Assembly: GCA_964551625.1 (NCBI GenBank)
Contig: CAZKDW010000001.1
Coordinates: 13,115 to 40,823, forward strand
Length of the DNA: 27,709 nucleotides
Reading direction: 5' to 3'
DNA from: an uncultured Thermotogae bacterium
Lineage (GTDB): Bacteria > Bipolaricaulota > Bipolaricaulia > UBA7950 > UBA9294
In this document: piece by piece, positions 1-27,709 of the stretch
Numbering within the stretch: the first letter of the stretch is position 1
How the letters are laid out: every line of letters starts with the position of its first letter
The notes under the pieces: generated by a model
The model's input: the letters and a program-made list of their open reading frames with translations, nothing else
Database searches by the model: none
What the model was told of the DNA's origin: nothing
Translations under genes and position numbers: made by a program

Positions 1-1009
1 CATCCGCATCGCGAGCAGCTTCTACACTAAGCGTCTCCTCTGTAAGCGGCTCCTCACGGGGTGCTTCCAGCTCGCGAAACCTGCCGATGGCTCGATAACG
101 TTCGAATCTTGTGGACAGCAGTTTCTCGATATCTAGAGATTCCAGATCCTCCAAGAAGCCAATCAAACTGCCGCTCAAAGCTTGGATAGTCTGATCGAAA
201 TCCTTATGTGCCCCCCCAAGGGGTTCAGCAATCACGGCATCGATCAATCCCAACTCAGACAGATGTTCGGCCGTAAGATTCAACGCTGCTGCTGCTTCGG
301 CGCTCTTACCCTTCTCTTTCCACAAGATAGCGGCAGCCCCTTCAGGTGTAATCACAGAATAAACCGCGTTCTCTAGCATCAGCACGCGGTCCGCCAAGGC
401 GATAGCCAAGGCTCCACCTGATCCACCTTCACCGATAACAACGGACAGAATGGGCGTTTTTAATTGGCACATCGTAAGCAGGCTCTCGGCAATTGCGCCA
501 CCAATGTTCGCTTCTTCAGACTCCACGCCAGGATAGGCGCCCGGTGTGTCAACGAATGTAATCACGGGAAACCCGAAGCGTTCGGCCATCTTCATCGCGC
601 GAACAGCTTTCCGGTACCCTTGTGGGCGTGTCATGCCAAAGAACCGTTCCTGATTCTCTTCTGTCGATCGTCCCTTTTGCTGAGCTACAAGCATGACAGT
701 TCGGCCTTTGAACTGTGCCAATCCAGTAAGCAACGCTCGATCATCACCGATCATTCGATCCCCATGCAGTTCATAGAATCCTTCAAACATGGACTCGATA
801 TAGTCCAATGAATAAGGCCTCTTCGGATTGCGTGCAATTTTCACGCGCTCCCAATCCGAGAGATTGGAGTAGAGCTCCATCCGCAATGAGGTTAGTTTGG
901 TTTCAAGCTTAGCGATTTCTCCAGACAGGTCGATGCCATCGATCGAATCAAGCTGCCTCAATTCTTCAATCTTCGTCTCTAGCAGATCTAAGGTTCGCTC
1001 GTCGCTCAT
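1..1009 (-). CDS. accA: Acetyl-CoA carboxylase carboxyltransferase alpha subunit (3'-truncated by the window edge)
   Basis: Not in the ORF track because no stop lies in the window. Manual translation from ATG 1009: MSDERTLDLLETKIEELR...ELHGDRMIGDD...FGMTRPQGYRKAVRAMKMAERFGFPVITFVDTPGAYPG...IGEGGSGGALA...YSVITPEGAAAILWK. The frame stays open to position 1. ATGA overlap with the accD stop. Confidence 0.96.
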   Translation of the reverse strand, partial: MSDERTLDLLETKIEELRQLDSIDGIDLSGEIAKLETKLTSLRMELYSNLSDWERVKIARNPKRPYSLDYIESMFEGFYELHGDRMIGDDRALLTGLAQFKGRTVMLVAQQKGRSTEENQERFFGMTRPQGYRKAVRAMKMAERFGFPVITFVDTPGAYPGVESEEANIGGAIAESLLTMCQLKTPILSVVIGEGGSGGALAIALADRVLMLENAVYSVITPEGAAAILWKEKGKSAEAAAALNLTAEHLSELGLIDAVIAEPLGGAHKDFDQTIQALSGSLIGFLEDLESLDIEKLLSTRFERYRAIGRFRELEAPREEPLTEETLSVEAARDAD

Positions 1010-1848
1010 GCTACCTCCACAAAGAACCCGAGCAGCGAGGCTAGCTCCTCTCGCATCTGTGCCCGTTGCACAACGCGGTCGATGGCTCCATGTTCAAAGG
1101 CAAACTGGTCCGTTTGATAGTTGGCTGGTAACTCCTGGGCAATTGTGTACTGAATCACGCGACGTCCTGCGAATCCAATCATCGCTCCACGTTCAGCAAT
1201 GATGACATCGCCCAAACTGGCAATCGATGCCTGCACGCCGCCAGAAGTAGGGTAGGTCATGATTGAGATGAACGGCAAGCCTGCTTCTGCCAGCTTCGCT
1301 CGAACTGCCGTTGTCTTCGCCATCTGCATCAGCGAGAAGAGTCCTTCCTGCAATCGCGCGCCGCCAGAAGAGGATACGAGAATAAACGGACTTCGATCAT
1401 GGATCGCCGTTTCCATGCCATGGCAAATCTGCTCGCCCATAACTGACCCCATACTCCCACCAATGAATCGGAAGTCCATGACACCGAGGATCACGGGAAT
1501 AGCGTGGACAGTTGCGCGGCCTACAACAATCGCATCAGGCAAGCCAGTCACGCCTTGCGCCTGCTCTACCCGGTCCTTATACAGCTTTAGATCTGCGAAT
1601 TCTAGCGGGTCAGAGGCCTCGATACTCTTCGAAATATTGTCAAAGCTGTCTTCATCCACCAACATCTCAATGCGCTCTTCCACAGTGAGGAAGAAGTACT
1701 CCCCACAACTGGGACAGACATTGTTGTTTTCCCGCACGCGGCGCTTAAAGATCAACTCGCCGCAAGCCTTGCACTTCATCCACAAGCTATCATCTGGTAC
1801 CGTGTCTACATTGACACGGAGATACTTTTTGTCTTTGAAGATTGACAT
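1006..1848 (-). CDS. accD: Acetyl-CoA carboxylase carboxyltransferase beta subunit with C4 zinc finger
   Basis: WMKCKACG...VCPSCG zinc ribbon, MDFRFIGGSMGSVMGE, SSGGARLQEG, PTSGGVQAS, GFAGRRVI. ATG 1848 (TTG 1851 is an alternative start). Coupled to accA. Confidence 0.96.
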   Translation of the reverse strand: MSIFKDKKYLRVNVDTVPDDSLWMKCKACGELIFKRRVRENNNVCPSCGEYFFLTVEERIEMLVDEDSFDNISKSIEASDPLEFADLKLYKDRVEQAQGVTGLPDAIVVGRATVHAIPVILGVMDFRFIGGSMGSVMGEQICHGMETAIHDRSPFILVSSSGGARLQEGLFSLMQMAKTTAVRAKLAEAGLPFISIMTYPTSGGVQASIASLGDVIIAERGAMIGFAGRRVIQYTIAQELPANYQTDQFAFEHGAIDRVVQRAQMREELASLLGFFVEVA

Positions 1849-1861
1849 CAATTCACCGCCT

Positions 1862-2548
1862 CTACTGACGCTTCCTGAAAGGAGTCATCCAGGAGCGTTT
1901 CTCTTTATCCCCAGAGATCTGAGTCGTCTTGAGGGAATCGGGAAGCACCGAGCCACTTGATACGACCATGGACAAGGCATCTTCCACTGGCATGTCAACA
2001 TAGGTCAACAGTCGTTTAGGAATAATCAGCATATATCCTGACAGCGGATTTGGAGCCGTCGGTGTATAAACGAGCACGCAGTCCTCATCGGTTGCGTCTT
2101 GAAGCTTGCCCAGGTCTTCGTTGGTCACCAAACCCAACACGTTGATACCCTCTTTCGGATACTCAAACATCACGACCTGCTGAAAGGAGGATGTGGACGA
2201 TCGGTTCAACAGTGCACTCGTAAATTGCTTCAGGGTTATGTACATCTTTCGCACGCCGGGGAACCAAAAGAAGATTCGTTCGAAGTAGTAATGAACACCG
2301 CGCCCGAGAACGCTGCGTACGATGAACCCAATCAGAAGGATCAACAAGAGCGTCATAATGATCCCGAGACCAGGAATCCAGCTGCCCAGAGCCCTCTCAA
2401 TGGTGGAACCGAATGGCGTATTCTTGCCCACAAAACTGTCGATCATTCGATACAGCAGCAGCAGGATGTAGACCGTTGCTCCCACAGGCAGGATAGCCAG
2501 CAAGCCGCTGACAAAGATGGTTCTCAGCCAAAGCAAGAATTTCTTCAT
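1862..2548 (-). CDS. DUF502-family membrane protein
   Basis: Two N-terminal hydrophobic helices, then VVMFEYPKEG...GLVT and VYTPTAPNPLSGY...VEDALSMVVSSG, typical of DUF502. GAGGAGG RBS upstream of the ATG. Confidence 0.85.
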   Translation of the reverse strand: MKKFLLWLRTIFVSGLLAILPVGATVYILLLLYRMIDSFVGKNTPFGSTIERALGSWIPGLGIIMTLLLILLIGFIVRSVLGRGVHYYFERIFFWFPGVRKMYITLKQFTSALLNRSSTSSFQQVVMFEYPKEGINVLGLVTNEDLGKLQDATDEDCVLVYTPTAPNPLSGYMLIIPKRLLTYVDMPVEDALSMVVSSGSVLPDSLKTTQISGDKEKRSWMTPFRKRQ

Positions 2549-2570
2549 ACCCGCCTCCTCTTAGTGAGCC

Positions 2571-2599
2571 TCGAATGGATCGGATTCAAGAAGTATAGT
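2571..2599 (+). promoter_or_regulatory. Possible sigma70-type promoter for the lytic transglycosylase gene
   Basis: TCGAAT (2571-2576) N17 TATAGT (2594-2599) in the 75-bp divergent gap. The -35 match is weak. Confidence 0.3.
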
Positions 2600-2623
2600 G
2601 GATTCGGCGTATCATAGAGGATC

Positions 2624-3196
2624 ATGTCCGTTGCCGCACGTTCGCATCGATGGAAGTCCCGTTCTTTTATAGGTTTCGTCTGTGTTCTGGCGCTTCTCTA
2701 CGTGGGCCTCACGGGGCTCCGCTATTTCTTCCCTCTGGAATACCGCGACGCGATTCTCGAGTGGAGCGATACCTACGATCTCGATCCAGCGTGGGTTGCG
2801 TCCATCATTCGTTTCGAGAGCCGATTCCAGCCGAATGCTATGTCTCGGGCTGGCGCCGTCGGGTTGATGCAGATCATGCCGGAGACCGGCGCCTGGATCG
2901 CCAAGCAATTGGATCTCGGCACGTACTCGCAAGATCAATTGACAGATCCGGCGATCAACATACAGCTAGGAACGTGGTATCTCCGCTACCTTCTCCATCG
3001 ATTCTCCGCGCCTGACTCTGCCTTGATGGCATACAATGCGGGTCCCTCGCGCGCCGAGGCATGGCTTGCCAGTGAAGCGGATCCATTCCCGGAAACCGTC
3101 GCGTATGTCAAGCGGGTAGGCAAGTGGCTTTCCGTCTATCGACTCCTCTTTCGCGTCCCTTGGCTTTATCGGATACCGCCTCGGATCTCCATCTGA
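2624..3196 (+). CDS. Membrane-anchored lytic transglycosylase (SLT domain)
   Basis: N-terminal TM segment, then IIRFES (catalytic Glu), GAVGLMQIMPET, NIQLGTWYL and AYNAG motifs. Confidence 0.92.
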   Translation: MSVAARSHRWKSRSFIGFVCVLALLYVGLTGLRYFFPLEYRDAILEWSDTYDLDPAWVASIIRFESRFQPNAMSRAGAVGLMQIMPETGAWIAKQLDLGTYSQDQLTDPAINIQLGTWYLRYLLHRFSAPDSALMAYNAGPSRAEAWLASEADPFPETVAYVKRVGKWLSVYRLLFRVPWLYRIPPRISI

Positions 3197-3236
3197 GAAA
3201 CCCTTTCAGAAGGGGACTATCTGTACGATTCAAAAC

Positions 3237-4835
3237 CTAGACTTCTTCGTATAAACCCTTGATCGCCTTCTTGTCGATTTTCCCGGTCTCGGACCGTGGG
3301 ACACTGTCCACGATCACGATCTTCCGAGGCTTCTTGAACGACGCAAGACGTGAGCCCACGTATTCGAGAATCTCATCTTCGGTGATTGTCTCACCCGGTT
3401 TGGGGACGATAATCGCCTTGGGGGTCTGTCCCCATTGTGGATGGCTTCCTCTCACGACGACTACGTCACTCACTTTCTCATAGCTGAAGATCACACGCTC
3501 GATTTCAGAGGGATAGATGTTTTCTCCACCACTGACGATCATGTCGTCGGTGCGACCGAGAACGTAAAAGTATCCGTCTTCGTCAGCCTTGCCAAGATCT
3601 CCGGTAAAAATCCAATCCCCACGGAACTTCTTCGCTTCATCCTCAGGACGATTCCAATAGCCAGCTGCCCCGGTGGGCTCGCGTCGGATGATAATCTCAC
3701 CACACTCACCCGCAACGACTTCTGCTCCGTGCTCATCGACAATCCTCACCTCAACGAATGCTGGCGGTTTGCCCATACACTCACTCGCCTTGCTGAGAGT
3801 TGGATCCTCAGGTGATGACGCTGGCCAGTTGAATCCAGTTGCTCCGGTCTCAGTCAATCCATAGCCACTCACGTAGGTAATCCCTTGATCAATGAACGCT
3901 TGCTTGAGCTCGGCTGGTTGCGGTTCACCACCACCGTTAACTGCTCTAAGGGATCCAACATACCCCTCCCAACCAACCGTTTGCACCATCATCTTGAGCT
4001 GTGTGGCAATCCCGAAGTGGTAGGTCACACCATATCGCTCGATGAGCTCAAGCGCTTCCTGCGCTGACCACCGCGGCTCCAGAACGATTGAGCCGTTAAT
4101 CATGAGCATGTAGAGCTGGAAACACGTCAACCCACCAGCATGGAACATCGGCGGCGCGCCAAGATAAACATCGTCTCGCGTCAGCGAAGCTGAGATGCCA
4201 TTCGACAAGCAAGCAAAGAAGGTACTTCTGTGCGTTAGCTTGACGCCTTTGGGACGCCCGGTTGTTCCCGCGGTGAACAGGATCATGCTCGTCTCGTCAG
4301 GCGCTGTGATACAGCCCGGCTCTTCTTCGGGAAGCCCACTCAGCAGATCCTCGTAGGCTTTTGAGCCATCCAATTGCTGCACTCCAACTTCTACCAGCGT
4401 GCGCAATCCACTATTCAGCGAGACGATCTCCTGAACCTTCTGTGCATACTCGGAGTCGAAAACTAGAATTGTCGAGCCCATATCGTCGATCAGAAACAAG
4501 ATCTCCTCAACTGAGAAGCGGAAGTTCGCCGGAGTAAATACTGCCCCGATCTTGAGGCATGCATATAGAACCTCTAGCGTCTCTGAGCGATTTGGCATCA
4601 GCACGAAAACACGGTCACCCTTCTCAACGCCCTGAGACATCAGTGCATGGGCAAGGCGATTAACGCGGCGGTTGAGATCTTGATACGAGACTCGTTCATT
4701 GCCAACTCGACTGGTATCGATCACTGCAGTCCGATCGGGGAATCCTGACTGCGAGGCGTTTCGCGCCAGGATATTCCCGAGGTTATACACCGTATCCTGC
4801 GAGGGATAGACCGTGCCACCCATTGCTGTACCCAT
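3237..4835 (-). CDS. Acyl-CoA ligase (AMP-forming; fatty-acyl-CoA/MenE-like ANL family)
   Basis: ILFTAGTTGRPKG P-loop, YGLTETG, TGDLG, GRTDDMIVSGGENIYPSEIE, PRSETGKI. ATG 4835 is best spaced from AAAGGAG; GTG 4841 is an alternative start. Confidence 0.93.
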   Translation of the reverse strand: MGTAMGGTVYPSQDTVYNLGNILARNASQSGFPDRTAVIDTSRVGNERVSYQDLNRRVNRLAHALMSQGVEKGDRVFVLMPNRSETLEVLYACLKIGAVFTPANFRFSVEEILFLIDDMGSTILVFDSEYAQKVQEIVSLNSGLRTLVEVGVQQLDGSKAYEDLLSGLPEEEPGCITAPDETSMILFTAGTTGRPKGVKLTHRSTFFACLSNGISASLTRDDVYLGAPPMFHAGGLTCFQLYMLMINGSIVLEPRWSAQEALELIERYGVTYHFGIATQLKMMVQTVGWEGYVGSLRAVNGGGEPQPAELKQAFIDQGITYVSGYGLTETGATGFNWPASSPEDPTLSKASECMGKPPAFVEVRIVDEHGAEVVAGECGEIIIRREPTGAAGYWNRPEDEAKKFRGDWIFTGDLGKADEDGYFYVLGRTDDMIVSGGENIYPSEIERVIFSYEKVSDVVVVRGSHPQWGQTPKAIIVPKPGETITEDEILEYVGSRLASFKKPRKIVIVDSVPRSETGKIDKKAIKGLYEEV

Positions 4836-4868
4836 TCTCACGTCTCCTTTCTAGCAAGCGAATCCGGA

Positions 4869-5477
4869 TTATGCAATCGTTTCGTCCAGTGTCTTCTCTA
4901 GCAGCCAAGCAACGTTTTCTGCAAAACGTACCACCGTCTCAATGCCCTCTGTGTCCTTTGCAGCATCTCCGACTGAACGGGCAACTCCGATATTCCAATA
5001 GGTTGAACCGGGAACAATAAACTCATTAATGTTGAACCAGAGAAGAAGCTGTGCGAAGGCAAAATTCTGTCCCGCACGCCGGGCAACAGCAATCGGGCCA
5101 CCTATTTTGCGTGCAAACGGACGGGGAAGGCTGTGTGGGTGCCCGGCCATGCCTGGGAATCCTGCACGGACAAGCAACGACCACACATCCGGATGAACAG
5201 CGCTGTAGTGGACAGGTGAGCCAACGAGGATCGCATCTGCTACCAGCATCTTCTCGTAGATTTCGTGAAAGTCATCTCCCGCGACCTGGCATACCCTTGG
5301 GGTAGCGTTCCAGCAGGCATAGCACGCTTGGCAACTCTGAATCGTCTTATCGTGAAGTACCACCGATTCTGTGCGAATTCCCTTATCTCGCAACGTACCC
5401 ATCGCTACGTCGAGATACGCAGCGGAATTGCTGTCAAGCCGTGGACTTCCACAGATAGCCAGCGCCTGCCGACTCAT
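4869..5477 (-). CDS. Iron-sulfur flavoprotein (Isf; flavodoxin-like fold)
   Basis: GSPRLDSNS FMN loop, CQACYACWNATPRVC (CX2CX2CX7C), DAILVGSPVHY, VARRAG, PGSTYWN. Confidence 0.88.
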   Translation of the reverse strand: MSRQALAICGSPRLDSNSAAYLDVAMGTLRDKGIRTESVVLHDKTIQSCQACYACWNATPRVCQVAGDDFHEIYEKMLVADAILVGSPVHYSAVHPDVWSLLVRAGFPGMAGHPHSLPRPFARKIGGPIAVARRAGQNFAFAQLLLWFNINEFIVPGSTYWNIGVARSVGDAAKDTEGIETVVRFAENVAWLLEKTLDETIA

Positions 5478-5500
5478 TGTTCACTCCCTTCAATACCTGC

Positions 5501-6202
5501 TCAAAGCCCCAGATAGGCTCGCTTCACGTGCTCGTTGCCAAGCAGCTCGTCAGACGGTCCCTCAAGCACAACCTCACCTGTTTCAATCACATACCCGCGA
5601 TCGACGGCATGCAGGCTTTGCCGGACATTTTGCTCAGCCATCATGACTGACATCCGCTCACTGATGCTTCGCAATGTGTGGAATAGCTCCGTCACCAACG
5701 AAGGCTGAAGCCCAAGCGACGGCTCATCAAGAATAAGGAGCTTGGGCATGGACATTAGCGCACGGGCAATCGCCAGCATTCGCTGCTCCCCACCGCTCAA
5801 CGTCCCTGCGAGTTGCCGTGCACGGTCGTTCAGAATCGGGAACATCTCATACGCGGCATCAAGGGATTTCGCCATGTGCTTGTGTGCTGCCGGGATGTAG
5901 GCCGCGCCGGATTCTAGATTTGCACGAACCGACATGAACGGGAACAACTCGCGTTCTTGTGGCACCACAGCAATTCCAGCACGAATGATCTGATGCGTTG
6001 ACAGGCGAACCAGCGACGAGCCTTCGAAGCTAATTTCCCCACTCTTGGGTCGGACCAGCCCAACAATGGCATTAACCAATGTGGTCTTCCCCGCACCGTT
6101 TGGGCCGAATACGCCGACAGATTCATTTCCGATTTCCAACGACAGGTCTCGAAGGACGTGCGCCTTGCCGTAGTACTGATTAACCTTGGAAATGCTGAGC
6201 AT
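5501..6202 (-). CDS. livF: HAAT/Liv-type ABC transporter ATP-binding subunit
   Basis: GPNGAGKTT, LSGGEQRMLAIARALM, LILDEPSLGL, C-terminal AYLG. The symbol is a family label only; the substrate is not established. Confidence 0.93.
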   Translation of the reverse strand: MLSISKVNQYYGKAHVLRDLSLEIGNESVGVFGPNGAGKTTLVNAIVGLVRPKSGEISFEGSSLVRLSTHQIIRAGIAVVPQERELFPFMSVRANLESGAAYIPAAHKHMAKSLDAAYEMFPILNDRARQLAGTLSGGEQRMLAIARALMSMPKLLILDEPSLGLQPSLVTELFHTLRSISERMSVMMAEQNVRQSLHAVDRGYVIETGEVVLEGPSDELLGNEHVKRAYLGL

Positions 6203-6918
6203 TACTCCTCCTCTCCAAGATAGGCCGTGATCACTTGGGGGTCTGCAGACACGTCCGCATAGGGCCCCTCAGCGATAATCATCCCTCCATTTAAAACGAT
6301 GACTCTGTCTGTCAGCTCGCGGATGACGCTCATCACGTGCTCGACAACGCAAATAGCCACCCCTTGACCGCGAATCGCCTTAACAGATGAGACCATGTCC
6401 TTCGTCTCATCGCTATTCAAACCGGCCATCACTTCATCAAGGAAAAGTACGCTGGGACGAGAAGCTAAGGCACGCCCAATCTCAAGTTTTTTGATCTCAA
6501 GAACTGTGAGATTTGAAACATCTCGATCCATCTCACTCAGCTCAAGCAGTTCACCGATCTCATTAGCAATCCTACGCGCCTCACGCAAGCCAACTCGCTG
6601 TCCGAAGAGAGCGCCAACCATGATATTCTCCTGTGCGGTGAGATCCTCTAGAGGCTGAACTAGCTGAAACGTTCGCCCAATCCCCAAGCGACATCGAACA
6701 TAGGCAGGAGCCATAGTGATCTCCTTGCCGCTGAGGTAAATTCGACCCTCATTGGGCATGTATAGACCGGAAATGACATGGATGAGCGTCGTCTTGCCAG
6801 CGCCGTTCGGGCCGATAATCCCGAGGATTTCGTCCTCCCCCAAACTGAAGGTCACATCACTCAACGCCACCAGACCGCCGAAACGCCGCGTAAGAGATTC
6901 AGTCGTCAAGACAGCCAT
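6202..6918 (-). CDS. livG: HAAT/Liv-type ABC transporter ATP-binding subunit
   Basis: FGGLVAL, GPNGAGKTT, GIGRTFQ, LFLDEVMAGL, VVEHVM, VITAYLG. TAATG overlap with livF. GTG 6921 is an alternative start. Confidence 0.93.
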   Translation of the reverse strand: MAVLTTESLTRRFGGLVALSDVTFSLGEDEILGIIGPNGAGKTTLIHVISGLYMPNEGRIYLSGKEITMAPAYVRCRLGIGRTFQLVQPLEDLTAQENIMVGALFGQRVGLREARRIANEIGELLELSEMDRDVSNLTVLEIKKLEIGRALASRPSVLFLDEVMAGLNSDETKDMVSSVKAIRGQGVAICVVEHVMSVIRELTDRVIVLNGGMIIAEGPYADVSADPQVITAYLGEEE

Positions 6919-7018
6919 CACTCACACCCCCCATCATTACTCGCACTCAAGCGACACAGCAGCCATTGCGCTCCGATTTGTTCATTTTCTACCGCATATC
7001 TATTGGCTACGCCGACCA

Positions 7019-7954
7019 TCAGCTACCACGTCCCGATTGAAATTGGCGAACTCTCGCCCTCAATGCGCCCACGAATCCTTGCGGAAGGAACAGTGTCACC
7101 AAAACAATGATCCCGCCATAGACCAATAGATGTCCGTAGGGAATCTGCAGCTTTAAGTATTCGCCAAGAACGCCGAGAACGAGTGCTCCAACAACGGGTC
7201 CCCACGTGCTGTGAACGCCGCCAAGCAAAGCCATCGCCAGAGGAAGAAGCAGGAAGTTAGCATTGAAACTTCCCTCAGGAGATACAAATCCATAAACATG
7301 GGCGTAGGCTCCACCGGCTATTCCCTGAAGAACAGAGGTAACCGCGAACACGAACACGAGATACCAGAAGACATGAATGCCACTCGATTTGGCCACACGT
7401 TCGTCGTTACGGATCGAGGTCAAGGCAAGACGAATTCTAGTATGCTGGAACACTTCCGACATCCCAATCGCAAGAATAGCAACACCCAATGCGAGCCAAT
7501 AGACCTGCGTGGTATTCCCGTTGAAAACGCACGTCGGGAGCATCATCCCTTCTGGCCCGCCAGTTAAGCTAGGAATGTTGCGCACAACTACAGTAAAAAT
7601 GCTAGCAAGCGCAAGCGTGGTAATTGCGAAGTACATGCCTCGCAATCTTAGAACCGCCAGACCAACCAATAGAGCGACAACTCCCGCAAAGACACCTCCA
7701 AGCAGGATGCTAGTGATAGGATTGACACCCACATTGAGGAAGAGTAGCACGGCCGCATAGCTTCCCAATCCAAAAAAACCGGCTGTGCCGAAGCTGAGTT
7801 GTCCTGATCGAAGCAACATGTCCCAGCTCAGCGCTAGCGTCATGTAGATCAGCGTCGTGACAGCCACTTGCTGTGTATAAGCCCCCGAAACAAGCGGAAA
7901 TACCGCGGCCAACGCCGCCCCTAAAGCATAGCCAATATATCTTGAGTTCCTCAT
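7019..7954 (-). CDS. livM: HAAT/Liv-type ABC transporter permease
   Basis: GQLSFGTAGFFGLGSY, LRLRGMYFAITTL, LTGGPEG, multiple TM helices. Confidence 0.92.
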   Translation of the reverse strand: MRNSRYIGYALGAALAAVFPLVSGAYTQQVAVTTLIYMTLALSWDMLLRSGQLSFGTAGFFGLGSYAAVLLFLNVGVNPITSILLGGVFAGVVALLVGLAVLRLRGMYFAITTLALASIFTVVVRNIPSLTGGPEGMMLPTCVFNGNTTQVYWLALGVAILAIGMSEVFQHTRIRLALTSIRNDERVAKSSGIHVFWYLVFVFAVTSVLQGIAGGAYAHVYGFVSPEGSFNANFLLLPLAMALLGGVHSTWGPVVGALVLGVLGEYLKLQIPYGHLLVYGGIIVLVTLFLPQGFVGALRARVRQFQSGRGS

Positions 7955-8886
7955 ACCACGCGCCTCCGGTACGATCTCGTCATGATCACTGCGACCAGTA
8001 CAGCAAAGAACACGACGTCAGCCCAGCCGCCGTACCCCCGGAAGGACAGCACAAAGGCTTCTGCAATGCCTAGCGCGAAGCCTCCCCAGACAACGCCTGG
8101 CAGGTTGCCAATGCCTGCCATCGCGATCAAACAAAATGACTTCATTGTGAAGGGAGAGCCGACCGCCGGAAACACCGAATGTCGTGTGAGGAACAGGGCG
8201 CCAATCGCCCCTACCAACGCGATCGATATACTAAAAATTAACATGTACGTTCGATTCACGTCAATACCAACTAGCTTCGCTCCGCGCGGATTCTGGCCAA
8301 CTGCAAGCGCTGCTTTGCCTAGCCGCGTACGGCGCAAGAATAGAAGCAATCCAGCAAGCAGGACGAGCGCAGCGCCGGTATAGACAAACGCGTATGTGCC
8401 GAATCTCAATGAGCCGAGGCTTATGGACGAATACACGTAGCTCAGATGCGGTTTGAGAGGACGCGAGGTCCACATCAGGTTGGCAAACTGCGCCGCCATC
8501 ATGGCCAGTCCGAATGTCAGCAGTAGTTGATTCAGTTCCGGTGCCTTTAGAGCACGGCGGATTGTCAACAAGTAGGTAGCCGCTCCGATCAGCGCAAACA
8601 CTGCCAGCGCTGGAATAATCGCCACGAGTGGATCCAATCCCGTGTAAACGCCTAGCCAATAGGCAAAATAAGCTCCCAACATCATGAACTCACCATGAGC
8701 CAGGTTAATAATCCCCACAATCCCAAGAATCAGCGCCATTGGCAATGCAATAAGCGAGTACACGCCTCCACGCTGAATGCCCTCAATCAGCGCATATGGC
8801 TTCCAAACTGCCAACAGCACCAACACAATCATCGACACGAGGGCTGTCACATACCGTCTTTGTTGCAGCTTGCGAAGCAATGTCAT
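7951..8886 (-). CDS. livH: HAAT/Liv-type ABC transporter permease
   Basis: GIINLAHGEFMMLGAY, LLLTFGL, AVGQNPRGAKLVGID, AMAGIGNLPG. Start placed at ATG 8886 (GGGGTG RBS) because the longer track start runs through a hairpin. ATGA overlap with livM. Confidence 0.9.
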   Translation of the reverse strand: MTLLRKLQQRRYVTALVSMIVLVLLAVWKPYALIEGIQRGGVYSLIALPMALILGIVGIINLAHGEFMMLGAYFAYWLGVYTGLDPLVAIIPALAVFALIGAATYLLTIRRALKAPELNQLLLTFGLAMMAAQFANLMWTSRPLKPHLSYVYSSISLGSLRFGTYAFVYTGAALVLLAGLLLFLRRTRLGKAALAVGQNPRGAKLVGIDVNRTYMLIFSISIALVGAIGALFLTRHSVFPAVGSPFTMKSFCLIAMAGIGNLPGVVWGGFALGIAEAFVLSFRGYGGWADVVFFAVLVAVIMTRSYRRRVV

Positions 8887-8908
8887 GTCACCCCAATCCC
8901 TTGTTGCC

Positions 8909-8937
8909 GGACCGGCTCGGCAACGCCGAGCCGGTCC
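8909..8937 (-). other. Perfect 13-bp GC-rich stem-loop between the binding-protein and permease genes
   Basis: GGACCGGCTCGGC-AAC-GCCGAGCCGGTCC; no long U-tract follows on the sense strand. Confidence 0.8.
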
Positions 8938-8967
8938 ATGCATATCTAGCCCATATCGGGCGTTCTT

Positions 8968-10185
8968 CTATCGGCCAGTGTACGGGAAGTGCGGCAATGC
9001 TGTGGCGAACTCGAACGGCCACAGAATTTGCTGCGAACCATCCTGCCACTGGAGGATCTTCTGCCCCTGGAATCCCTGGTGCTCGATCAGGTTCGAAGGA
9101 GTGAACGTCAGAGTTTCGCCAAGCGGCGAATCATACGACGTCTCTTCCAAGGCGGCAATTAGTGCCTCTTTCTCCAACGTGCCAGCGCGGGTGATAGCTT
9201 CTGCGACAACATACACGTTCGTATAGCCAAGCGGTGCAAAATACGTCGCCGGCTCTTCTTCGTGCATCTCGATGTATGCATTCCAGAAATGGTCGCTGAC
9301 CGGGCTGATATTCCTCATCGACGGCGCCCACATGCCATAGGCGACAACGCCTTCCGCTAGCGGGGATTCGCCGAAGTCAGCTGGCCAGCCAGGAGGGGAC
9401 CCAACAAACAATGAAGGAGCAAAGCCAATCTCGCGCGCCTGCTCCATAATCGGAAGTGCGTCTGCGCCATATCCAACCCAGATGAAGATATCTGGATCGA
9501 TTTCCTGTGCGTGACGCAGGACGGAGCGATAGTCGCCACCACCAAACACAGCACTCTTGAACGACTCACCGACGTTGTCCCAGGCGTCATGGGCAACTAG
9601 ACTACCAGCGTATGATCCGCTCCCAAACGCGCCCTCTTCATAGGCCCAGAAAGCAGTTTTAATGTCGATCAGCGGATACTGTGCTGAAATGTCAGCCCAG
9701 CCCTGCACGTAACTGCCACCCTGAAGATAATCCCAGGGATGAAGGTGGAAGTACCAATCTTCACCTTCCATCGCTTCCTCAACGAGCGACGAGGCCGCGC
9801 CGGCCCAGACCGTAACCTTTTCATACTTCTTCAGCGTCGGGATTTCTCCAAGATGGACGCCGCTGCTCATTCCACCAATAAAGATGTCGACTTCATCGAC
9901 TGTTGCCAGTCTGTCGATCGCCGCCGCACCCTTGGCTGCATCGAATTCACTATCGATGACAATCAGTTCCAGCTGGCGTCCGAGGATACCGCCAGCCGCG
10001 TTAATCTCGGCGACTGCCAGTTCCATCGCTTTCGTACTCTGGGCACCTGTGATATCGCCGAGCGGATTGACCGCACCAAGCTTGATGGGGCCTTCCTGCG
10101 CAACCGCAATGAAGACCAAGCCGACAATCATGACGGCTGCAAGAATTCCTACCTTAAGAAATGATACTTTGCCTTTGGTACTCAC
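8968..10185 (-). CDS. HAAT/Liv-family (type I periplasmic) substrate-binding protein
   Basis: PIKLGAVNPLG, MELAVAEINAAGGILGRQLELIVID, AYTNVYVVAEAITRAG-like C-terminal helix. Signal peptide ending AVA-QE. GTG 10185 follows GGGAGG; ATG 10209 is an alternative start. Confidence 0.9.
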   Translation of the reverse strand: MSTKGKVSFLKVGILAAVMIVGLVFIAVAQEGPIKLGAVNPLGDITGAQSTKAMELAVAEINAAGGILGRQLELIVIDSEFDAAKGAAAIDRLATVDEVDIFIGGMSSGVHLGEIPTLKKYEKVTVWAGAASSLVEEAMEGEDWYFHLHPWDYLQGGSYVQGWADISAQYPLIDIKTAFWAYEEGAFGSGSYAGSLVAHDAWDNVGESFKSAVFGGGDYRSVLRHAQEIDPDIFIWVGYGADALPIMEQAREIGFAPSLFVGSPPGWPADFGESPLAEGVVAYGMWAPSMRNISPVSDHFWNAYIEMHEEEPATYFAPLGYTNVYVVAEAITRAGTLEKEALIAALEETSYDSPLGETLTFTPSNLIEHQGFQGQKILQWQDGSQQILWPFEFATALPHFPYTGR

Positions 10186-10273
10186 TCTAACCTCCCTGAT
10201 ATTGTTCATTCAGTATTCGCCGAATTCGCCCGTTCGTTGCTAGGTATCACCTCCTGATAGGATTTGCAAAGTT

Positions 10274-11104
10274 TCACGACGGCATCTCGTCTGGCATCTT
10301 CGAATGCTTCAACAAGAATCCAACAACTACCGTCAGAAATTCTCCTGCTCGTTCAAGAAATGCTCCATGTCCTGCATTCGGCAACGTGATGAATTCGCAC
10401 TGCGGAATTGCATCGTACATTTCCTCCATCAACCGCACCGGAGTGATCATGTCATCGTCAGCACCGATCAGCAGCGTCGGCATGCTAAGACCATTCAGAT
10501 CCTCGTCAGACACTCGAAACCCCATGGTGCTCCGGCACAATCGGCCAAACCCATCGAACCATTCCTTGGTCAACAGCGACTTGAACATCGCTTGTCGCTC
10601 GTGCAGCATGTCAAGGTTCTTAGCGTAGAACTCCCTCGAATAGATGAACGGAACAGCCAACTGAAAGAAACGTTCGCCATCATTTAGATTAGCGGCCACT
10701 TCCCAGGCACGTCCGATCTCGGCCAGATGATTCGAGATGTAGTGATTTGCGTTGGCGAGAGTCAGCGTTCGCACGCGATCCGGATGGGCGACAGCTACTC
10801 GCTGTGCCACTTGGCCGCCGTACGATAGTCCAACCAAATGCGCGTTCGGCAGTTCGAGCGTGTCAAGCAATCCGATAACGTCCTGCACGTGAACGTCAAG
10901 GCGATATTCTCCGTTCGCCTTCTGCGAACGTCCTTGGTCTCGAAGATCAATAAGAATGAGTCTGACATGACGCGACAGCACTGGAATATGCTGCGCCCAG
11001 CTGGCCGTGTTCATCATGATTCCGCTCAATAGGACGACTGGGTCGCCTTTTCCGTGCTCCTCATAATAAATCTCAAGATCGTCGTTCGATCTAAATGTCG
11101 CCAT
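10274..11104 (-). CDS. Cytoplasmic alpha/beta hydrolase (PcaD/enol-lactonase-like esterase)
   Basis: DLRDQGRS, nucleophile elbow GLSYGG, GADDDMITP (acid), AGHG (His). No signal peptide. Confidence 0.88.
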   Translation of the reverse strand: MATFRSNDDLEIYYEEHGKGDPVVLLSGIMMNTASWAQHIPVLSRHVRLILIDLRDQGRSQKANGEYRLDVHVQDVIGLLDTLELPNAHLVGLSYGGQVAQRVAVAHPDRVRTLTLANANHYISNHLAEIGRAWEVAANLNDGERFFQLAVPFIYSREFYAKNLDMLHERQAMFKSLLTKEWFDGFGRLCRSTMGFRVSDEDLNGLSMPTLLIGADDDMITPVRLMEEMYDAIPQCEFITLPNAGHGAFLERAGEFLTVVVGFLLKHSKMPDEMPS

Positions 11105-11909
11105 ATTCGCCCACCTTCTGTTGCGTATCTTGCTGTCTTGTGGTCTTCAGTCGTCCGTCCGCCAGCTGCTCGCGCACCAAGTCCGCAAACGTACTGTCAG
11201 CAAAGCATTCGGAAAATCGGTCGGACTCCACACTCAGACCGGCTGCAAAGGGCAGGTGCTGCGATGCGTAGATCGCCTGTTTGGCGGCAGTGAACGCATG
11301 TGCGGAGATGGCCTTCGTTCGCTCGGCTAACGCTGAGGCTCGATTCTCGACGTCTGCGGAGGCAACCATCTCATGGATCAGCCCAGCGTTCAGTGCTTCG
11401 CGCGCTTTGTACAATCTTCCAGTGAGGATCATCTCGGTGGCTCTGCCGATGCCGATCACGCGTGGCAAACGCTGTGTTCCACCACCCCCGGGGATAATGC
11501 CAAGCTTCACCTCGGGTAGGCCGATCCGCGACGCATCACTCGCCACTCGCAGATCGCAGGCCAAGGCGAACTCCAGTCCACCACCGAAACACAATCCATC
11601 AATTGCTGCAATCAGCAACAATGGACTTGCCTCCATGAGGTTGAATAACCCTTGAATACGAACCGAGAAGTCACGCGCCTCAGCAGGAGACAGTTGAACC
11701 ATCTCAACTCCGTCCGCTCCGCCGATGAAATGCGTCTCGCCAGCACCCTGATAGACGATCGCGCGAGCACCAGACGCTTCAGCAACCTCAAGATGCCCCT
11801 GCAACTGCACGAGAGTCTCGGAGTCCAACGAATTTCGGTCTCCTGGACGATTGATGGTCACCCAATGGACATCATCCGCTTCGCGAATCACTAGGTTCGA
11901 GAATCCCAT
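11091..11909 (-). CDS. Enoyl-CoA hydratase (crotonase family)
   Basis: FIGGAD oxyanion loop, CFGGGLE and LPEVKLGIIPGGGGTQRL with both catalytic Glu present. ATG 11909, or GTG 11948 overlapping the upstream stop. Confidence 0.92.
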   Translation of the reverse strand: MGFSNLVIREADDVHWVTINRPGDRNSLDSETLVQLQGHLEVAEASGARAIVYQGAGETHFIGGADGVEMVQLSPAEARDFSVRIQGLFNLMEASPLLLIAAIDGLCFGGGLEFALACDLRVASDASRIGLPEVKLGIIPGGGGTQRLPRVIGIGRATEMILTGRLYKAREALNAGLIHEMVASADVENRASALAERTKAISAHAFTAAKQAIYASQHLPFAAGLSVESDRFSECFADSTFADLVREQLADGRLKTTRQQDTQQKVGEYGDI

Positions 11910-11947
11910 GCTTACTCGATGTCCTTCGCCCCGGTGTCTCTCGTCCA

Positions 11948-12718
11948 CTAGATCACCAAGCCTCCATTCGGACTGAGCACCTGTCCGGTGAAGAAGTCAG
12001 CTCCTGGACTGGCCAGAAACCAGATGAGTTCGGCGATCTCTTGCGGCAATGCAAATCGCTTCAGCGGAGTCCGTCGCACAATTTGCTCCTTGAACCGGTC
12101 ATCCATTGCATCAAGCAGTGGCGTTTGTACATATCCCGGGGCAACCGCGTTGACTCGCAAGTTGTACCGTGCCACTTCCCGGGCAAGCGTCTTGGTCAGC
12201 TGGACCACGCCCGCCTTGCTTGCACTGTAGTGAAGTGCTCCAGGAGTCGGCATAAGCGCCGAGACTGAGCTAAGGTTGACGATCCGGCCGCATTTATATC
12301 CCTTCATCCAACGCACCGCTTCACGACAGCAGTAGAACGTACCGCTCAGAGTGACGCTGATCATTCGATCCCATTGGTCGTCAGTCATGTCTTCTATGAA
12401 CGTTGCCGCATCGAGAATACCCACACTGTTCACTAGGAGATCAAGCCGCTCGCAGCGATCCTGGAGGATGCCGAACAGCGCAGCGACCTGCATGCTGTCC
12501 GAGACGTCAGTTCGATACGCCTCCGCCTTGCCTCCGTCGCGCACAATCTCCGCAGCAACTTGTTTCGTGCACTCAAGATCTACATCGGCAATGAAGACGC
12601 GCACGCCGTCGCTAGCCAGTCTCATGGCCACCGCACGCCCGATTCCTGATGCGCCACCAGTCACTAGGGCGGTTTCGCAGATGTAGGTCTTCGTCACTTC
12701 CTTCATTTCCGACATCAC
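11948..12718 (-). CDS. Classical SDR oxidoreductase (FabG-like, predicted NAD(H)-preferring)
   Basis: TGGASGIG, IADVD (acidic residue at the end of beta2), NSVG, LSS, YSASK, VNAVAPG, DGG-like NGG tail. Confidence 0.9.
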   Translation of the reverse strand: MMSEMKEVTKTYICETALVTGGASGIGRAVAMRLASDGVRVFIADVDLECTKQVAAEIVRDGGKAEAYRTDVSDSMQVAALFGILQDRCERLDLLVNSVGILDAATFIEDMTDDQWDRMISVTLSGTFYCCREAVRWMKGYKCGRIVNLSSVSALMPTPGALHYSASKAGVVQLTKTLAREVARYNLRVNAVAPGYVQTPLLDAMDDRFKEQIVRRTPLKRFALPQEIAELIWFLASPGADFFTGQVLSPNGGLVI

Positions 12719-13464
12719 GCCTCCAGGAACCTGTTGTACGCTTTCTTCGACTGCGCTGTTGGGAAGATGACGAACGGTTCCTTCCCCATCTGCTCAATCG
12801 TTCCTTCGGCCACGTCCTCGGCAGAGTCCATGTGCCCGCGTAGCCGATCAGCGACTTGGCTCATCGCCTCAGCGCCAACTCCGACTCCGAAGAACCCGGT
12901 ATCCGTCAAATGTGGGCACACGACCTGGACGGAAATGTCTGAGTCCTCAAGTTCTCGTCGAAGCCCTCGACTCATTCCTACCACCGCATGTTTGGCTGCC
13001 AGATAGGCCGAAACGTTCGGTGCGTGAGCAATCAATCCACCAGTGGAAGCAATGTTGACGATCATCCCATGCCCAGCATCCCTCATCGCGGGAAGCACCT
13101 GCTGAGTCATCCGGAAGACTGCGATGACGTTCACATCGAATAATGAGCGCAGATCGGACTCCTCTATTTCGTTGAACGGCGCATAAAGTCCGAATCCCGC
13201 GTTGTTGATCAGAACATCGATCCGCCCCCACTCATTAAGGACATGCTCGACGAGTTGTCGACGTTCGTCGTCGTTACTCACGTCACACGGGATCGTCAAG
13301 GTCTCACCCGCACATGAACCAGCAACCTTGGCCAACTGCTCGGCGCGACGCGCGGCGAGAACCACGCGAGCCCCTCGTTTCGAACAGGCGACAGCCAGTG
13401 CGGCACCAATCCCGGAACTGGCTCCGGTGATGATCACGGTTTTCTCCGTCAATCGATTCGTCAT
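12715..13464 (-). CDS. Classical SDR oxidoreductase (predicted NADP(H)-preferring)
   Basis: TGASSGIG, AARR, NNAG, IAS, YLAAK. ATG 13464, or GTG 13470. Confidence 0.88.
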   Translation of the reverse strand: MTNRLTEKTVIITGASSGIGAALAVACSKRGARVVLAARRAEQLAKVAGSCAGETLTIPCDVSNDDERRQLVEHVLNEWGRIDVLINNAGFGLYAPFNEIEESDLRSLFDVNVIAVFRMTQQVLPAMRDAGHGMIVNIASTGGLIAHAPNVSAYLAAKHAVVGMSRGLRRELEDSDISVQVVCPHLTDTGFFGVGVGAEAMSQVADRLRGHMDSAEDVAEGTIEQMGKEPFVIFPTAQSKKAYNRFLEA

Positions 13465-13491
13465 CCGCACCTTCCGCCTCGGTTCATGCTC

Positions 13492-14772
13492 CTAGAATCC
13501 ACCGTATGCCTCACGCTCCCATTCCATCTCGGCGTTGGAGTAGAGCTCGTACGTCCCTGCTCCGAATACGCTGTTCAACGCCTGAGCTGTCGGCTCATCC
13601 GATGCCTCAGCGAACGCAGCGATAAGCTGCATCGTTTCAGCCGGATGATGAATCGGAAAGCCATGGTCGTAGCCATGGTCTGCATGAAGCATGACCGCGG
13701 TCACCGTCGCGCCCGCGCGTCGCAAGTCGTACTTGGTGTTCTTCGTGATGGAGTCATCGATGACCAGATCGCCCCGCCATGAGGTTCGATCCGTCTGTGC
13801 CTTGACCAGAAGAACCCGCTTCCCTTCGAAGGCTGCCGTTCGATCTGCCCCTGGGATCGAGACTGAGGTCCCGTCACGATTCGTGTGTTGAAGGATGCTG
13901 GAAGTCGCATTGAAGCGATGGCTCGCATACAACGATTCAGGCATGTAGACGGTGGACAACACATCCTCGATTGCGTTCAAGTACCCCGAATTGTCCAAGT
14001 ATGTTGGTTCTTTGGCGATCCCTAGCAGCGGATCGAATTTGAGCACATCGTTAAAGACAACCATGTTCCAAATGACGGACGCATTCTTGGCGGTGCGATT
14101 CTCTCCACCCCATGATCTCTGATGAAAGGCGACTGCAGATTGCGAGTCAGCCCAGTCTCCAGTGCTGTACGACAACCCAGTCTCTGGATCGTCGCCGACC
14201 GTGTTACCGGCGAATAGCACACGAACACCGCGCGTTCCAATACCGGCAAGAGAAACGATGCCTGAATACTTTGAGGGATCGAGGTCAACCATCAATTGAG
14301 CCACACCGAATCCCATCGAGTGGCCGACAAGAGTGATGTTCCCGGCCTGTAGAAGCGGATCAGTTTGAACGATATCGGCGAAGTCTCGGGCAAAATCATC
14401 AAGGGATTCAATCGGATGCACATAGGTGGAGCCACCACTGCCACGGTAGTCAAAGGCGTAGAACGTGTATGCTTCTCGAATCTCCTTGGTCGCTTCTACG
14501 AGCGCAAGAAGAGGTTCGAAGCTACGCCCGGAGCAGTTGTTGCCAGCAAGAAGCACCACAGGCGAGGGCCCGCAACCGGCCATCCTCACATGAATCGTCT
14601 CGCCACTACTCACCTGAAACAGCTGGGCCTCCTTCGATTCCTGTACATCCTGTCGCCCGCATGACGCAAGAAGAACCGCGCACAGCAGTCCGGCCGCTAG
14701 GACTCTACCATACTGCCTTTGCGAGGGCACTCTCGGCATGTTGTTCATCCATTCAACGATCCTTCGCTTCAC
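13492..14772 (-). CDS. Predicted lipoprotein alpha/beta hydrolase (esterase/depolymerase-like)
   Basis: Basic n-region, hydrophobic stretch and lipobox LLAS-C (Cys codon 14659-14661). DYRGSGGS, GHSMG (14311-14325), GDLVI, DHG. The start could also be ATG 14748 or 14739. Confidence 0.82.
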   Translation of the reverse strand: MKRRIVEWMNNMPRVPSQRQYGRVLAAGLLCAVLLASCGRQDVQESKEAQLFQVSSGETIHVRMAGCGPSPVVLLAGNNCSGRSFEPLLALVEATKEIREAYTFYAFDYRGSGGSTYVHPIESLDDFARDFADIVQTDPLLQAGNITLVGHSMGFGVAQLMVDLDPSKYSGIVSLAGIGTRGVRVLFAGNTVGDDPETGLSYSTGDWADSQSAVAFHQRSWGGENRTAKNASVIWNMVVFNDVLKFDPLLGIAKEPTYLDNSGYLNAIEDVLSTVYMPESLYASHRFNATSSILQHTNRDGTSVSIPGADRTAAFEGKRVLLVKAQTDRTSWRGDLVIDDSITKNTKYDLRRAGATVTAVMLHADHGYDHGFPIHHPAETMQLIAAFAEASDEPTAQALNSVFGAGTYELYSNAEMEWEREAYGGF

Positions 14773-15510
14773 CTACGTGATCAGACCGCCGTCGACGCTC
14801 AGCACAGCACCATGAACGAATGCCGCTTCGTCGGACGCGAAGAAGAGGTAGATGTTGGCGACATCGCGCGCACTACCTAGGCGTCCAAGTGGCGTTTTGC
14901 TACGCATCAAATCGAGCACCTTCTCTGGCACGCCTTCAGTCATTTCTGTTTGAATGAATCCCGGGGCAACTGCATTCACGTTGATCCCCTTCTTTCCCAA
15001 TTCACGTGCCCAGACCTTGGTCATACCAATGACGCCCGCTTTGGTAGCAGCGTAATTCGTCTGTCCAAAATTGCCATATAGCCCGACAACTGACGACACA
15101 TTGATGATTCGACCGCTGCCCTGCTCAATCATGTGCGGGACCACTGCTTGGGTTGTGTTGAATGTCCCCTTCAAGTTGACATCTACGACCAGATCGAAGT
15201 CAGCTTCTGTCAGCTTGACAAGTTGGCCATCGCGAACGATGCCTGCGTTGTTCACCAAGATGTCAATTCGTCCGAATTCCTTCACTGCCGAGCTAGCCAT
15301 CGCTTGACACGTTTCTCGATCAGTGACATCCGTTCGAATGAACAGCGCCTTGCCGCCACCGGCCACAATCTCCGCAGCGACTGTCTCAGCATGGCTATCC
15401 ACGTCAGCCACGACAATCTTGGCACCCTCGCTGGCGAACAACAGTGCCGCTTCTCGACCAATTCCCCGGCCTGCTCCAGTAATAACGGCAACTTTCCCCT
15501 CTAAACGCAT
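14773..15510 (-). CDS. fabG: 3-oxoacyl-(ACP/CoA) reductase, FabG/PhaB-like SDR
   Basis: TGAGRGIG, VADVD, NNAGIVRD, SSVVGLYGNFGQTNYAATKAGVIGMTK, VNAVAPGFIQTEM, SVDGG. ATG 15510 follows GGAGGAG. It may act on CoA esters rather than ACP. Confidence 0.88.
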   Translation of the reverse strand: MRLEGKVAVITGAGRGIGREAALLFASEGAKIVVADVDSHAETVAAEIVAGGGKALFIRTDVTDRETCQAMASSAVKEFGRIDILVNNAGIVRDGQLVKLTEADFDLVVDVNLKGTFNTTQAVVPHMIEQGSGRIINVSSVVGLYGNFGQTNYAATKAGVIGMTKVWARELGKKGINVNAVAPGFIQTEMTEGVPEKVLDLMRSKTPLGRLGSARDVANIYLFFASDEAAFVHGAVLSVDGGLIT

Positions 15511-15526
15511 ACGCAACTCCTCCCTT

Positions 15527-16546
15527 CTAAACCCATCGGAACAGCGCCGTTGATAGAACGAAGCCCGCTCCCGATGTACAGAACGCCACCAGATCTCCTG
15601 AAACGATTCGGCCTTGCTCAAGCGCGTCATATAGCGCCATGAACACCGACGCAGAACCGGCGTACCCGAACCGATCGGCTACCCAGTGTGTTTTCTCCAT
15701 CGACAAACCCAGCTTTTCCAGCGTTGCTGTTACAGTTCCTAGTTCAACCTGATTCATCAGAACCAGCTTTAGTTCGTCGGGTGTATGGCCAACCGCCGCC
15801 ATCGTCTTGCGCAGCAGGTCAGGCCAGCGCGCAATATTGAAGTCAGCCGGGACGCGATGTGCGTTTTCGTGAAATCGAAGATACTGTTGCCCCGTCTCGA
15901 TCATGTCTGCAGTTGGCGGCCGGCCGGTCCCAAGATAGATACCGTACGTGTCCCAATAGCTCCCTTCAGTCAGCATCTTGGAGGAGAGGTAGCCATCCTC
16001 CTCCGACGGAGAAAGAACAACGGCTCCGGCACCGTCACTGAACAGCATTGAGAGAACCTTGGACGCGGATTCGCTGTAGGGTCTCCAGTCAAGCCATTTC
16101 GTCATTCCGTATGCCCCAATAACCATGACGTGATTAATCGCCGGATCGAGTGCGATATAGTGAGATCCGATTGCCAATGCTATTGTCTCATCAGTACATG
16201 CAGCGTTAATGTCAAACACTCCTGCATTCGTTGCGCCCAACTTGTGCTGGATTACCGCTGATGTCGGTGGACTGATGAAGTCCGGGGTGTCCGTGGCAAG
16301 GATGATCAGATCAAGGTCATCAGGCGTCAGCCCCGCACGTTCTAATGCTTCGCGGGCCGCGTGAACCGCCATGTCAGATGTTGCTTCATCTGCGGCAGCA
16401 CGATAGCGAACGCCGATTCCCTTGCCGTCAAGATATGACTCGACGTCGTAGTTCATCATTTCGCCCAGTTCTGCGTTCGTAATCCTCTCTTGAGGAAGAT
16501 ACATTCCCACGCCTGAGATTCTTGCGGCTCTGATCTGCTTCTCCAT
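15527..16546 (-). CDS. KAS III (FabH)-fold protein with non-canonical active site
   Basis: ISGVGMYLP, ATDTPDFISP, DINAAC (Cys117), LFSDGAGAVVL, FCTSGAG. The HQAN site reads NQVE and the GNTS site reads GYAG. Confidence 0.85.
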   Translation of the reverse strand: MEKQIRAARISGVGMYLPQERITNAELGEMMNYDVESYLDGKGIGVRYRAAADEATSDMAVHAAREALERAGLTPDDLDLIILATDTPDFISPPTSAVIQHKLGATNAGVFDINAACTDETIALAIGSHYIALDPAINHVMVIGAYGMTKWLDWRPYSESASKVLSMLFSDGAGAVVLSPSEEDGYLSSKMLTEGSYWDTYGIYLGTGRPPTADMIETGQQYLRFHENAHRVPADFNIARWPDLLRKTMAAVGHTPDELKLVLMNQVELGTVTATLEKLGLSMEKTHWVADRFGYAGSASVFMALYDALEQGRIVSGDLVAFCTSGAGFVLSTALFRWV

Positions 16547-16548
16547 AC

Positions 16549-16998
16549 CTATTCAGTCCTCTCTTCGGCTAGAATCACGGTCGCTCGTCCATCTCGAAGA
16601 ACCTCAGGGCGAGGTTCAAGCCTCATACCTACCTGAATTGCATCAGCGGGAATACCACGGATCCATCCCATAACACGAAGTCCGTTGTCCATTTCCACAA
16701 TGCCCACTGGAGAAGGCTGATACGCGTACGATGAACATGGCGCGGTTCTCGACAAGTCCGGTGTGAAATGCTCTGGGGTGACGAACACGGTGGTGTATGA
16801 CAGCAACCGTCCCGTACCAGTTACGCACACCCATCCGAACTCAGTACCGAAACAATCGGGGCAGTCGCTCCGAGGCGGGTACTGGATCTTCCCACACGTC
16901 TCACATTTGGAGCCGAGCAGCTCTCCCCGTTCGAGACCATCCACAAATCCGCTGACCTTTGTATCTTGAACCAATAAACTGAAGTCTTTGAATTCCAT
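16549..16998 (-). CDS. DUF35 Zn-ribbon/OB-fold protein (thiolase partner)
   Basis: CETCG...YPPRSDCPDC, GTGRLLSYTTV, VGIVEMDNG. ATG 16998 follows GGGAGG; GTG 17004 is an alternative start. Confidence 0.92.
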   Translation of the reverse strand: MEFKDFSLLVQDTKVSGFVDGLERGELLGSKCETCGKIQYPPRSDCPDCFGTEFGWVCVTGTGRLLSYTTVFVTPEHFTPDLSRTAPCSSYAYQPSPVGIVEMDNGLRVMGWIRGIPADAIQVGMRLEPRPEVLRDGRATVILAEERTE

Positions 16999-17009
16999 TC
17001 CCACCTCCC

Positions 17010-18170
17010 TTATGAGCGACTGAAGACATGCACAGCTGAATGCTGGCCATTGCCACCGACGTTATGCGATAGACCGATTTCAGCGCCCTGAACCTGACGT
17101 CCGGGATCTGCTTCTCCACGCAATTGCTTGGCAATCTCCACTGCCATCGAAACACCTGTGGTGCCAATCGGATGACCTTTTGACTTGAGCCCGCCATCGA
17201 CATTGACTGGAGTCTCTCCACCGATGTAGGTCTGCCGATCCTCGACCCAAGGGCCACCTTCACCTCTCGGGCAGAAGCCCAGATCCTCGTAAGCCACAAT
17301 TTCAGCGATCGTGAAGCAATCATGGACGACGGCCACATCAACCTGTTTGGCGTCAATTCCGGCCATTTCATAGGCCTGATCAGCCGCTTCGACTGTCGCA
17401 CCAAGCGTGGTCAGATCATCGCGATGAGCCAGCGCTAGCGAGCCAGTCCCTAGGCCGAGGCCACTCATCCAGATTGGATCCTTGCTCAGACGTTTGGCCA
17501 TCTTCTCAGACGCGAGCAAAATGGCAGCCGCTCCGTCGGAGATCAGGCAGCAGTCGTATAGCTTGAGGGGGTCGGCGACCATGAAAGAGTTCATTGCCTT
17601 TTCAAGGGTAATCTCTTTCTGCATGTGGGCGTACGGATTCATCGCGCCATAGTGATGGTTCTTCACCGCGACAGCCGCAAGTTGTTCTTGCGTCGTTCCA
17701 TACTTCGCCATATGCGCGCGGGCAATCATTGCGTAGTAGCCGGGGAATGTCATGCCGAAGGGATATTCCCACAGGAAATCGCCGGCGCGGCCAAGCACTT
17801 CGGTCGCCATGGACGTCGGGACCTCTGTCATCTTTTCAGCGCCAACAACCAAAACGAGGTCGGCTAGGCCAGATGCGATATTCATCCATCCGGCGCGAAC
17901 CGCCATGCTACCAGACGCACATGCAGCCTCTACGCGAAAGCTCGGTTTGGGGTGAAATCCAAGATAGTCGACAACCTGAGCCGTCGGTTGGAGAGCAAAA
18001 CTAAGCTCATCCGAAGCTACACTGACAATCATCGACTCCACATCCGCCAATGGAATGTCAGCATCCTCAAGGCAAGCCTTCACCGCCTCGAATGCCAGTT
18101 CACGCAGCGACGCATCGGATCGAATCCCGAAGCGGCCTTGCCCAACGCCAATGATTCCGACTTTCCCCAT
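17010..18170 (-). CDS. Thiolase, SCP2/archaeal type
   Basis: VEAACASG (Cys84), VGAEKM, AVKNH, ISDGAAA, HDCFTIAE, NVDGGLKSKGHPIG, HNVGG. AAGGAG RBS. Confidence 0.93.
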   Translation of the reverse strand: MGKVGIIGVGQGRFGIRSDASLRELAFEAVKACLEDADIPLADVESMIVSVASDELSFALQPTAQVVDYLGFHPKPSFRVEAACASGSMAVRAGWMNIASGLADLVLVVGAEKMTEVPTSMATEVLGRAGDFLWEYPFGMTFPGYYAMIARAHMAKYGTTQEQLAAVAVKNHHYGAMNPYAHMQKEITLEKAMNSFMVADPLKLYDCCLISDGAAAILLASEKMAKRLSKDPIWMSGLGLGTGSLALAHRDDLTTLGATVEAADQAYEMAGIDAKQVDVAVVHDCFTIAEIVAYEDLGFCPRGEGGPWVEDRQTYIGGETPVNVDGGLKSKGHPIGTTGVSMAVEIAKQLRGEADPGRQVQGAEIGLSHNVGGNGQHSAVHVFSRS

Positions 18171-18229
18171 TTCAACTCCTTGAATCTCCGTGCTTCGTCG
18201 ACACAGCCAATTGGCGGCGTCTCATTTTA

Positions 18230-18250
18230 TGACACCTGACTCAGGTCTCA
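18230..18250. promoter_or_regulatory. Candidate TetR operator 1
   Basis: TGACACCTGACTCAGGTCTCA, a near-perfect 21-bp palindrome that touches the -10 box and covers the predicted transcription start of the thiolase operon. Confidence 0.8.
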
Positions 18251-18279
18251 CCATAGCATGAATCGTAGCGACTCGTCAA
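18250..18279 (-). promoter_or_regulatory. Sigma70-type promoter of the 16-gene operon
   Basis: Minus strand: TTGACG (18279-18274) N18 TATGGT (18255-18250), with an extended -10 TG. Confidence 0.7.
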
Positions 18280-18395
18280 TACCTACTTCACAGTAATTGC
18301 CTCGATTAGGCTTGAATAGCAAGCTATAGCGCCTGTAGCTCGGCGCTTGGGTTTACGCCAAATCTATTCTTGTGCTCGCAGCTCCGTTTTTTCTC

Positions 18396-18416
18396 TGAGA
18401 GCTGATTCATCTCTCA
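18396..18416. promoter_or_regulatory. Candidate TetR operator 2
   Basis: TGAGAGCTGATTCATCTCTCA, an exact fit to TGAGA-N2-TGA-N-TCA-N2-TCTCA, 46 bp beyond the tetR stop. Confidence 0.72.
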
Positions 18417-18462
18417 TTTTCTGCCATCGGCTAGAAATAGTTCATGAACAGAGTAGATGCGA

Positions 18463-19698
18463 TTAGACCAACTGTAGAGACATGCCGCGCTCAAGGATGT
18501 CGAGCAAATCAGCAAGCATGTCATCGGAAATCGTGCCTTCCGCCCCGCTGAAGAAAGCCCACAATGCAACGGAGTGTCCAATCCCAAGAAGTGCGTAGGC
18601 GAGAGGTTCAAGTGCCAGAGCACGAATTTCTCCACGCTCCATACCACGATGCATTCCTCTCATATAGCCCTTGGCCAACCGTTCGTAATACCAACGTCCT
18701 GTGTCATGATCAACCAATTCCGCCTCGCGAAGAATCCTGTAGGCTCCCTGATGCATAGCAATGAATCGAAAGAAAGTTCGGAATCCTTCCCGTTCAATAT
18801 CGCGGCGATCCTCAAGACCTGCTAGCGCCTGCTGCTCATCAGATCGAAATCTGCGGTTGATCTCGCGAAGCACCTCAACAAACACAGCTACTTTGCTCGG
18901 GAAATAGAGATAGAAAGTGCCCTGTGCCACTCCAGAGAGATAAGTTATTCCGCTGATGGGCGTTTGATAGAAACCTGCCTGTCCAAACAGCTGCTCCGCC
19001 GCCATGAGTAGGGACTGCTTCGTTGCCTCGCCGCCCTGAAGCTCTTCAACCTCTTCAAGGGATGGAATAGGAACTGCTGACTGAGTCATCTTGGTTGCTC
19101 GCTCAGATCCCGAATCAAAACCTCTCAAGATGATCGAATCGAGAGTCTGTAGAACGCCCTCGTTCAGTGAACCGGGTTCCCAAAGGATGTAGCGCATAAC
19201 AGTGAACTCAACGATCCCGAGCAAGACGTATGCTGCCATTCTCGCATCAATCGGTCTCAACTCACCTGACTGGATGCCAAGTCGGACAATCCGCTGCAAT
19301 GCATCGGCTATTTTTGCTCGGAAATGCCGATGGATCTTCATCTGCATCGATTCTGATCCCCGGCCAACTCGGTAAAGCGTAGTCTCCCTCTCCACAAAGG
19401 CCAGCACGCGGCGATAGGCACAGATCAGAGCCTCTGGCCCTGTCTTCCCTTCGTTGCCTACTGCCTCTATCTGCTCGCACAGGGCCGCCTCAAGCCGCTC
19501 CACCAATAGGACAAACACTTCTTCCTTGCTTTCGAAGTATCGATAGAAAGTCCCGTTGGCTAGGCCTGCACGCTGACAAATCTCCGAGACTGATGCGACG
19601 TAATAGCCTCGCTCGCTAAATATGCTTTCAGCAGCTCGAAGCAGTGCCTCACGCGTTTTCTGAGCTTTGGGCAGATAGGGCAATTGGCGTTTTGTCAC
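18463..19698 (-). CDS. Tandem (two-repeat) TetR/AcrR-family regulator
   Basis: Two complete TetR units: TREALLRAAESIFSERGY...GLANGTFYRYFESKEEVF and TKQSLLMAAEQLFGQAGF...GVAQGTFYLYFPSKVAVF, each with its own C-terminal domain (GELR.../GEIR...AY.LLGI). GTG 19698 preferred; ATG 19764/19761 are alternatives. Confidence 0.9.
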   Translation of the reverse strand: MTKRQLPYLPKAQKTREALLRAAESIFSERGYYVASVSEICQRAGLANGTFYRYFESKEEVFVLLVERLEAALCEQIEAVGNEGKTGPEALICAYRRVLAFVERETTLYRVGRGSESMQMKIHRHFRAKIADALQRIVRLGIQSGELRPIDARMAAYVLLGIVEFTVMRYILWEPGSLNEGVLQTLDSIILRGFDSGSERATKMTQSAVPIPSLEEVEELQGGEATKQSLLMAAEQLFGQAGFYQTPISGITYLSGVAQGTFYLYFPSKVAVFVEVLREINRRFRSDEQQALAGLEDRRDIEREGFRTFFRFIAMHQGAYRILREAELVDHDTGRWYYERLAKGYMRGMHRGMERGEIRALALEPLAYALLGIGHSVALWAFFSGAEGTISDDMLADLLDILERGMSLQLV

Positions 19699-19778
19699 GT
19701 CTGTTTCCTTCCTCACTATCTGGACCGGGGTCTCTGAGTAGCTAATCTGTGGATGACCCATCATCCCAACACCAACGA

Positions 19779-19808
19779 ATCGTACGCGCTAAGTGAACGT
19801 CAGATCAA
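19779..19808 (-). promoter_or_regulatory. Candidate promoter of tetR
   Basis: Minus strand: TTGATC (19808-19803) N18 TACGAT (19784-19779). Confidence 0.5.
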
Positions 19809-19830
19809 ACCCTCAAACAACGCCTAAAAA

Positions 19831-19851
19831 TGAGAGGTTAGTCAGGTCTCA
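19831..19851. promoter_or_regulatory. Candidate TetR operator 3
   Basis: TGAGAGGTTAGTCAGGTCTCA, one mismatch to the consensus, lying between the divergent tetR and acs promoters. Confidence 0.7.
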
Positions 19852-19886
19852 GATTCATCGGAGAGGCGCTTCGTTTCGCCGATTCA

Positions 19887-19915
19887 TTGCCGAGAACCTT
19901 CTCATGCGATAGTAT
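19887..19915 (+). promoter_or_regulatory. Sigma70-type promoter of acs
   Basis: TTGCCG (19887-19892) N17 TAGTAT (19910-19915), followed by a CAGGAGG RBS. Confidence 0.65.
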
Positions 19916-19957
19916 CGGCGCGACTTATGAACAACAAGCTTCTCCAGGAGGTTTACA

Positions 19958-21916
19958 GTGCCGGATGCAATGCAGTGGGTCCAGAAAGACCCCAACAAAG
20001 AGAACGTTTTTTGGCCAAACGAGGAACTGAAGAAGAAAGCGTGGGTTTCAGATGAGGCTATCTACGGAAAAGCCAATTCTGATCCTGAAGCATTCTGGGC
20101 CGAACAGGCCGAGAATCTTCATTGGTTCAAAAAATGGGACAAAACCTATGACTTTTCACCGAATGCGTACAAGTGGTTCGTTGGCGGAAAGACAAACCTG
20201 TCCTACAACTCCCTAGACCGCCAGATTGAAGCGGGCAAGGGCGACAATATCGCCCTTATTTGGGAACCCGAGCCGATCGAAGAAGAGGCTGTCAAACTGA
20301 CGTACAAGCAGCTCCACGAAAGCGTCAGCAAGTTCGCCAATGCGCTGAAAGATCTCGGCGTGAAGAAGGGCGACGCCGTCGGCATCTATCTCCCAATGAT
20401 TCCTGAAGCTGTTATCGCTATGCAGGCCTGCGCCCGAATTGGCGCGCCTCACTCTGTCGTGTTCTCAGCATTCAGCCCGGAATCGCTCCGCGATCGCATG
20501 GTCGACTGTGATGCCAAAGTCGTTATCACCGCCGACGGATACTATCGCCGCGGCAAGGCTATCAACTTGAAGAAGAACGCAGATGCTGGCGTAGAAAATT
20601 CGCCTGTTCAGCATCTCGTCGTCGTCAAACGCACAGGCGCAGATGTTGGCATGACCGAAGGTCGCGACGTCTGGTACCACGACATCGTAGCAAAGGCTTC
20701 GGCCGATTGTCCCGCCGAACAGCTCGATTCCGAAGATCTCTCGTTCCTACTCTATACATCGGGAACGACAGGCAAGCCCAAGGGAATCATGCATACCACA
20801 GGCGGCTATGCTGTTCAGGCCAACACGACAGCCAAGTGGAATTTCGACATGCACGAAGGCGATGTATTCTGGTGCACAGCTGACGTAGGATGGATCACTG
20901 GCCACACGTACATTAACTATGGTCCGCTCATGAATGGCATAACCACGTTGCTGTATGAAGGCTCTCCCGATGCGCCAGACAACGGCCGCTTCTGGGCGAT
21001 TATCGAAAAGCACAAAGTAACCCAACTCTATACCGCTCCGACAGCCATTCGCATGTTCGTCAAATGGGGCGACGAGTGGCCGAAGAAGTACGACCTTTCT
21101 TCGCTGCGCCTGTTGGGAACTGTTGGTGAACCGATCAACGTCGACGCTTGGATGTGGTATTTCAACGTCATCGGCGGCGGACGCTGCCCAATCATCGACA
21201 CCTGGTGGCAGACGGAAACAGGTGCCAATATGGTTAACAACCTGCCTGGCATCGGACCATTCGTGCCGACTGTTGCAGGAAAGACATTCCCAGGGATTCT
21301 GGGCGACATTCTCGATTCTGGCGGAACCCCGCTTGGACCGAATGAAGGCGGCTACTTGGCCATCTTCAACCCCTTCCCACCTGCACTTACGCGCGGCATC
21401 TATGGAGATATGGAACGCTTCCAGGCTCAGTACTTCGCTGAGTATGGCCCGGAGCGTTACTTTACCTCTGACGGCGCACGCAAGGACGAAAACGGCAATA
21501 TTCGTATTACTGGCCGTGTCGACGACGTCATGAACGTCGCCGGACATCGACTGGCTACGGCAGAAGTCGAATCCGCATTGGCCCAGAATAACAAGGTCAG
21601 CGAAGTCGCCGTCGTTTCTCGCCCGCACGACCTCAAGGGCGAAGTTCCAGTCGCTTTCGTCCTTTTGCGCAAGGGCGTCGAAGGCAGTGACGAGATTGTC
21701 AAGGAACTGATGGCCACCGTTAATCAGGTTATTGGCCCCACAGGCCGACCAGACCAGATTGTGTTTGCAACGGACGTTCCGAAGACGCGCTCTGGCAAGA
21801 TCATGCGCCGTGTGCTCAAGGCGCTCGTTCGCCACGAGCCCGTTGGCGATCTGATGACGCTTCAGAATCCAGAGTCCGTTGAAGAGCTTAAAGGGCTCGT
21901 GGATTACAAGGGATAA
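19958..21916 (+). CDS. acsA: Acetyl-CoA synthetase (AMP-forming)
   Basis: WFVGGKTNLSYNSLDR, LYTSGTTGKPKG, WCTADVGWITGH, DTWWQTETG, GRVDDVMNVAGHRL, PKTRSGKIMRR. GTG start after CAGGAGG. Confidence 0.96.
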   Translation: MPDAMQWVQKDPNKENVFWPNEELKKKAWVSDEAIYGKANSDPEAFWAEQAENLHWFKKWDKTYDFSPNAYKWFVGGKTNLSYNSLDRQIEAGKGDNIALIWEPEPIEEEAVKLTYKQLHESVSKFANALKDLGVKKGDAVGIYLPMIPEAVIAMQACARIGAPHSVVFSAFSPESLRDRMVDCDAKVVITADGYYRRGKAINLKKNADAGVENSPVQHLVVVKRTGADVGMTEGRDVWYHDIVAKASADCPAEQLDSEDLSFLLYTSGTTGKPKGIMHTTGGYAVQANTTAKWNFDMHEGDVFWCTADVGWITGHTYINYGPLMNGITTLLYEGSPDAPDNGRFWAIIEKHKVTQLYTAPTAIRMFVKWGDEWPKKYDLSSLRLLGTVGEPINVDAWMWYFNVIGGGRCPIIDTWWQTETGANMVNNLPGIGPFVPTVAGKTFPGILGDILDSGGTPLGPNEGGYLAIFNPFPPALTRGIYGDMERFQAQYFAEYGPERYFTSDGARKDENGNIRITGRVDDVMNVAGHRLATAEVESALAQNNKVSEVAVVSRPHDLKGEVPVAFVLLRKGVEGSDEIVKELMATVNQVIGPTGRPDQIVFATDVPKTRSGKIMRRVLKALVRHEPVGDLMTLQNPESVEELKGLVDYKG

Positions 21917-21958
21917 GTCGGATGGACATGCAGCAGTTGTCCATTTGATCGAACATTG

Positions 21959-21989
21959 CGGGGGCGGCTCGTCCGTCCCCGTTCTTATT
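21959..21989 (+). terminator. Terminator/attenuator-like hairpin between acs and the MFS gene
   Basis: CGGGGGCGG-CTCGT-CCGTCCCCG (9 bp, one G.U pair) followed by TTCTTATT. Confidence 0.55.
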
Positions 21990-22000
21990 GGAGGGTTGGT

Positions 22001-23272
22001 ATGTCAGAACAGAAGGTATTCGGAATGAAGGCCGAGCAGGGACGATGGATGTTCGTCCTGCTTGGTTTGTTAATGAACATCTGCCTGGGCGCAGTCTACG
22101 CGTTTAGCGTTTTCCGCGGCCCATTGGAAAAATCTATTGAAGAGGGTGGATGGGCAATCAGCGCTACTCAGAGCGGATTGCCGTTTATGGTTTTTCTTGC
22201 CACATTCGCGCTATTCATGGCACTGGCTGGTGGATTGGTCGGCAAGTGGGGCCCGAGGAAAGCTGCACTGCTTGGCGGAAGCCTGGTTGGCGTTGGATGG
22301 ATTCTGTCAGGATTCTCGCCAAGCATCACTTGGCTAACCGTCTTCTACGGTGTCATTGCGGGTGGTGGTGTTGGCATTATCTACGGTTGCCCCATTGCCG
22401 TCTCTGCCAAATGGTTCCCTGACAAAAAGGGATTGGCCGTCGGACTGACTGTGATGGGCTTCGGTCTGTCCGCATTGATTATGGTTCCTATCATGACAGC
22501 CATGATCAACAACCCCGCCATCGGCGCCCTTGGAGCCTTCAAGTACTTGGGAATCGCGTTCCTCGGCCTTCTTCTGCTGCTGTCGCTGCCATTGCGTAGC
22601 CCCAAAGAGGGCTGGACGCCTGCTGGATGGACGCCGAAGAAGGGCAAGGCAGGGACCAATGTCGAGCTCGATCGCGGGCAAATGGTCAAGACAAAGACGT
22701 TCTACGCCTTGTGGGCAACCTACACTATTGGATGTCTTGCTGGGCTAATGGCGATCGGTATTGCAAAACCATTCGGCAATGAGATCCTGGCAACAGCTGG
22801 ATATGACGCAGCAAGAATGGCAACTCTGCTCACTACAATGGTGTCGCTTTTTGCCATCTTTAACGGCATCGGCCGTCCCATCTTCGGCTGGCTAACCGAC
22901 AAATTGAGCCCTCGCAATACGGCGGCGTTGTCCTTCATTCTCATCCTCGCCGCATCGGCTCTTCTCTATCTGTGGGGTGCCAGCAGTCCCGTTCTCTACT
23001 TCATCGCCTTTTCCGTTTTGTATCTGAATCTCGGTGGTTGGCTGGCCATCGCACCTACGGCAACTGCGACGTTTTTCGGAACAAAGCACTACGGGAAGAA
23101 CTACGGATTGGTCTTCACTTCGTATGGTGTTGGCGCAATTCTGGGAATGCTGCTATCAGGCATGATTCGTGATAGCACCGGCGCATACTTGCCTGTCTTC
23201 CTGCCAGTCATGGCGCTGGCAGCTGCCGGTATCGTCATCAGCGTTCTATGGTTGAAGCCAGTCAAGGCATAG
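22001..23272 (+). CDS. MFS transporter, oxalate/formate antiporter (OFA; OxlT/YhjX-like) family
   Basis: LGAVYAFSVF, GKWGPR, KWFPDKKGLAVG, FNGIGRPIFGWLTDK, FGTKHYGKNYG, about 12 hydrophobic helices. ATG 22001 follows GGAGG. Confidence 0.9.
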   Translation: MSEQKVFGMKAEQGRWMFVLLGLLMNICLGAVYAFSVFRGPLEKSIEEGGWAISATQSGLPFMVFLATFALFMALAGGLVGKWGPRKAALLGGSLVGVGWILSGFSPSITWLTVFYGVIAGGGVGIIYGCPIAVSAKWFPDKKGLAVGLTVMGFGLSALIMVPIMTAMINNPAIGALGAFKYLGIAFLGLLLLLSLPLRSPKEGWTPAGWTPKKGKAGTNVELDRGQMVKTKTFYALWATYTIGCLAGLMAIGIAKPFGNEILATAGYDAARMATLLTTMVSLFAIFNGIGRPIFGWLTDKLSPRNTAALSFILILAASALLYLWGASSPVLYFIAFSVLYLNLGGWLAIAPTATATFFGTKHYGKNYGLVFTSYGVGAILGMLLSGMIRDSTGAYLPVFLPVMALAAAGIVISVLWLKPVKA

Positions 23273-23292
23273 CCATTTCTTAGATTTCATAT

Positions 23293-23325
23293 CGCGGGCA
23301 AGTTTCGACTTGCCCGCGTTCTTTT
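23293..23325 (+). terminator. Rho-independent terminator
   Basis: CGCGGGCAAGT-TTCG-ACTTGCCCGCG, a perfect 11-bp stem followed by TTCTTTT. Confidence 0.88.
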
Positions 23326-23383
23326 GATTCGACTGGCCGCGAATCGCAATTGTAGGTATGCTTTGTCAACAGAAAGGAAGCTC

Positions 23384-23938
23384 ATGTCAAAATCACCCTC
23401 CCATCTGGTCTGGATGGATCTGGAAACAACAGGTATTAACGACCGAAGCTGCTCAATTATCGAAATCGCCACGATCATCACGGACAAGGACCTGCACACA
23501 GTAGAAGAAGGTCCCGTTCTCGTAATCCATCAGCCAGAACCCGTTCTACGGAATATGGAACCGTGGTGCGTCGAACAACATGGCGGATCAGGACTCACAG
23601 AAGCCTGTCGTAAGTCAACGGTTTCACCCGCTGATGCAGAAGCAGAGACGCTTGCGTTCGTTCGCAAGCACTGTCTGAGAAACAAGGCGCCCCTTTGTGG
23701 GAATTCCATCGGTTTCGATCGTCGATTCATCATGCATCACATGCCCAAGCTCAATACCTACCTCGATTTTCGCAACGTCGACGTCAGTTCCTTCAAGGAA
23801 CTGGTCTACCGTTGGTATCCAGGGATTGTTGAGCAAGTCGTCAAGAAGTCAACGCATCGCGCGCTCGATGACATCCGAGAATCCATTGACGAAATGCGCT
23901 TCTATCGACAGCACGTGTTCCGAGTTAAGGCGTTGTGA
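23384..23938 (+). CDS. orn: Oligoribonuclease (DEDDh exonuclease)
   Basis: LVWMDLETTG, IIEIATIITD, PLCGNSIGFDRRF, DVSSFKEL, HRALDDIRES. ATG 23384 follows AAAGGA. Confidence 0.95.
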   Translation: MSKSPSHLVWMDLETTGINDRSCSIIEIATIITDKDLHTVEEGPVLVIHQPEPVLRNMEPWCVEQHGGSGLTEACRKSTVSPADAEAETLAFVRKHCLRNKAPLCGNSIGFDRRFIMHHMPKLNTYLDFRNVDVSSFKELVYRWYPGIVEQVVKKSTHRALDDIRESIDEMRFYRQHVFRVKAL

Positions 23939-24918
23939 ATCCCGAGCCTGATCGCACCCCATTCTCTGGGACCCTTGTCTTGGAGGCACGCGATCGGATC
24001 TCCAAGTTCGTTCACAAGACACCCGTCCTGACGTCTTCCACACTCGACTCGAAGGTTCATGCATCCGTGTTCCTCAAGTGTGAAAACTTCCAAAGGACTG
24101 GATCATTCAAGTTTCGTGGGGCATGTAACGCAGTTGCCAGTCTCGATGATGCCAGCAGGGCACGCGGCGTGGTCACCCACTCCAGCGGGAACTATGCCCA
24201 AGCGCTAGCACTAGCAGCTCGATTACACGGGACTCCCGCTTATGTGGTCATGCCCAACAATTCATCTGAGATCAAGAAACAGGCGACGGCTGGTTATGGT
24301 GCGTCCATCACATTCTGCGAGCCTACGCATGCCGCGCGCCACGAGACAGCAGAGCGGATACGCACAGAAACTGGAGCCACGTTTCTGCATCCATTTGACG
24401 ATCCGCGAGTCTTCGCGGGACAGGGCACTGCTTGCCTTGAACTCATCGATGAAGTCAATGGCCTCGATCTCATTCTCGCTCCAGTAGGTGGCGGCGGATT
24501 GCTCTCGGGCACGCTGCTAGCAGCCCAGCACCTGCTACCAAGTGTGCAGGTCGTTGGATGTGAACCTGCAGCTGCGGATGACGCAGCCCGTTCATTACAA
24601 GCCGGACACCGTATCCTTGACTTTTCGCCCCACACCATCGCGGACGGATTGCGAACACCGCTTGGCGAATACACGTTCCCCATCATCCGTGACAGAGTTA
24701 ACGACATCGTCCTCGTGTCCGAAGCCGATATCATCTCCACCATGCGCTTCATCTGGGAACGCATGAAGATCATCATCGAACCCTCGTCCGCCGTCGCCAT
24801 TGCCCCATTGCTGAACGGAACCATCAAAGCAAACGGCAAACGAGTTGGCGTCATCGTAAGTGGTGGTAATTTGGATCTGGCACAATTCTTTGAGCAATTG
24901 AAGGCCCTATCCGTCTAG
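23935..24918 (+). CDS. Fold-type II PLP enzyme, serine racemase/dehydratase-like (no ACT domain)
   Basis: LKCENFQRTGSFKFRGA, HSSGNYAQA, AGQGT, PVGGGGL, TIADG, IEPSSA, SGGN. GTGA overlap with the orn stop. Confidence 0.88.
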   Translation: MNPEPDRTPFSGTLVLEARDRISKFVHKTPVLTSSTLDSKVHASVFLKCENFQRTGSFKFRGACNAVASLDDASRARGVVTHSSGNYAQALALAARLHGTPAYVVMPNNSSEIKKQATAGYGASITFCEPTHAARHETAERIRTETGATFLHPFDDPRVFAGQGTACLELIDEVNGLDLILAPVGGGGLLSGTLLAAQHLLPSVQVVGCEPAAADDAARSLQAGHRILDFSPHTIADGLRTPLGEYTFPIIRDRVNDIVLVSEADIISTMRFIWERMKIIIEPSSAVAIAPLLNGTIKANGKRVGVIVSGGNLDLAQFFEQLKALSV

Positions 24919-25174
24919 AGCAAGACAAATAGAAAACAGCAGCCCTCTACCCAGGCATTCATAGTTCAGAAGAAGTCCCTGAAGTTGGAAAGGCTCGCTG
25001 AATCACTTGTCGACATAATCATATTCTCCCACACACCATGCGAGAAAGACCTGATGGGGCAGCCTAGTTTCACAAGTGCCAAGTTCCTGCGGCCGCCGTC
25101 AAGATATGGGAACCCTTCCGGGGGGAGTGTCTTTGCTGACTAGTCGCGACAGTCAACGTATCAGATGCTTCGCA

Positions 25175-25897
25175 CTACCGATTCTTGTGCGATAGGTAGA
25201 CGGTGTTCGACGACTTGCCACCTGTGTAGGGGTTGTTGAAGCTCACCACATGCGATTCGGATGCCTCGAATACGGTGTCAAGCAGATGTGTAAATCTCTC
25301 ATCCGGGGGATCGTTGGACCAAAGCCCAAAGACACCTCCTGGACGAAGCTTGTTCGATAGATCTCGTAATCCTTGTGCTGTATAGAACATTTTATTCCCC
25401 GGATGAAGCCACTGGCTGGGTGAATGGTCAATGTCCAACAGCACGGCGTGGAACATCCGCTCCGGAATCTCACAATCGAAACAACCATCTTCCGATGCGG
25501 CTTCAAAGAAGTCAGCATGGACAAACGTACATCGGGGATCTGAACTCAGCTGCCTTCCCATTGGGACAAGTCCCTGTCGATGCCATCTGATGACGGGCTC
25601 CATGACTTCAATCACCATGAGAGATCGAACGGACGGGTCTTCCAGAACGGCCGCTGCCGTGTAGCCCAAGCCCAATCCGCCGACAACGATATCTAACCCG
25701 TCTCCTTCGAGAGAGGCAAGCCCAAGTCGCGCAAGCTGAATCTCCGCTTCGGTGAACAGGCTAGACATCAGGAACTCCTCACCGAGCTTCACCTCGTAGA
25801 GAACCTTACCGCCAAGCTTGGGATCTGATCGGCGCCTGAGACTAATGTCTCCCAGCGGAGTCTTCTGATAGTCGAGTTCCTCAAATAGGTGGGACAT
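25175..25897 (-). CDS. Class I SAM-binding protein, spermidine-synthase-like, function unknown
   Basis: VVGGLGLGYTA, VIE, HADFF, LLDIDHSP, LRPGGVFGLW. Lacks the canonical SpeE GGGDG motif and N-terminal beta domain. Confidence 0.75.
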   Translation of the reverse strand: MSHLFEELDYQKTPLGDISLRRRSDPKLGGKVLYEVKLGEEFLMSSLFTEAEIQLARLGLASLEGDGLDIVVGGLGLGYTAAAVLEDPSVRSLMVIEVMEPVIRWHRQGLVPMGRQLSSDPRCTFVHADFFEAASEDGCFDCEIPERMFHAVLLDIDHSPSQWLHPGNKMFYTAQGLRDLSNKLRPGGVFGLWSNDPPDERFTHLLDTVFEASESHVVSFNNPYTGGKSSNTVYLSHKNR

Positions 25898-25901
25898 GGT
25901 T

Positions 25902-26804
25902 CTACGCTCCCTGGGATGAGAAGAAGTTTCTCATAGCCTCTCGATCTGGCAGTGACATCTGGGCTCCTGGCTTCGTCGCAGCTAATGCCCCGGCAATCAC
26001 GGCGCGACTGATGGCGTCTTCGAGAGAGTTTGTTTGCAATGCCCAGGCCAACGCACCATTGAAGGCGTCTCCTGCAGCCGTCGTGTCGACGACCTGAACT
26101 TCGGGGGCCGAGTAGTGGGCCATCGTCCCATCCGATGAGAACCAGATTGCACCGTCCTCTCCGAGTGTGCAGATGACGTTATTTGCCCCACGATCCAGCA
26201 ATTGAAACGCGCCTTCCTCAACAGATTCCTTGCCAGAGATCTGCCGCAGTTCATGCTCGTTTGGCGTCAAGATATCAATTCGGGCAAGCGGGAGCTGAGA
26301 GAGATCTTGGGCAGGAGCGGGGTCGAGAATCACAGTCGGCCTGCCCTTGGGAAGTCGACGCAGCAATTCGGCAATCGTCTCCATGGGCACTTCCAGTTGG
26401 AGCAACAGAATATCGGCACTGCAGATGGCCTCAAAGTAACGTTCGAAATAACCCACATCGACGAGGCTGTTTGCACCAGCCGCAAGAGCAATCGCATTCT
26501 CACCAGCATCATTCACCCATATCGACGCGAGGCCAGACGAGCAGTCTATTGCACGCTCTACTGCCTCCACATCAACATCGTTCCCAGCCAATTCAGTCAG
26601 AAGACGATCGCCAAAGACATCATCGCCTACCTTGCCGAAGAAATGAACATCAGCGCCCAATCGTGCGGCGGCGACAGCTTGGTTCGCTCCTTTCCCCCCC
26701 GCATAGGTTGTGGCTTGATGGCCCGTGAGTGTCTCACCAGGCATTGGAAATCGTGGAACGCGTATCACTAGATCCATGTTGATGCTTCCCAAGACAGCAA
26801 TCAT
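25902..26804 (-). CDS. rbsK: Ribokinase (PfkB family)
   Basis: GSINMD, GGKGANQA, GKVGDD, LDPAP, TPNEHE, TLGEDG, DTTAAGDAF. ATG 26804, or GTG 26831. Confidence 0.92.
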   Translation of the reverse strand: MIAVLGSINMDLVIRVPRFPMPGETLTGHQATTYAGGKGANQAVAAARLGADVHFFGKVGDDVFGDRLLTELAGNDVDVEAVERAIDCSSGLASIWVNDAGENAIALAAGANSLVDVGYFERYFEAICSADILLLQLEVPMETIAELLRRLPKGRPTVILDPAPAQDLSQLPLARIDILTPNEHELRQISGKESVEEGAFQLLDRGANNVICTLGEDGAIWFSSDGTMAHYSAPEVQVVDTTAAGDAFNGALAWALQTNSLEDAISRAVIAGALAATKPGAQMSLPDREAMRNFFSSQGA

Positions 26805-26833
26805 CGCATCCTCACTCTTGCCTCCGGACACAG

Positions 26834-27709
26834 TTAGCCGCGCACGGCAGCATGAAGGGTTTCCAGGAACCGTTCCCGCGAGGCTTCCAGAACCACATCG
26901 ACGTTCGGCTCTCGTCCCGAGACGCGCAGATGATCGACAACGGTTGCTCCGCGTGTCAGCTCAGACTGTGCCTCAATATCTACGCGAAGATGTTTGATCA
27001 CTGTCGCCACATCGGGCTCCAAGGCAACGGCCATCGCAATTGGATCTGGAAGGTCAAATCCATCTTGCTTGAGATAGCTGATGCCGAACTCTCGCAGTGC
27101 TTTCTGGATGTCTACACAGAAGGCAGCAAGGTCAGACATCGCATGCAATTCATCAGCTTGCTCTGATGTGAACGTCGCGTACCTGTGTGAGATATCCCAA
27201 CCCACCATCTGAATAGGCAATCCCGACTCGAAGACGATTTTGGCTGCACTGGGATCGACCCAGATATTGTATTCGGCTGCCGGAACGATATTACCATAGC
27301 CGAATCCAATCCCTCCCATCACGACACATCGTTCGACAGCTTGAGCTATAGACGGATCTCGCAAGAGCGCTGCAGCCACATTGGTCAGCGGGCCCAGGGT
27401 AACCAGCGTAATCTGGCCCGTGAACTGATGAATCGTTTCAATGAGGACGTCCACGGCATGACCCTCTGCCGGCTTCCTGCCCGTTAGCGGCAGTCCAATA
27501 TCACCCATGCCGTCTTCGCCGTGACAGAACTGGGCCGTTTCCAGAGGCCTCAACATTGGCTTATCAATACCTGCATACACAGGCGTTGACTTTCCACATT
27601 GCTCCACACAATAGAGCGCATTTTGAAGCCCATGGCTCAGCGGTACATTGCCTGCCACCACAGTAATGGCCTCCACCTGTACATCGGGATGCTGAAGCGC
27701 CATGACCAA
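26834..27709 (-). CDS. Inosine/uridine-preferring nucleoside hydrolase family (5'-truncated by the window edge)
   Basis: VAGNV, HGEDGMGD, TLGPLTN, AEYNIWVDP, LPDP, RGATVVD. The N-terminal DxDxxxDD motif would lie outside the window. Confidence 0.92.
   Translation of the reverse strand: MVMALQHPDVQVEAITVVAGNVPLSHGLQNALYCVEQCGKSTPVYAGIDKPMLRPLETAQFCHGEDGMGDIGLPLTGRKPAEGHAVDVLIETIHQFTGQITLVTLGPLTNVAAALLRDPSIAQAVERCVVMGGIGFGYGNIVPAAEYNIWVDPSAAKIVFESGLPIQMVGWDISHRYATFTSEQADELHAMSDLAAFCVDIQKALREFGISYLKQDGFDLPDPIAMAVALEPDVATVIKHLRVDIEAQSELTRGATVVDHLRVSGREPNVDVVLEASRERFLETLHAAVRG

Follow-up and report, generated by a model that had tools for sequence, protein, structure and literature searches.

A conserved 16-gene operon in a Bipolaricaulota-like bacterium that most likely imports, activates and cleaves an organic acid

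Introduction

Aryl-propenoates such as ferulate, coumarate and cinnamate can be shortened by CoA-dependent β-oxidative deacetylation, in which a ligase, a hydratase, an SDR, a step that cleaves the aryl-β-ketoacyl-CoA and a thioesterase follow one another. In S. acidocaldarius, a FabG-like reductase and a dehydratase join a thiolase/DUF35 pair to form a fatty acid synthase, and the characterised thiolase/DUF35 pairs favour condensation (bioRxiv 10.1101/2024.07.05.601840). Here we describe an operon that combines such a pair with a KAS III-like protein, an importer and an acyl-CoA ligase, and for which no characterised equivalent was found. The window, i.e. the whole stretch of DNA analysed, is 27,709 nt long and comes from an uncultured Thermotogae bacterium; the features below lie on its minus strand unless stated otherwise.

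Results

Sixteen co-oriented ORFs fill the window from position 18170 down to 3237. With start codons taken from relatives (g4 at 15510, g5 at 14739 and g11 at 8886), the largest overlap at a junction is 14 nt and the widest gap 97 nt, and no convincing internal terminator was found within the operon. The ORF list thus bears out the initial annotation, which had described 16 co-oriented genes with short or overlapping junctions, and Pfam and NCBIfam matches confirmed every gene family that it had named. The genes are also conserved as a block, with gene order kept across genomes; the 16-gene arrangement is real and conserved and is predicted to be transcribed as one unit. None of the operon enzymes falls in a substrate-specific curated family, and the matches of the hydrolases, ligase, SDRs, crotonase and binding protein to substrate-specific NCBIfam families were all below cut-off.

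The first four genes are tightly coupled: the successive gaps measure 5, 2 and 16 nt. The thiolase g1 (17010..18170) is of the SCP2/archaeal acetoacetyl-CoA thiolase type (NCBIfam PRK06064, 518 bits, cut-off 420; PDB matches 7yvy, 5e-85, and 6esq_A, 8e-77) and retains its catalytic residues, namely the nucleophilic Cys of AACASG, the Cys of the HDCF motif and the His of GHP. Its DUF35 zinc-ribbon/OB-fold partner g2 (16549..17004; Pfam zf-ChsH2 and OB_ChsH2_C), placed 5 nt from g1 and 2 nt from g3, is closest among solved chains to 6esq_E (1.9e-10), the DUF35 subunit of an archaeal thiolase/HMGCS complex. Three classical SDRs, all with the YxxxK motif, are encoded by g4 (14773..15510), g6 (12715..13470) and g7 (11948..12718), the latter two assigned by Pfam and NCBIfam. 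An acidic residue at the end of β2 marks NAD use in SDRs, and AARR marks NADP use. By this rule g4 (VVADVD) and g7 (FIADVD) are of the NAD type and g6 (VLAARR) is of the NADP type. Nearly all orthologues of g4 and g7 have Asp or Glu at this position, which for g4 holds in nearly all of 36 orthologues or neighbours. The FabG-like g4 narrowly passed the NCBIfam FabG cut-offs (304 vs 296 and 300.6 vs 297.75). The crotonase-type enoyl-CoA hydratase g8 (11091..11948) has both catalytic Glu residues (GGGLE and LPEVK).

The KAS III-like protein g3 (15527..16546) has a FabH fold with the acyl-accepting Cys117 and a TDTPD motif, and belongs to an uncharacterised FabH-like family with members in hundreds of genomes of bacteria and archaea. 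At the FabH decarboxylation positions, His244 is replaced by Asn265 and Asn274 by Tyr295, and His287 is nearly invariant. Throughout the 84 family loci examined, Cys117 is kept, His244 is Asn or Thr, Asn274 is Tyr, the ACP-docking Arg249 is lost and S-G-x-G is kept where FabH has its G-G-G loop. Davies et al. are said to have found in 2000 that H244A and N274A mutants of FabH retain transacylation and lose decarboxylation. From its residues, the KAS III-like protein is predicted to remain able to load the acyl group of an acyl-CoA as an acyl-Cys intermediate and to be unable to decarboxylate a malonyl thioester in the manner of FabH; we propose that it acts on the ligase product by acyl transfer or thiolysis, in either case without decarboxylation.

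Two α/β hydrolases are encoded. The exported lipoprotein g5 (13492..14739) has the lipobox L-A-S-C (LLASC) and the invariant residues Ser152 (GHSMG), Asp335/340 and His370. Its best curated family was NF050089 (1.3e-22), its best PDB sequence match was 8ynv (1e-10), and in a Foldseek search with the predicted fold the top six matches were all PhaZ (1.5e-19, TM 0.82). The initial annotation had named an exported lipoprotein hydrolase in a route possibly for polyhydroxyalkanoate (PHA)/3-hydroxyacyl esters, and the nearest characterised relative is indeed the Bacillus thuringiensis PHB depolymerase PhaZ, but at only 18-20% identity and with 80 bits against a family cut-off of 300. The gene occupies the identical slot in locus L087 and in one ENA contig; Ca. 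Bipolaricaulis anaerobius lacks it, as do all 80 species-representative loci. Ester capture, which had been put forward as part of the core function, is therefore an add-on of one subclade. The cytoplasmic g9 (10274..11104) is PcaD/esterase-like by Pfam and NCBIfam and is a conserved core member, its orthologues (53-77% identical) adjoining g3 in Bipolaricaulota and Dehalococcoidia. Besides g5, another hydrolase family, a cytoplasmic one, has NF050089 as its best NCBIfam match; at least 14 distant loci carry it beside the KAS III-like gene, which counts for PHA as the substrate. In a PDB search this PhaZ-like hydrolase tied with C-C (meta-cleavage product) hydrolases, which argues against PHA.

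The following five genes, g10-g14 (5501..10209), encode a HAAT (Liv-type) ABC importer by Pfam and NCBIfam, with a Peripla_BP_6 binding protein (g10, 8968-10209) that has only remote relatives among the solved binding proteins, two BPD_transp_2 permeases (7951-8886 and 7019-7954) and two ABC ATPases (6202-6921 and 5501-6202). An iron-sulfur flavoprotein (Isf)-like FMN_red protein with a CxxCxxCx7C motif (g15, 4869..5477) is conserved in loci L002, L005 and L086. The last gene, g16 (3237..4841), encodes an AMP-forming acyl-CoA ligase that is PRK06187-like by NCBIfam, and orthologues with 61-66% identity close the Dehalococcoidia and Chloroflexota clusters.

Except for the exported hydrolase gene, Bipolaricaulota share the operon in syntenic order, and the closed Ca. 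Bipolaricaulis anaerobius (Ran1) genome of 1.0 Mb is among them. The pan-phylum core comprises the importer, the AMP-forming ligase, an α/β hydrolase and the KAS III-like protein; its counterparts in Dehalococcoidia and Chloroflexota are 53-66% identical. Dehalococcoidia, Chloroflexota, Caldiserica, Bathyarchaeia and Hodarchaeota all have these genes side by side, with a changing set of other genes around them, and in the distant clade 33 of the 40 loci with full flanks have the ligase gene on the same strand, no more than 4 kb away. The best conserved element is the KAS III-like protein, whose gene accompanies those for the ligase, hydrolase and importer even where thiolase, DUF35, SDR and crotonase genes are missing.

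Upstream of the operon lies a 17th co-oriented gene (18463..19764), encoding a tandem-TetR fusion regulator with Pfam TetR_N twice in one 433-aa chain. The nearest NCBIfam models are FasR/FadR/ScbR-type regulators, all matched below cut-off. The regulator gene stands next to the operon in six of the eight close loci with full flanks. By its sequence it resembles acyl-CoA-responsive TetRs, which would count for a catabolic direction. In the 292-nt region that precedes the thiolase gene, a candidate promoter and operator span 18234..18279: the sole σ70-like site of the region, TTGACG-18-TATGGT (18279-18250), is followed by a perfect 13-bp palindrome, ACCTGA-N-TCAGGT (18234-18246), with no other zero-mismatch copy in the window. 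Control from one promoter/operator, as initially claimed, could rest on these elements, but promoter-like sites in the region were not enriched over shuffled sequence, and since the palindrome is not kept in relatives, the promoter/operator is a candidate only. On the plus strand, a divergent pair (19958..23272) encodes an AMP-forming acetyl-CoA synthetase, Acs (19958-21916; NCBIfam 921, cut-off 657), and an SfMCT-type monocarboxylate MFS transporter (21956-23272; 381, cut-off 320). Acs has the same divergent position in locus L087 and not in Ran1.

Discussion

The gene content suggests that the operon most likely imports an organic acid, attaches CoA and cuts the product to acetyl-CoA, and a catabolic route of import, activation and cleavage is probable. 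The initially proposed sequence of import, CoA activation, hydration/dehydrogenation and thiolysis fits the NAD-type SDRs, the catalytically intact crotonase and thiolase and the absence of acyl-CoA dehydrogenase (ACAD); Pfam searches of the window found no ACAD, ACP, malonyl-transferase or FabI/K/L/V-type reductase. Together with the divergent Acs and monocarboxylate transporter, these features favour catabolism. In this lineage the exported lipoprotein esterase, a remote relative of the Bacillus PHB depolymerase, would act on an ester or polyester outside the cell and free small hydroxy acids, as monomers or oligomers, which the HAAT-type importer would take up. The cytoplasmic hydrolase may then trim esters, the AMP-forming ligase would make the CoA thioester, and the crotonase and NAD-type SDRs would turn it into a 3-oxoacyl-CoA; if the substrate already has a 3-hydroxy or 2-enoyl function, no acyl-CoA dehydrogenase would be needed. 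The thiolase/DUF35 pair would cleave the 3-oxoacyl-CoA to acetyl-CoA, from which a reversed Acs, using the AMP and PPi of the ligase, might form acetate and ATP, the acetate leaving through the monocarboxylate transporter.

Our best explanation as a whole, to which we give somewhat less than an even chance, is that the locus is a catabolic operon under regulation in a Bipolaricaulota-like bacterium that lives by fermentation or acetogenesis. Esters of PHA origin or of 3-hydroxyalkanoates are a possible but doubtful substrate: the best curated family, best PDB match and top structural neighbours of g5 all point to Bacillus PHB depolymerase, whereas its low identity to PhaZ and its absence from most relatives argue against PHA. 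Against the overall explanation, an ABC importer and an AMP-forming ligase would be costly for a fermenter living on C4 monomers, three SDRs exceed the need of a single 3-hydroxyacyl oxidation, g4 lies just over the FabG cut-offs, and the Isf-like protein has no assigned role. A plain 3-hydroxyacid route also offers no step for the KAS III-like protein, to which the initial scheme had given no role despite its conservation, and the preference of characterised thiolase/DUF35 pairs for condensation speaks against cleavage.

The same catabolic architecture could serve another substrate, either aryl-propenoates or some other hydroxy acid, enoate, lactone or β-keto acid, which we consider unlikely. 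The aryl-propenoate route, in which the KAS III-like enzyme or the thiolase would cleave the aryl-β-ketoacyl-CoA, likewise requires no acyl-CoA dehydrogenase; the best solved relative of g16 is feruloyl-CoA synthetase (8wev, 7e-89, vs 3.5e-75 for FadD13), and the BbsAB thiolase/DUF35 pair (7pxp, 8e-56 to g1) cleaves aryl-ketoacyl-CoA. Aromatic acyl-CoAs are often accepted by KAS III and type III PKS folds, e.g. PqsD, the core hydrolases are PcaD/esterase-like, and plant polyesters would suit the PETase-like and esterase neighbours. HAAT binding proteins can bind aromatic acids, as in the R. palustris CouP family, which counts for an aromatic substrate, but g10 is close to no aromatic-acid binding protein (4evq and 4ey3 score only 1e-4 to 1e-9). 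Moreover, g8 is nearest to short-chain enoyl-CoA hydratases and not hydratase-lyases, g1 is nearest to acetoacetyl-CoA thiolases, and the sole exported enzyme in the window, g5, points to PHB depolymerase instead of feruloyl esterase. A mosaic, in which a common branched-chain amino-acid importer simply happens to lie among lipid-metabolism genes unrelated to it, is very improbable: the best models of the transporter subunits are Liv and Urt, and the published model of Ran1 calls such ABC systems amino-acid importers (PMC6092417), but every Liv/Urt match is far under the equivalog cut-offs, no solved LivJ/K is more than remotely similar to the binding protein, and the importer keeps its core neighbours across phyla while other genes change.

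Anabolic, ACP-independent chain elongation like that of the archaeal fatty acid synthase is quite unlikely. After activation of an imported short acid, either the KAS III-like enzyme or the thiolase/DUF35 pair would carry out the condensation, a FabG-like SDR the reduction and the crotonase the dehydration, before a further reduction and release by a hydrolase. The S. acidocaldarius synthase counts for this scheme, as do the closeness of g1 and g2 to the archaeal pair, the FabG-level score of g4, the tight g1-g4 coupling and the retention of the operon in a 1.0-Mb genome, which would be in keeping with a role in salvage or biosynthesis. However, the archaeal reductase is strictly NADPH-dependent whereas the acidic residue typical of NAD use is present in g4, g7 and their orthologues; no enoyl-CoA reductase of MDR, FabI, FabK or Ter type accompanies the three YxxxK-bearing SDRs; the hydratase belongs to the crotonases and not to the (R)-specific MaoC type; the residues for decarboxylation are missing from the KAS III-like protein; and Acs and a carboxylate transporter lie alongside. 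A cultured Bipolaricaulota strain also has canonical FabD/H/F/G/Z/K (bioRxiv 10.1101/2025.11.21.689855), which likewise argues against elongation. An OleABCD-like β-lactone/olefin pathway by head-to-head condensation, with the KAS III-like protein as OleA, the α/β hydrolase as OleB, the AMP-ligase-like protein as OleC and an SDR as OleD, is extremely improbable. These four superfamilies do recur around g3 across phyla, and X. campestris OleA (3row, 4kti) is detectable from g3 (1e-9 with a single sequence, 1e-21 with a profile), but g3 is far nearer to FabH, BioZ and PqsD (2.7e-64 vs 1e-21), the ligases are PRK06187-type acyl-CoA ligases, and the importer, thiolase and hydratase have no role in Ole chemistry. 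OleD is a 3β-HSD type SDR and the operon SDRs are FabG-like instead, which also counts against this pathway.

Clusters of other lineages differ in their accessory genes. Some have a MaoC hydratase in place of the crotonase, and (R)-specific-type partners, namely FabG-like SDRs and MaoC hydratases, recur across clusters and count for a 3-hydroxyacyl substrate. Caldiserica-type clusters contain a butyryl-CoA:acetate CoA-transferase-like gene, which counts for a catabolic direction, and a secreted PETase-like protein flanks Bathyarchaeia-type clusters, which counts for an ester substrate.

Operon layout and flanking genes

The initial annotation had described 16 co-oriented genes, and the ORF list agreed, with 16 consecutive minus-strand ORFs (g1 to g16) running from 18170 down to 3237. 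Every gene family that it had named, g1 through g16, was recovered with Pfam and NCBIfam, namely a thiolase (g1), a DUF35 protein (g2), a KAS III-like protein (g3), three SDRs (g4, g6 and g7), an exported lipoprotein hydrolase (g5), a crotonase (g8), a cytoplasmic hydrolase (g9), a HAAT importer (g10–g14), an FMN_red/Isf-like protein (g15) and an AMP-ligase (g16). The starts of g4 and g11 were moved to internal methionines that matched the product lengths in relatives, and the start of g5 was set at Met12, following the exact-match protein P0121. After this adjustment, neighbouring genes overlapped by at most 14 nt and lay at most 97 nt apart.

In the 292-nt leader, a single promoter-like site preceded a perfect 13-bp palindrome (18234–18246). 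Both are treated as candidate regulatory sites only, because promoter-like sites in the leader were not enriched over shuffled sequence and the palindrome was present in 0 of the 88 loci of relatives in which it was sought. Rfam and tRNA scans gave no matches. Upstream on the same strand lies a tandem-TetR fusion regulator (18463–19764, minus strand). Divergent from the regulator are an AMP-forming acetyl-CoA synthetase (Acs) and an SfMCT-type monocarboxylate ('L-lactate') MFS transporter (19958–23272, plus strand), both scoring above their NCBIfam cut-offs. The position of Acs was kept in one homologous locus (L087) and not in the closed genome of Ca. Bipolaricaulis anaerobius (Ran1). The remaining flanking genes were housekeeping genes: accD, DUF502, SLT, oligoribonuclease, a PALP enzyme, ribokinase and nucleoside hydrolase. 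The host probably makes malonyl-CoA and has ordinary fatty acid synthesis apart from the operon, since the AccD-type carboxyltransferase in the window (1006–1851, minus strand) carries a zinc ribbon.

Catalytic motifs and the direction of the route

We rate the operon as a β-oxidation-like catabolic operon with a new thiolase-fold component. The β-oxidation families acyl-CoA ligase, enoyl-CoA hydratase, putative 3-hydroxyacyl-CoA dehydrogenase (of the SDR type) and thiolase were all present with catalytic motifs. The g1 thiolase contained its nucleophilic Cys as well as the Cys of HDCF and the His of GHP, and the g8 crotonase contained both catalytic glutamates. In g4 ('VVADVD') and g7, as in almost every FabG-like neighbour of the g3 family, strand β2 ended in an acidic residue, which is the NAD signature, and from this we infer that g4 is NAD-type rather than NADPH-specific; g6 carried AARR, an NADP signature. 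All three SDRs had the classical YxxxK motif, and thus none of them resembles a FabI-type enoyl reductase.

Neither an acyl-CoA dehydrogenase nor an ACP, a malonyl-transferase or an enoyl reductase (MDR, FabI and FabK included) was found in the window, and the syntenic loci likewise had no acyl-CoA dehydrogenase/ETF. A MaoC hydratase was also absent from the window and was present in clusters of other lineages. The parts list favours catabolism of an acid that already bears a 3-hydroxy or 2-enoyl function, because the NAD-type SDRs, the catalytic motifs and the absence of acyl-CoA dehydrogenase, ACP and enoyl reductase occur together with an importer and a ligase, next to a TetR of the acyl-CoA type and the divergent Acs and carboxylate transporter. 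The idea that the operon is the organism's sole fatty acid synthase was weakened by a canonical FASII in a cultured relative and by accD in the window.

A KAS III-like family that departs from FabH

The AF2 model of g3 (pLDDT 88.5) had the thiolase-superfamily KAS III fold. FabH structures were the top Foldseek matches to this model (1.8e-35, TM 0.81–0.90, about 30% identity), and FabH matched g3 in a profile search at E 2.7e-64. The g3 family shares with FabH and its CoA-primed relatives BioZ and PqsD the fold and the nucleophilic Cys, and it has an S-G-x-G motif at the position of the FabH G-G-G loop. The acyl-accepting Cys117 (Cys112 in E. coli FabH) was invariant in 84 of 84 loci. In contrast to FabH, His244 was replaced by Asn or Thr and Asn274 by Tyr in all 84 loci. 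The ACP-docking Arg249 was likewise lost throughout (84/84), as FabH HQANLRI aligned with NQVELGT, in which Arg is replaced by Gly. The family has invariants of its own, with a TDTPD motif and His287 near-invariant and an insert at 205–245. Members were also found in archaea, a group reported to lack ACP.

In FabH, Arg249 serves ACP docking and His244 and Asn274 drive malonyl decarboxylation; enzymes without His244 or Asn274 keep transacylation and lose decarboxylative condensation. With Cys117 kept and both His244 and Asn274 replaced, the g3 family should still be able to take an acyl group from CoA and, on sequence grounds, cannot consist of FabH-type condensing enzymes. A large FabH-like family that is automatically annotated as '3-oxoacyl-ACP synthase III' would thus be misread in metabolic reconstructions that cite its members for fatty acid synthesis, including archaeal lipid synthesis.

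Several assignments of g3 were considered and rejected. An ordinary FabH does not fit, as the catalytic His and Asn were gone in all relatives. HMG-CoA synthase was rejected on its model scores (72.9 bits against a cut-off of 244, and 51 against 353); the HMGCS models covered only the N-terminal ~140 residues of g3, and 6esq_I matched at 7e-11 over residues 10–129. A PhlA homologue was rejected because the catalytic Cys is present and PhlA was not among the top 60 PDB matches. OleA structures, representing an OleA-type thiolase, matched in the profile search at 1e-21, far behind FabH.

Some clusters held more than one such gene. A Hodarchaeota cluster (homologous locus L023:14948–16396) included an additional gene of KAS III type, which scored 404 bits for PRK06840 (cut-off 315) and preceded a small MaoC hydratase; the cluster also had a second ligase. 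Three Anaerolineae loci (L037, L060 and L068) had two KAS III-type genes and two ligases each.

The thiolase/DUF35 pair and known trios

g1 was an SCP2/archaeal-type thiolase (PRK06064, 518 bits against a cut-off of 420; 6esq_A, 8e-77) and adjoined g2, whose closest solved relative is 6esq_E (1.9e-10). The pair belongs with archaeal thiolase/DUF35 pairs. The archaeal thiolase/HMGCS/DUF35 complex (6esq) supplied the closest or nearly closest relatives of both proteins, and it shares with g1–g3 a three-gene layout with a third gene of the thiolase superfamily; here the g1–g2 and g2–g3 gaps were 5 and 2 nt. However, the third protein here is FabH-like and not an HMG-CoA synthase with Glu/Cys/His, and the trio, a candidate complex, stands in an importer/ligase operon, whereas the archaeal complex belongs to the mevalonate pathway.

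The PhlACB/SmaATase Friedel–Crafts acyltransferases (5M3K, 9VBO; PMC6392133, PMC12960953) are likewise trios of a KAS III/HMGCS-like protein, a DUF35 protein and an SCP2-type thiolase, and they are evidence that such trios can be repurposed. PhlC matched g1 at 1e-34; the match of PhlB to g2 was marginal (0.0016 to 0.9). PhlA lacks the catalytic Cys, with Gly in its place, and catalysis resides in PhlC (PMC6392133), whereas g3 kept its Cys in 84/84 loci. No phl-type neighbour genes were found around the operon. As read from its genes, the g1–g3 trio mimics the layout of both systems, but its third member lacks the features that define the third subunit in them. With a third thiolase-fold partner beside a thiolase/DUF35 pair, it is a bacterial case that can be tested.

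For Ca. Bipolaricaulis anaerobius, this region was represented by two assemblies whose gene calls disagreed (L001:8307–9952 and L002:8751–9952). The thiolase was called at 395 and 247 aa and DUF35 at 46 and 148 aa, respectively, which points to frameshifts or misassembly in at least one of the records.

Importer, ligase and Isf-like protein

g10–g14 fitted the HAAT type, with a Peripla_BP_6 protein, two BPD_transp_2 permeases and two ABC ATPases. All Liv/Urt equivalogs scored far below their cut-offs (LivJ, for example, 45 against 477). In the closed Bipolaricaulota genome (Ran1), the transporter was read as a branched-chain amino-acid importer (PMC6092417). An attempt to deduce the substrate from g10 failed, as both single-sequence and profile searches of the PDB returned only remote LivJ-like matches. 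The g10 family (8968–10209, minus strand) had a mean column identity of 73% across phyla and the motifs HPWDY and PPGWP. It was remote from every solved HAAT binding protein, and it may have a distinct ligand class.

The ligase did not yield a substrate either, since all cluster ligases were placed only at the level of the PRK06187 subfamily, below the NCBIfam cut-off; the best PDB match of g16, feruloyl-CoA synthetase, is suggestive only. g15 matched FMN_red (PF03358) at 1e-17, and its N-terminal four-Cys motif, read from the sequence as C48-x2-C51-x2-C54-x7-C62, is of the Isf type and a predicted cluster site.

Hydrolases as leads to the substrate

The only direct substrate lead is g5. Its closest curated family was the Bacillus intracellular scl-PHA depolymerase NF050089 (1.3e-22, 80.2 bits against a cut-off of 300), and its best PDB sequence match was B. 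thuringiensis PhaZ (8YNV, 1e-10). With the confident g5 model (pLDDT 85.9), PhaZ entries (8ynv, 8ynw) took Foldseek ranks 1–6 and led the next matches, which were generic esterases, by some five orders of magnitude. The triad Ser152, Asp335/340 and His370 was invariant in the family, with a G-x-S-x-G elbow. However, g5, a putative PHB depolymerase, was only 18–20% identical to PhaZ. It is a predicted exported lipoprotein (lipobox L-A-S-C) and longer by some 100 residues than the intracellular PhaZ.

g5 was found in 0 of 80 species-representative loci. Homologues at 63–67% identity, again flanked by g4 and g6, occupied this slot in other Bipolaricaulota contigs, and one contig also had the divergent Acs. 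Absent from the 80 loci and in the same slot within the subclade, g5 is an accessory part, yet one that is stably integrated and syntenic. In one Bipolaricaulota genome a different cytoplasmic α/β hydrolase filled this slot (L007:11784–12569), and hydrolases seem to be exchanged readily at the site that follows the FabG-like gene.

Other hydrolases recurred near the g3 family. A 354-aa cytoplasmic α/β hydrolase with an HGNFSS motif was the immediate neighbour of the KAS III-like gene in 14 or more distant loci from Anaerolineae, Caldiserica and related groups (for example L019:7901–8965, L025:8831–9895, L029:8882–9931 and L044:8923–9972). Its best NCBIfam match was the scl-PHA depolymerase family, and in the PDB search PhaZ tied with meta-cleavage product (C–C) hydrolases. 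This recurrent hydrolase and the recurrent MaoC hydratases point, more weakly, in the same direction as g5. The core hydrolases were rejected as a guide to the substrate, being generic PcaD/esterase-like proteins. In two further loci (L085:1–1776, minus strand; L018:144–1814, minus strand, labelled Bathyarchaeia), a secreted PETase-family (PF12740) protein was encoded upstream of the importer/KAS III-like/ligase cluster. The two proteins were 65% identical, and both loci also contained a PQQ-type β-propeller and an enlarged binding protein.

A proposed route and its alternatives

From the parts and their motifs, which alone are observed, we infer each step of the following route. The exported esterase, where present, would free hydroxy-acid monomers or oligomers, which the ABC importer would bring in. 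The cytoplasmic hydrolase would trim them and the ligase would make the CoA thioester. The crotonase and NAD-type SDRs would then lead to 3-oxoacyl-CoA, which thiolase/DUF35 would cleave to acetyl-CoA, and this would be turned into acetate by Acs and exit through the transporter. Together, Acs and the MFS transporter might act as a module that forms acetate and recovers ATP from the AMP and PPi of the ligase; reverse Acs would offset the cost of activation, and Syntrophus aciditrophicus provides a precedent for Acs running in reverse on AMP and PPi.

The KAS III-like step is the gap in this scheme. The most economical idea is that the ligase product undergoes transfer or thiolysis through an acyl-Cys, with no decarboxylation. 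A bolder proposal, which we put forward as speculative and on balance improbable, is that g3-type proteins, with Cys, Asn/Thr, His and Tyr replacing the Cys–His–Asn triad, would form a new functional class of the thiolase superfamily. Its members, which are linked to an AMP-ligase in hundreds of genomes from bacteria and archaea, would use CoA to cleave or transacylate what the ligase makes, without decarboxylation; for example, a CoA-activated hydroxy-acid oligo-ester might be thiolysed into two acyl-CoAs, saving one ATP per ester bond. In Bipolaricaulota they would dock onto the thiolase/DUF35 pair. If so, g1/g2/g3 of Bipolaricaulota would provide the archaeal thiolase/HMGCS/DUF35 channelling complex with its first bacterial counterpart in catabolism.

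The proposed route resembles β-oxidation and anaerobic PHB/3-hydroxybutyrate fermentation, as in Ilyobacter delafieldii, in its CoA activation, 3-hydroxyacyl-CoA dehydrogenase step, thiolysis to acetyl-CoA and release of acetate. It differs in having no acyl-CoA dehydrogenase, in its SDR- rather than HAD-type dehydrogenases, in a ligase and ABC importer in place of a CoA-transferase, and in the additional KAS III-like, DUF35 and Isf proteins.

Other explanations were weighed against this route. The same architecture might act on another substrate such as hydroxycinnamates, with feruloyl-CoA synthetase being the best solved relative of g16; we hold this to be unlikely. The archaeal fatty acid synthase of S. 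acidocaldarius consists of a ketothiolase/DUF35, an NADPH-specific FabG-like reductase, a MaoC dehydratase and an MDR enoyl-CoA reductase (bioRxiv 10.1101/2024.07.05.601840), and like the operon it places thiolase/DUF35 beside a FabG-like SDR and a hydratase and uses CoA esters without ACP. However, the operon has NAD-type SDRs, a crotonase and no enoyl-CoA reductase, with an importer, a ligase and hydrolases in addition, and these differences point to the opposite direction. Given also the canonical FASII of the cultured relative, an elongation module of the archaeal type is rather doubtful. That the operon is a mosaic with a true Liv importer, as a HAAT-type transporter might suggest, is very unlikely with the Liv equivalogs so far below cut-off, and an Ole-like (OleABCD) pathway is extremely improbable with g3 closer to FabH than to OleA.

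The catabolic route, if correct, would let cells take up and cleave carbon derived from hydroxy acids or esters without an acyl-CoA dehydrogenase. Its users would be Bipolaricaulota, Dehalococcoidia, Anaerolineae, Bathyarchaeia and Asgard archaea, groups that are abundant in digesters and anoxic sediments and whose substrates are mostly guessed from annotation. The initial annotation knew of no characterised operon of this composition, and our literature searches for the gene combination found none; searches for the operon and for the KAS III-like clade found no paper describing either.

Distribution across genomes

g3 was 75–85% identical to Candidatus Bipolaricaulota proteins. The operon without g5 was syntenic, at 60–82% identity per gene, in the closed 1.0-Mb genome of Ca. 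Bipolaricaulis anaerobius and in four species representatives, whose records bear the label Bipolaricaulota, Acetothermia or Thermotogae. In two cases the contig stops within the operon, and the locus with the different cytoplasmic hydrolase (L007), one of the four, does not reach the importer.

Outside the phylum the cluster was smaller. In Dehalococcoidia/Chloroflexota it comprised the KAS III-like gene, a g9-type hydrolase, the binding protein, LivHMGF and the ligase, at 53–66% identity. Other variants added a MaoC hydratase, an FMN_red protein, a second hydrolase or a secreted PETase-like protein. A distant clade (39–49% identity) included Anaerolineae, Myxococcota, Bdellovibrionota, Acidobacteriota, Caldiserica, Hodarchaeota and Heimdallarchaeota, with a Bathyarchaeia locus at 57% identity. 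Within the clade, 33 of the 40 full-flank loci encoded a ligase at most 4 kb away on the same strand. The genome scan found at least 582 relatives. A gene resembling butyryl-CoA:acetate CoA-transferase, at 297 bits (cut-off 675), ended the clusters of L019 (17846–19150) and L020, the latter labelled Caldiserica, and a copy at 48% identity occurred in L073.

Follow-up and report, generated by a model that had tools for sequence, protein, structure and literature searches.

The window, by which we mean the whole 27.7-kb stretch of DNA analysed here, carries an open reading frame at 13492..14772 (-) that encodes a predicted alpha/beta-hydrolase lipoprotein of 426 aa counted from a GTG codon, with its stop codon at 13492-13494. 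All features of the protein given below lie on this same (-) strand. The gene is real, given that homologs exist at 86-100% identity and that the AlphaFold2 model has a mean pLDDT of 90.5; an expression search found no RNA runs with the gene. Because the GTG directly adjoins the upstream gene's stop codon, an AAGGA lies 11 nt upstream of the ATG of Met9 (14746..14748), and a homolog that is 86% identical (P0002) starts at the Met equivalent to M9, we consider the ATG at 14748 a likelier start than the GTG. The public gene call (P0001) starts at M12. Starting at M9 or M12 gives a protein of 415-418 aa whose lipobox Cys is residue 27-30, within the normal range. The mature protein is 42 kDa and the predicted pI is acidic (4.86). 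A preliminary description of this DNA had quoted a series of motif blocks from the protein, and all of them are present in the ORF: L35-A36-S37-C38, SSGETIHV at residues 54-61, VLLAGNNCS at 73-81, YAFDYRGSGGSTY..IESLDDFARD at 105-130, GHSMGFGVA at 150-158, and VIWNMVVF at 233-240.

The N-terminus has the features of a lipoprotein. The putative signal peptide, Met9-Ser37 (14662..14748), has an n-region with three Arg and the hydrophobic core VLAAGLLCAVLLAS, the hydrophobicity peaks at 2.9 in a 12-residue Kyte-Doolittle window, and the model shows a helix at residues 22-36. The lipobox L-A-S-C is at 14659..14670, with Cys38 as the predicted lipidated mature N-terminus, and most family members have a Cys at the aligned position. 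A short flexible tether (residues 39-48, 14629..14658; pLDDT <50 at residues 37-45) would join the lipid anchor to the catalytic domain; in proteobacterial homologs this tether is variable, much longer, and Thr-rich or collagen-like. By the PROSITE-style rule that we used, a lipoprotein has a positive n-region, a hydrophobic h-region, a lipobox of the form [LVI][ASTVI][GAS]-C, and the Cys about 15-35 residues from the start, and MNNMPRVPSQRQYGRVLAAGLLCAVLLAS-C fits this rule with the Cys at position 30 counted from M9. The strict rule is matched in 48/73 family members from several phyla, which argues that the lipobox is not a chance occurrence. The remaining members are mostly N-terminally truncated, near-matches, or have a type-I signal or membrane anchor, and nearly all full-length members sampled of this sister family have an export signal, which makes export a trait of the family. 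The export and lipidation signal proposed in the preliminary description is thus found by rule-based pattern matching, as a canonical and conserved lipobox. We infer lipidation and topology from these N-terminal features; neither lgt nor lspA is among the genes of the 27.7-kb window.

The doubtful GTG start could be taken to mean that the export signal is an artefact of start codon choice and that the enzyme is cytoplasmic, like Bacillus PhaZ, and acts on the PHB granules of its own cell. We give this almost no weight, because the plausible starts (GTG, M9, and M12) all precede the hydrophobic core and lipobox, M64 as the next Met is already inside the first conserved beta-strands, and members from different phyla retain the signal or lipobox, with linkers that vary.

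The catalytic alpha/beta-hydrolase domain (residues 49-389, 13606..14628) is homologous to Bacillus-type PhaZ over its whole length. Three Pfam models score above their cutoffs, Abhydrolase_6 at 41.9 bits, Abhydrolase_1 at 36.1, and Hydrolase_4 at 34.8, and the best 50 of >1600 PDB structural matches are all alpha/beta hydrolases. The oxyanion-loop motif A-G-N-N-C-S (14530..14547) is the counterpart of H-G-N-M-T-S in PhaZ, and its G77, N78, S81, and G82 are invariant in the 73 family members. It had been suggested earlier that AG replaces the usual HG here, which is true of this protein; of the 73 family members, 57 have P in place of this His and 14 have A. The nucleophile elbow G-H-S-M-G (14311..14325) contains the catalytic Ser152 (14317-14319), which aligns with Ser102 of PhaZ, the residue changed in the S102A mutant (PDB 8YNW). 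The catalytic acid, Asp335 (13768..13770), is in an invariant W-R-G-D motif, and the catalytic His370 (13663..13665) is in an invariant D-H-G motif. All three residues of this triad are invariant in the 73 sequences and align with S96, the nearly invariant D245, and the invariant H274 of a PhaZ alignment (A3, described below). Between strands beta6 and beta7 is a lid or cap (residues 178-318, 13819..14241) that has a W235-N motif and the invariant F287-N288 in common with PhaZ, and family-specific insertions at residues about 241-254 and 295-303. The C-terminal extension (residues 390-426, 13495..13605) is modelled with high confidence and has conserved E415, W418, E419, and a terminal G-F. 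These 37 residues are a short family-specific tail rather than a domain, and Bacillus PhaZ has no such tail. Pfam gives the alpha/beta-hydrolase domain alone, in agreement with the earlier statement that the protein has no substrate-binding domain.

This hydrolase does resemble B. thuringiensis PhaZ, and specifically so. Among PDB entries, phmmer (1e-10) and the family profile (1.4e-23, vs 2.6e-10 for the runner-up) both rank PhaZ (8YNV/8YNW) first. With the pLDDT-90 model as query, the top Foldseek match is 8YNV (1e-21, TM 0.83 normalised to 8YNV; runner-up 1.7e-15). An alignment of the family (A2) against A3 with hhalign gave a probability of 99.9 and an E of 1.5e-35 over 288 columns (query 49-389), lid included. 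The preliminary description had proposed a Bacillus-type PhaZ fold, a proposal that would have had to be dropped if the best structural matches had been in another hydrolase family, and the fold holds by all of these comparisons. At the level of the quoted blocks, the hydrolase aligns with SNGETIAY, VLIHGNMTS, YALDLRGFGQSTYNQSIDSLQDFAED, and GWSMGGGVA of the PhaZ chain 8ynv_A, and VIWNMVVF aligns with TVWNLLIY of P0087, an 89% identical relative of PhaZ. An exhaustive search covering 1.84 billion proteins returned the sister family, then a score gap, and then a tail made up mainly of proteins of 290-303 aa, along with some fragments and multi-domain proteins. A3 consists of 20 proteins sampled from this tail; of the nine that were tested, eight are above the cutoff of the NCBIfam 'intracellular scl-PHA depolymerase' family (NF050089) and the ninth scores 283 bits, making NF050089 (8/9 sampled) the nearest outgroup tested.

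The hydrolase is outside the PhaZ equivalog and belongs to a small uncharacterised sister family, since it scores about 80 vs 300 bits, has GHSMG and not GWSxG, and carries the lid insertions and the conserved 37-residue tail. Its NF050089 score is 80.2 bits (E 1.3e-22, residues 53-293 vs model positions 2-216 of 288), while the equivalog cutoff is 300 bits and the true members tested score 324-431 bits. Like those members, it is homologous across the whole catalytic domain, lid included, by hhalign and Foldseek, and has the Ser-Asp-His triad at the canonical positions. It differs from them at x1 of the elbow, which is Trp in the G-W-S-x-G lipase box (GWS[TMA]GG in 20/20 Bacillus-type sequences) and either His (22/73) or Tyr (51/73) in the target family, and in having a signal peptide and lipobox where NF050089 members are cytoplasmic. 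A match to NF050089 was not accepted as sufficient evidence by itself, because an unrelated cytoplasmic small esterase in the operon of the window scores nearly as high (72 bits, N-terminal half).

Apart from the alpha/beta-hydrolase core, homologous lid, and aligned triad, the hydrolase and PhaZ share the GN..S oxyanion loop, D-x-R-G-x-G-x-S-[ST]-Y, SL.DFA.D, the lid W-N, and the invariant F-N, and neither has a separate substrate-binding domain. The differences are also considerable. Identity is about 19%, the family elbow is G[HY]SMGF vs GWSxGG, the HG His position is Pro or Ala, the lid has about 50 extra residues, the conserved 37-residue extension follows the domain, and a signal peptide, lipobox, and tether are present, unlike in the cytoplasmic PhaZ. 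The gene is also placed with importers and a catabolic operon, whereas phaZ of Bacillus belongs to the PHB-cycle genes. At about 19% identity to PhaZ, substrate specificity can change. We found no characterised members of the family, and its database names are solely 'alpha/beta hydrolase' or 'pimeloyl-ACP methyl ester carboxylesterase'. Relatives of 550-1060 aa were considered as exported multidomain depolymerases and rejected: those up to 1027 aa are tandem alpha/beta-hydrolase repeats, the 1060-aa one has a single C-terminal hydrolase domain, and some of the long relatives have a eukaryote-type RIIa domain.

[quoted passage not shown] The His or Tyr at x1 in the target family is typical of esterases and lipases and not of PHA depolymerases, which suggests another reading, namely that the protein is a carboxylesterase or lipase that is anchored in the envelope and acts on other natural esters (acylglycerols, wax/cutin-type, hydroxycinnamoyl esters, lactones). 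Its acid product would feed the neighbouring beta-oxidation-like enzymes, and its resemblance to PhaZ would be due to shared ancestry only. Although we consider this reading unlikely, it deserves serious weighing. The Pfam domains found are all generic Abhydrolase domains, and after PhaZ the best-matching structures belong to aryl esterases, zearalenone lactonases, and a feruloyl esterase. In both structure and sequence, the second tier (1VA4, 8PI1, 1A8Q, 5H3H) consists of the aryl esterase of Pseudomonas fluorescens, the non-haem haloperoxidase group, and related bacterial esterases, which have the core fold and triad geometry in common with the hydrolase. However, no other esterase comes within 6 orders of magnitude of PhaZ in fold E-value or within 13 in profile E-value. 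The second-tier proteins, which are about 270 aa and cytoplasmic, match the core (profile positions about 40-165) and not the lid, and it is the lid, which shapes substrate choice, that is homologous to the PhaZ lid.

We also compared the hydrolase with the exported and periplasmic PHB depolymerases. With Pfam at E up to 1, neither the PF10503 domain of the classical extracellular dPHAscl depolymerases nor a second domain of any other kind was found in it. There is also no PF01674 Lipase_2 match, and PhaZ7 of Paucimonas lemoignei (PDB 2VTV) is absent from the best 50 Foldseek matches. PhaZ7, which works outside the cell on native/amorphous PHB, lacks a binding domain, has an (A)HSMG elbow, and so offers a precedent (PMC2666664). 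Its role is likely analogous, as an exported enzyme with no substrate-binding domain that acts on non-crystalline 3HB esters, and the elbow core (A/G)HSMG is identical, but it is a Lipase_2-type protein of a different alpha/beta-hydrolase lineage that is secreted free, without a lipid anchor; the similarity is one of function only. PhaZ1 of Rhodospirillum rubrum is a precedent for a PHB depolymerase of the cell envelope, being located in the periplasm (PMC2666664), but it has an extracellular type 2 catalytic domain that is unrelated at the family level, and PMC2666664 does not report it as a lipoprotein.

The hydrolase gene lies within a co-directional gene cluster (3237..19764, (-)), the order of which is also kept at a locus whose hydrolase has 67% identity (P0004/L004). 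The order is double TetR, thiolase, DUF35, KASIII-like, FabG-like SDR, hydrolase, two SDRs, enoyl-CoA hydratase, the cytoplasmic small esterase, a Liv-type ABC importer, FMN reductase, and acyl-CoA ligase. No acyl-CoA dehydrogenase is present in this cluster, which fits a substrate that already carries an oxygen at C3. A Thermotogota locus (L002) has a smaller set, with TetR, a butyryl-CoA:acetate CoA-transferase-like gene, a PhaA/BktB-like thiolase, a FabG/PhaB-like SDR, a Liv ABC importer, the small esterase, and the hydrolase, and this set corresponds to PHB synthesis in reverse, starting from a C4/C5 3-hydroxy acid. A Liv-type binding protein, encoded at 8968-10209 in the window, is linked to the hydrolase gene in 9/9 loci of the clade with a readable flank. 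The operon looks built for import and catabolism of a 3-hydroxy acid. None of the operon SDRs reaches the cutoffs for 3-hydroxybutyrate dehydrogenase, and we therefore rejected them as BdhA; they are FabG-like instead. A divergent 652-aa ligase was rejected as acetoacetyl-CoA synthetase, as its score exceeds the cutoffs for acetate-CoA ligase (921 bits) but not those for the acetoacetate enzyme. Both results count against the 3-hydroxy acid reading.

The neighbourhood bears on the carboxylesterase alternative in both directions. The operon in the window exceeds what 3HB would need, having three SDRs, a hydratase, an FMN reductase, and a long-chain-type ligase, and this surplus hints at longer or different acids. 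The long-chain-type acyl-CoA ligase, hydratase, several SDRs, and thiolase with DUF35 resemble side-chain beta-oxidation clusters, and Liv-type binding proteins include aromatic-acid binders. Against an ester of ordinary fatty acids is the lack of an acyl-CoA dehydrogenase in the operon, and against the alternative more generally is the minimal Thermotogota operon, with its C4-type CoA-transferase and PhaA/PhaB-like pair.

The nearest named homologs are in Bipolaricaulota/Acetothermia and Thermotogota MAGs, where operons place a Liv-type ABC importer, CoA activation, a FabG/PhaB-like reductase, and a thiolase beside family members. Other lineages pair the hydrolase gene with oligomer-scale uptake systems: in four Agarilytica/Cellvibrionaceae loci the order is AraC, then a TonB-dependent receptor, then the hydrolase gene, and in a Spirochaetaceae locus an Opp-type ABC importer is directly upstream. 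Against a role in PHA breakdown, there are no PHA genes nearby in the Burkholderiales and Spirochaetia loci. Family members also occur in P. lemoignei DSM 7445, Massilia, Pseudoduganella, and Zemynaea. P. lemoignei has a very narrow substrate range centred on PHAs plus a few organic acids, and that it keeps the family argues further against a carboxylesterase for other esters.

Additional family members come from bioplastic-enrichment MAGs and carry isolate names tagged PHBV, PHB, or PBSA, although such names record provenance alone. Together with Agarilytica, which was correlated with PHA plastispheres (PMC10817984), this distribution favours a 3-hydroxyalkanoate substrate. These MAGs, the presence of homologs in classical PHB degraders, and a B. 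megaterium relative of PhaZ that reportedly attacks semicrystalline PHB could together point to a true depolymerase of solid, partly crystalline PHB, comparable to the classical secreted dPHB depolymerases. This is improbable in our view. The protein has no substrate-binding domain, PF10503 Esterase_PHB, or linker-SBD architecture, its lipid anchor would hold it at the cell and away from a distant polymer surface, and its genomic partners are uptake systems for soluble molecules. The Agarilytica genomes are moreover reported to encode >10 secretable PHA depolymerases of their own (PMC10817984). A link between the tagged MAGs and that study is plausible.

A dicarboxylate-type SDF symporter adjoins the hydrolase gene in some Burkholderiales/Spirochaetia loci. 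It is DctA-like in P. lemoignei and three other Burkholderiales loci, and such a gene is directly downstream in one Agarilytica locus. This synteny raises the question of whether the family could be of the outer-membrane poly(beta-L-malate) (PMLA) hydrolase type, with malate taken up by the neighbouring symporter. A 43-kDa outer-membrane PMLA hydrolase is on record for Comamonas acidovorans (review PMC9210645), and the size of the mature hydrolase and an outer-membrane location fit. We nevertheless rejected this candidate as very unlikely, since the reported enzyme is without serine-esterase character (PMC9210645) and an invariant Ser-Asp-His triad is present here. Malate would give no reason for a CoA-dependent operon like that of the window, and the Burkholderiales synteny may be simply inherited.

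Based on homology, operon content, and taxonomic distribution, we believe that the most likely function is envelope-anchored hydrolysis of 3-hydroxyalkanoate oligomers or amorphous PHA. More specifically, we give a probability of about one half to an exported, Cys38-anchored serine esterase that is related to PhaZ and acts on (R)-3-hydroxyalkanoate esters at the surface. In this proposal, the hydrolase would be exported, cleaved by signal peptidase II, and anchored by a lipid on Cys38, on the outside of the cytoplasmic membrane or, in diderm relatives, at the outer membrane. The short tether would hold the catalytic domain, which is homologous to the Bacillus-type intracellular short-chain PHA depolymerase but has diverged from it. 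Ser152 of the GHSMG elbow would attack the ester carbonyl, with His370 and Asp335 completing the triad and the backbone NH of Asn78 and Met153 forming the likely oxyanion hole. The most likely substrates would be (R)-3-hydroxyalkanoate esters at the cell surface, that is, soluble 3HB/3HV oligomers, and amorphous PHA out of lysed PHA-storing cells, which we assume to be plentiful in a salt-lake habitat, may be a further one. The products would enter through the neighbouring Liv-type ABC transporter, any oligomers left over would be cut in the cytoplasm by the co-conserved small esterase, and the acids would be converted to CoA thioesters, oxidised by the FabG/PhaB-like reductases working in reverse, and cleaved by thiolase to acetyl-CoA. 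Substrate and pathway direction, too, are what we infer. The preliminary description had hedged its reading of an envelope-anchored enzyme, and its three checkable parts (PhaZ fold, export signal, no substrate-binding domain) stood up. The hydrolase is a good candidate for an envelope-bound PHA or PHA-oligomer hydrolase, with predicted activity on 3-hydroxyacyl esters.

Present classifications of PHA depolymerases recognise secreted enzymes with a binding domain, the secreted PhaZ7-type, the periplasmic R. rubrum-type, and intracellular types. None of these classes covers a branch of the Bacillus intracellular type that consists of envelope-anchored lipoproteins, and no curated model exists for such a branch. 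We tentatively suggest, at less than even odds, that the family is an unrecognised PHA-degrading class, a lipoprotein 3HB-oligomer/amorphous-PHA hydrolase of Bacillus intracellular descent that works with an ABC importer and a reverse PhaB/PhaA route to feed uncultivated anaerobes and that also serves as an envelope step in classical degraders. If true, this would provide a gene with which anaerobic PHA turnover could be tested in candidate phyla without cultured PHA degraders, and strictly anaerobic, uncultivated Bipolaricaulota/Thermotogota of hypersaline sediments could live on PHA released by other microbes. It would also supply a candidate enzyme for turning oligomers into monomers at the surface of well-known degraders, namely the envelope step that is missing between the secreted depolymerases and the uptake of monomers in Paucimonas lemoignei and marine plastisphere Agarilytica, and a compact enzyme of salt-lake origin, without a binding domain, that could serve to recycle bioplastics or to produce (R)-3HB. 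Should the family lack this activity, it would instead be a case in which the fold of a cytoplasmic storage-polymer enzyme was re-used as an exported nutrient-acquisition esterase.

The alpha/beta-hydrolase gene occupies 13492..14772 (-) and reads as 426 aa from a GTG immediately adjacent to the upstream gene's stop codon; all of the sequence blocks quoted in the preliminary description are found in this ORF. The ATG of Met9 (14748) is the likelier start judging by sequence, because there is an AAGGA 11 nt upstream of it and because P0002, an 86%-identical homolog, begins at the equivalent Met. In the public gene call for P0001, which is 100% identical, the protein begins at Met12. The N-terminus reads as a lipoprotein-type signal, as the preliminary description had proposed, and does so under any start: the n-region is rich in Arg, the hydrophobic core is VLAAGLLCAVLLAS, and L-A-S-C38 forms the lipobox. 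The protein fits the sequence definition of a lipoprotein. That it is a cytoplasmic protein with a mis-called start is hardly credible. The predicted mature form is 389 aa, 42.2 kDa, and acidic, with a pI of 4.86 and 49 Asp+Glu vs 29 Lys+Arg. We infer its lipidation and topology, and likewise its substrate.

A strict lipobox rule holds for 48/73 aligned family members, and the others are mostly truncated, have near-matches (e.g. LEGC, LPGC, ITGC) or carry a type-I signal or anchor, the last in a Thermotogota-like clade. An export signal is a trait of the family. In Oxalobacteraceae homologs (L018:9644-11140 in Paucimonas lemoignei; also loci L014, L015 and L017, proteins P0041-P0051), the lipobox Cys is followed by a long tether of about 40-65 residues before the conserved GDP motif. 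It is rich in Thr (TTTTTTT) in some cases and consists of collagen-like G-X-Y repeats (GDQGAQGPAGPAGATGPAGA) in others, which suggests a stalk that would keep the enzyme off the membrane.

A large protein collection yielded 85 homologs, nearly all of 400-450 aa, whose identity ranges from 100% to about 40%, and the 73-sequence family alignment has 47 invariant columns. The AlphaFold2 model has a mean pLDDT of 90.5 and a pTM of 0.87, with low confidence confined to residues 1-48 (the signal peptide and a ten-residue tether). This is a real, folded protein, and an alpha/beta hydrolase by fold test. All Pfam matches are to generic alpha/beta-hydrolase domains, with no second domain present, bearing out the earlier statement that a substrate-binding domain is lacking; there is also no PF10503, so the protein differs on both counts from the classical extracellular depolymerases. 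The family is small, with just 15 representatives below 1e-30 when 1.84 billion representative proteins were searched exhaustively with HMMER, and its members have no database names beyond "alpha/beta hydrolase" or "pimeloyl-ACP methyl ester carboxylesterase". One distant relative, P0163 (387 aa), has a lipobox and a D-H-A-F-P histidine motif, a disrupted nucleophile elbow (GYGSAMG) and no match in the Pfam search; its sequence suggests a branch that may be inactive or use an altered mechanism.

We probed the resemblance to Bacillus PhaZ in five independent ways. In phmmer against all PDB sequences, the first hit was 8YNV/8YNW, "poly(3-hydroxybutyrate) depolymerase" (E 1e-10), which is B. thuringiensis PhaZ (PMC12278694 Table 1; the Foldseek description agrees). 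With the 73-member family profile, 8YNV scored 1.4e-23 and the next structure, the esterase 5H3H, 2.6e-10. In Foldseek with the model, PhaZ chains were the top six of more than 1600 significant matches (E about 1e-21, TM 0.83 normalised to PhaZ), ahead of a P. fluorescens aryl esterase at 1.7e-15. The exhaustive HMMER search showed a gap after the family and then a long tail, mostly of 290-303 aa with some fragments and multi-domain proteins, and 8/9 tail proteins tested pass the curated cutoff of NF050089, the NCBIfam equivalog for intracellular short-chain-length polyhydroxyalkanoate depolymerase. Finally, hhalign of the family against 20 tail proteins gave a probability of 99.9 and an E of 1.5e-35 over 288 columns (residues 49-389). 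This alignment spans the lid, pairing W235-N and the invariant F287-N288 with W-N and F-N of the PhaZ family, and sets the triad as Ser152, Asp335 and His370, each invariant in the 73 sequences. The likeness to B. thuringiensis PhaZ given in the preliminary description is therefore correct and specific, and the check for better structural matches in another family leaves that reading in place.

The protein is nevertheless not a member of the PhaZ equivalog, from which it differs in score, in its elbow, which lacks the Trp, and in predicted location. It scores 80 bits on NF050089 vs the 300-bit cutoff, a match that would be unconvincing alone because the N-terminal half of an unrelated small esterase in this operon already reaches 72 bits. 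The PhaZ HG-motif His is replaced by Pro or Ala in the family, as in the AG already pointed out for this protein, while G77-N78 is invariant. The insertions described earlier are also present, in the lid at about 241-254 and 295-303 relative to PhaZ, together with smaller ones, and there is a confidently modelled 37-residue C-terminal extension with conserved E415, W418, E419 and a terminal G-F. The protein would work like an exported counterpart of Bacillus PhaZ. Such export does not appear to be unique to this family: three proteins of 311-336 aa from the exhaustive search, P0177, P0185 and P0223, have clear lipoboxes (LSSC, LSSC and LTSC) and align to NF050089 over its full length at 212-247 bits, below the 300 cutoff, so that putative lipoprotein versions exist much closer to the Bacillus type.

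The elbow is G-H-S-M-G-F here, in contrast to G-W-S-x-G-G in 20/20 Bacillus-type sequences, and the residue before the Ser is His in 22/73 and Tyr in 51/73 family members. A hydrophobic residue at this position (Trp in this class) tends to separate PHA depolymerases from esterases in the PHA Depolymerase Engineering Database, with the exception of P. lemoignei PhaZ7, which has AHSMG, a motif also found in Bacillus lipases, lacks a binding domain and is specific for native granules (PMC2666664). PhaZ7 may be the functionally nearest enzyme, going by the role predicted here; by domain content our protein, which has no Lipase_2 domain, is not of the PhaZ7 type. The polar or aromatic residue and the low identity to PhaZ are points in favor of the main rival explanation, an esterase for some other natural ester, which we consider plausible but less likely.

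The gene lies in a co-directional run from 19764 down to 3237 (-). At its head is a 433-aa double TetR with two fused TetR_N DNA-binding domains (18463-19764 (-)), kept in a relative at 67% identity (437 aa); in the Thermotogota locus, the TetR_N protein begins beyond the locus edge. Next are an archaeal acetyl-CoA acetyltransferase-type thiolase, a DUF35 zinc-ribbon/OB protein and a KASIII/HMG-CoA-synthase-like protein (15527-18170 (-)), a row that recalls the archaeal thiolase-HMGCS-DUF35 complex. The KASIII-like gene adjoins the hydrolase in Thermotogota too (L002:11310-12293), where DUF35 is absent. The FabG-like SDR that follows (14773-15630 (-)) is listed as 285 aa and in that form shares about 100 nt with the KASIII-like gene; it probably starts instead at Met41 (MRLEGK..., about 15510), and its length would then be 245 aa, equal to that of its counterpart in the homologous operon. 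After the hydrolase come two SDRs, an enoyl-CoA hydratase and the small esterase (10274-11104 (-), 276 aa), which lacks a signal peptide. A Liv-type ABC importer, its binding protein bearing a type-I signal, is next, followed by an FMN reductase and an AMP-forming acyl-CoA ligase. No acyl-CoA dehydrogenase is encoded in any part of the window. Another metagenome bin has the same gene order at 67% identity. The small esterase, most similar among solved structures to the metagenomic esterase MGS-M2 (PDB 4Q3L, E 8e-40), is co-conserved with the lipoprotein hydrolase in five loci and is possibly a cytoplasmic partner finishing imported oligomers. Divergent from the TetR operon are an acetate-CoA ligase passing Acs cutoffs and an MFS transporter (19958-23272 (+)), which fit a fermentative metabolism centred on acetate or, should a CoA-transferase route be in use, the recycling of acetate.

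The Thermotogota operon L002 is leaner: TetR, butyryl-CoA:acetate CoA-transferase-like, PhaA/BktB-like thiolase, FabG/PhaB-like SDR, Liv ABC importer, small esterase, hydrolase homolog and KASIII-like. By predicted function, this set is what is needed to take an imported C4/C5 3-hydroxy acid to acetyl-CoA, the route of PHB synthesis reversed; the richer enzyme set in the window is a further point for an esterase of another ester. A Liv-type binding protein is linked in 9/9 loci of the Bipolaricaulota/Thermotogota clade with a readable flank. Elsewhere, four Agarilytica/Cellvibrionaceae loci have an AraC regulator, a TonB-dependent receptor and then the homolog, with an SDF symporter and an Abhydrolase_3 esterase next in one of them. 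Another of the four, in the Agarilytica MAG AMN13_PHB_gam1, has a Lipase_2 (PF01674) gene some 4.5 kb downstream from the hydrolase (L040:13260-14339), and before this gene lies a second AraC regulator paralogous to the first; we take Lipase_2 to be the family of Bacillus LipA, to which PhaZ7 is related. In a Spirochaetaceae locus, the gene just upstream of the homolog belongs to an Opp-type ABC importer, and in Burkholderiales a LuxR-type regulator usually adjoins the gene (9 loci), several loci also having a divergent DctA-like symporter. The Pseudoduganella and Spirochaetia loci first examined had uninformative neighbours. A Deltaproteobacteria MAG has a second alpha/beta hydrolase divergent from the family member (L012:8226-9482), 418 aa and of exported size, outside the family cluster at the BLAST threshold used.

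Taking one genome per GTDB species, we counted 37 loci with the family. Carriers include Paucimonas lemoignei DSM 7445, another Paucimonas, Massilia, Pseudoduganella and Zemynaea, as well as MAGs with PHBV, PHB or PBSA tags in their isolate names. Agarilytica has been correlated with deep-sea-floor PHA plastispheres and is reported to encode >10 secretable PHA depolymerases (PMC10817984). The nearest named relatives of our protein are from Bipolaricaulota/Acetothermia and Thermotogota MAGs, and the window sequence recurs almost exclusively in salt-lake metagenomes (runs listed: 11 salt-lake, one marine and one sediment).

Depolymerization of solid PHB is an unlikely role. The predicted lipid anchor and absent binding domain, the partnership with a TonB receptor, Opp or Liv system, and the fact that some host genomes encode many depolymerases secreted in free form all favor an oligomeric or non-crystalline substrate over solid plastic. 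Hydrolysis of polymalate we regard as very improbable. With a probability of about 0.5, we propose an envelope-anchored serine esterase for 3-hydroxyalkanoate esters reaching the cell. Its substrates would most plausibly be soluble oligomers, perhaps also amorphous PHA of lysed cells, and its products would be passed to the neighbouring importer; the small esterase in the cytoplasm and the CoA-dependent enzymes would then complete catabolism.

Follow-up and report, generated by a model that had tools for sequence, protein, structure and literature searches.

The window, by which we mean the whole stretch of 27,709 nucleotides analysed here, carries on its minus strand an operon in which a gene for a protein of the KAS III (FabH) fold stands between those for a DUF35 protein and a FabG-type reductase. 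We use the name KAS3L for this protein and for the family, marked by Asp86, Cys117, Thr or Asn at position 265 and Tyr295, to which it belongs. The features are listed below from upstream to downstream, with the codons discussed in the text given after the gene that contains them.

18463..19764, minus strand: regulator with two TetR DNA-binding domains (domain search), upstream of the operon
18224..18416, minus strand: promoter-like hexamers and two palindromes (consensus matches only)
17010..18170, minus strand: SCP-x/archaeal-type thiolase (NF004720, 518 bits against a cut-off of 420)
16549..17004, minus strand: DUF35 protein, zinc ribbon and OB fold (domain search)
15527..16546, minus strand: KAS3L, KAS III (FabH)-fold protein of 339 aa (Pfam, alignments, AlphaFold2 model)
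16289..16291, minus strand: Asp86 codon GAC in the TDTPD motif (hhalign), invariant
16196..16198, minus strand: Cys117 codon TGT, equivalent to E. coli FabH Cys112, invariant in 81 orthologues
15752..15754, minus strand: Asn265 codon AAT at the FabH His244 position (alignments), mostly Thr and never His in the family
15662..15664, minus strand: Tyr295 codon TAC at the FabH Asn274 position (alignments), invariant
15572..15574, minus strand: Ser325 codon TCG at the FabH Phe304 position, Ser or Thr family-wide
14773..15510, minus strand: FabG-type 3-oxoacyl reductase, scoring just above the FabG cut-offs
13492..14772, minus strand: lipoprotein alpha/beta-hydrolase (lipobox LLASC, nucleophile motif GHSMG), best solved relative a B. 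thuringiensis PHB depolymerase
12715..13470, minus strand: SDR (domain/similarity searches)
11948..12718, minus strand: SDR (domain/similarity searches)
11091..11948, minus strand: enoyl-CoA hydratase (domain/similarity searches)
10274..11104, minus strand: cytoplasmic Ser alpha/beta-hydrolase, GLSYG (domain/similarity searches)
5501..10209, minus strand: Liv-type ABC importer, with its binding protein at 8968..10209
7951..8943 and 7019..7954, minus strand: permeases of the importer
6202..6921 and 5501..6202, minus strand: ATPases of the importer
4869..5477, minus strand: FMN reductase, among the last operon genes
3237..4841, minus strand: FadD/feruloyl-CoA-synthetase-like AMP-forming acyl-CoA ligase, last operon gene

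The thiolase, DUF35 and KAS3L genes follow one another in that order with gaps of 5 and 2 nt, DUF35 proteins being the usual partners of SCP-x/archaeal-type thiolases. The nucleophile Cys and the HDCF motif of the thiolase are intact, and the HDxF motif has been described as a mark of true archaeal ACATs (PMC12960953). The true start of the FabG gene is the ATG at 15510, with the ribosome-binding site GGGAGGAG. Further downstream, the two SDRs, the enoyl-CoA hydratase and the cytoplasmic hydrolase together span 10274..13470, and the FMN reductase and the ligase (3237..5477) end the operon. Upstream, two similar 21-bp palindromes at 18230-18250 and 18396-18416 are candidate TetR operators, judging from their sequence, and the two-TetR-domain regulator is found beside the cluster in 26 of 80 loci. 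For the binding protein of the window, no informative solved relative was found.

The OleABCD/beta-lactone clusters have a similar gene set (KAS III-like protein, SDR, AMP-ligase and alpha/beta-hydrolase). This identity was rejected because the ligase resembles FadD and feruloyl-CoA synthetases and not OleC, because an importer dependent on a binding protein is present, and because OleA retains His and Asn. A phloroglucinol/triacetate pathway was also considered, and none of the SDRs in the window scored as a phloroglucinol reductase. The extra SDRs are absent from most KAS3L loci.

The KAS3L reading frame runs from an ATG at 16546 to a TAG stop at 15527-15529, and its product contains the Pfam domains ACP_syn_III (PF08545) and ACP_syn_III_C (PF08541). 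An AlphaFold2 model (pLDDT 90, pTM 0.91) has FabH structures as its best Foldseek matches, with TM scores of 0.83-0.90 at approximately 31% identity. Both in phmmer alignments to solved FabHs and in a profile alignment to E. coli FabH, Cys117 falls on Cys112, N265-Q-V-E on H244-Q-A-N and G-Y295-A-G-S on G-N274-T-S-A. The sequence-only reading of this DNA had assigned Cys117, Asn265 and Tyr295 to the codons listed above, all of which were verified, and had matched the 30-residue spacing between the latter two to that of H244 and N274 in E. coli, which is correct since the alignment registers place the two motifs in this way. The CTDE motif that it pointed out after the Cys is indeed present in the window protein, but Asp119 is restricted to the closer half of the family and was rejected as a family feature. 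Neither Asp86, which is the most informative change, nor the operon context had been part of that reading. Asp86 was aligned by hhalign both to Thr81 of FabH and to the catalytic Glu79 of E. faecalis HMG-CoA synthase (HMGS), while the oxyanion-hole register suggests that Ser325 would be the counterpart of thiolase Cys378.

Approximately 80 orthologues share 43-100% identity with the window protein, and relatives occur in 269 species genomes of bacteria and archaea. These belong to over ten phyla, among them Bathyarchaeia, Bipolaricaulota, Chloroflexota, Caldisericota and Coprothermobacterota, with archaeal carriers in Bathyarchaeia and Njordarchaeota. Among 81 non-identical orthologues, Asp86, Cys117, Gln266 and Tyr295 are invariant and position 265 is only ever Asn or Thr. 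A coupled signature (Asp86, Ser/Thr92, Asn114, Tyr146, Thr/Asn265-Gln266, Gly-Tyr295 and Ser/Thr325) defines the family in the form TDTP[DE] ... NxxC ... Y146 ... [TN]Q ... GYxG[SN] ... [ST]G, and the window protein carries it in full (D86, S92, N114, C117, Y146, N265-Q266, G294-Y295, G297-S298 and S325). When 1.84 billion representatives were scanned, D86/S92/N114/Y146/T265/Y295/S325 co-varied perfectly against the canonical T/F/x/E/H/N/F, and no intermediates between KAS3L and canonical FabH were seen among the best ~50 matches. The residue pattern is well beyond chance expectation. With pN at 0.11-0.16 and pS at 0.69-0.82, KAS3L is under purifying selection and is not decaying. An alignment of homologues had been suggested earlier as a way of recognising a conserved subfamily; [TN]Q and GYxG[SN] are part of the signature that the orthologues share, and the opposite prospect of substitutions private to one strain and accompanied by decay is contradicted by the 269 genomes and by a pN far below pS. 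Literature searches yielded no characterised member and no biochemical data, and KAS3L is a discrete, widespread and uncharacterised sister family of FabH. His287, considered as a relocated catalytic His, is invariant in the 81 close orthologues, but roughly one in three members of the wider family has Pro, Thr or Val instead, which weakens this candidate and means that it cannot be catalytic throughout the family. In sequencing runs, the locus was detected in DNA from salt-lake, marine and sediment metagenomes and in no RNA runs.

The FabH enzymes (E. coli 1HN9, N. meningitidis 4RYB, A. aeolicus 2EBD) are the nearest relatives of KAS3L in both sequence (approximately 30% identity, E-values down to 1e-64 with the family profile) and structure. 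Fold, length, nucleophile Cys and Gly-rich oxyanion loop are all shared, and so are the positions that contact CoA, where W/Y38 corresponds to W32 and K163 to R151 of FabH. In FabH, His244 and Asn274 are needed for malonyl decarboxylation and enolate stabilisation. In KAS3L, by contrast, His244 is replaced by Asn or Thr, Asn274 by Tyr, Phe304 and Phe87' by Ser or Thr, and Thr81 by Asp, with an insertion at approximately residues 195-235. The window protein also stays below the curated cut-offs (NF006829, 210.4 against 249 bits; TIGR00747, 182.5 against 292.1 bits). Of the ACP-docking patch formed by Arg249 and Lys256/257 in FabH, the window protein has Gly270, Glu277 and Lys278; K256 and K257 are not conserved in the family, and neither is Arg249, an Arg at this position being found in 34 of the 81 orthologues, namely those adjoining PhaC in Anaerolineae. 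No fab operon accompanies the gene, and genes for ACP, fabD or fabF were not found in the window.

Taken with the archaeal members of the family, these results bear out the earlier view that the protein is not a fatty-acid initiation enzyme and that an automatic fabH label would mislead: public records do name relatives 'ketoacyl-ACP synthase III' or '3-oxoacyl-ACP synthase III'. Such labels imply a capacity for fatty-acid synthesis, even in archaea, where the required residues are missing, and recognising the family would set right the metabolic reconstructions based on them. The best explanation of the residue changes is that KAS3L acts on CoA thioesters, does not use ACP and does not decarboxylate malonyl groups, which would give the thiolase superfamily a new kind of active site (Cys/Asp/Tyr/Thr).

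Neighbours were counted in the 36 loci where 5 kb or more of sequence flanks the gene on each side, and direct adjacency in 80 loci. A Ser alpha/beta-hydrolase lies near KAS3L in 34 of the 36 well-flanked loci, a binding protein and ABC components in 29 each, FabG or MaoC in 28, an AMP-ligase in 24 (plus a CoA-transferase in 6) and a thiolase in 17. The conserved neighbours are not fab genes. The hydrolase is immediately beside KAS3L in 41 of the 80 loci, FabG directly downstream in 25, and a DUF35 gene a neighbour in 13, while a PhaC-like PHA synthase (GYCMG box; TIGR01836, 315 bits and below the cut-off of 365) belongs to the same gene string in five. The thiolase-DUF35-KAS3L trio is found in Bipolaricaulota loci (L005-L014) and again in L063, L064 and L082. 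FabG and MaoC alternate as neighbours, some MaoC loci being devoid of FabG, and to our knowledge (R)-3-hydroxyacyl-CoA is the sole substrate common to these two enzymes.

Several of the hydrolases point towards polyhydroxyalkanoates. A B. thuringiensis PHB depolymerase (8YNV; PMC12278694) is the clearly separated best solved match both of the KAS3L-adjacent hydrolase of Caldisericota and many Chloroflexota (77 against 47 bits) and of the lipoprotein hydrolase in the window (44 against 25 bits), and the best NCBIfam match of both is the intracellular scl-PHA depolymerase. PHB-depolymerase-like hydrolases occur in approximately 29 KAS3L loci, although all similarities to PHA depolymerases are weak or partial and below the family cut-offs. 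The commonest neighbouring hydrolase, abh276 (276 aa), resembles a generic esterase or enol-lactonase, with the esterase MGS-M2 (4Q3L) as its best solved relative. In haloarchaea, a thiolase with an OB-fold subunit makes up the PHA enzyme set together with a FabG paralogue in the role of PhaB (PMC7137286). The operon looks geared to the import and breakdown of polyhydroxyalkanoate-type esters. The family points to a conserved operon through which hydroxy acids in ester linkage, probably the breakdown products of PHB/PHA, would be taken up and used in anoxic sediments and digesters; no characterised operon of this type was found.

Our main reading, to which we assign a probability of roughly 40%, is that KAS3L is an acyl-S-Cys enzyme that depends on CoA, does not decarboxylate and acts on (R)-3-hydroxyacyl- or 3-oxoacyl-CoA, most likely moving the acyl group between ester and thioester. 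Cys117 would take the acyl group from acyl-CoA with the help of the Cys/backbone oxyanion hole and the CoA contacts, both of which are retained. The His/Asn/Phe malonyl pocket would have become a neutral polar set (Thr/Asn265, Gln266, Tyr295, Ser/Thr325 and Tyr146), and the invariant carboxylate of Asp86, at the HMGS Glu site, would lie beside C-alpha and C-beta of the Cys-bound acyl group; from the alignments, Asp86, Tyr146, Tyr295 and Ser325 are all expected to be close to Cys117. The operon may import a carboxylate-bearing substrate, convert it into a CoA ester and pass it to (R)-3-hydroxyacyl/3-oxoacyl-CoA processing. Our leading proposal for this substrate is (R)-3-hydroxyalkanoate oligomers freed from PHB/PHA by the neighbouring depolymerase-like hydrolases. 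The reaction could then be a 3-hydroxyacyl transfer between O-ester and CoA, i.e. a CoA-dependent thiolysis of the CoA-activated oligomer, with Tyr295 and Thr/Asn265 as the residues that polarise the ester carbonyl and Asp86 as the proton donor for the leaving 3-hydroxyl; the released 3-hydroxyacyl-CoA would proceed through FabG or MaoC to thiolase. We know of no KAS III-fold enzyme that carries out ester thiolysis.

There is a precedent for thioester-to-ester chemistry within the fold. CerJ and ChlB3, together with ChlB6, are KAS III-fold enzymes that transfer acyl groups through an acyl-Cys without condensation, forming esters from thioesters (PMC9573744). The sequence-only reading had drawn this analogy, which holds as a precedent for acyl transfer but is otherwise loose. 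The triad of CerJ and ChlB3 is Cys-His-Asp, its His lying close to where FabH has Asn274 and its Asp a further five to six residues on (PMC9573744), whereas the corresponding G-Y295-A-G-S-A-S of KAS3L has neither His nor Asp, so that a CerJ-type triad was rejected. Moreover, the CerJ-type enzymes are ACP/natural-product enzymes of actinomycetes and are not among the close sequence matches. The wider suggestion of a Cys-dependent acyltransferase, ester synthase or thioesterase is compatible with the operon context.

A bolder form of the main reading, rather doubtful as it stands, is that KAS3L uses CoA in place of water to cleave imported, CoA-activated (R)-3-hydroxyalkanoate oligomers, sparing the energy of the ester bond, that Cys117, Asp86 and Tyr295 have converged on PHA-synthase-like chemistry, and that this is common to energy-limited anaerobes. 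The PHA synthase PhaC, which uses (R)-3-hydroxyacyl-CoA, offers a functional analogy only, through its 3-hydroxyacyl-S-Cys intermediate and a carboxylate acting on the 3-hydroxyl; PhaC has an alpha/beta-hydrolase fold with a Cys-His-Asp triad, the folds are unrelated, and polyester-bond chemistry by KAS3L is a proposal. If true, oligomer thiolysis would yield several 3-hydroxyacyl-CoA per ATP and constitute an unrecognised route of polyester depolymerisation in anaerobic bacteria and archaea, and KAS3L would be a useful biocatalyst for converting polyester oligomers directly into CoA esters.

The main rival, a serious alternative even though we consider it unlikely, is a thiolase in a FabH fold, performing a non-decarboxylative Claisen condensation or the thiolytic cleavage of 3-ketoacyl-CoA. 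Here the acyl group would be carried by Cys117, Thr/Asn265 and Tyr295 would serve as enolate oxyanion hole and proton relay, and the neighbouring FabG would be the source of the 3-keto compound or its consumer. Thiolases (Cys-Asn-His plus an acid/base Cys) have the superfamily, CoA substrates and non-decarboxylation in common with KAS3L. In a weak hhalign match (probability 38%, marginal sequence similarity), Asn265 of the window protein falls on the Asn of the thiolase NEAF motif, at the first triad position, where most of the KAS3L family has Thr; Ser/Thr325 would occupy the acid/base Cys site, and an added carboxylate, as in HMGS, is the usual answer to condensation without decarboxylation. 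The FabG gene directly downstream follows a fabH-fabG logic and is expected just as much if KAS3L makes or cleaves 3-ketoacyl-CoA. However, the second-position His and the second catalytic Cys of thiolases are Tyr295 and Ser325 here, and Ser/Thr and Tyr are poor carbon acid/bases. Since genuine thiolases are encoded in 17 of the 36 well-flanked loci, the window included, a thiolase function of KAS3L would also be redundant. Furthermore, it would leave the Ser hydrolases, the most constant partners, unexplained, and the MaoC-only loci would lack a dehydrogenase to reach the 3-keto substrate.

Considerably less probable is an HMGS-like role, in which KAS3L would work with the thiolase and DUF35 protein in a channelling complex and pull the unfavourable thiolase condensation by an aldol/Claisen step with Asp86 as base. 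As with the archaeal thiolase/HMGS/DUF35 complex (6ESQ), a KAS III-like gene lies beside those for an SCP-x-type thiolase and DUF35. The short gaps between the three genes, the conservation of the trio in the Bipolaricaulota loci and the HDxF motif retained by the thiolase (PMC12960953) are all consistent with such a complex. KAS3L also has the Cys (Cys117 at Cys111) and an acidic residue at the catalytic Glu position (Asp86 at Glu79), although this is Asp and not Glu. The His and Asn of the E-C-H-N tetrad (His233 and Asn275), on the other hand, are both replaced, by Asn/Thr265 and Tyr295. The HMGS model NF003274 gives 72.9 against 244 bits, the match to HMGS covers residues 9-145 only, in the N-terminal half, and the window protein is far nearer to FabH. 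The trio is moreover limited to some lineages, most family members having no thiolase or DUF35 neighbour. PhlACB and SmaATase are repurposed relatives of the same complex, and a PhlA-like subunit was rejected as well: PhlA is without the nucleophile Cys (Gly115) and the Glu (PMC6392133), whereas Cys117 and Asp86 are present and invariant in KAS3L, and neither PhlA nor HMGS came near the top in a profile search of solved structures.

We give similarly little weight to a pure transacylase that would exchange (3-hydroxy/3-keto)acyl groups between CoA on one side and ACP, or a different carrier or acceptor, on the other, as a PhaG-like link of fatty-acid synthesis with PHA or CoA pools, or to a thioesterase, along the lines of the earlier proposal. 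The acyl-CoA:ACP transacylase half-reaction of FabH requires the Cys alone, and the Arg at the R249 position in 34 of 81 members would suit ACP docking. However, the window protein has Gly there, K256/K257 are not conserved, the family extends to archaea, which are without ACP, and the window holds no carrier-protein gene. The invariant Asp86/Tyr295/Tyr146/Ser325 set would be needless for plain transacylation.

The same type of enzyme might instead serve the catabolism of aromatic or bulky carboxylates, for example by beta-oxidative side-chain shortening of the hydroxycinnamate type, which we likewise think improbable. Since the window ligase is nearest to fatty-acyl and feruloyl-CoA synthetases, also among solved structures, an aromatic or a fatty-acid substrate is conceivable. 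Liv-type binding proteins often serve aromatic acids, the operon also encodes the enoyl-CoA hydratase, SDRs and SCP-x thiolase with DUF35, and abh276 resembles PcaD and meta-cleavage-product hydrolases. Unexplained by this reading are the PHB-depolymerase-like hydrolases, the adjacency of PhaC, and the modules of CoA-transferase and classical thiolase. Finally, an ordinary FabH starting fatty-acid synthesis, or a copy that is decaying or inactive and persists as a scaffold, is very improbable despite the fold, the public names and the FabG neighbour, given that the catalytic His and Asn are missing in every family member, that scores stay below the fabH cut-offs, that purifying selection is strong and the new polar residues invariant, and that the Cys and oxyanion hole are retained.

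Some of the Anaerolineae loci additionally encode paralogues of the KAS III fold with a non-canonical active site, named '3-oxoacyl-ACP synthase' (NF005308, PRK06840), together with FabG, an AMP-ligase and a hydrolase. These have Glu at the Thr81/Asp86 position, and His with a G-H-x-x-x-x-D motif in place of Thr-Gln and G-Y. They constitute a different family, whose cut-off of 315 bits the window protein misses with 152.

KAS3L belongs to the thiolase superfamily and has a KAS III fold. Both KAS III domains were recognised by Pfam, and the closest structures to its AlphaFold2 model (pLDDT 90, pTM 0.91, with lower confidence only in an insertion at approximately residues 195-235) were FabH enzymes, at TM 0.83-0.90 and about 31% identity, with BioZ and PqsD next. 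Residue correspondences were taken from alignments to solved FabHs and from a profile alignment to E. coli FabH.

15527-16546, minus strand: KAS3L gene, ATG at 16546 and TAG at 15527, 339 residues
16196-16198, minus strand: Cys117 (TGT), aligned on FabH Cys112
15752-15754, minus strand: Asn265 (AAT), aligned on FabH His244
15662-15664, minus strand: Tyr295 (TAC), aligned on FabH Asn274

The sequence-only reading had placed the same three residues at the FabH triad, and both the alignments and the model bear this out. The Cys that serves as acyl-enzyme nucleophile is kept, as is the Gly-rich loop for the second oxyanion-hole amide (S-G-A-G in KAS3L, F-G-G-G in FabH). CoA-binding residues are also retained in the family, with Trp or Tyr at position 38 (the adenine-stacking Trp32 of FabH) and Lys at the FabH Arg151 position. 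The residues that define FabH chemistry, including those of decarboxylation, are absent, and so is the ACP-docking site: Arg249 is replaced by Gly270, no more than 34 of 81 orthologues having Arg there, and Lys256 and Lys257 are likewise not kept.

The most informative gain in the active site is Asp86, which hhalign placed on Thr81 of E. coli FabH and on Glu79 of E. faecalis HMG-CoA synthase (HMGS; sequence confirmed as PDB 1X9E). Glu79 serves HMGS as general base, removing a proton from the acetyl group carried on the Cys. The enzyme has an E-C-H-N tetrad (PMC12960953). A weak match in a profile alignment put Asn265 on the Asn of the thiolase NEAF motif, and the oxyanion-hole register suggests that Ser325 stands in place of the thiolase acid/base Cys. 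The pocket thus appears rebuilt, from His/Asn/Phe/Phe to Asp/Tyr/Tyr/Ser/Ser/Thr, and its new polar residues would favour an acyl group that bears a hydroxyl or keto function, and a reaction that involves no decarboxylation.

Among 5.8 billion proteins searched, relatives at identities between 47% and 100% came from Candidatus Bipolaricaulota, which is probably the source phylum, and from Chloroflexota and archaea, and 269 genomes carried one in a scan of one genome per species. Among 81 non-identical orthologues, Asp86, Pro88, Asp89, Asn114, Cys117, Tyr146, Met148, Gln266, Thr286, His287, Gly294, Tyr295, Gly297 and Ser298 were invariant or nearly so, position 265 was limited to Thr (53) or Asn (28), and positions 92 (FabH Phe87') and 325 (FabH Phe304) were Ser or Thr. 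When 1.84 billion representatives were searched exhaustively with a profile, the top matches fell into two clean groups, D86/S92/N114/Y146/T265/Y295/S325 and the canonical T/F/x/E/H/N/F, with no intermediates among them. Comparison with six orthologues (75-82% identity) gave pN of 0.11-0.16 against pS of 0.69-0.82, which indicates strong purifying selection on KAS3L. With this ratio and such a spread, the triad substitutions are a family trait and not private decay, a possibility the sequence-only reading had allowed for, and chance is an improbable source as well. The CTDE motif that it had singled out after the Cys did not hold as a family feature, Asp119 being restricted to the closer half of the family. 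His287 was considered as a general catalytic residue and dropped, since it was not universal in the wider sample of the 1.84-billion search.

Some outlying sequences were noted. P0138, a FabH-like protein of the representative library scoring at the boundary between the family and canonical FabH, keeps His and Asn and has Ser for the nucleophilic Cys (motif VAVSAGF). In a Njordarchaeota MAG (L070:10025-11005) the family gene is broken into three ORFs, through either pseudogenisation or misassembly, and in an Actinomycetota MAG (L046:4345-5751) a MaoC-like N-terminal fragment lies in frame with it, probably a frameshifted upstream MaoC gene and not a true fusion.

The KAS3L gene is the third of 16 tightly packed minus-strand genes (gaps of -14 to 97 nt); ACP, fabD and fabF were not found in the window. 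The other operon genes are listed in order.

17010-18170, minus strand: SCP-x/archaeal-type thiolase, HDCF motif intact; first gene
16549-17004, minus strand: DUF35 protein, zinc ribbon and OB fold; second gene
14773-15510, minus strand: FabG, true start at 15510, directly after KAS3L
13492-14772, minus strand: lipoprotein alpha/beta-hydrolase, 426 aa, lipobox LLASC, large insertion
12715-13470, minus strand: SDR
11948-12718, minus strand: SDR
11091-11948, minus strand: enoyl-CoA hydratase
10274-11104, minus strand: cytoplasmic Ser hydrolase, GLSYG
8968-10209, minus strand: Liv-type binding protein
7951-8943 and 7019-7954, minus strand: two permeases
6202-6921 and 5501-6202, minus strand: two ATPases
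4869-5477, minus strand: FMN reductase
3237-4841, minus strand: AMP-forming acyl-CoA ligase; last gene

The mechanically called FabG ORF (14773-15630, minus strand) starts 120 nt too early and apparently overlaps the KAS3L gene; the real start is the ATG at 15510, behind a GGGAGGAG ribosome-binding site and 16 nt after the upstream stop.

Eighty related loci were annotated by phmmer with the window proteins, key loci being checked with Pfam and NCBIfam, and neighbours were counted in the 36 loci flanked by 5 kb or more at both ends.

Neighbours of the KAS3L gene (loci out of 36)
Ser alpha/beta-hydrolase: 34
binding protein: 29
ABC components: 29
FabG or MaoC: 28 (FabG 23, MaoC 6)
AMP-ligase: 24
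TetR-type regulator: 18
a thiolase: 17
butyryl-CoA:acetate-type CoA-transferase: 6

A hydrolase gene was immediately adjacent in 41 of the 80 loci. The thiolase-DUF35 pair directly upstream was confined to close Bipolaricaulota relatives, save three Chloroflexota loci, and the order in Caldisericota and Coprothermobacterota was hydrolase, KAS3L gene, FabG, importer, TetR, CoA-transferase and classical thiolase. Several Anaerolineae/Ardenticatenia loci carried a longer string: coiled-coil protein, PhaC-like polyhydroxyalkanoate (PHA) synthase (GYCMG box; TIGR01836 at 315 bits, under the 365 cut-off), NF005308-family KAS III paralogue, FabG, ligase, hydrolase, KAS3L gene, second ligase and importer.

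A PHA synthase gene stood in the KAS3L gene string of five loci (L067:3767-5592, L072, L074, L083 and L063), its product being class III/IV-like or class I-like with a GYCMG box; the preceding coiled-coil protein (157-220 aa), which had no family match, might be a PhaR/PhaE-type subunit. The paralogue, encoded between the PhaC-like synthase and FabG, belongs to another unusual family with the KAS III fold (NF005308/PRK06840, named '3-oxoacyl-ACP synthase'), represented by L067:5668-6690, L082:5542-6591 and eight ORFs like them from Chloroflexota loci. Glu stands in place of FabH Thr81, the Cys is present, and the His/Asp spacing of a G-H-x-x-x-x-D motif is that of the acyltransferases CerJ and ChlB3.

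Several lines, each weak alone, converge on (R)-3-hydroxyalkanoate metabolism. The best solved relative of the lipoprotein hydrolase was 8YNV (44 bits; next 25 bits), as it was for a 355-aa Caldisericum hydrolase encoded beside a family gene (77 bits; next 47 bits), and the top NCBIfam match of both was intracellular short-chain PHA depolymerase, partial and under the cut-off. PHB-depolymerase-like hydrolases occurred in about 29 of the loci. The one substrate common to FabG and MaoC is (R)-3-hydroxyacyl-CoA, which is also the substrate of PHA synthase. 8YNV is the PHB depolymerase of B. thuringiensis (PMC12278694), and the haloarchaeal PHA enzyme set includes a thiolase with an OB-fold subunit and a FabG paralogue acting as PhaB (PMC7137286); occurrence of the window locus in salt-lake metagenomes was counted as a further line. 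We regard the lipoprotein hydrolase as a candidate polyester depolymerase exported by a Bipolaricaulota bacterium, and from these weak similarities and the gene neighbourhood we infer the substrate.

In a layered proposal, which we hold tentatively and as a whole at a probability of roughly 0.4, KAS3L would be an acyl-Cys enzyme that depends on CoA, does not decarboxylate and serves a 3-hydroxy/3-oxoacyl-CoA pathway, and its specific reaction would be ester thiolysis. Most of the weight lies on the general layer, and about half on ester thiolysis. Exported and cytoplasmic esterases would free and trim hydroxyalkanoate oligomers, which would be taken up via the ABC system and activated at their free carboxyl end by the ligase or CoA-transferase. 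Once Cys117 was loaded with the acyl chain, the pocket that once took malonyl could receive the next ester carbonyl, which Tyr295 and Thr/Asn265 would polarise for attack by CoA, and Asp86, beside C-beta of the Cys-bound unit, would protonate the departing 3-hydroxyl. The 3-hydroxyacyl-CoA products would pass through FabG oxidation or MaoC dehydration to thiolase cleavage. For ester formation, the reverse reaction, CerJ and ChlB3 set a precedent within the KAS III fold (PMC9573744), and the chemistry of PHA synthase offers another.

The chief rival is a thiolase-like Claisen or retro-Claisen reaction, which would account for the adjacency of FabG and for the thiolase- and HMGS-like residues, but would be redundant with the co-encoded thiolases and leaves the hydrolases unexplained. 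KAS3L could instead be an HMGS-like partner of the thiolase and DUF35 protein, although this fits only lineages with the thiolase-DUF35-KAS3L trio. An aromatic-acid substrate is less likely but would fit the ligase, for which a feruloyl/fatty-acyl-CoA synthetase was the best solved match. The archaeal members and the lost ACP-docking site fit poorly with a CoA:ACP transacylase, and a canonical FabH or dead copy is very unlikely. By their defining tests, KAS3L falls outside FabH, HMGS, CerJ-type acyltransferases, PhlA and thiolase, and a literature search found neither a characterised member of its family nor a paper describing it. We regard these proteins as a distinct family of the KAS III fold that is widespread, has an active-site constellation new to the fold and comes with a conserved catabolic operon.

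Upstream of the operon lies a 433-aa regulator gene (18463-19764, minus strand) whose product unusually joins two TetR DNA-binding domains in tandem; relatives of it neighbour the cluster in 26 of 80 loci, spread over several phyla. The gap between it and the thiolase start (18224-18416) holds two near-identical 21-bp palindromes, TGAnAnCTGA-T-TCAnnTCTCA (18230-18250 and 18396-18416), which look like candidate operators of this regulator; two minus-strand matches to sigma-70-like promoters overlap the former. Divergent from the TetR gene are an acetyl-CoA synthetase, bona fide by NF001208 (921 bits against a cut-off of 657), and an MFS transporter (19958-23272, plus strand), a pair also present in three related loci (L009, L011 and L013). 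Together with the protein matches, near-verbatim recurrence of the window sequence in metagenome runs, all of them DNA, from salt lakes, marine sites and sediments suggests a Bipolaricaulota (Acetothermia) bacterium of saline sediments as its source. The best run contained 95% of the sampled words.

Follow-up and report, generated by a model that had tools for sequence, protein, structure and literature searches.

The FadR proteins of Bacillus subtilis and Bacillus halodurans (YsiA; PDB 5GPC and 3WHB) are acyl-CoA sensors of the TetR family, which repress fatty-acid genes and are released from DNA by long-chain acyl-CoA (PMC5397183). The box that they recognize, WTGAATGAMTANTCATTCAN, consists of two TGA-N8-TCA repeats offset by 4 bp, and it is bound by two dimers, for which no protein-protein contact is required (PMC5397183). 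The operators of the FadR of Sulfolobus acidocaldarius (SaFadR, Saci_1107; PDB 6EL2 and 6EN8) have the form TTGA-N8-TCAA and take up one or two dimers, the number being set by a G-C pair 11 positions away; in the complexes Gly48 contacts the G, and the two Tyr51 residues are 37 A apart on the DNA (PMC6449355). The authors of that work cite the QacR-type pair of dimers, which is bound to overlapping inverted repeats from different faces of the helix (PMC6449355). A “tandem” TetR, in which two TetR units are joined in a single chain, is represented by Mce3R (Rv1963c; PDB 9B7Y) of Mycobacterium tuberculosis, whose non-identical HTHs read a site of 25 bp that is not a palindrome, each site taking up one monomer, and whose dimers bridge two DNA duplexes (PMC11667970). 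Mce3R is the only single-chain double TetR with a solved structure, and a literature search for tandem TetRs returned only the work on Actinomycetes and Mce3R.

The window analysed in the present work, a stretch of 27,709 nucleotides from an uncultured member of the Bipolaricaulota, contains a locus that can be compared with each of these systems. Its putative regulated operon (10274..18170, minus strand), which is assigned from domain matches and from synteny with tetR in orthologues, encodes in order a thiolase, a DUF35/ChsH2 OB-fold protein, a KASIII-like condensing enzyme, an SDR, an alpha/beta hydrolase, two SDRs, an enoyl-CoA hydratase and a second alpha/beta hydrolase, so that the genes under predicted control are acyl-CoA enzymes. 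Three palindromic sites flank tetR, the first of them lying on the thiolase promoter. Matches to the 21-bp pattern TGAGANNTGANTCANNTCTCA occur in the window at 18230-18250 (site 1, one mismatch), 18396-18416 (site 2, no mismatch) and 19831-19851 (site 3, one mismatch), and the list stays at three even when three mismatches are allowed. Shuffling gives expected chance counts of 0.01 at two or fewer mismatches and 0.30 at three or fewer, and none of 100 shuffles produced three matches. Scored with a position weight matrix (PWM) that was built from the sites of other loci only, the three sites reach 31.3, 28.9 and 22.7 bits respectively, while the next-ranked 21-mer of the window reaches 3.6 bits; because of this gap, the count in the window can be set at exactly three. 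The earlier note had reported three intergenic copies at these coordinates and no other full copy in the window, and these statements are borne out by the pattern matches, the shuffles, the independent PWM and the distances to the thiolase, tetR and acs gene ends that are given below. Its description of the sites as A/T-flanked holds only in part: site 2 has T-runs on both sides, but sites 1 and 3 are bordered by an A/T run on just one. The sequences around the three copies show no similarity to one another, and a longer repeat element is therefore ruled out.

In sequence, the motif is the TGA-N8-TCA unit of the FadR-type TetRs in a new arrangement: a 14-bp inverted repeat (bases 1-14) overlaps a second one (bases 8-21) at an offset of 7 bp, and in each of them G and C are 11 bp apart (G2/C13 and G9/C20). 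The 8-bp separation of TGA and TCA is that of the Sulfolobus FadR sites TTGATTATAATGTCAA and TTGATGCAATGGTCAA. The Bacillus FadR box is likewise a pseudo-palindrome of about 18-21 bp made from two overlapping TGA-N8-TCA repeats, but its offset is 4 bp (TGAATGA...TCATTCA) as against 7 bp in the window (TGAGAnnTGA.TCAnnTCTCA); because the offsets differ, the two cannot be aligned as one motif, and the window sites do not conform to the Bacillus consensus. SaFadR, an archaeal homodimer, has a 16-bp central operator with an optional second dimer on one side only, whereas in the window system the symmetric 21-bp double operator is the rule, and two diverged TetR units are fused. The earlier note had not recognized the motif as a described one; this applies to the 7-bp-offset arrangement, while the TGA-N8-TCA unit itself is known from characterized FadR-type TetR operators. 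Papers on eukaryotic AP-1 were the sole result of a literature search for TetR together with TGANTCA, and a similar motif may exist in RegPrecise.

The regulator itself (18463..19698, minus strand) is a tandem TetR of 411 aa, read from a GTG start at 19698 behind the RBS GAGGAAGG; its homologues have about 400-450 aa. It has two TetR_N HTH domains (Pfam), its halves are 29% identical to each other, and its AF2 model (pLDDT 89, pTM 0.87) is matched by Foldseek to Mce3R and SaFadR. Taken together, these results indicate two fused TetR units that fold as an intramolecular pseudo-dimer, in contrast to the homodimer of Bacillus FadR. The top full-length structural match is Mce3R (9B7Y; TMq 0.61, 414 columns). 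It, too, has two HTHs per chain, a single functional ligand domain, and a lipid-metabolism regulon whose control region contains two operator sites. The two proteins are nevertheless only 17% identical, with phmmer similarity limited to 60 residues of one HTH (E 3e-9), and sequence orthology was not found; nor does the window contain an asymmetric site of about 25 bp read by non-identical HTHs, since its sites are 21-bp palindromes and the recognition residues are shared. The tandem fusion is probably independent of that of Mce3R.

In its halves the protein is related to the FadR proteins, SaFadR being their best solved relative. The N-terminal half matches Bacillus FadR proteins at about E 1e-14. 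For the NCBIfam family FadR-Bac the protein scores 91 bits against a cutoff of 200; the top NCBIfam match, FasR, is also under its cutoff. The nearest solved relative of the C-terminal half is SaFadR (E 4e-25, about 30% identity, TM up to 0.94). Both HTHs share a G-T-F-Y-x-Y-F-x-x-K helix, in which G-T-F-Y is kept in both halves and G49/Y52 and G260/Y263 are invariant in 35 homologues; the DNA-contacting Gly48 and Tyr51 of SaFadR align with G260/Y263, for which G49/Y52 is the N-terminal equivalent. The ligand domain is well conserved in one half only, where Arg73, Arg86, Phe97 and Phe126 of SaFadR, the two arginines being ligands of the CoA phosphates, align with R285, R298, F309 and Y338, all invariant or nearly so in 35 tandem TetRs. 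The regulon of SaFadR, like the operon in the window, includes a thiolase/DUF35 pair and an SDR ketoacyl-CoA reductase, together with esterases.

The check suggested in the earlier note, a search for the motif upstream of orthologous clusters, had a positive outcome. The window shares the motif at the thiolase promoter with nine other distinct lineages of the Bipolaricaulota (TetR 45-80% identical), and one more lineage (L165) has a degenerate copy. The motif also adjoins tandem TetR genes in Thermotogota and Desulfobacterota MAGs, and single-domain TetR relatives have it immediately upstream in Trueperaceae, Actinomycetes, Ktedonobacteria, Bacillota and others; homologues of the operon genes also adjoin distant tandem TetRs. 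The close orthologue loci were picked individually, while scans of genome and metagenome collections for homologues gave mostly distant relatives (<=41% identity) among the matches listed. In 160 distant loci, the unchanged 21-bp pattern at two or fewer mismatches gives 27 matches within 350 bp of TetR-homologue genes, distributed over 26 loci, compared with only 9 in the remaining 893 kb; 200 permuted palindromes used as controls gave a mean of 0.03 near-gene matches and a maximum of 4, and a relaxed pattern is enriched 26-fold near TetR-homologue genes. Across phyla the sole constant neighbour of the motif is the TetR homologue, tandem or single-domain, while the other genes vary, and this homologue is therefore the best candidate binder. 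On comparative grounds, namely co-occurrence in orthologues and in distant loci, the earlier proposal that the sites are operators of the adjacent TetR is thus supported, and the three palindromes are very probably its DNA-binding sites. The sequence occurs in DNA metagenomes from salt-lake, marine and sediment environments only, and no RNA runs containing it were found.

Site 1 (18230..18250, minus strand, reading TGAGACCTGAGTCAGGTGTCA) precedes the thiolase ATG (18170, minus strand) by 59 bp. A predicted sigma-70-type promoter of the operon, obtained from a promoter scan and from conservation in orthologues, extends over 18250..18279 on the minus strand, with a -35 box TTGACG (18279-18274), an 18-bp spacer that ends in TGc (extended -10), and a -10 box TATGGT (18255-18250). 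Base 1 of site 1 is the final base of the -10 box, and the site spans the predicted transcription start, in agreement with the placement given in the earlier note. The start is predicted to lie 6-8 nt past position 18250, on the minus strand. Both hexamers and their spacing are kept in the orthologous loci L161, L163, L164, L166, L169, L171, L172, L174 and L176; more generally, TTGACN-N17/18-TAnnGT, with the last T of the -10 box serving as base 1 of the operator, describes 11 promoter-operators from ten Bipolaricaulota lineages, and the order of -35, -10 and operator recurs in distant Thermotogota and Desulfobacterota loci. This arrangement is the predicted position of a repressor over a transcription start, and among the three sites a clear repressor position is seen at site 1 only. 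An additional TGAGA (18220-18224) lies beside TAAAAT, a second promoter-like match; it is not retained in L161 or in the remaining orthologues, and TTGACG-18-TATGGT is preferred because it is conserved and the other is not. The promoters in this work are predictions from consensus and conservation in a host phylum that is uncultured. The tandem TetR appears to switch off the thiolase/acyl-CoA operon by occupying its promoter.

Site 2 (18396..18416, strand unassigned), the perfect copy, lies 46 bp beyond the tetR stop codon and 166 bp upstream of site 1 (centre to centre), and it has no associated promoter. Equivalents are present in L161/L162, L165 and L166/L167 and absent from L163, L164, L171, L174 and L176, so that about half of the lineages are without one; in L165, where the promoter-proximal site is degenerate, the site just 3' of tetR is retained. 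It probably acts as an auxiliary operator in those lineages that have it.

Site 3 (19831..19851, minus strand) is a weaker copy, with TAA in place of the inner TCA. It precedes the GTG of tetR (19698) by 132 bp and, in the opposite direction, that of acs (19958) by 106 bp; acs is an acetate-CoA ligase gene (19958..21916, plus strand; NCBIfam match over cutoff) that diverges from tetR. In an alignment of the regions between acs and tetR from the window, L161, L166 and L168, all that stays invariant of the site is one TGA-N8-TCA repeat of 14 bp (19831-19844; minus strand TGACTAACCTCTCA), together with the adjacent T-run. The predicted tetR promoter (19779..19808, minus strand) has a -35 box TTGATC (19808-19803), an 18-bp spacer and a -10 box TACGAT (19784-19779); it was read from the sequence and is under the threshold of the promoter scan (8/12 matches), and its -10 block CGTAC-AT does not vary in the four lineages. 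The predicted acs promoter, whose hexamers TTGCCG (-35, 19887-19892) and TAGTAT (-10, 19910-19915) were also read from the sequence, is invariant at both hexamers in the same alignment. Site 3 overlaps neither core promoter: it is about 22 bp upstream of the -35 box of tetR and 35 bp upstream of that of acs, and is therefore not explained by simple occlusion. In L172, acs has a full promoter-operator of its own, TTGACA-17-TAAAGT/GATACCTGAATCAGGTGTCA, in the repressor arrangement of site 1, while L171, where acs also diverges from tetR, has no site at all. The acs gene is likely a member of the regulon.

From the computed sites, with their statistics, conservation and positions, and from the architecture and relatives of the protein, a mechanism may be proposed in which binding, stoichiometry, repression and ligand are deduced rather than computed. 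Two single-chain pseudo-dimers would occupy each full site from different faces of the helix, because G and C in each repeat are 11 bp apart, the distance spanned by one TetR dimer, and one pseudo-dimer would occupy the half-conserved site 3; we infer this stoichiometry from the spacing arguments and by analogy. Such a reading of overlapping repeats resembles that of QacR-type operators, from which the window sites differ in sequence and length. The QacR operator has 28 bp, and QacR is a multidrug sensor, not an acyl-CoA sensor. Since site 1 extends from the last base of the -10 box over the transcription start, the repressor bound there would block RNA polymerase. An acyl-CoA, probably one made or consumed by the operon, would occupy the ligand domain that is conserved in the C-terminal half and spread the two recognition helices, so that the DNA is released; the conserved R285 and R298, together with the acyl-CoA enzymes in the regulon, point indirectly to acyl-CoA as the releasing ligand. 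Site 2 would act as an auxiliary upstream operator, and site 3 would couple acs and/or tetR itself to the same signal. This explanation as a whole, in which the sites are operators of a FadR-like tandem TetR with the pairing, repression, acyl-CoA release and roles of sites 2 and 3 just described, is considered likely to be correct.

The alternatives concern either the number of proteins on each site or the nature of the sites themselves. It is possible, but unlikely, that each 21-mer is a TetR operator bound by a single pseudo-dimer (or by a dimer of the single-domain relatives), with the nested TGA triplets reflecting indirect read-out or alternative registers. One-dimer binding is common among TetRs, SaFadR occupies some of its operators as one dimer, Mce3R binds as one monomer per site, and site 3 is conserved though reduced to one TGA-N8-TCA repeat; yet all four triplets are strongly conserved in the full sites (which were selected by pattern), the distances of 18 bp between the outer triplets and 4 bp between the inner ones do not suit one dimer, and the 11-bp spacing of the FadR complexes is obtained only from the pairings 1-14 and 8-21. 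That a different regulator reads the palindromes, tetR being nearby by coincidence or itself co-regulated by that factor, is highly improbable: the TetR is the candidate binder on comparative evidence and TGAnTCA is a common palindromic core, but the TetR homologue is the motif's only constant neighbour across phyla, and the half-site and spacing match solved FadR-type TetR-DNA complexes. Equally little weight is given to a role of the palindromes as hairpins in RNA or DNA, with site 2, for instance, serving as a terminator or read-through barrier of tetR, an idea prompted by its position after the tetR stop codon and by the expectation of some barrier where tetR and the operon are co-directional. 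The terminator scan made no call at any site, the tetR strand 3' of site 2 reads GAGAAAAAA and has no T-run, Rfam gave no match, and the folding energies are unremarkable (z-scores -0.55, -1.74, -0.67 and +0.37); an intrinsic terminator or structured RNA was rejected on these results. Conservation, moreover, concerns specific bases (TGA/TCA) and not compensatory pairing: complementarity at positions 6/16 and 7/15 is seen in only about one third of the sites.

For site 3, the TetR might instead have a dual function, as an activator or anti-activator of acs or tetR or by bridging with sites 1 and 2, and this is judged improbable, somewhat more so than single occupancy. Site 3 is centred outside both core promoters, about 69 bp ahead of the predicted start of tetR and about 82 bp ahead of that of acs; TetR-type activators exist, and FasR is the top, though sub-cutoff, NCBIfam match; dimers of Mce3R bridge two duplexes; and the distances between sites 1 and 2 (166, 168 and 222 bp) come close to integral multiples of a helical turn. 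Set against this, the tetR and acs promoters are only predictions, acs in L172 has the repressor arrangement instead, and three spacings are too few to establish phasing. A more elaborate version of the operator model, in which pairs of FadR-like tandem TetRs on 21-bp double operators, with one C-terminal sensor per chain, bridge in-phase operators 166-222 bp apart and shut off a thiolase/DUF35 CoA-dependent (ACP-independent) fatty-acid pathway along with acetate activation, is tentative, and is more doubtful than not. The FadR-like single-chain TetRs to which it refers would form an uncharacterized but widespread family (Bipolaricaulota, Thermotogota, Desulfobacterota), unlike Mce3R in binding symmetric sites in pairs. 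If this bridging version were true, these bacteria and the archaeon Sulfolobus would have the regulator-regulon pair in common.

The motif is a solid and fairly ordinary regulatory motif with an unusual layout. As an operator model that holds across phyla, TGA(G/C)A-NN-TGA-N-TCA-NN-T(C/G)TCA, it allows the regulon of an uncharacterized TetR clade of uncultured phyla to be mapped, and with such a map the genes of the thiolase/DUF35/KASIII acyl-CoA pathway of the Bipolaricaulota can therefore be defined. It provides a second and contrasting case of how a fused double TetR reads DNA, with a palindromic double site in place of the asymmetric site of Mce3R, and it indicates that the FadR-type TGA-N8-TCA unit recurs with different degrees of overlap (4 bp in Bacillus, 7 bp in the window). 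The promoter-operator is compact, at about 50 bp, and might be used as an acyl-CoA-responsive switch, provided that the ligand is confirmed.

The palindrome TGAGA-N2-TGA-N-TCA-N2-TCTCA, proposed in an earlier note as the binding site of the adjacent TetR, has three matches in the window, which is part of a Candidatus Bipolaricaulota (Acetothermia) genome of salt-lake metagenomic origin. A pattern scan allowing up to three mismatches finds only these: site 1 at 18230-18250 (one mismatch), site 2 at 18396-18416 (none) and site 3 at 19831-19851 (one). Dinucleotide-preserving shuffles give expected counts of 0.01 at up to two mismatches and 0.30 at up to three. Because the consensus had been derived from these same three sites, they were scored with a weight matrix built from the sites of other loci only, which assigns them 31.3, 28.9 and 22.7 bits respectively and leaves the runner-up 21-mer of the window at 3.6 bits. 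The three copies claimed in the earlier note are therefore genuine, and all are intergenic, as it had said. Their flanks are without similarity to one another, which rules out a longer repeat element as their source and identifies a short motif.

The earlier note had named absence of the motif upstream of orthologous clusters as a result that would refute its reading; the motif is present at orthologous and homologous clusters. In a distant set of 160 loci from many phyla, among the matches listed, with TetR relatives of at most 41% identity, the unchanged pattern at up to two mismatches has 27 matches within 350 bp of a TetR-homologue gene (in 26 of the loci) and nine in the remaining 893 kb, while for 200 permuted palindromes built on the same plan the mean is 0.03 near-gene matches and the maximum, 4, belongs to a near-variant of the motif. 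Permitting G or C at positions 4 and 18 yields 58 near matches against 20 elsewhere, a 26-fold enrichment, and several of the far matches precede homologous operon genes (at L006, L013 and L132, loci with distant TetR relatives). At the tandem-TetR loci (Thermotogota and Desulfobacterota MAGs) tetR is followed closely by the site, and the site by homologues of the window's SDR, enoyl-CoA hydratase, hydrolase and KASIII genes. For single-domain TetR relatives (Trueperaceae, Actinomycetes, Acidimicrobiia, Ktedonobacteria, Bacillota) the TetR gene follows the site at a distance of 20-100 bp, and the neighbouring genes encode a KASIII-like enzyme, acyl-CoA ligases, a MaoC dehydratase and a PHB-depolymerase-type esterase. 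To judge from these comparisons, the TetR homologue is the sole constant partner of the motif among the matches listed. In a Thermotogota MAG (L013:2160-2205, L132:2157-2177) two operators stand in tandem, 25 bp from start to start, upstream of an operon ending in an SDR and a tandem tetR; the regulator in these lineages is the last gene of its own regulated operon.

The window's tetR (18463-19698, minus strand) starts with GTG behind GAGGAAGG and encodes 411 aa with two TetR_N domains. Its reading frame reaches upstream to an ATG at 19764 (19699-19764); the start used by the gene callers and most homologues is the GTG at 19698, behind a strong RBS, and a predicted transcription start near 19772 would give a 74-nt leader. 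Downstream on the same strand (10274..18170) follow genes for a thiolase, a DUF35/ChsH2 OB-fold protein, a KASIII-like enzyme, an SDR, a lipoprotein-type alpha/beta hydrolase, two SDRs, an enoyl-CoA hydratase and another hydrolase, and divergent from tetR are those for an acetate-CoA ligase (acs, 19958..21916, plus strand) and an MFS transporter. The first three genes of the operon (15527-18170, minus strand) resemble the archaeal thiolase/DUF35/HMG-CoA-synthase complex and the thiolase/DUF35/SDR "archaeal fatty acid synthase"; unlike both, this trio is bacterial and its third subunit is FabH-like. The first SDR frame (14773-15630, minus strand), 285 aa as called mechanically, begins about 100 bp before the KASIII-like gene ends; since orthologues have only 245-254 aa, translation probably starts at the internal Met that directly precedes MRLEGKVAVITG. 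The 426-aa alpha/beta hydrolase (13492-14772, minus strand) carries a lipoprotein-type signal (…LLASCGRQ) and matches the intracellular short-chain PHA depolymerase model weakly (80 bits, cutoff 300); a protein of exported type is odd within an operon of otherwise cytoplasmic acyl-CoA enzymes.

Close orthologues (TetR 45-80% identical), retrieved singly from Bipolaricaulota lineages, supply a common layout for 11 promoter-operators (those of the window, L161, L163, L164, L166, L169, L171, L174 and L176, and the thiolase and acs promoters of L172): TTGAC(G/A/T/C), a spacer of 17-18 bp that often ends in TGc, and TA-n-n-G-T, the final T of which is operator base 1. The intergenic sequence around them has diverged. 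At distant tandem loci, too, -35, -10 and operator follow one another in this order. The window's predicted thiolase promoter (18279..18250, minus strand, TTGACG-18-TATGGT) was found independently by a promoter scan, and the earlier claim that site 1 overlaps the -10 box and transcription start of the operon is supported by this promoter. At about -7 to +14, site 1 is by sequence in the classic position for occlusion, and the operon would be repressed through it. Directly downstream (18220-18229, minus-strand sense), a TGAGA pentamer and a TAAAAT hexamer form a second promoter-like scan match, rejected as without conservation in orthologues. At L172:6251-6533 it is acs, not the thiolase operon, that follows tetR; 215 bp before its start codon, acs has a full promoter (TTGACA-17-TAAAGT) and a full operator (TGATACCTGAATCAGGTGTCA) of its own, and the divergent thiolase operon has a second operator. 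At L165:7234-7514 the promoter-proximal operator has decayed (TACGGTGAGAGTCCAGTCACATCG) and the site just downstream of tetR is retained (TGGGACCTGAATCAGCCGTCA, 21 bits), so that this may be a lineage of loosened control.

Site 2, the perfect copy, lies 46 bp past the tetR stop codon; among the lineages compared it has counterparts in L161/L162, L165 and L166/L167 and none in L163, L164, L171, L174 and L176. No promoter was found beside it, and a role as terminator was rejected, the tetR strand having no T-run and the hairpin a z-score of -0.55. The centres of sites 1 and 2 are 166, 168 and 222 bp apart in three lineages, close to an integral number of helical turns; this may point to co-operation or bridging, though three values are no proof. 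Site 3 is a weaker copy, with TAA in place of the inner TCA, and in an alignment of four lineages only 14 bp (TGACnnnnCTCTCA) and a T-run are invariant there. The conserved blocks beside it read as predicted promoters for acs (TTGCCG-17-TAGTAT) and tetR (TTGATC-18-TACGAT/TACCAT), the -35 boxes of which lie 35 and 22 bp from the site's ends. Site 3 lies upstream of both, so that simple occlusion would not explain its action. In L171 the divergent arrangement of acs and tetR comes without any site; given also the L172 acs with its own operator, acs appears to be a frequent, but not universal, member of the regulon.

The 21-mer resolves into four triplets, TGA (1-3), TGA (8-10), TCA (12-14) and TCA (19-21). 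Neither the outer pair, spaced 18 bp, nor the inner pair, spaced 4 bp, suits one TetR dimer; bases 1-14 and 8-21, in turn, each form TGA-N8-TCA with G and C 11 bp apart, exactly the unit of characterised FadR-type TetRs. The Bacillus FadR box WTGAATGAMTANTCATTCAN contains two such repeats offset by 4 bp, and the protein was crystallised as two dimers on 21 bp (PMC5397183). Sulfolobus FadR recognises TTGA-N8-TCAA (e.g. TTGATTATAATGTCAA), to which one dimer binds, or two if there is a G-C pair at a distance of 11 positions; the contact to the G of that pair is made by Gly48, and the Tyr51-Tyr51 distance is 37 A on DNA versus 43 A with lauroyl-CoA (PMC6449355). Both halves of the window TetR carry G-T-F-Y-x-Y-F-x-x-K, in which G49/Y52 and G260/Y263, invariant in 35 homologues, align with Gly48 and Tyr51. 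From the 11-bp G/C spacing, the FadR analogy and the conserved G-T-F-Y, we infer that each TGA-N8-TCA is read by one TetR pseudo-dimer and that the full site takes two, offset by 7 bp, which would be a new overlap of a known unit.

The AlphaFold model of the TetR is one compact, confident unit (pLDDT 89, pTM 0.87), the halves of which are 29% identical to each other. Over its full length the structure best resembles the tandem TetR Mce3R (9B7Y; TMq 0.61, 17% identity); taken singly, both halves come nearest to Sulfolobus FadR (6EN8/6EL2; TM up to 0.94, about 30% identity), then to Bacillus FadR. In the 35 homologues the ligand domain is far more conserved in the C-half (residues 201-411), where 12 positions are invariant and 12 near-invariant, than in the N-half (1-200), where the counts are 1 and 5. 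It is also the C-half to which single-domain relatives from a 50%-identity library almost always align, and this suggests one sensor domain per chain. Arg73 and Arg86 of Sulfolobus FadR, shown by mutation to bind CoA phosphate (PMC6449355), align with near-invariant R285 and invariant R298 of the C-half, and the tunnel residues Phe97 and Phe126 with invariant F309 and Y338; the Arg73 position is deleted in the N-half. Each chain would thus most likely hold one acyl-CoA sensor, as with Mce3R, which has a single ligand domain (PMC11667970). The gene content of the regulon matches an acyl-CoA ligand by analogy: the FadR-controlled cluster of Sulfolobus also holds a thiolase/DUF35 pair and an SDR reductase, the proteins of which form a CoA-dependent fatty-acid synthase complex (bioRxiv 10.1101/2024.07.05.601840).

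By this analogy the element would work like the operator of a FadR-type TetR. It is not the Bacillus FadR box, the offset being 7 bp rather than 4 and the window protein falling under the FadR family cutoff. Nor is the regulator an Mce3R orthologue, since its site is palindromic whereas that of Mce3R is asymmetric, and identity is 17%; the two TetR fusions are probably independent. No description of the exact 21-bp motif was found in the literature searched, the coverage of which is incomplete. The finding is correct and well supported by comparative evidence, if not surprising in principle, and the motif is useful for mapping the regulon.
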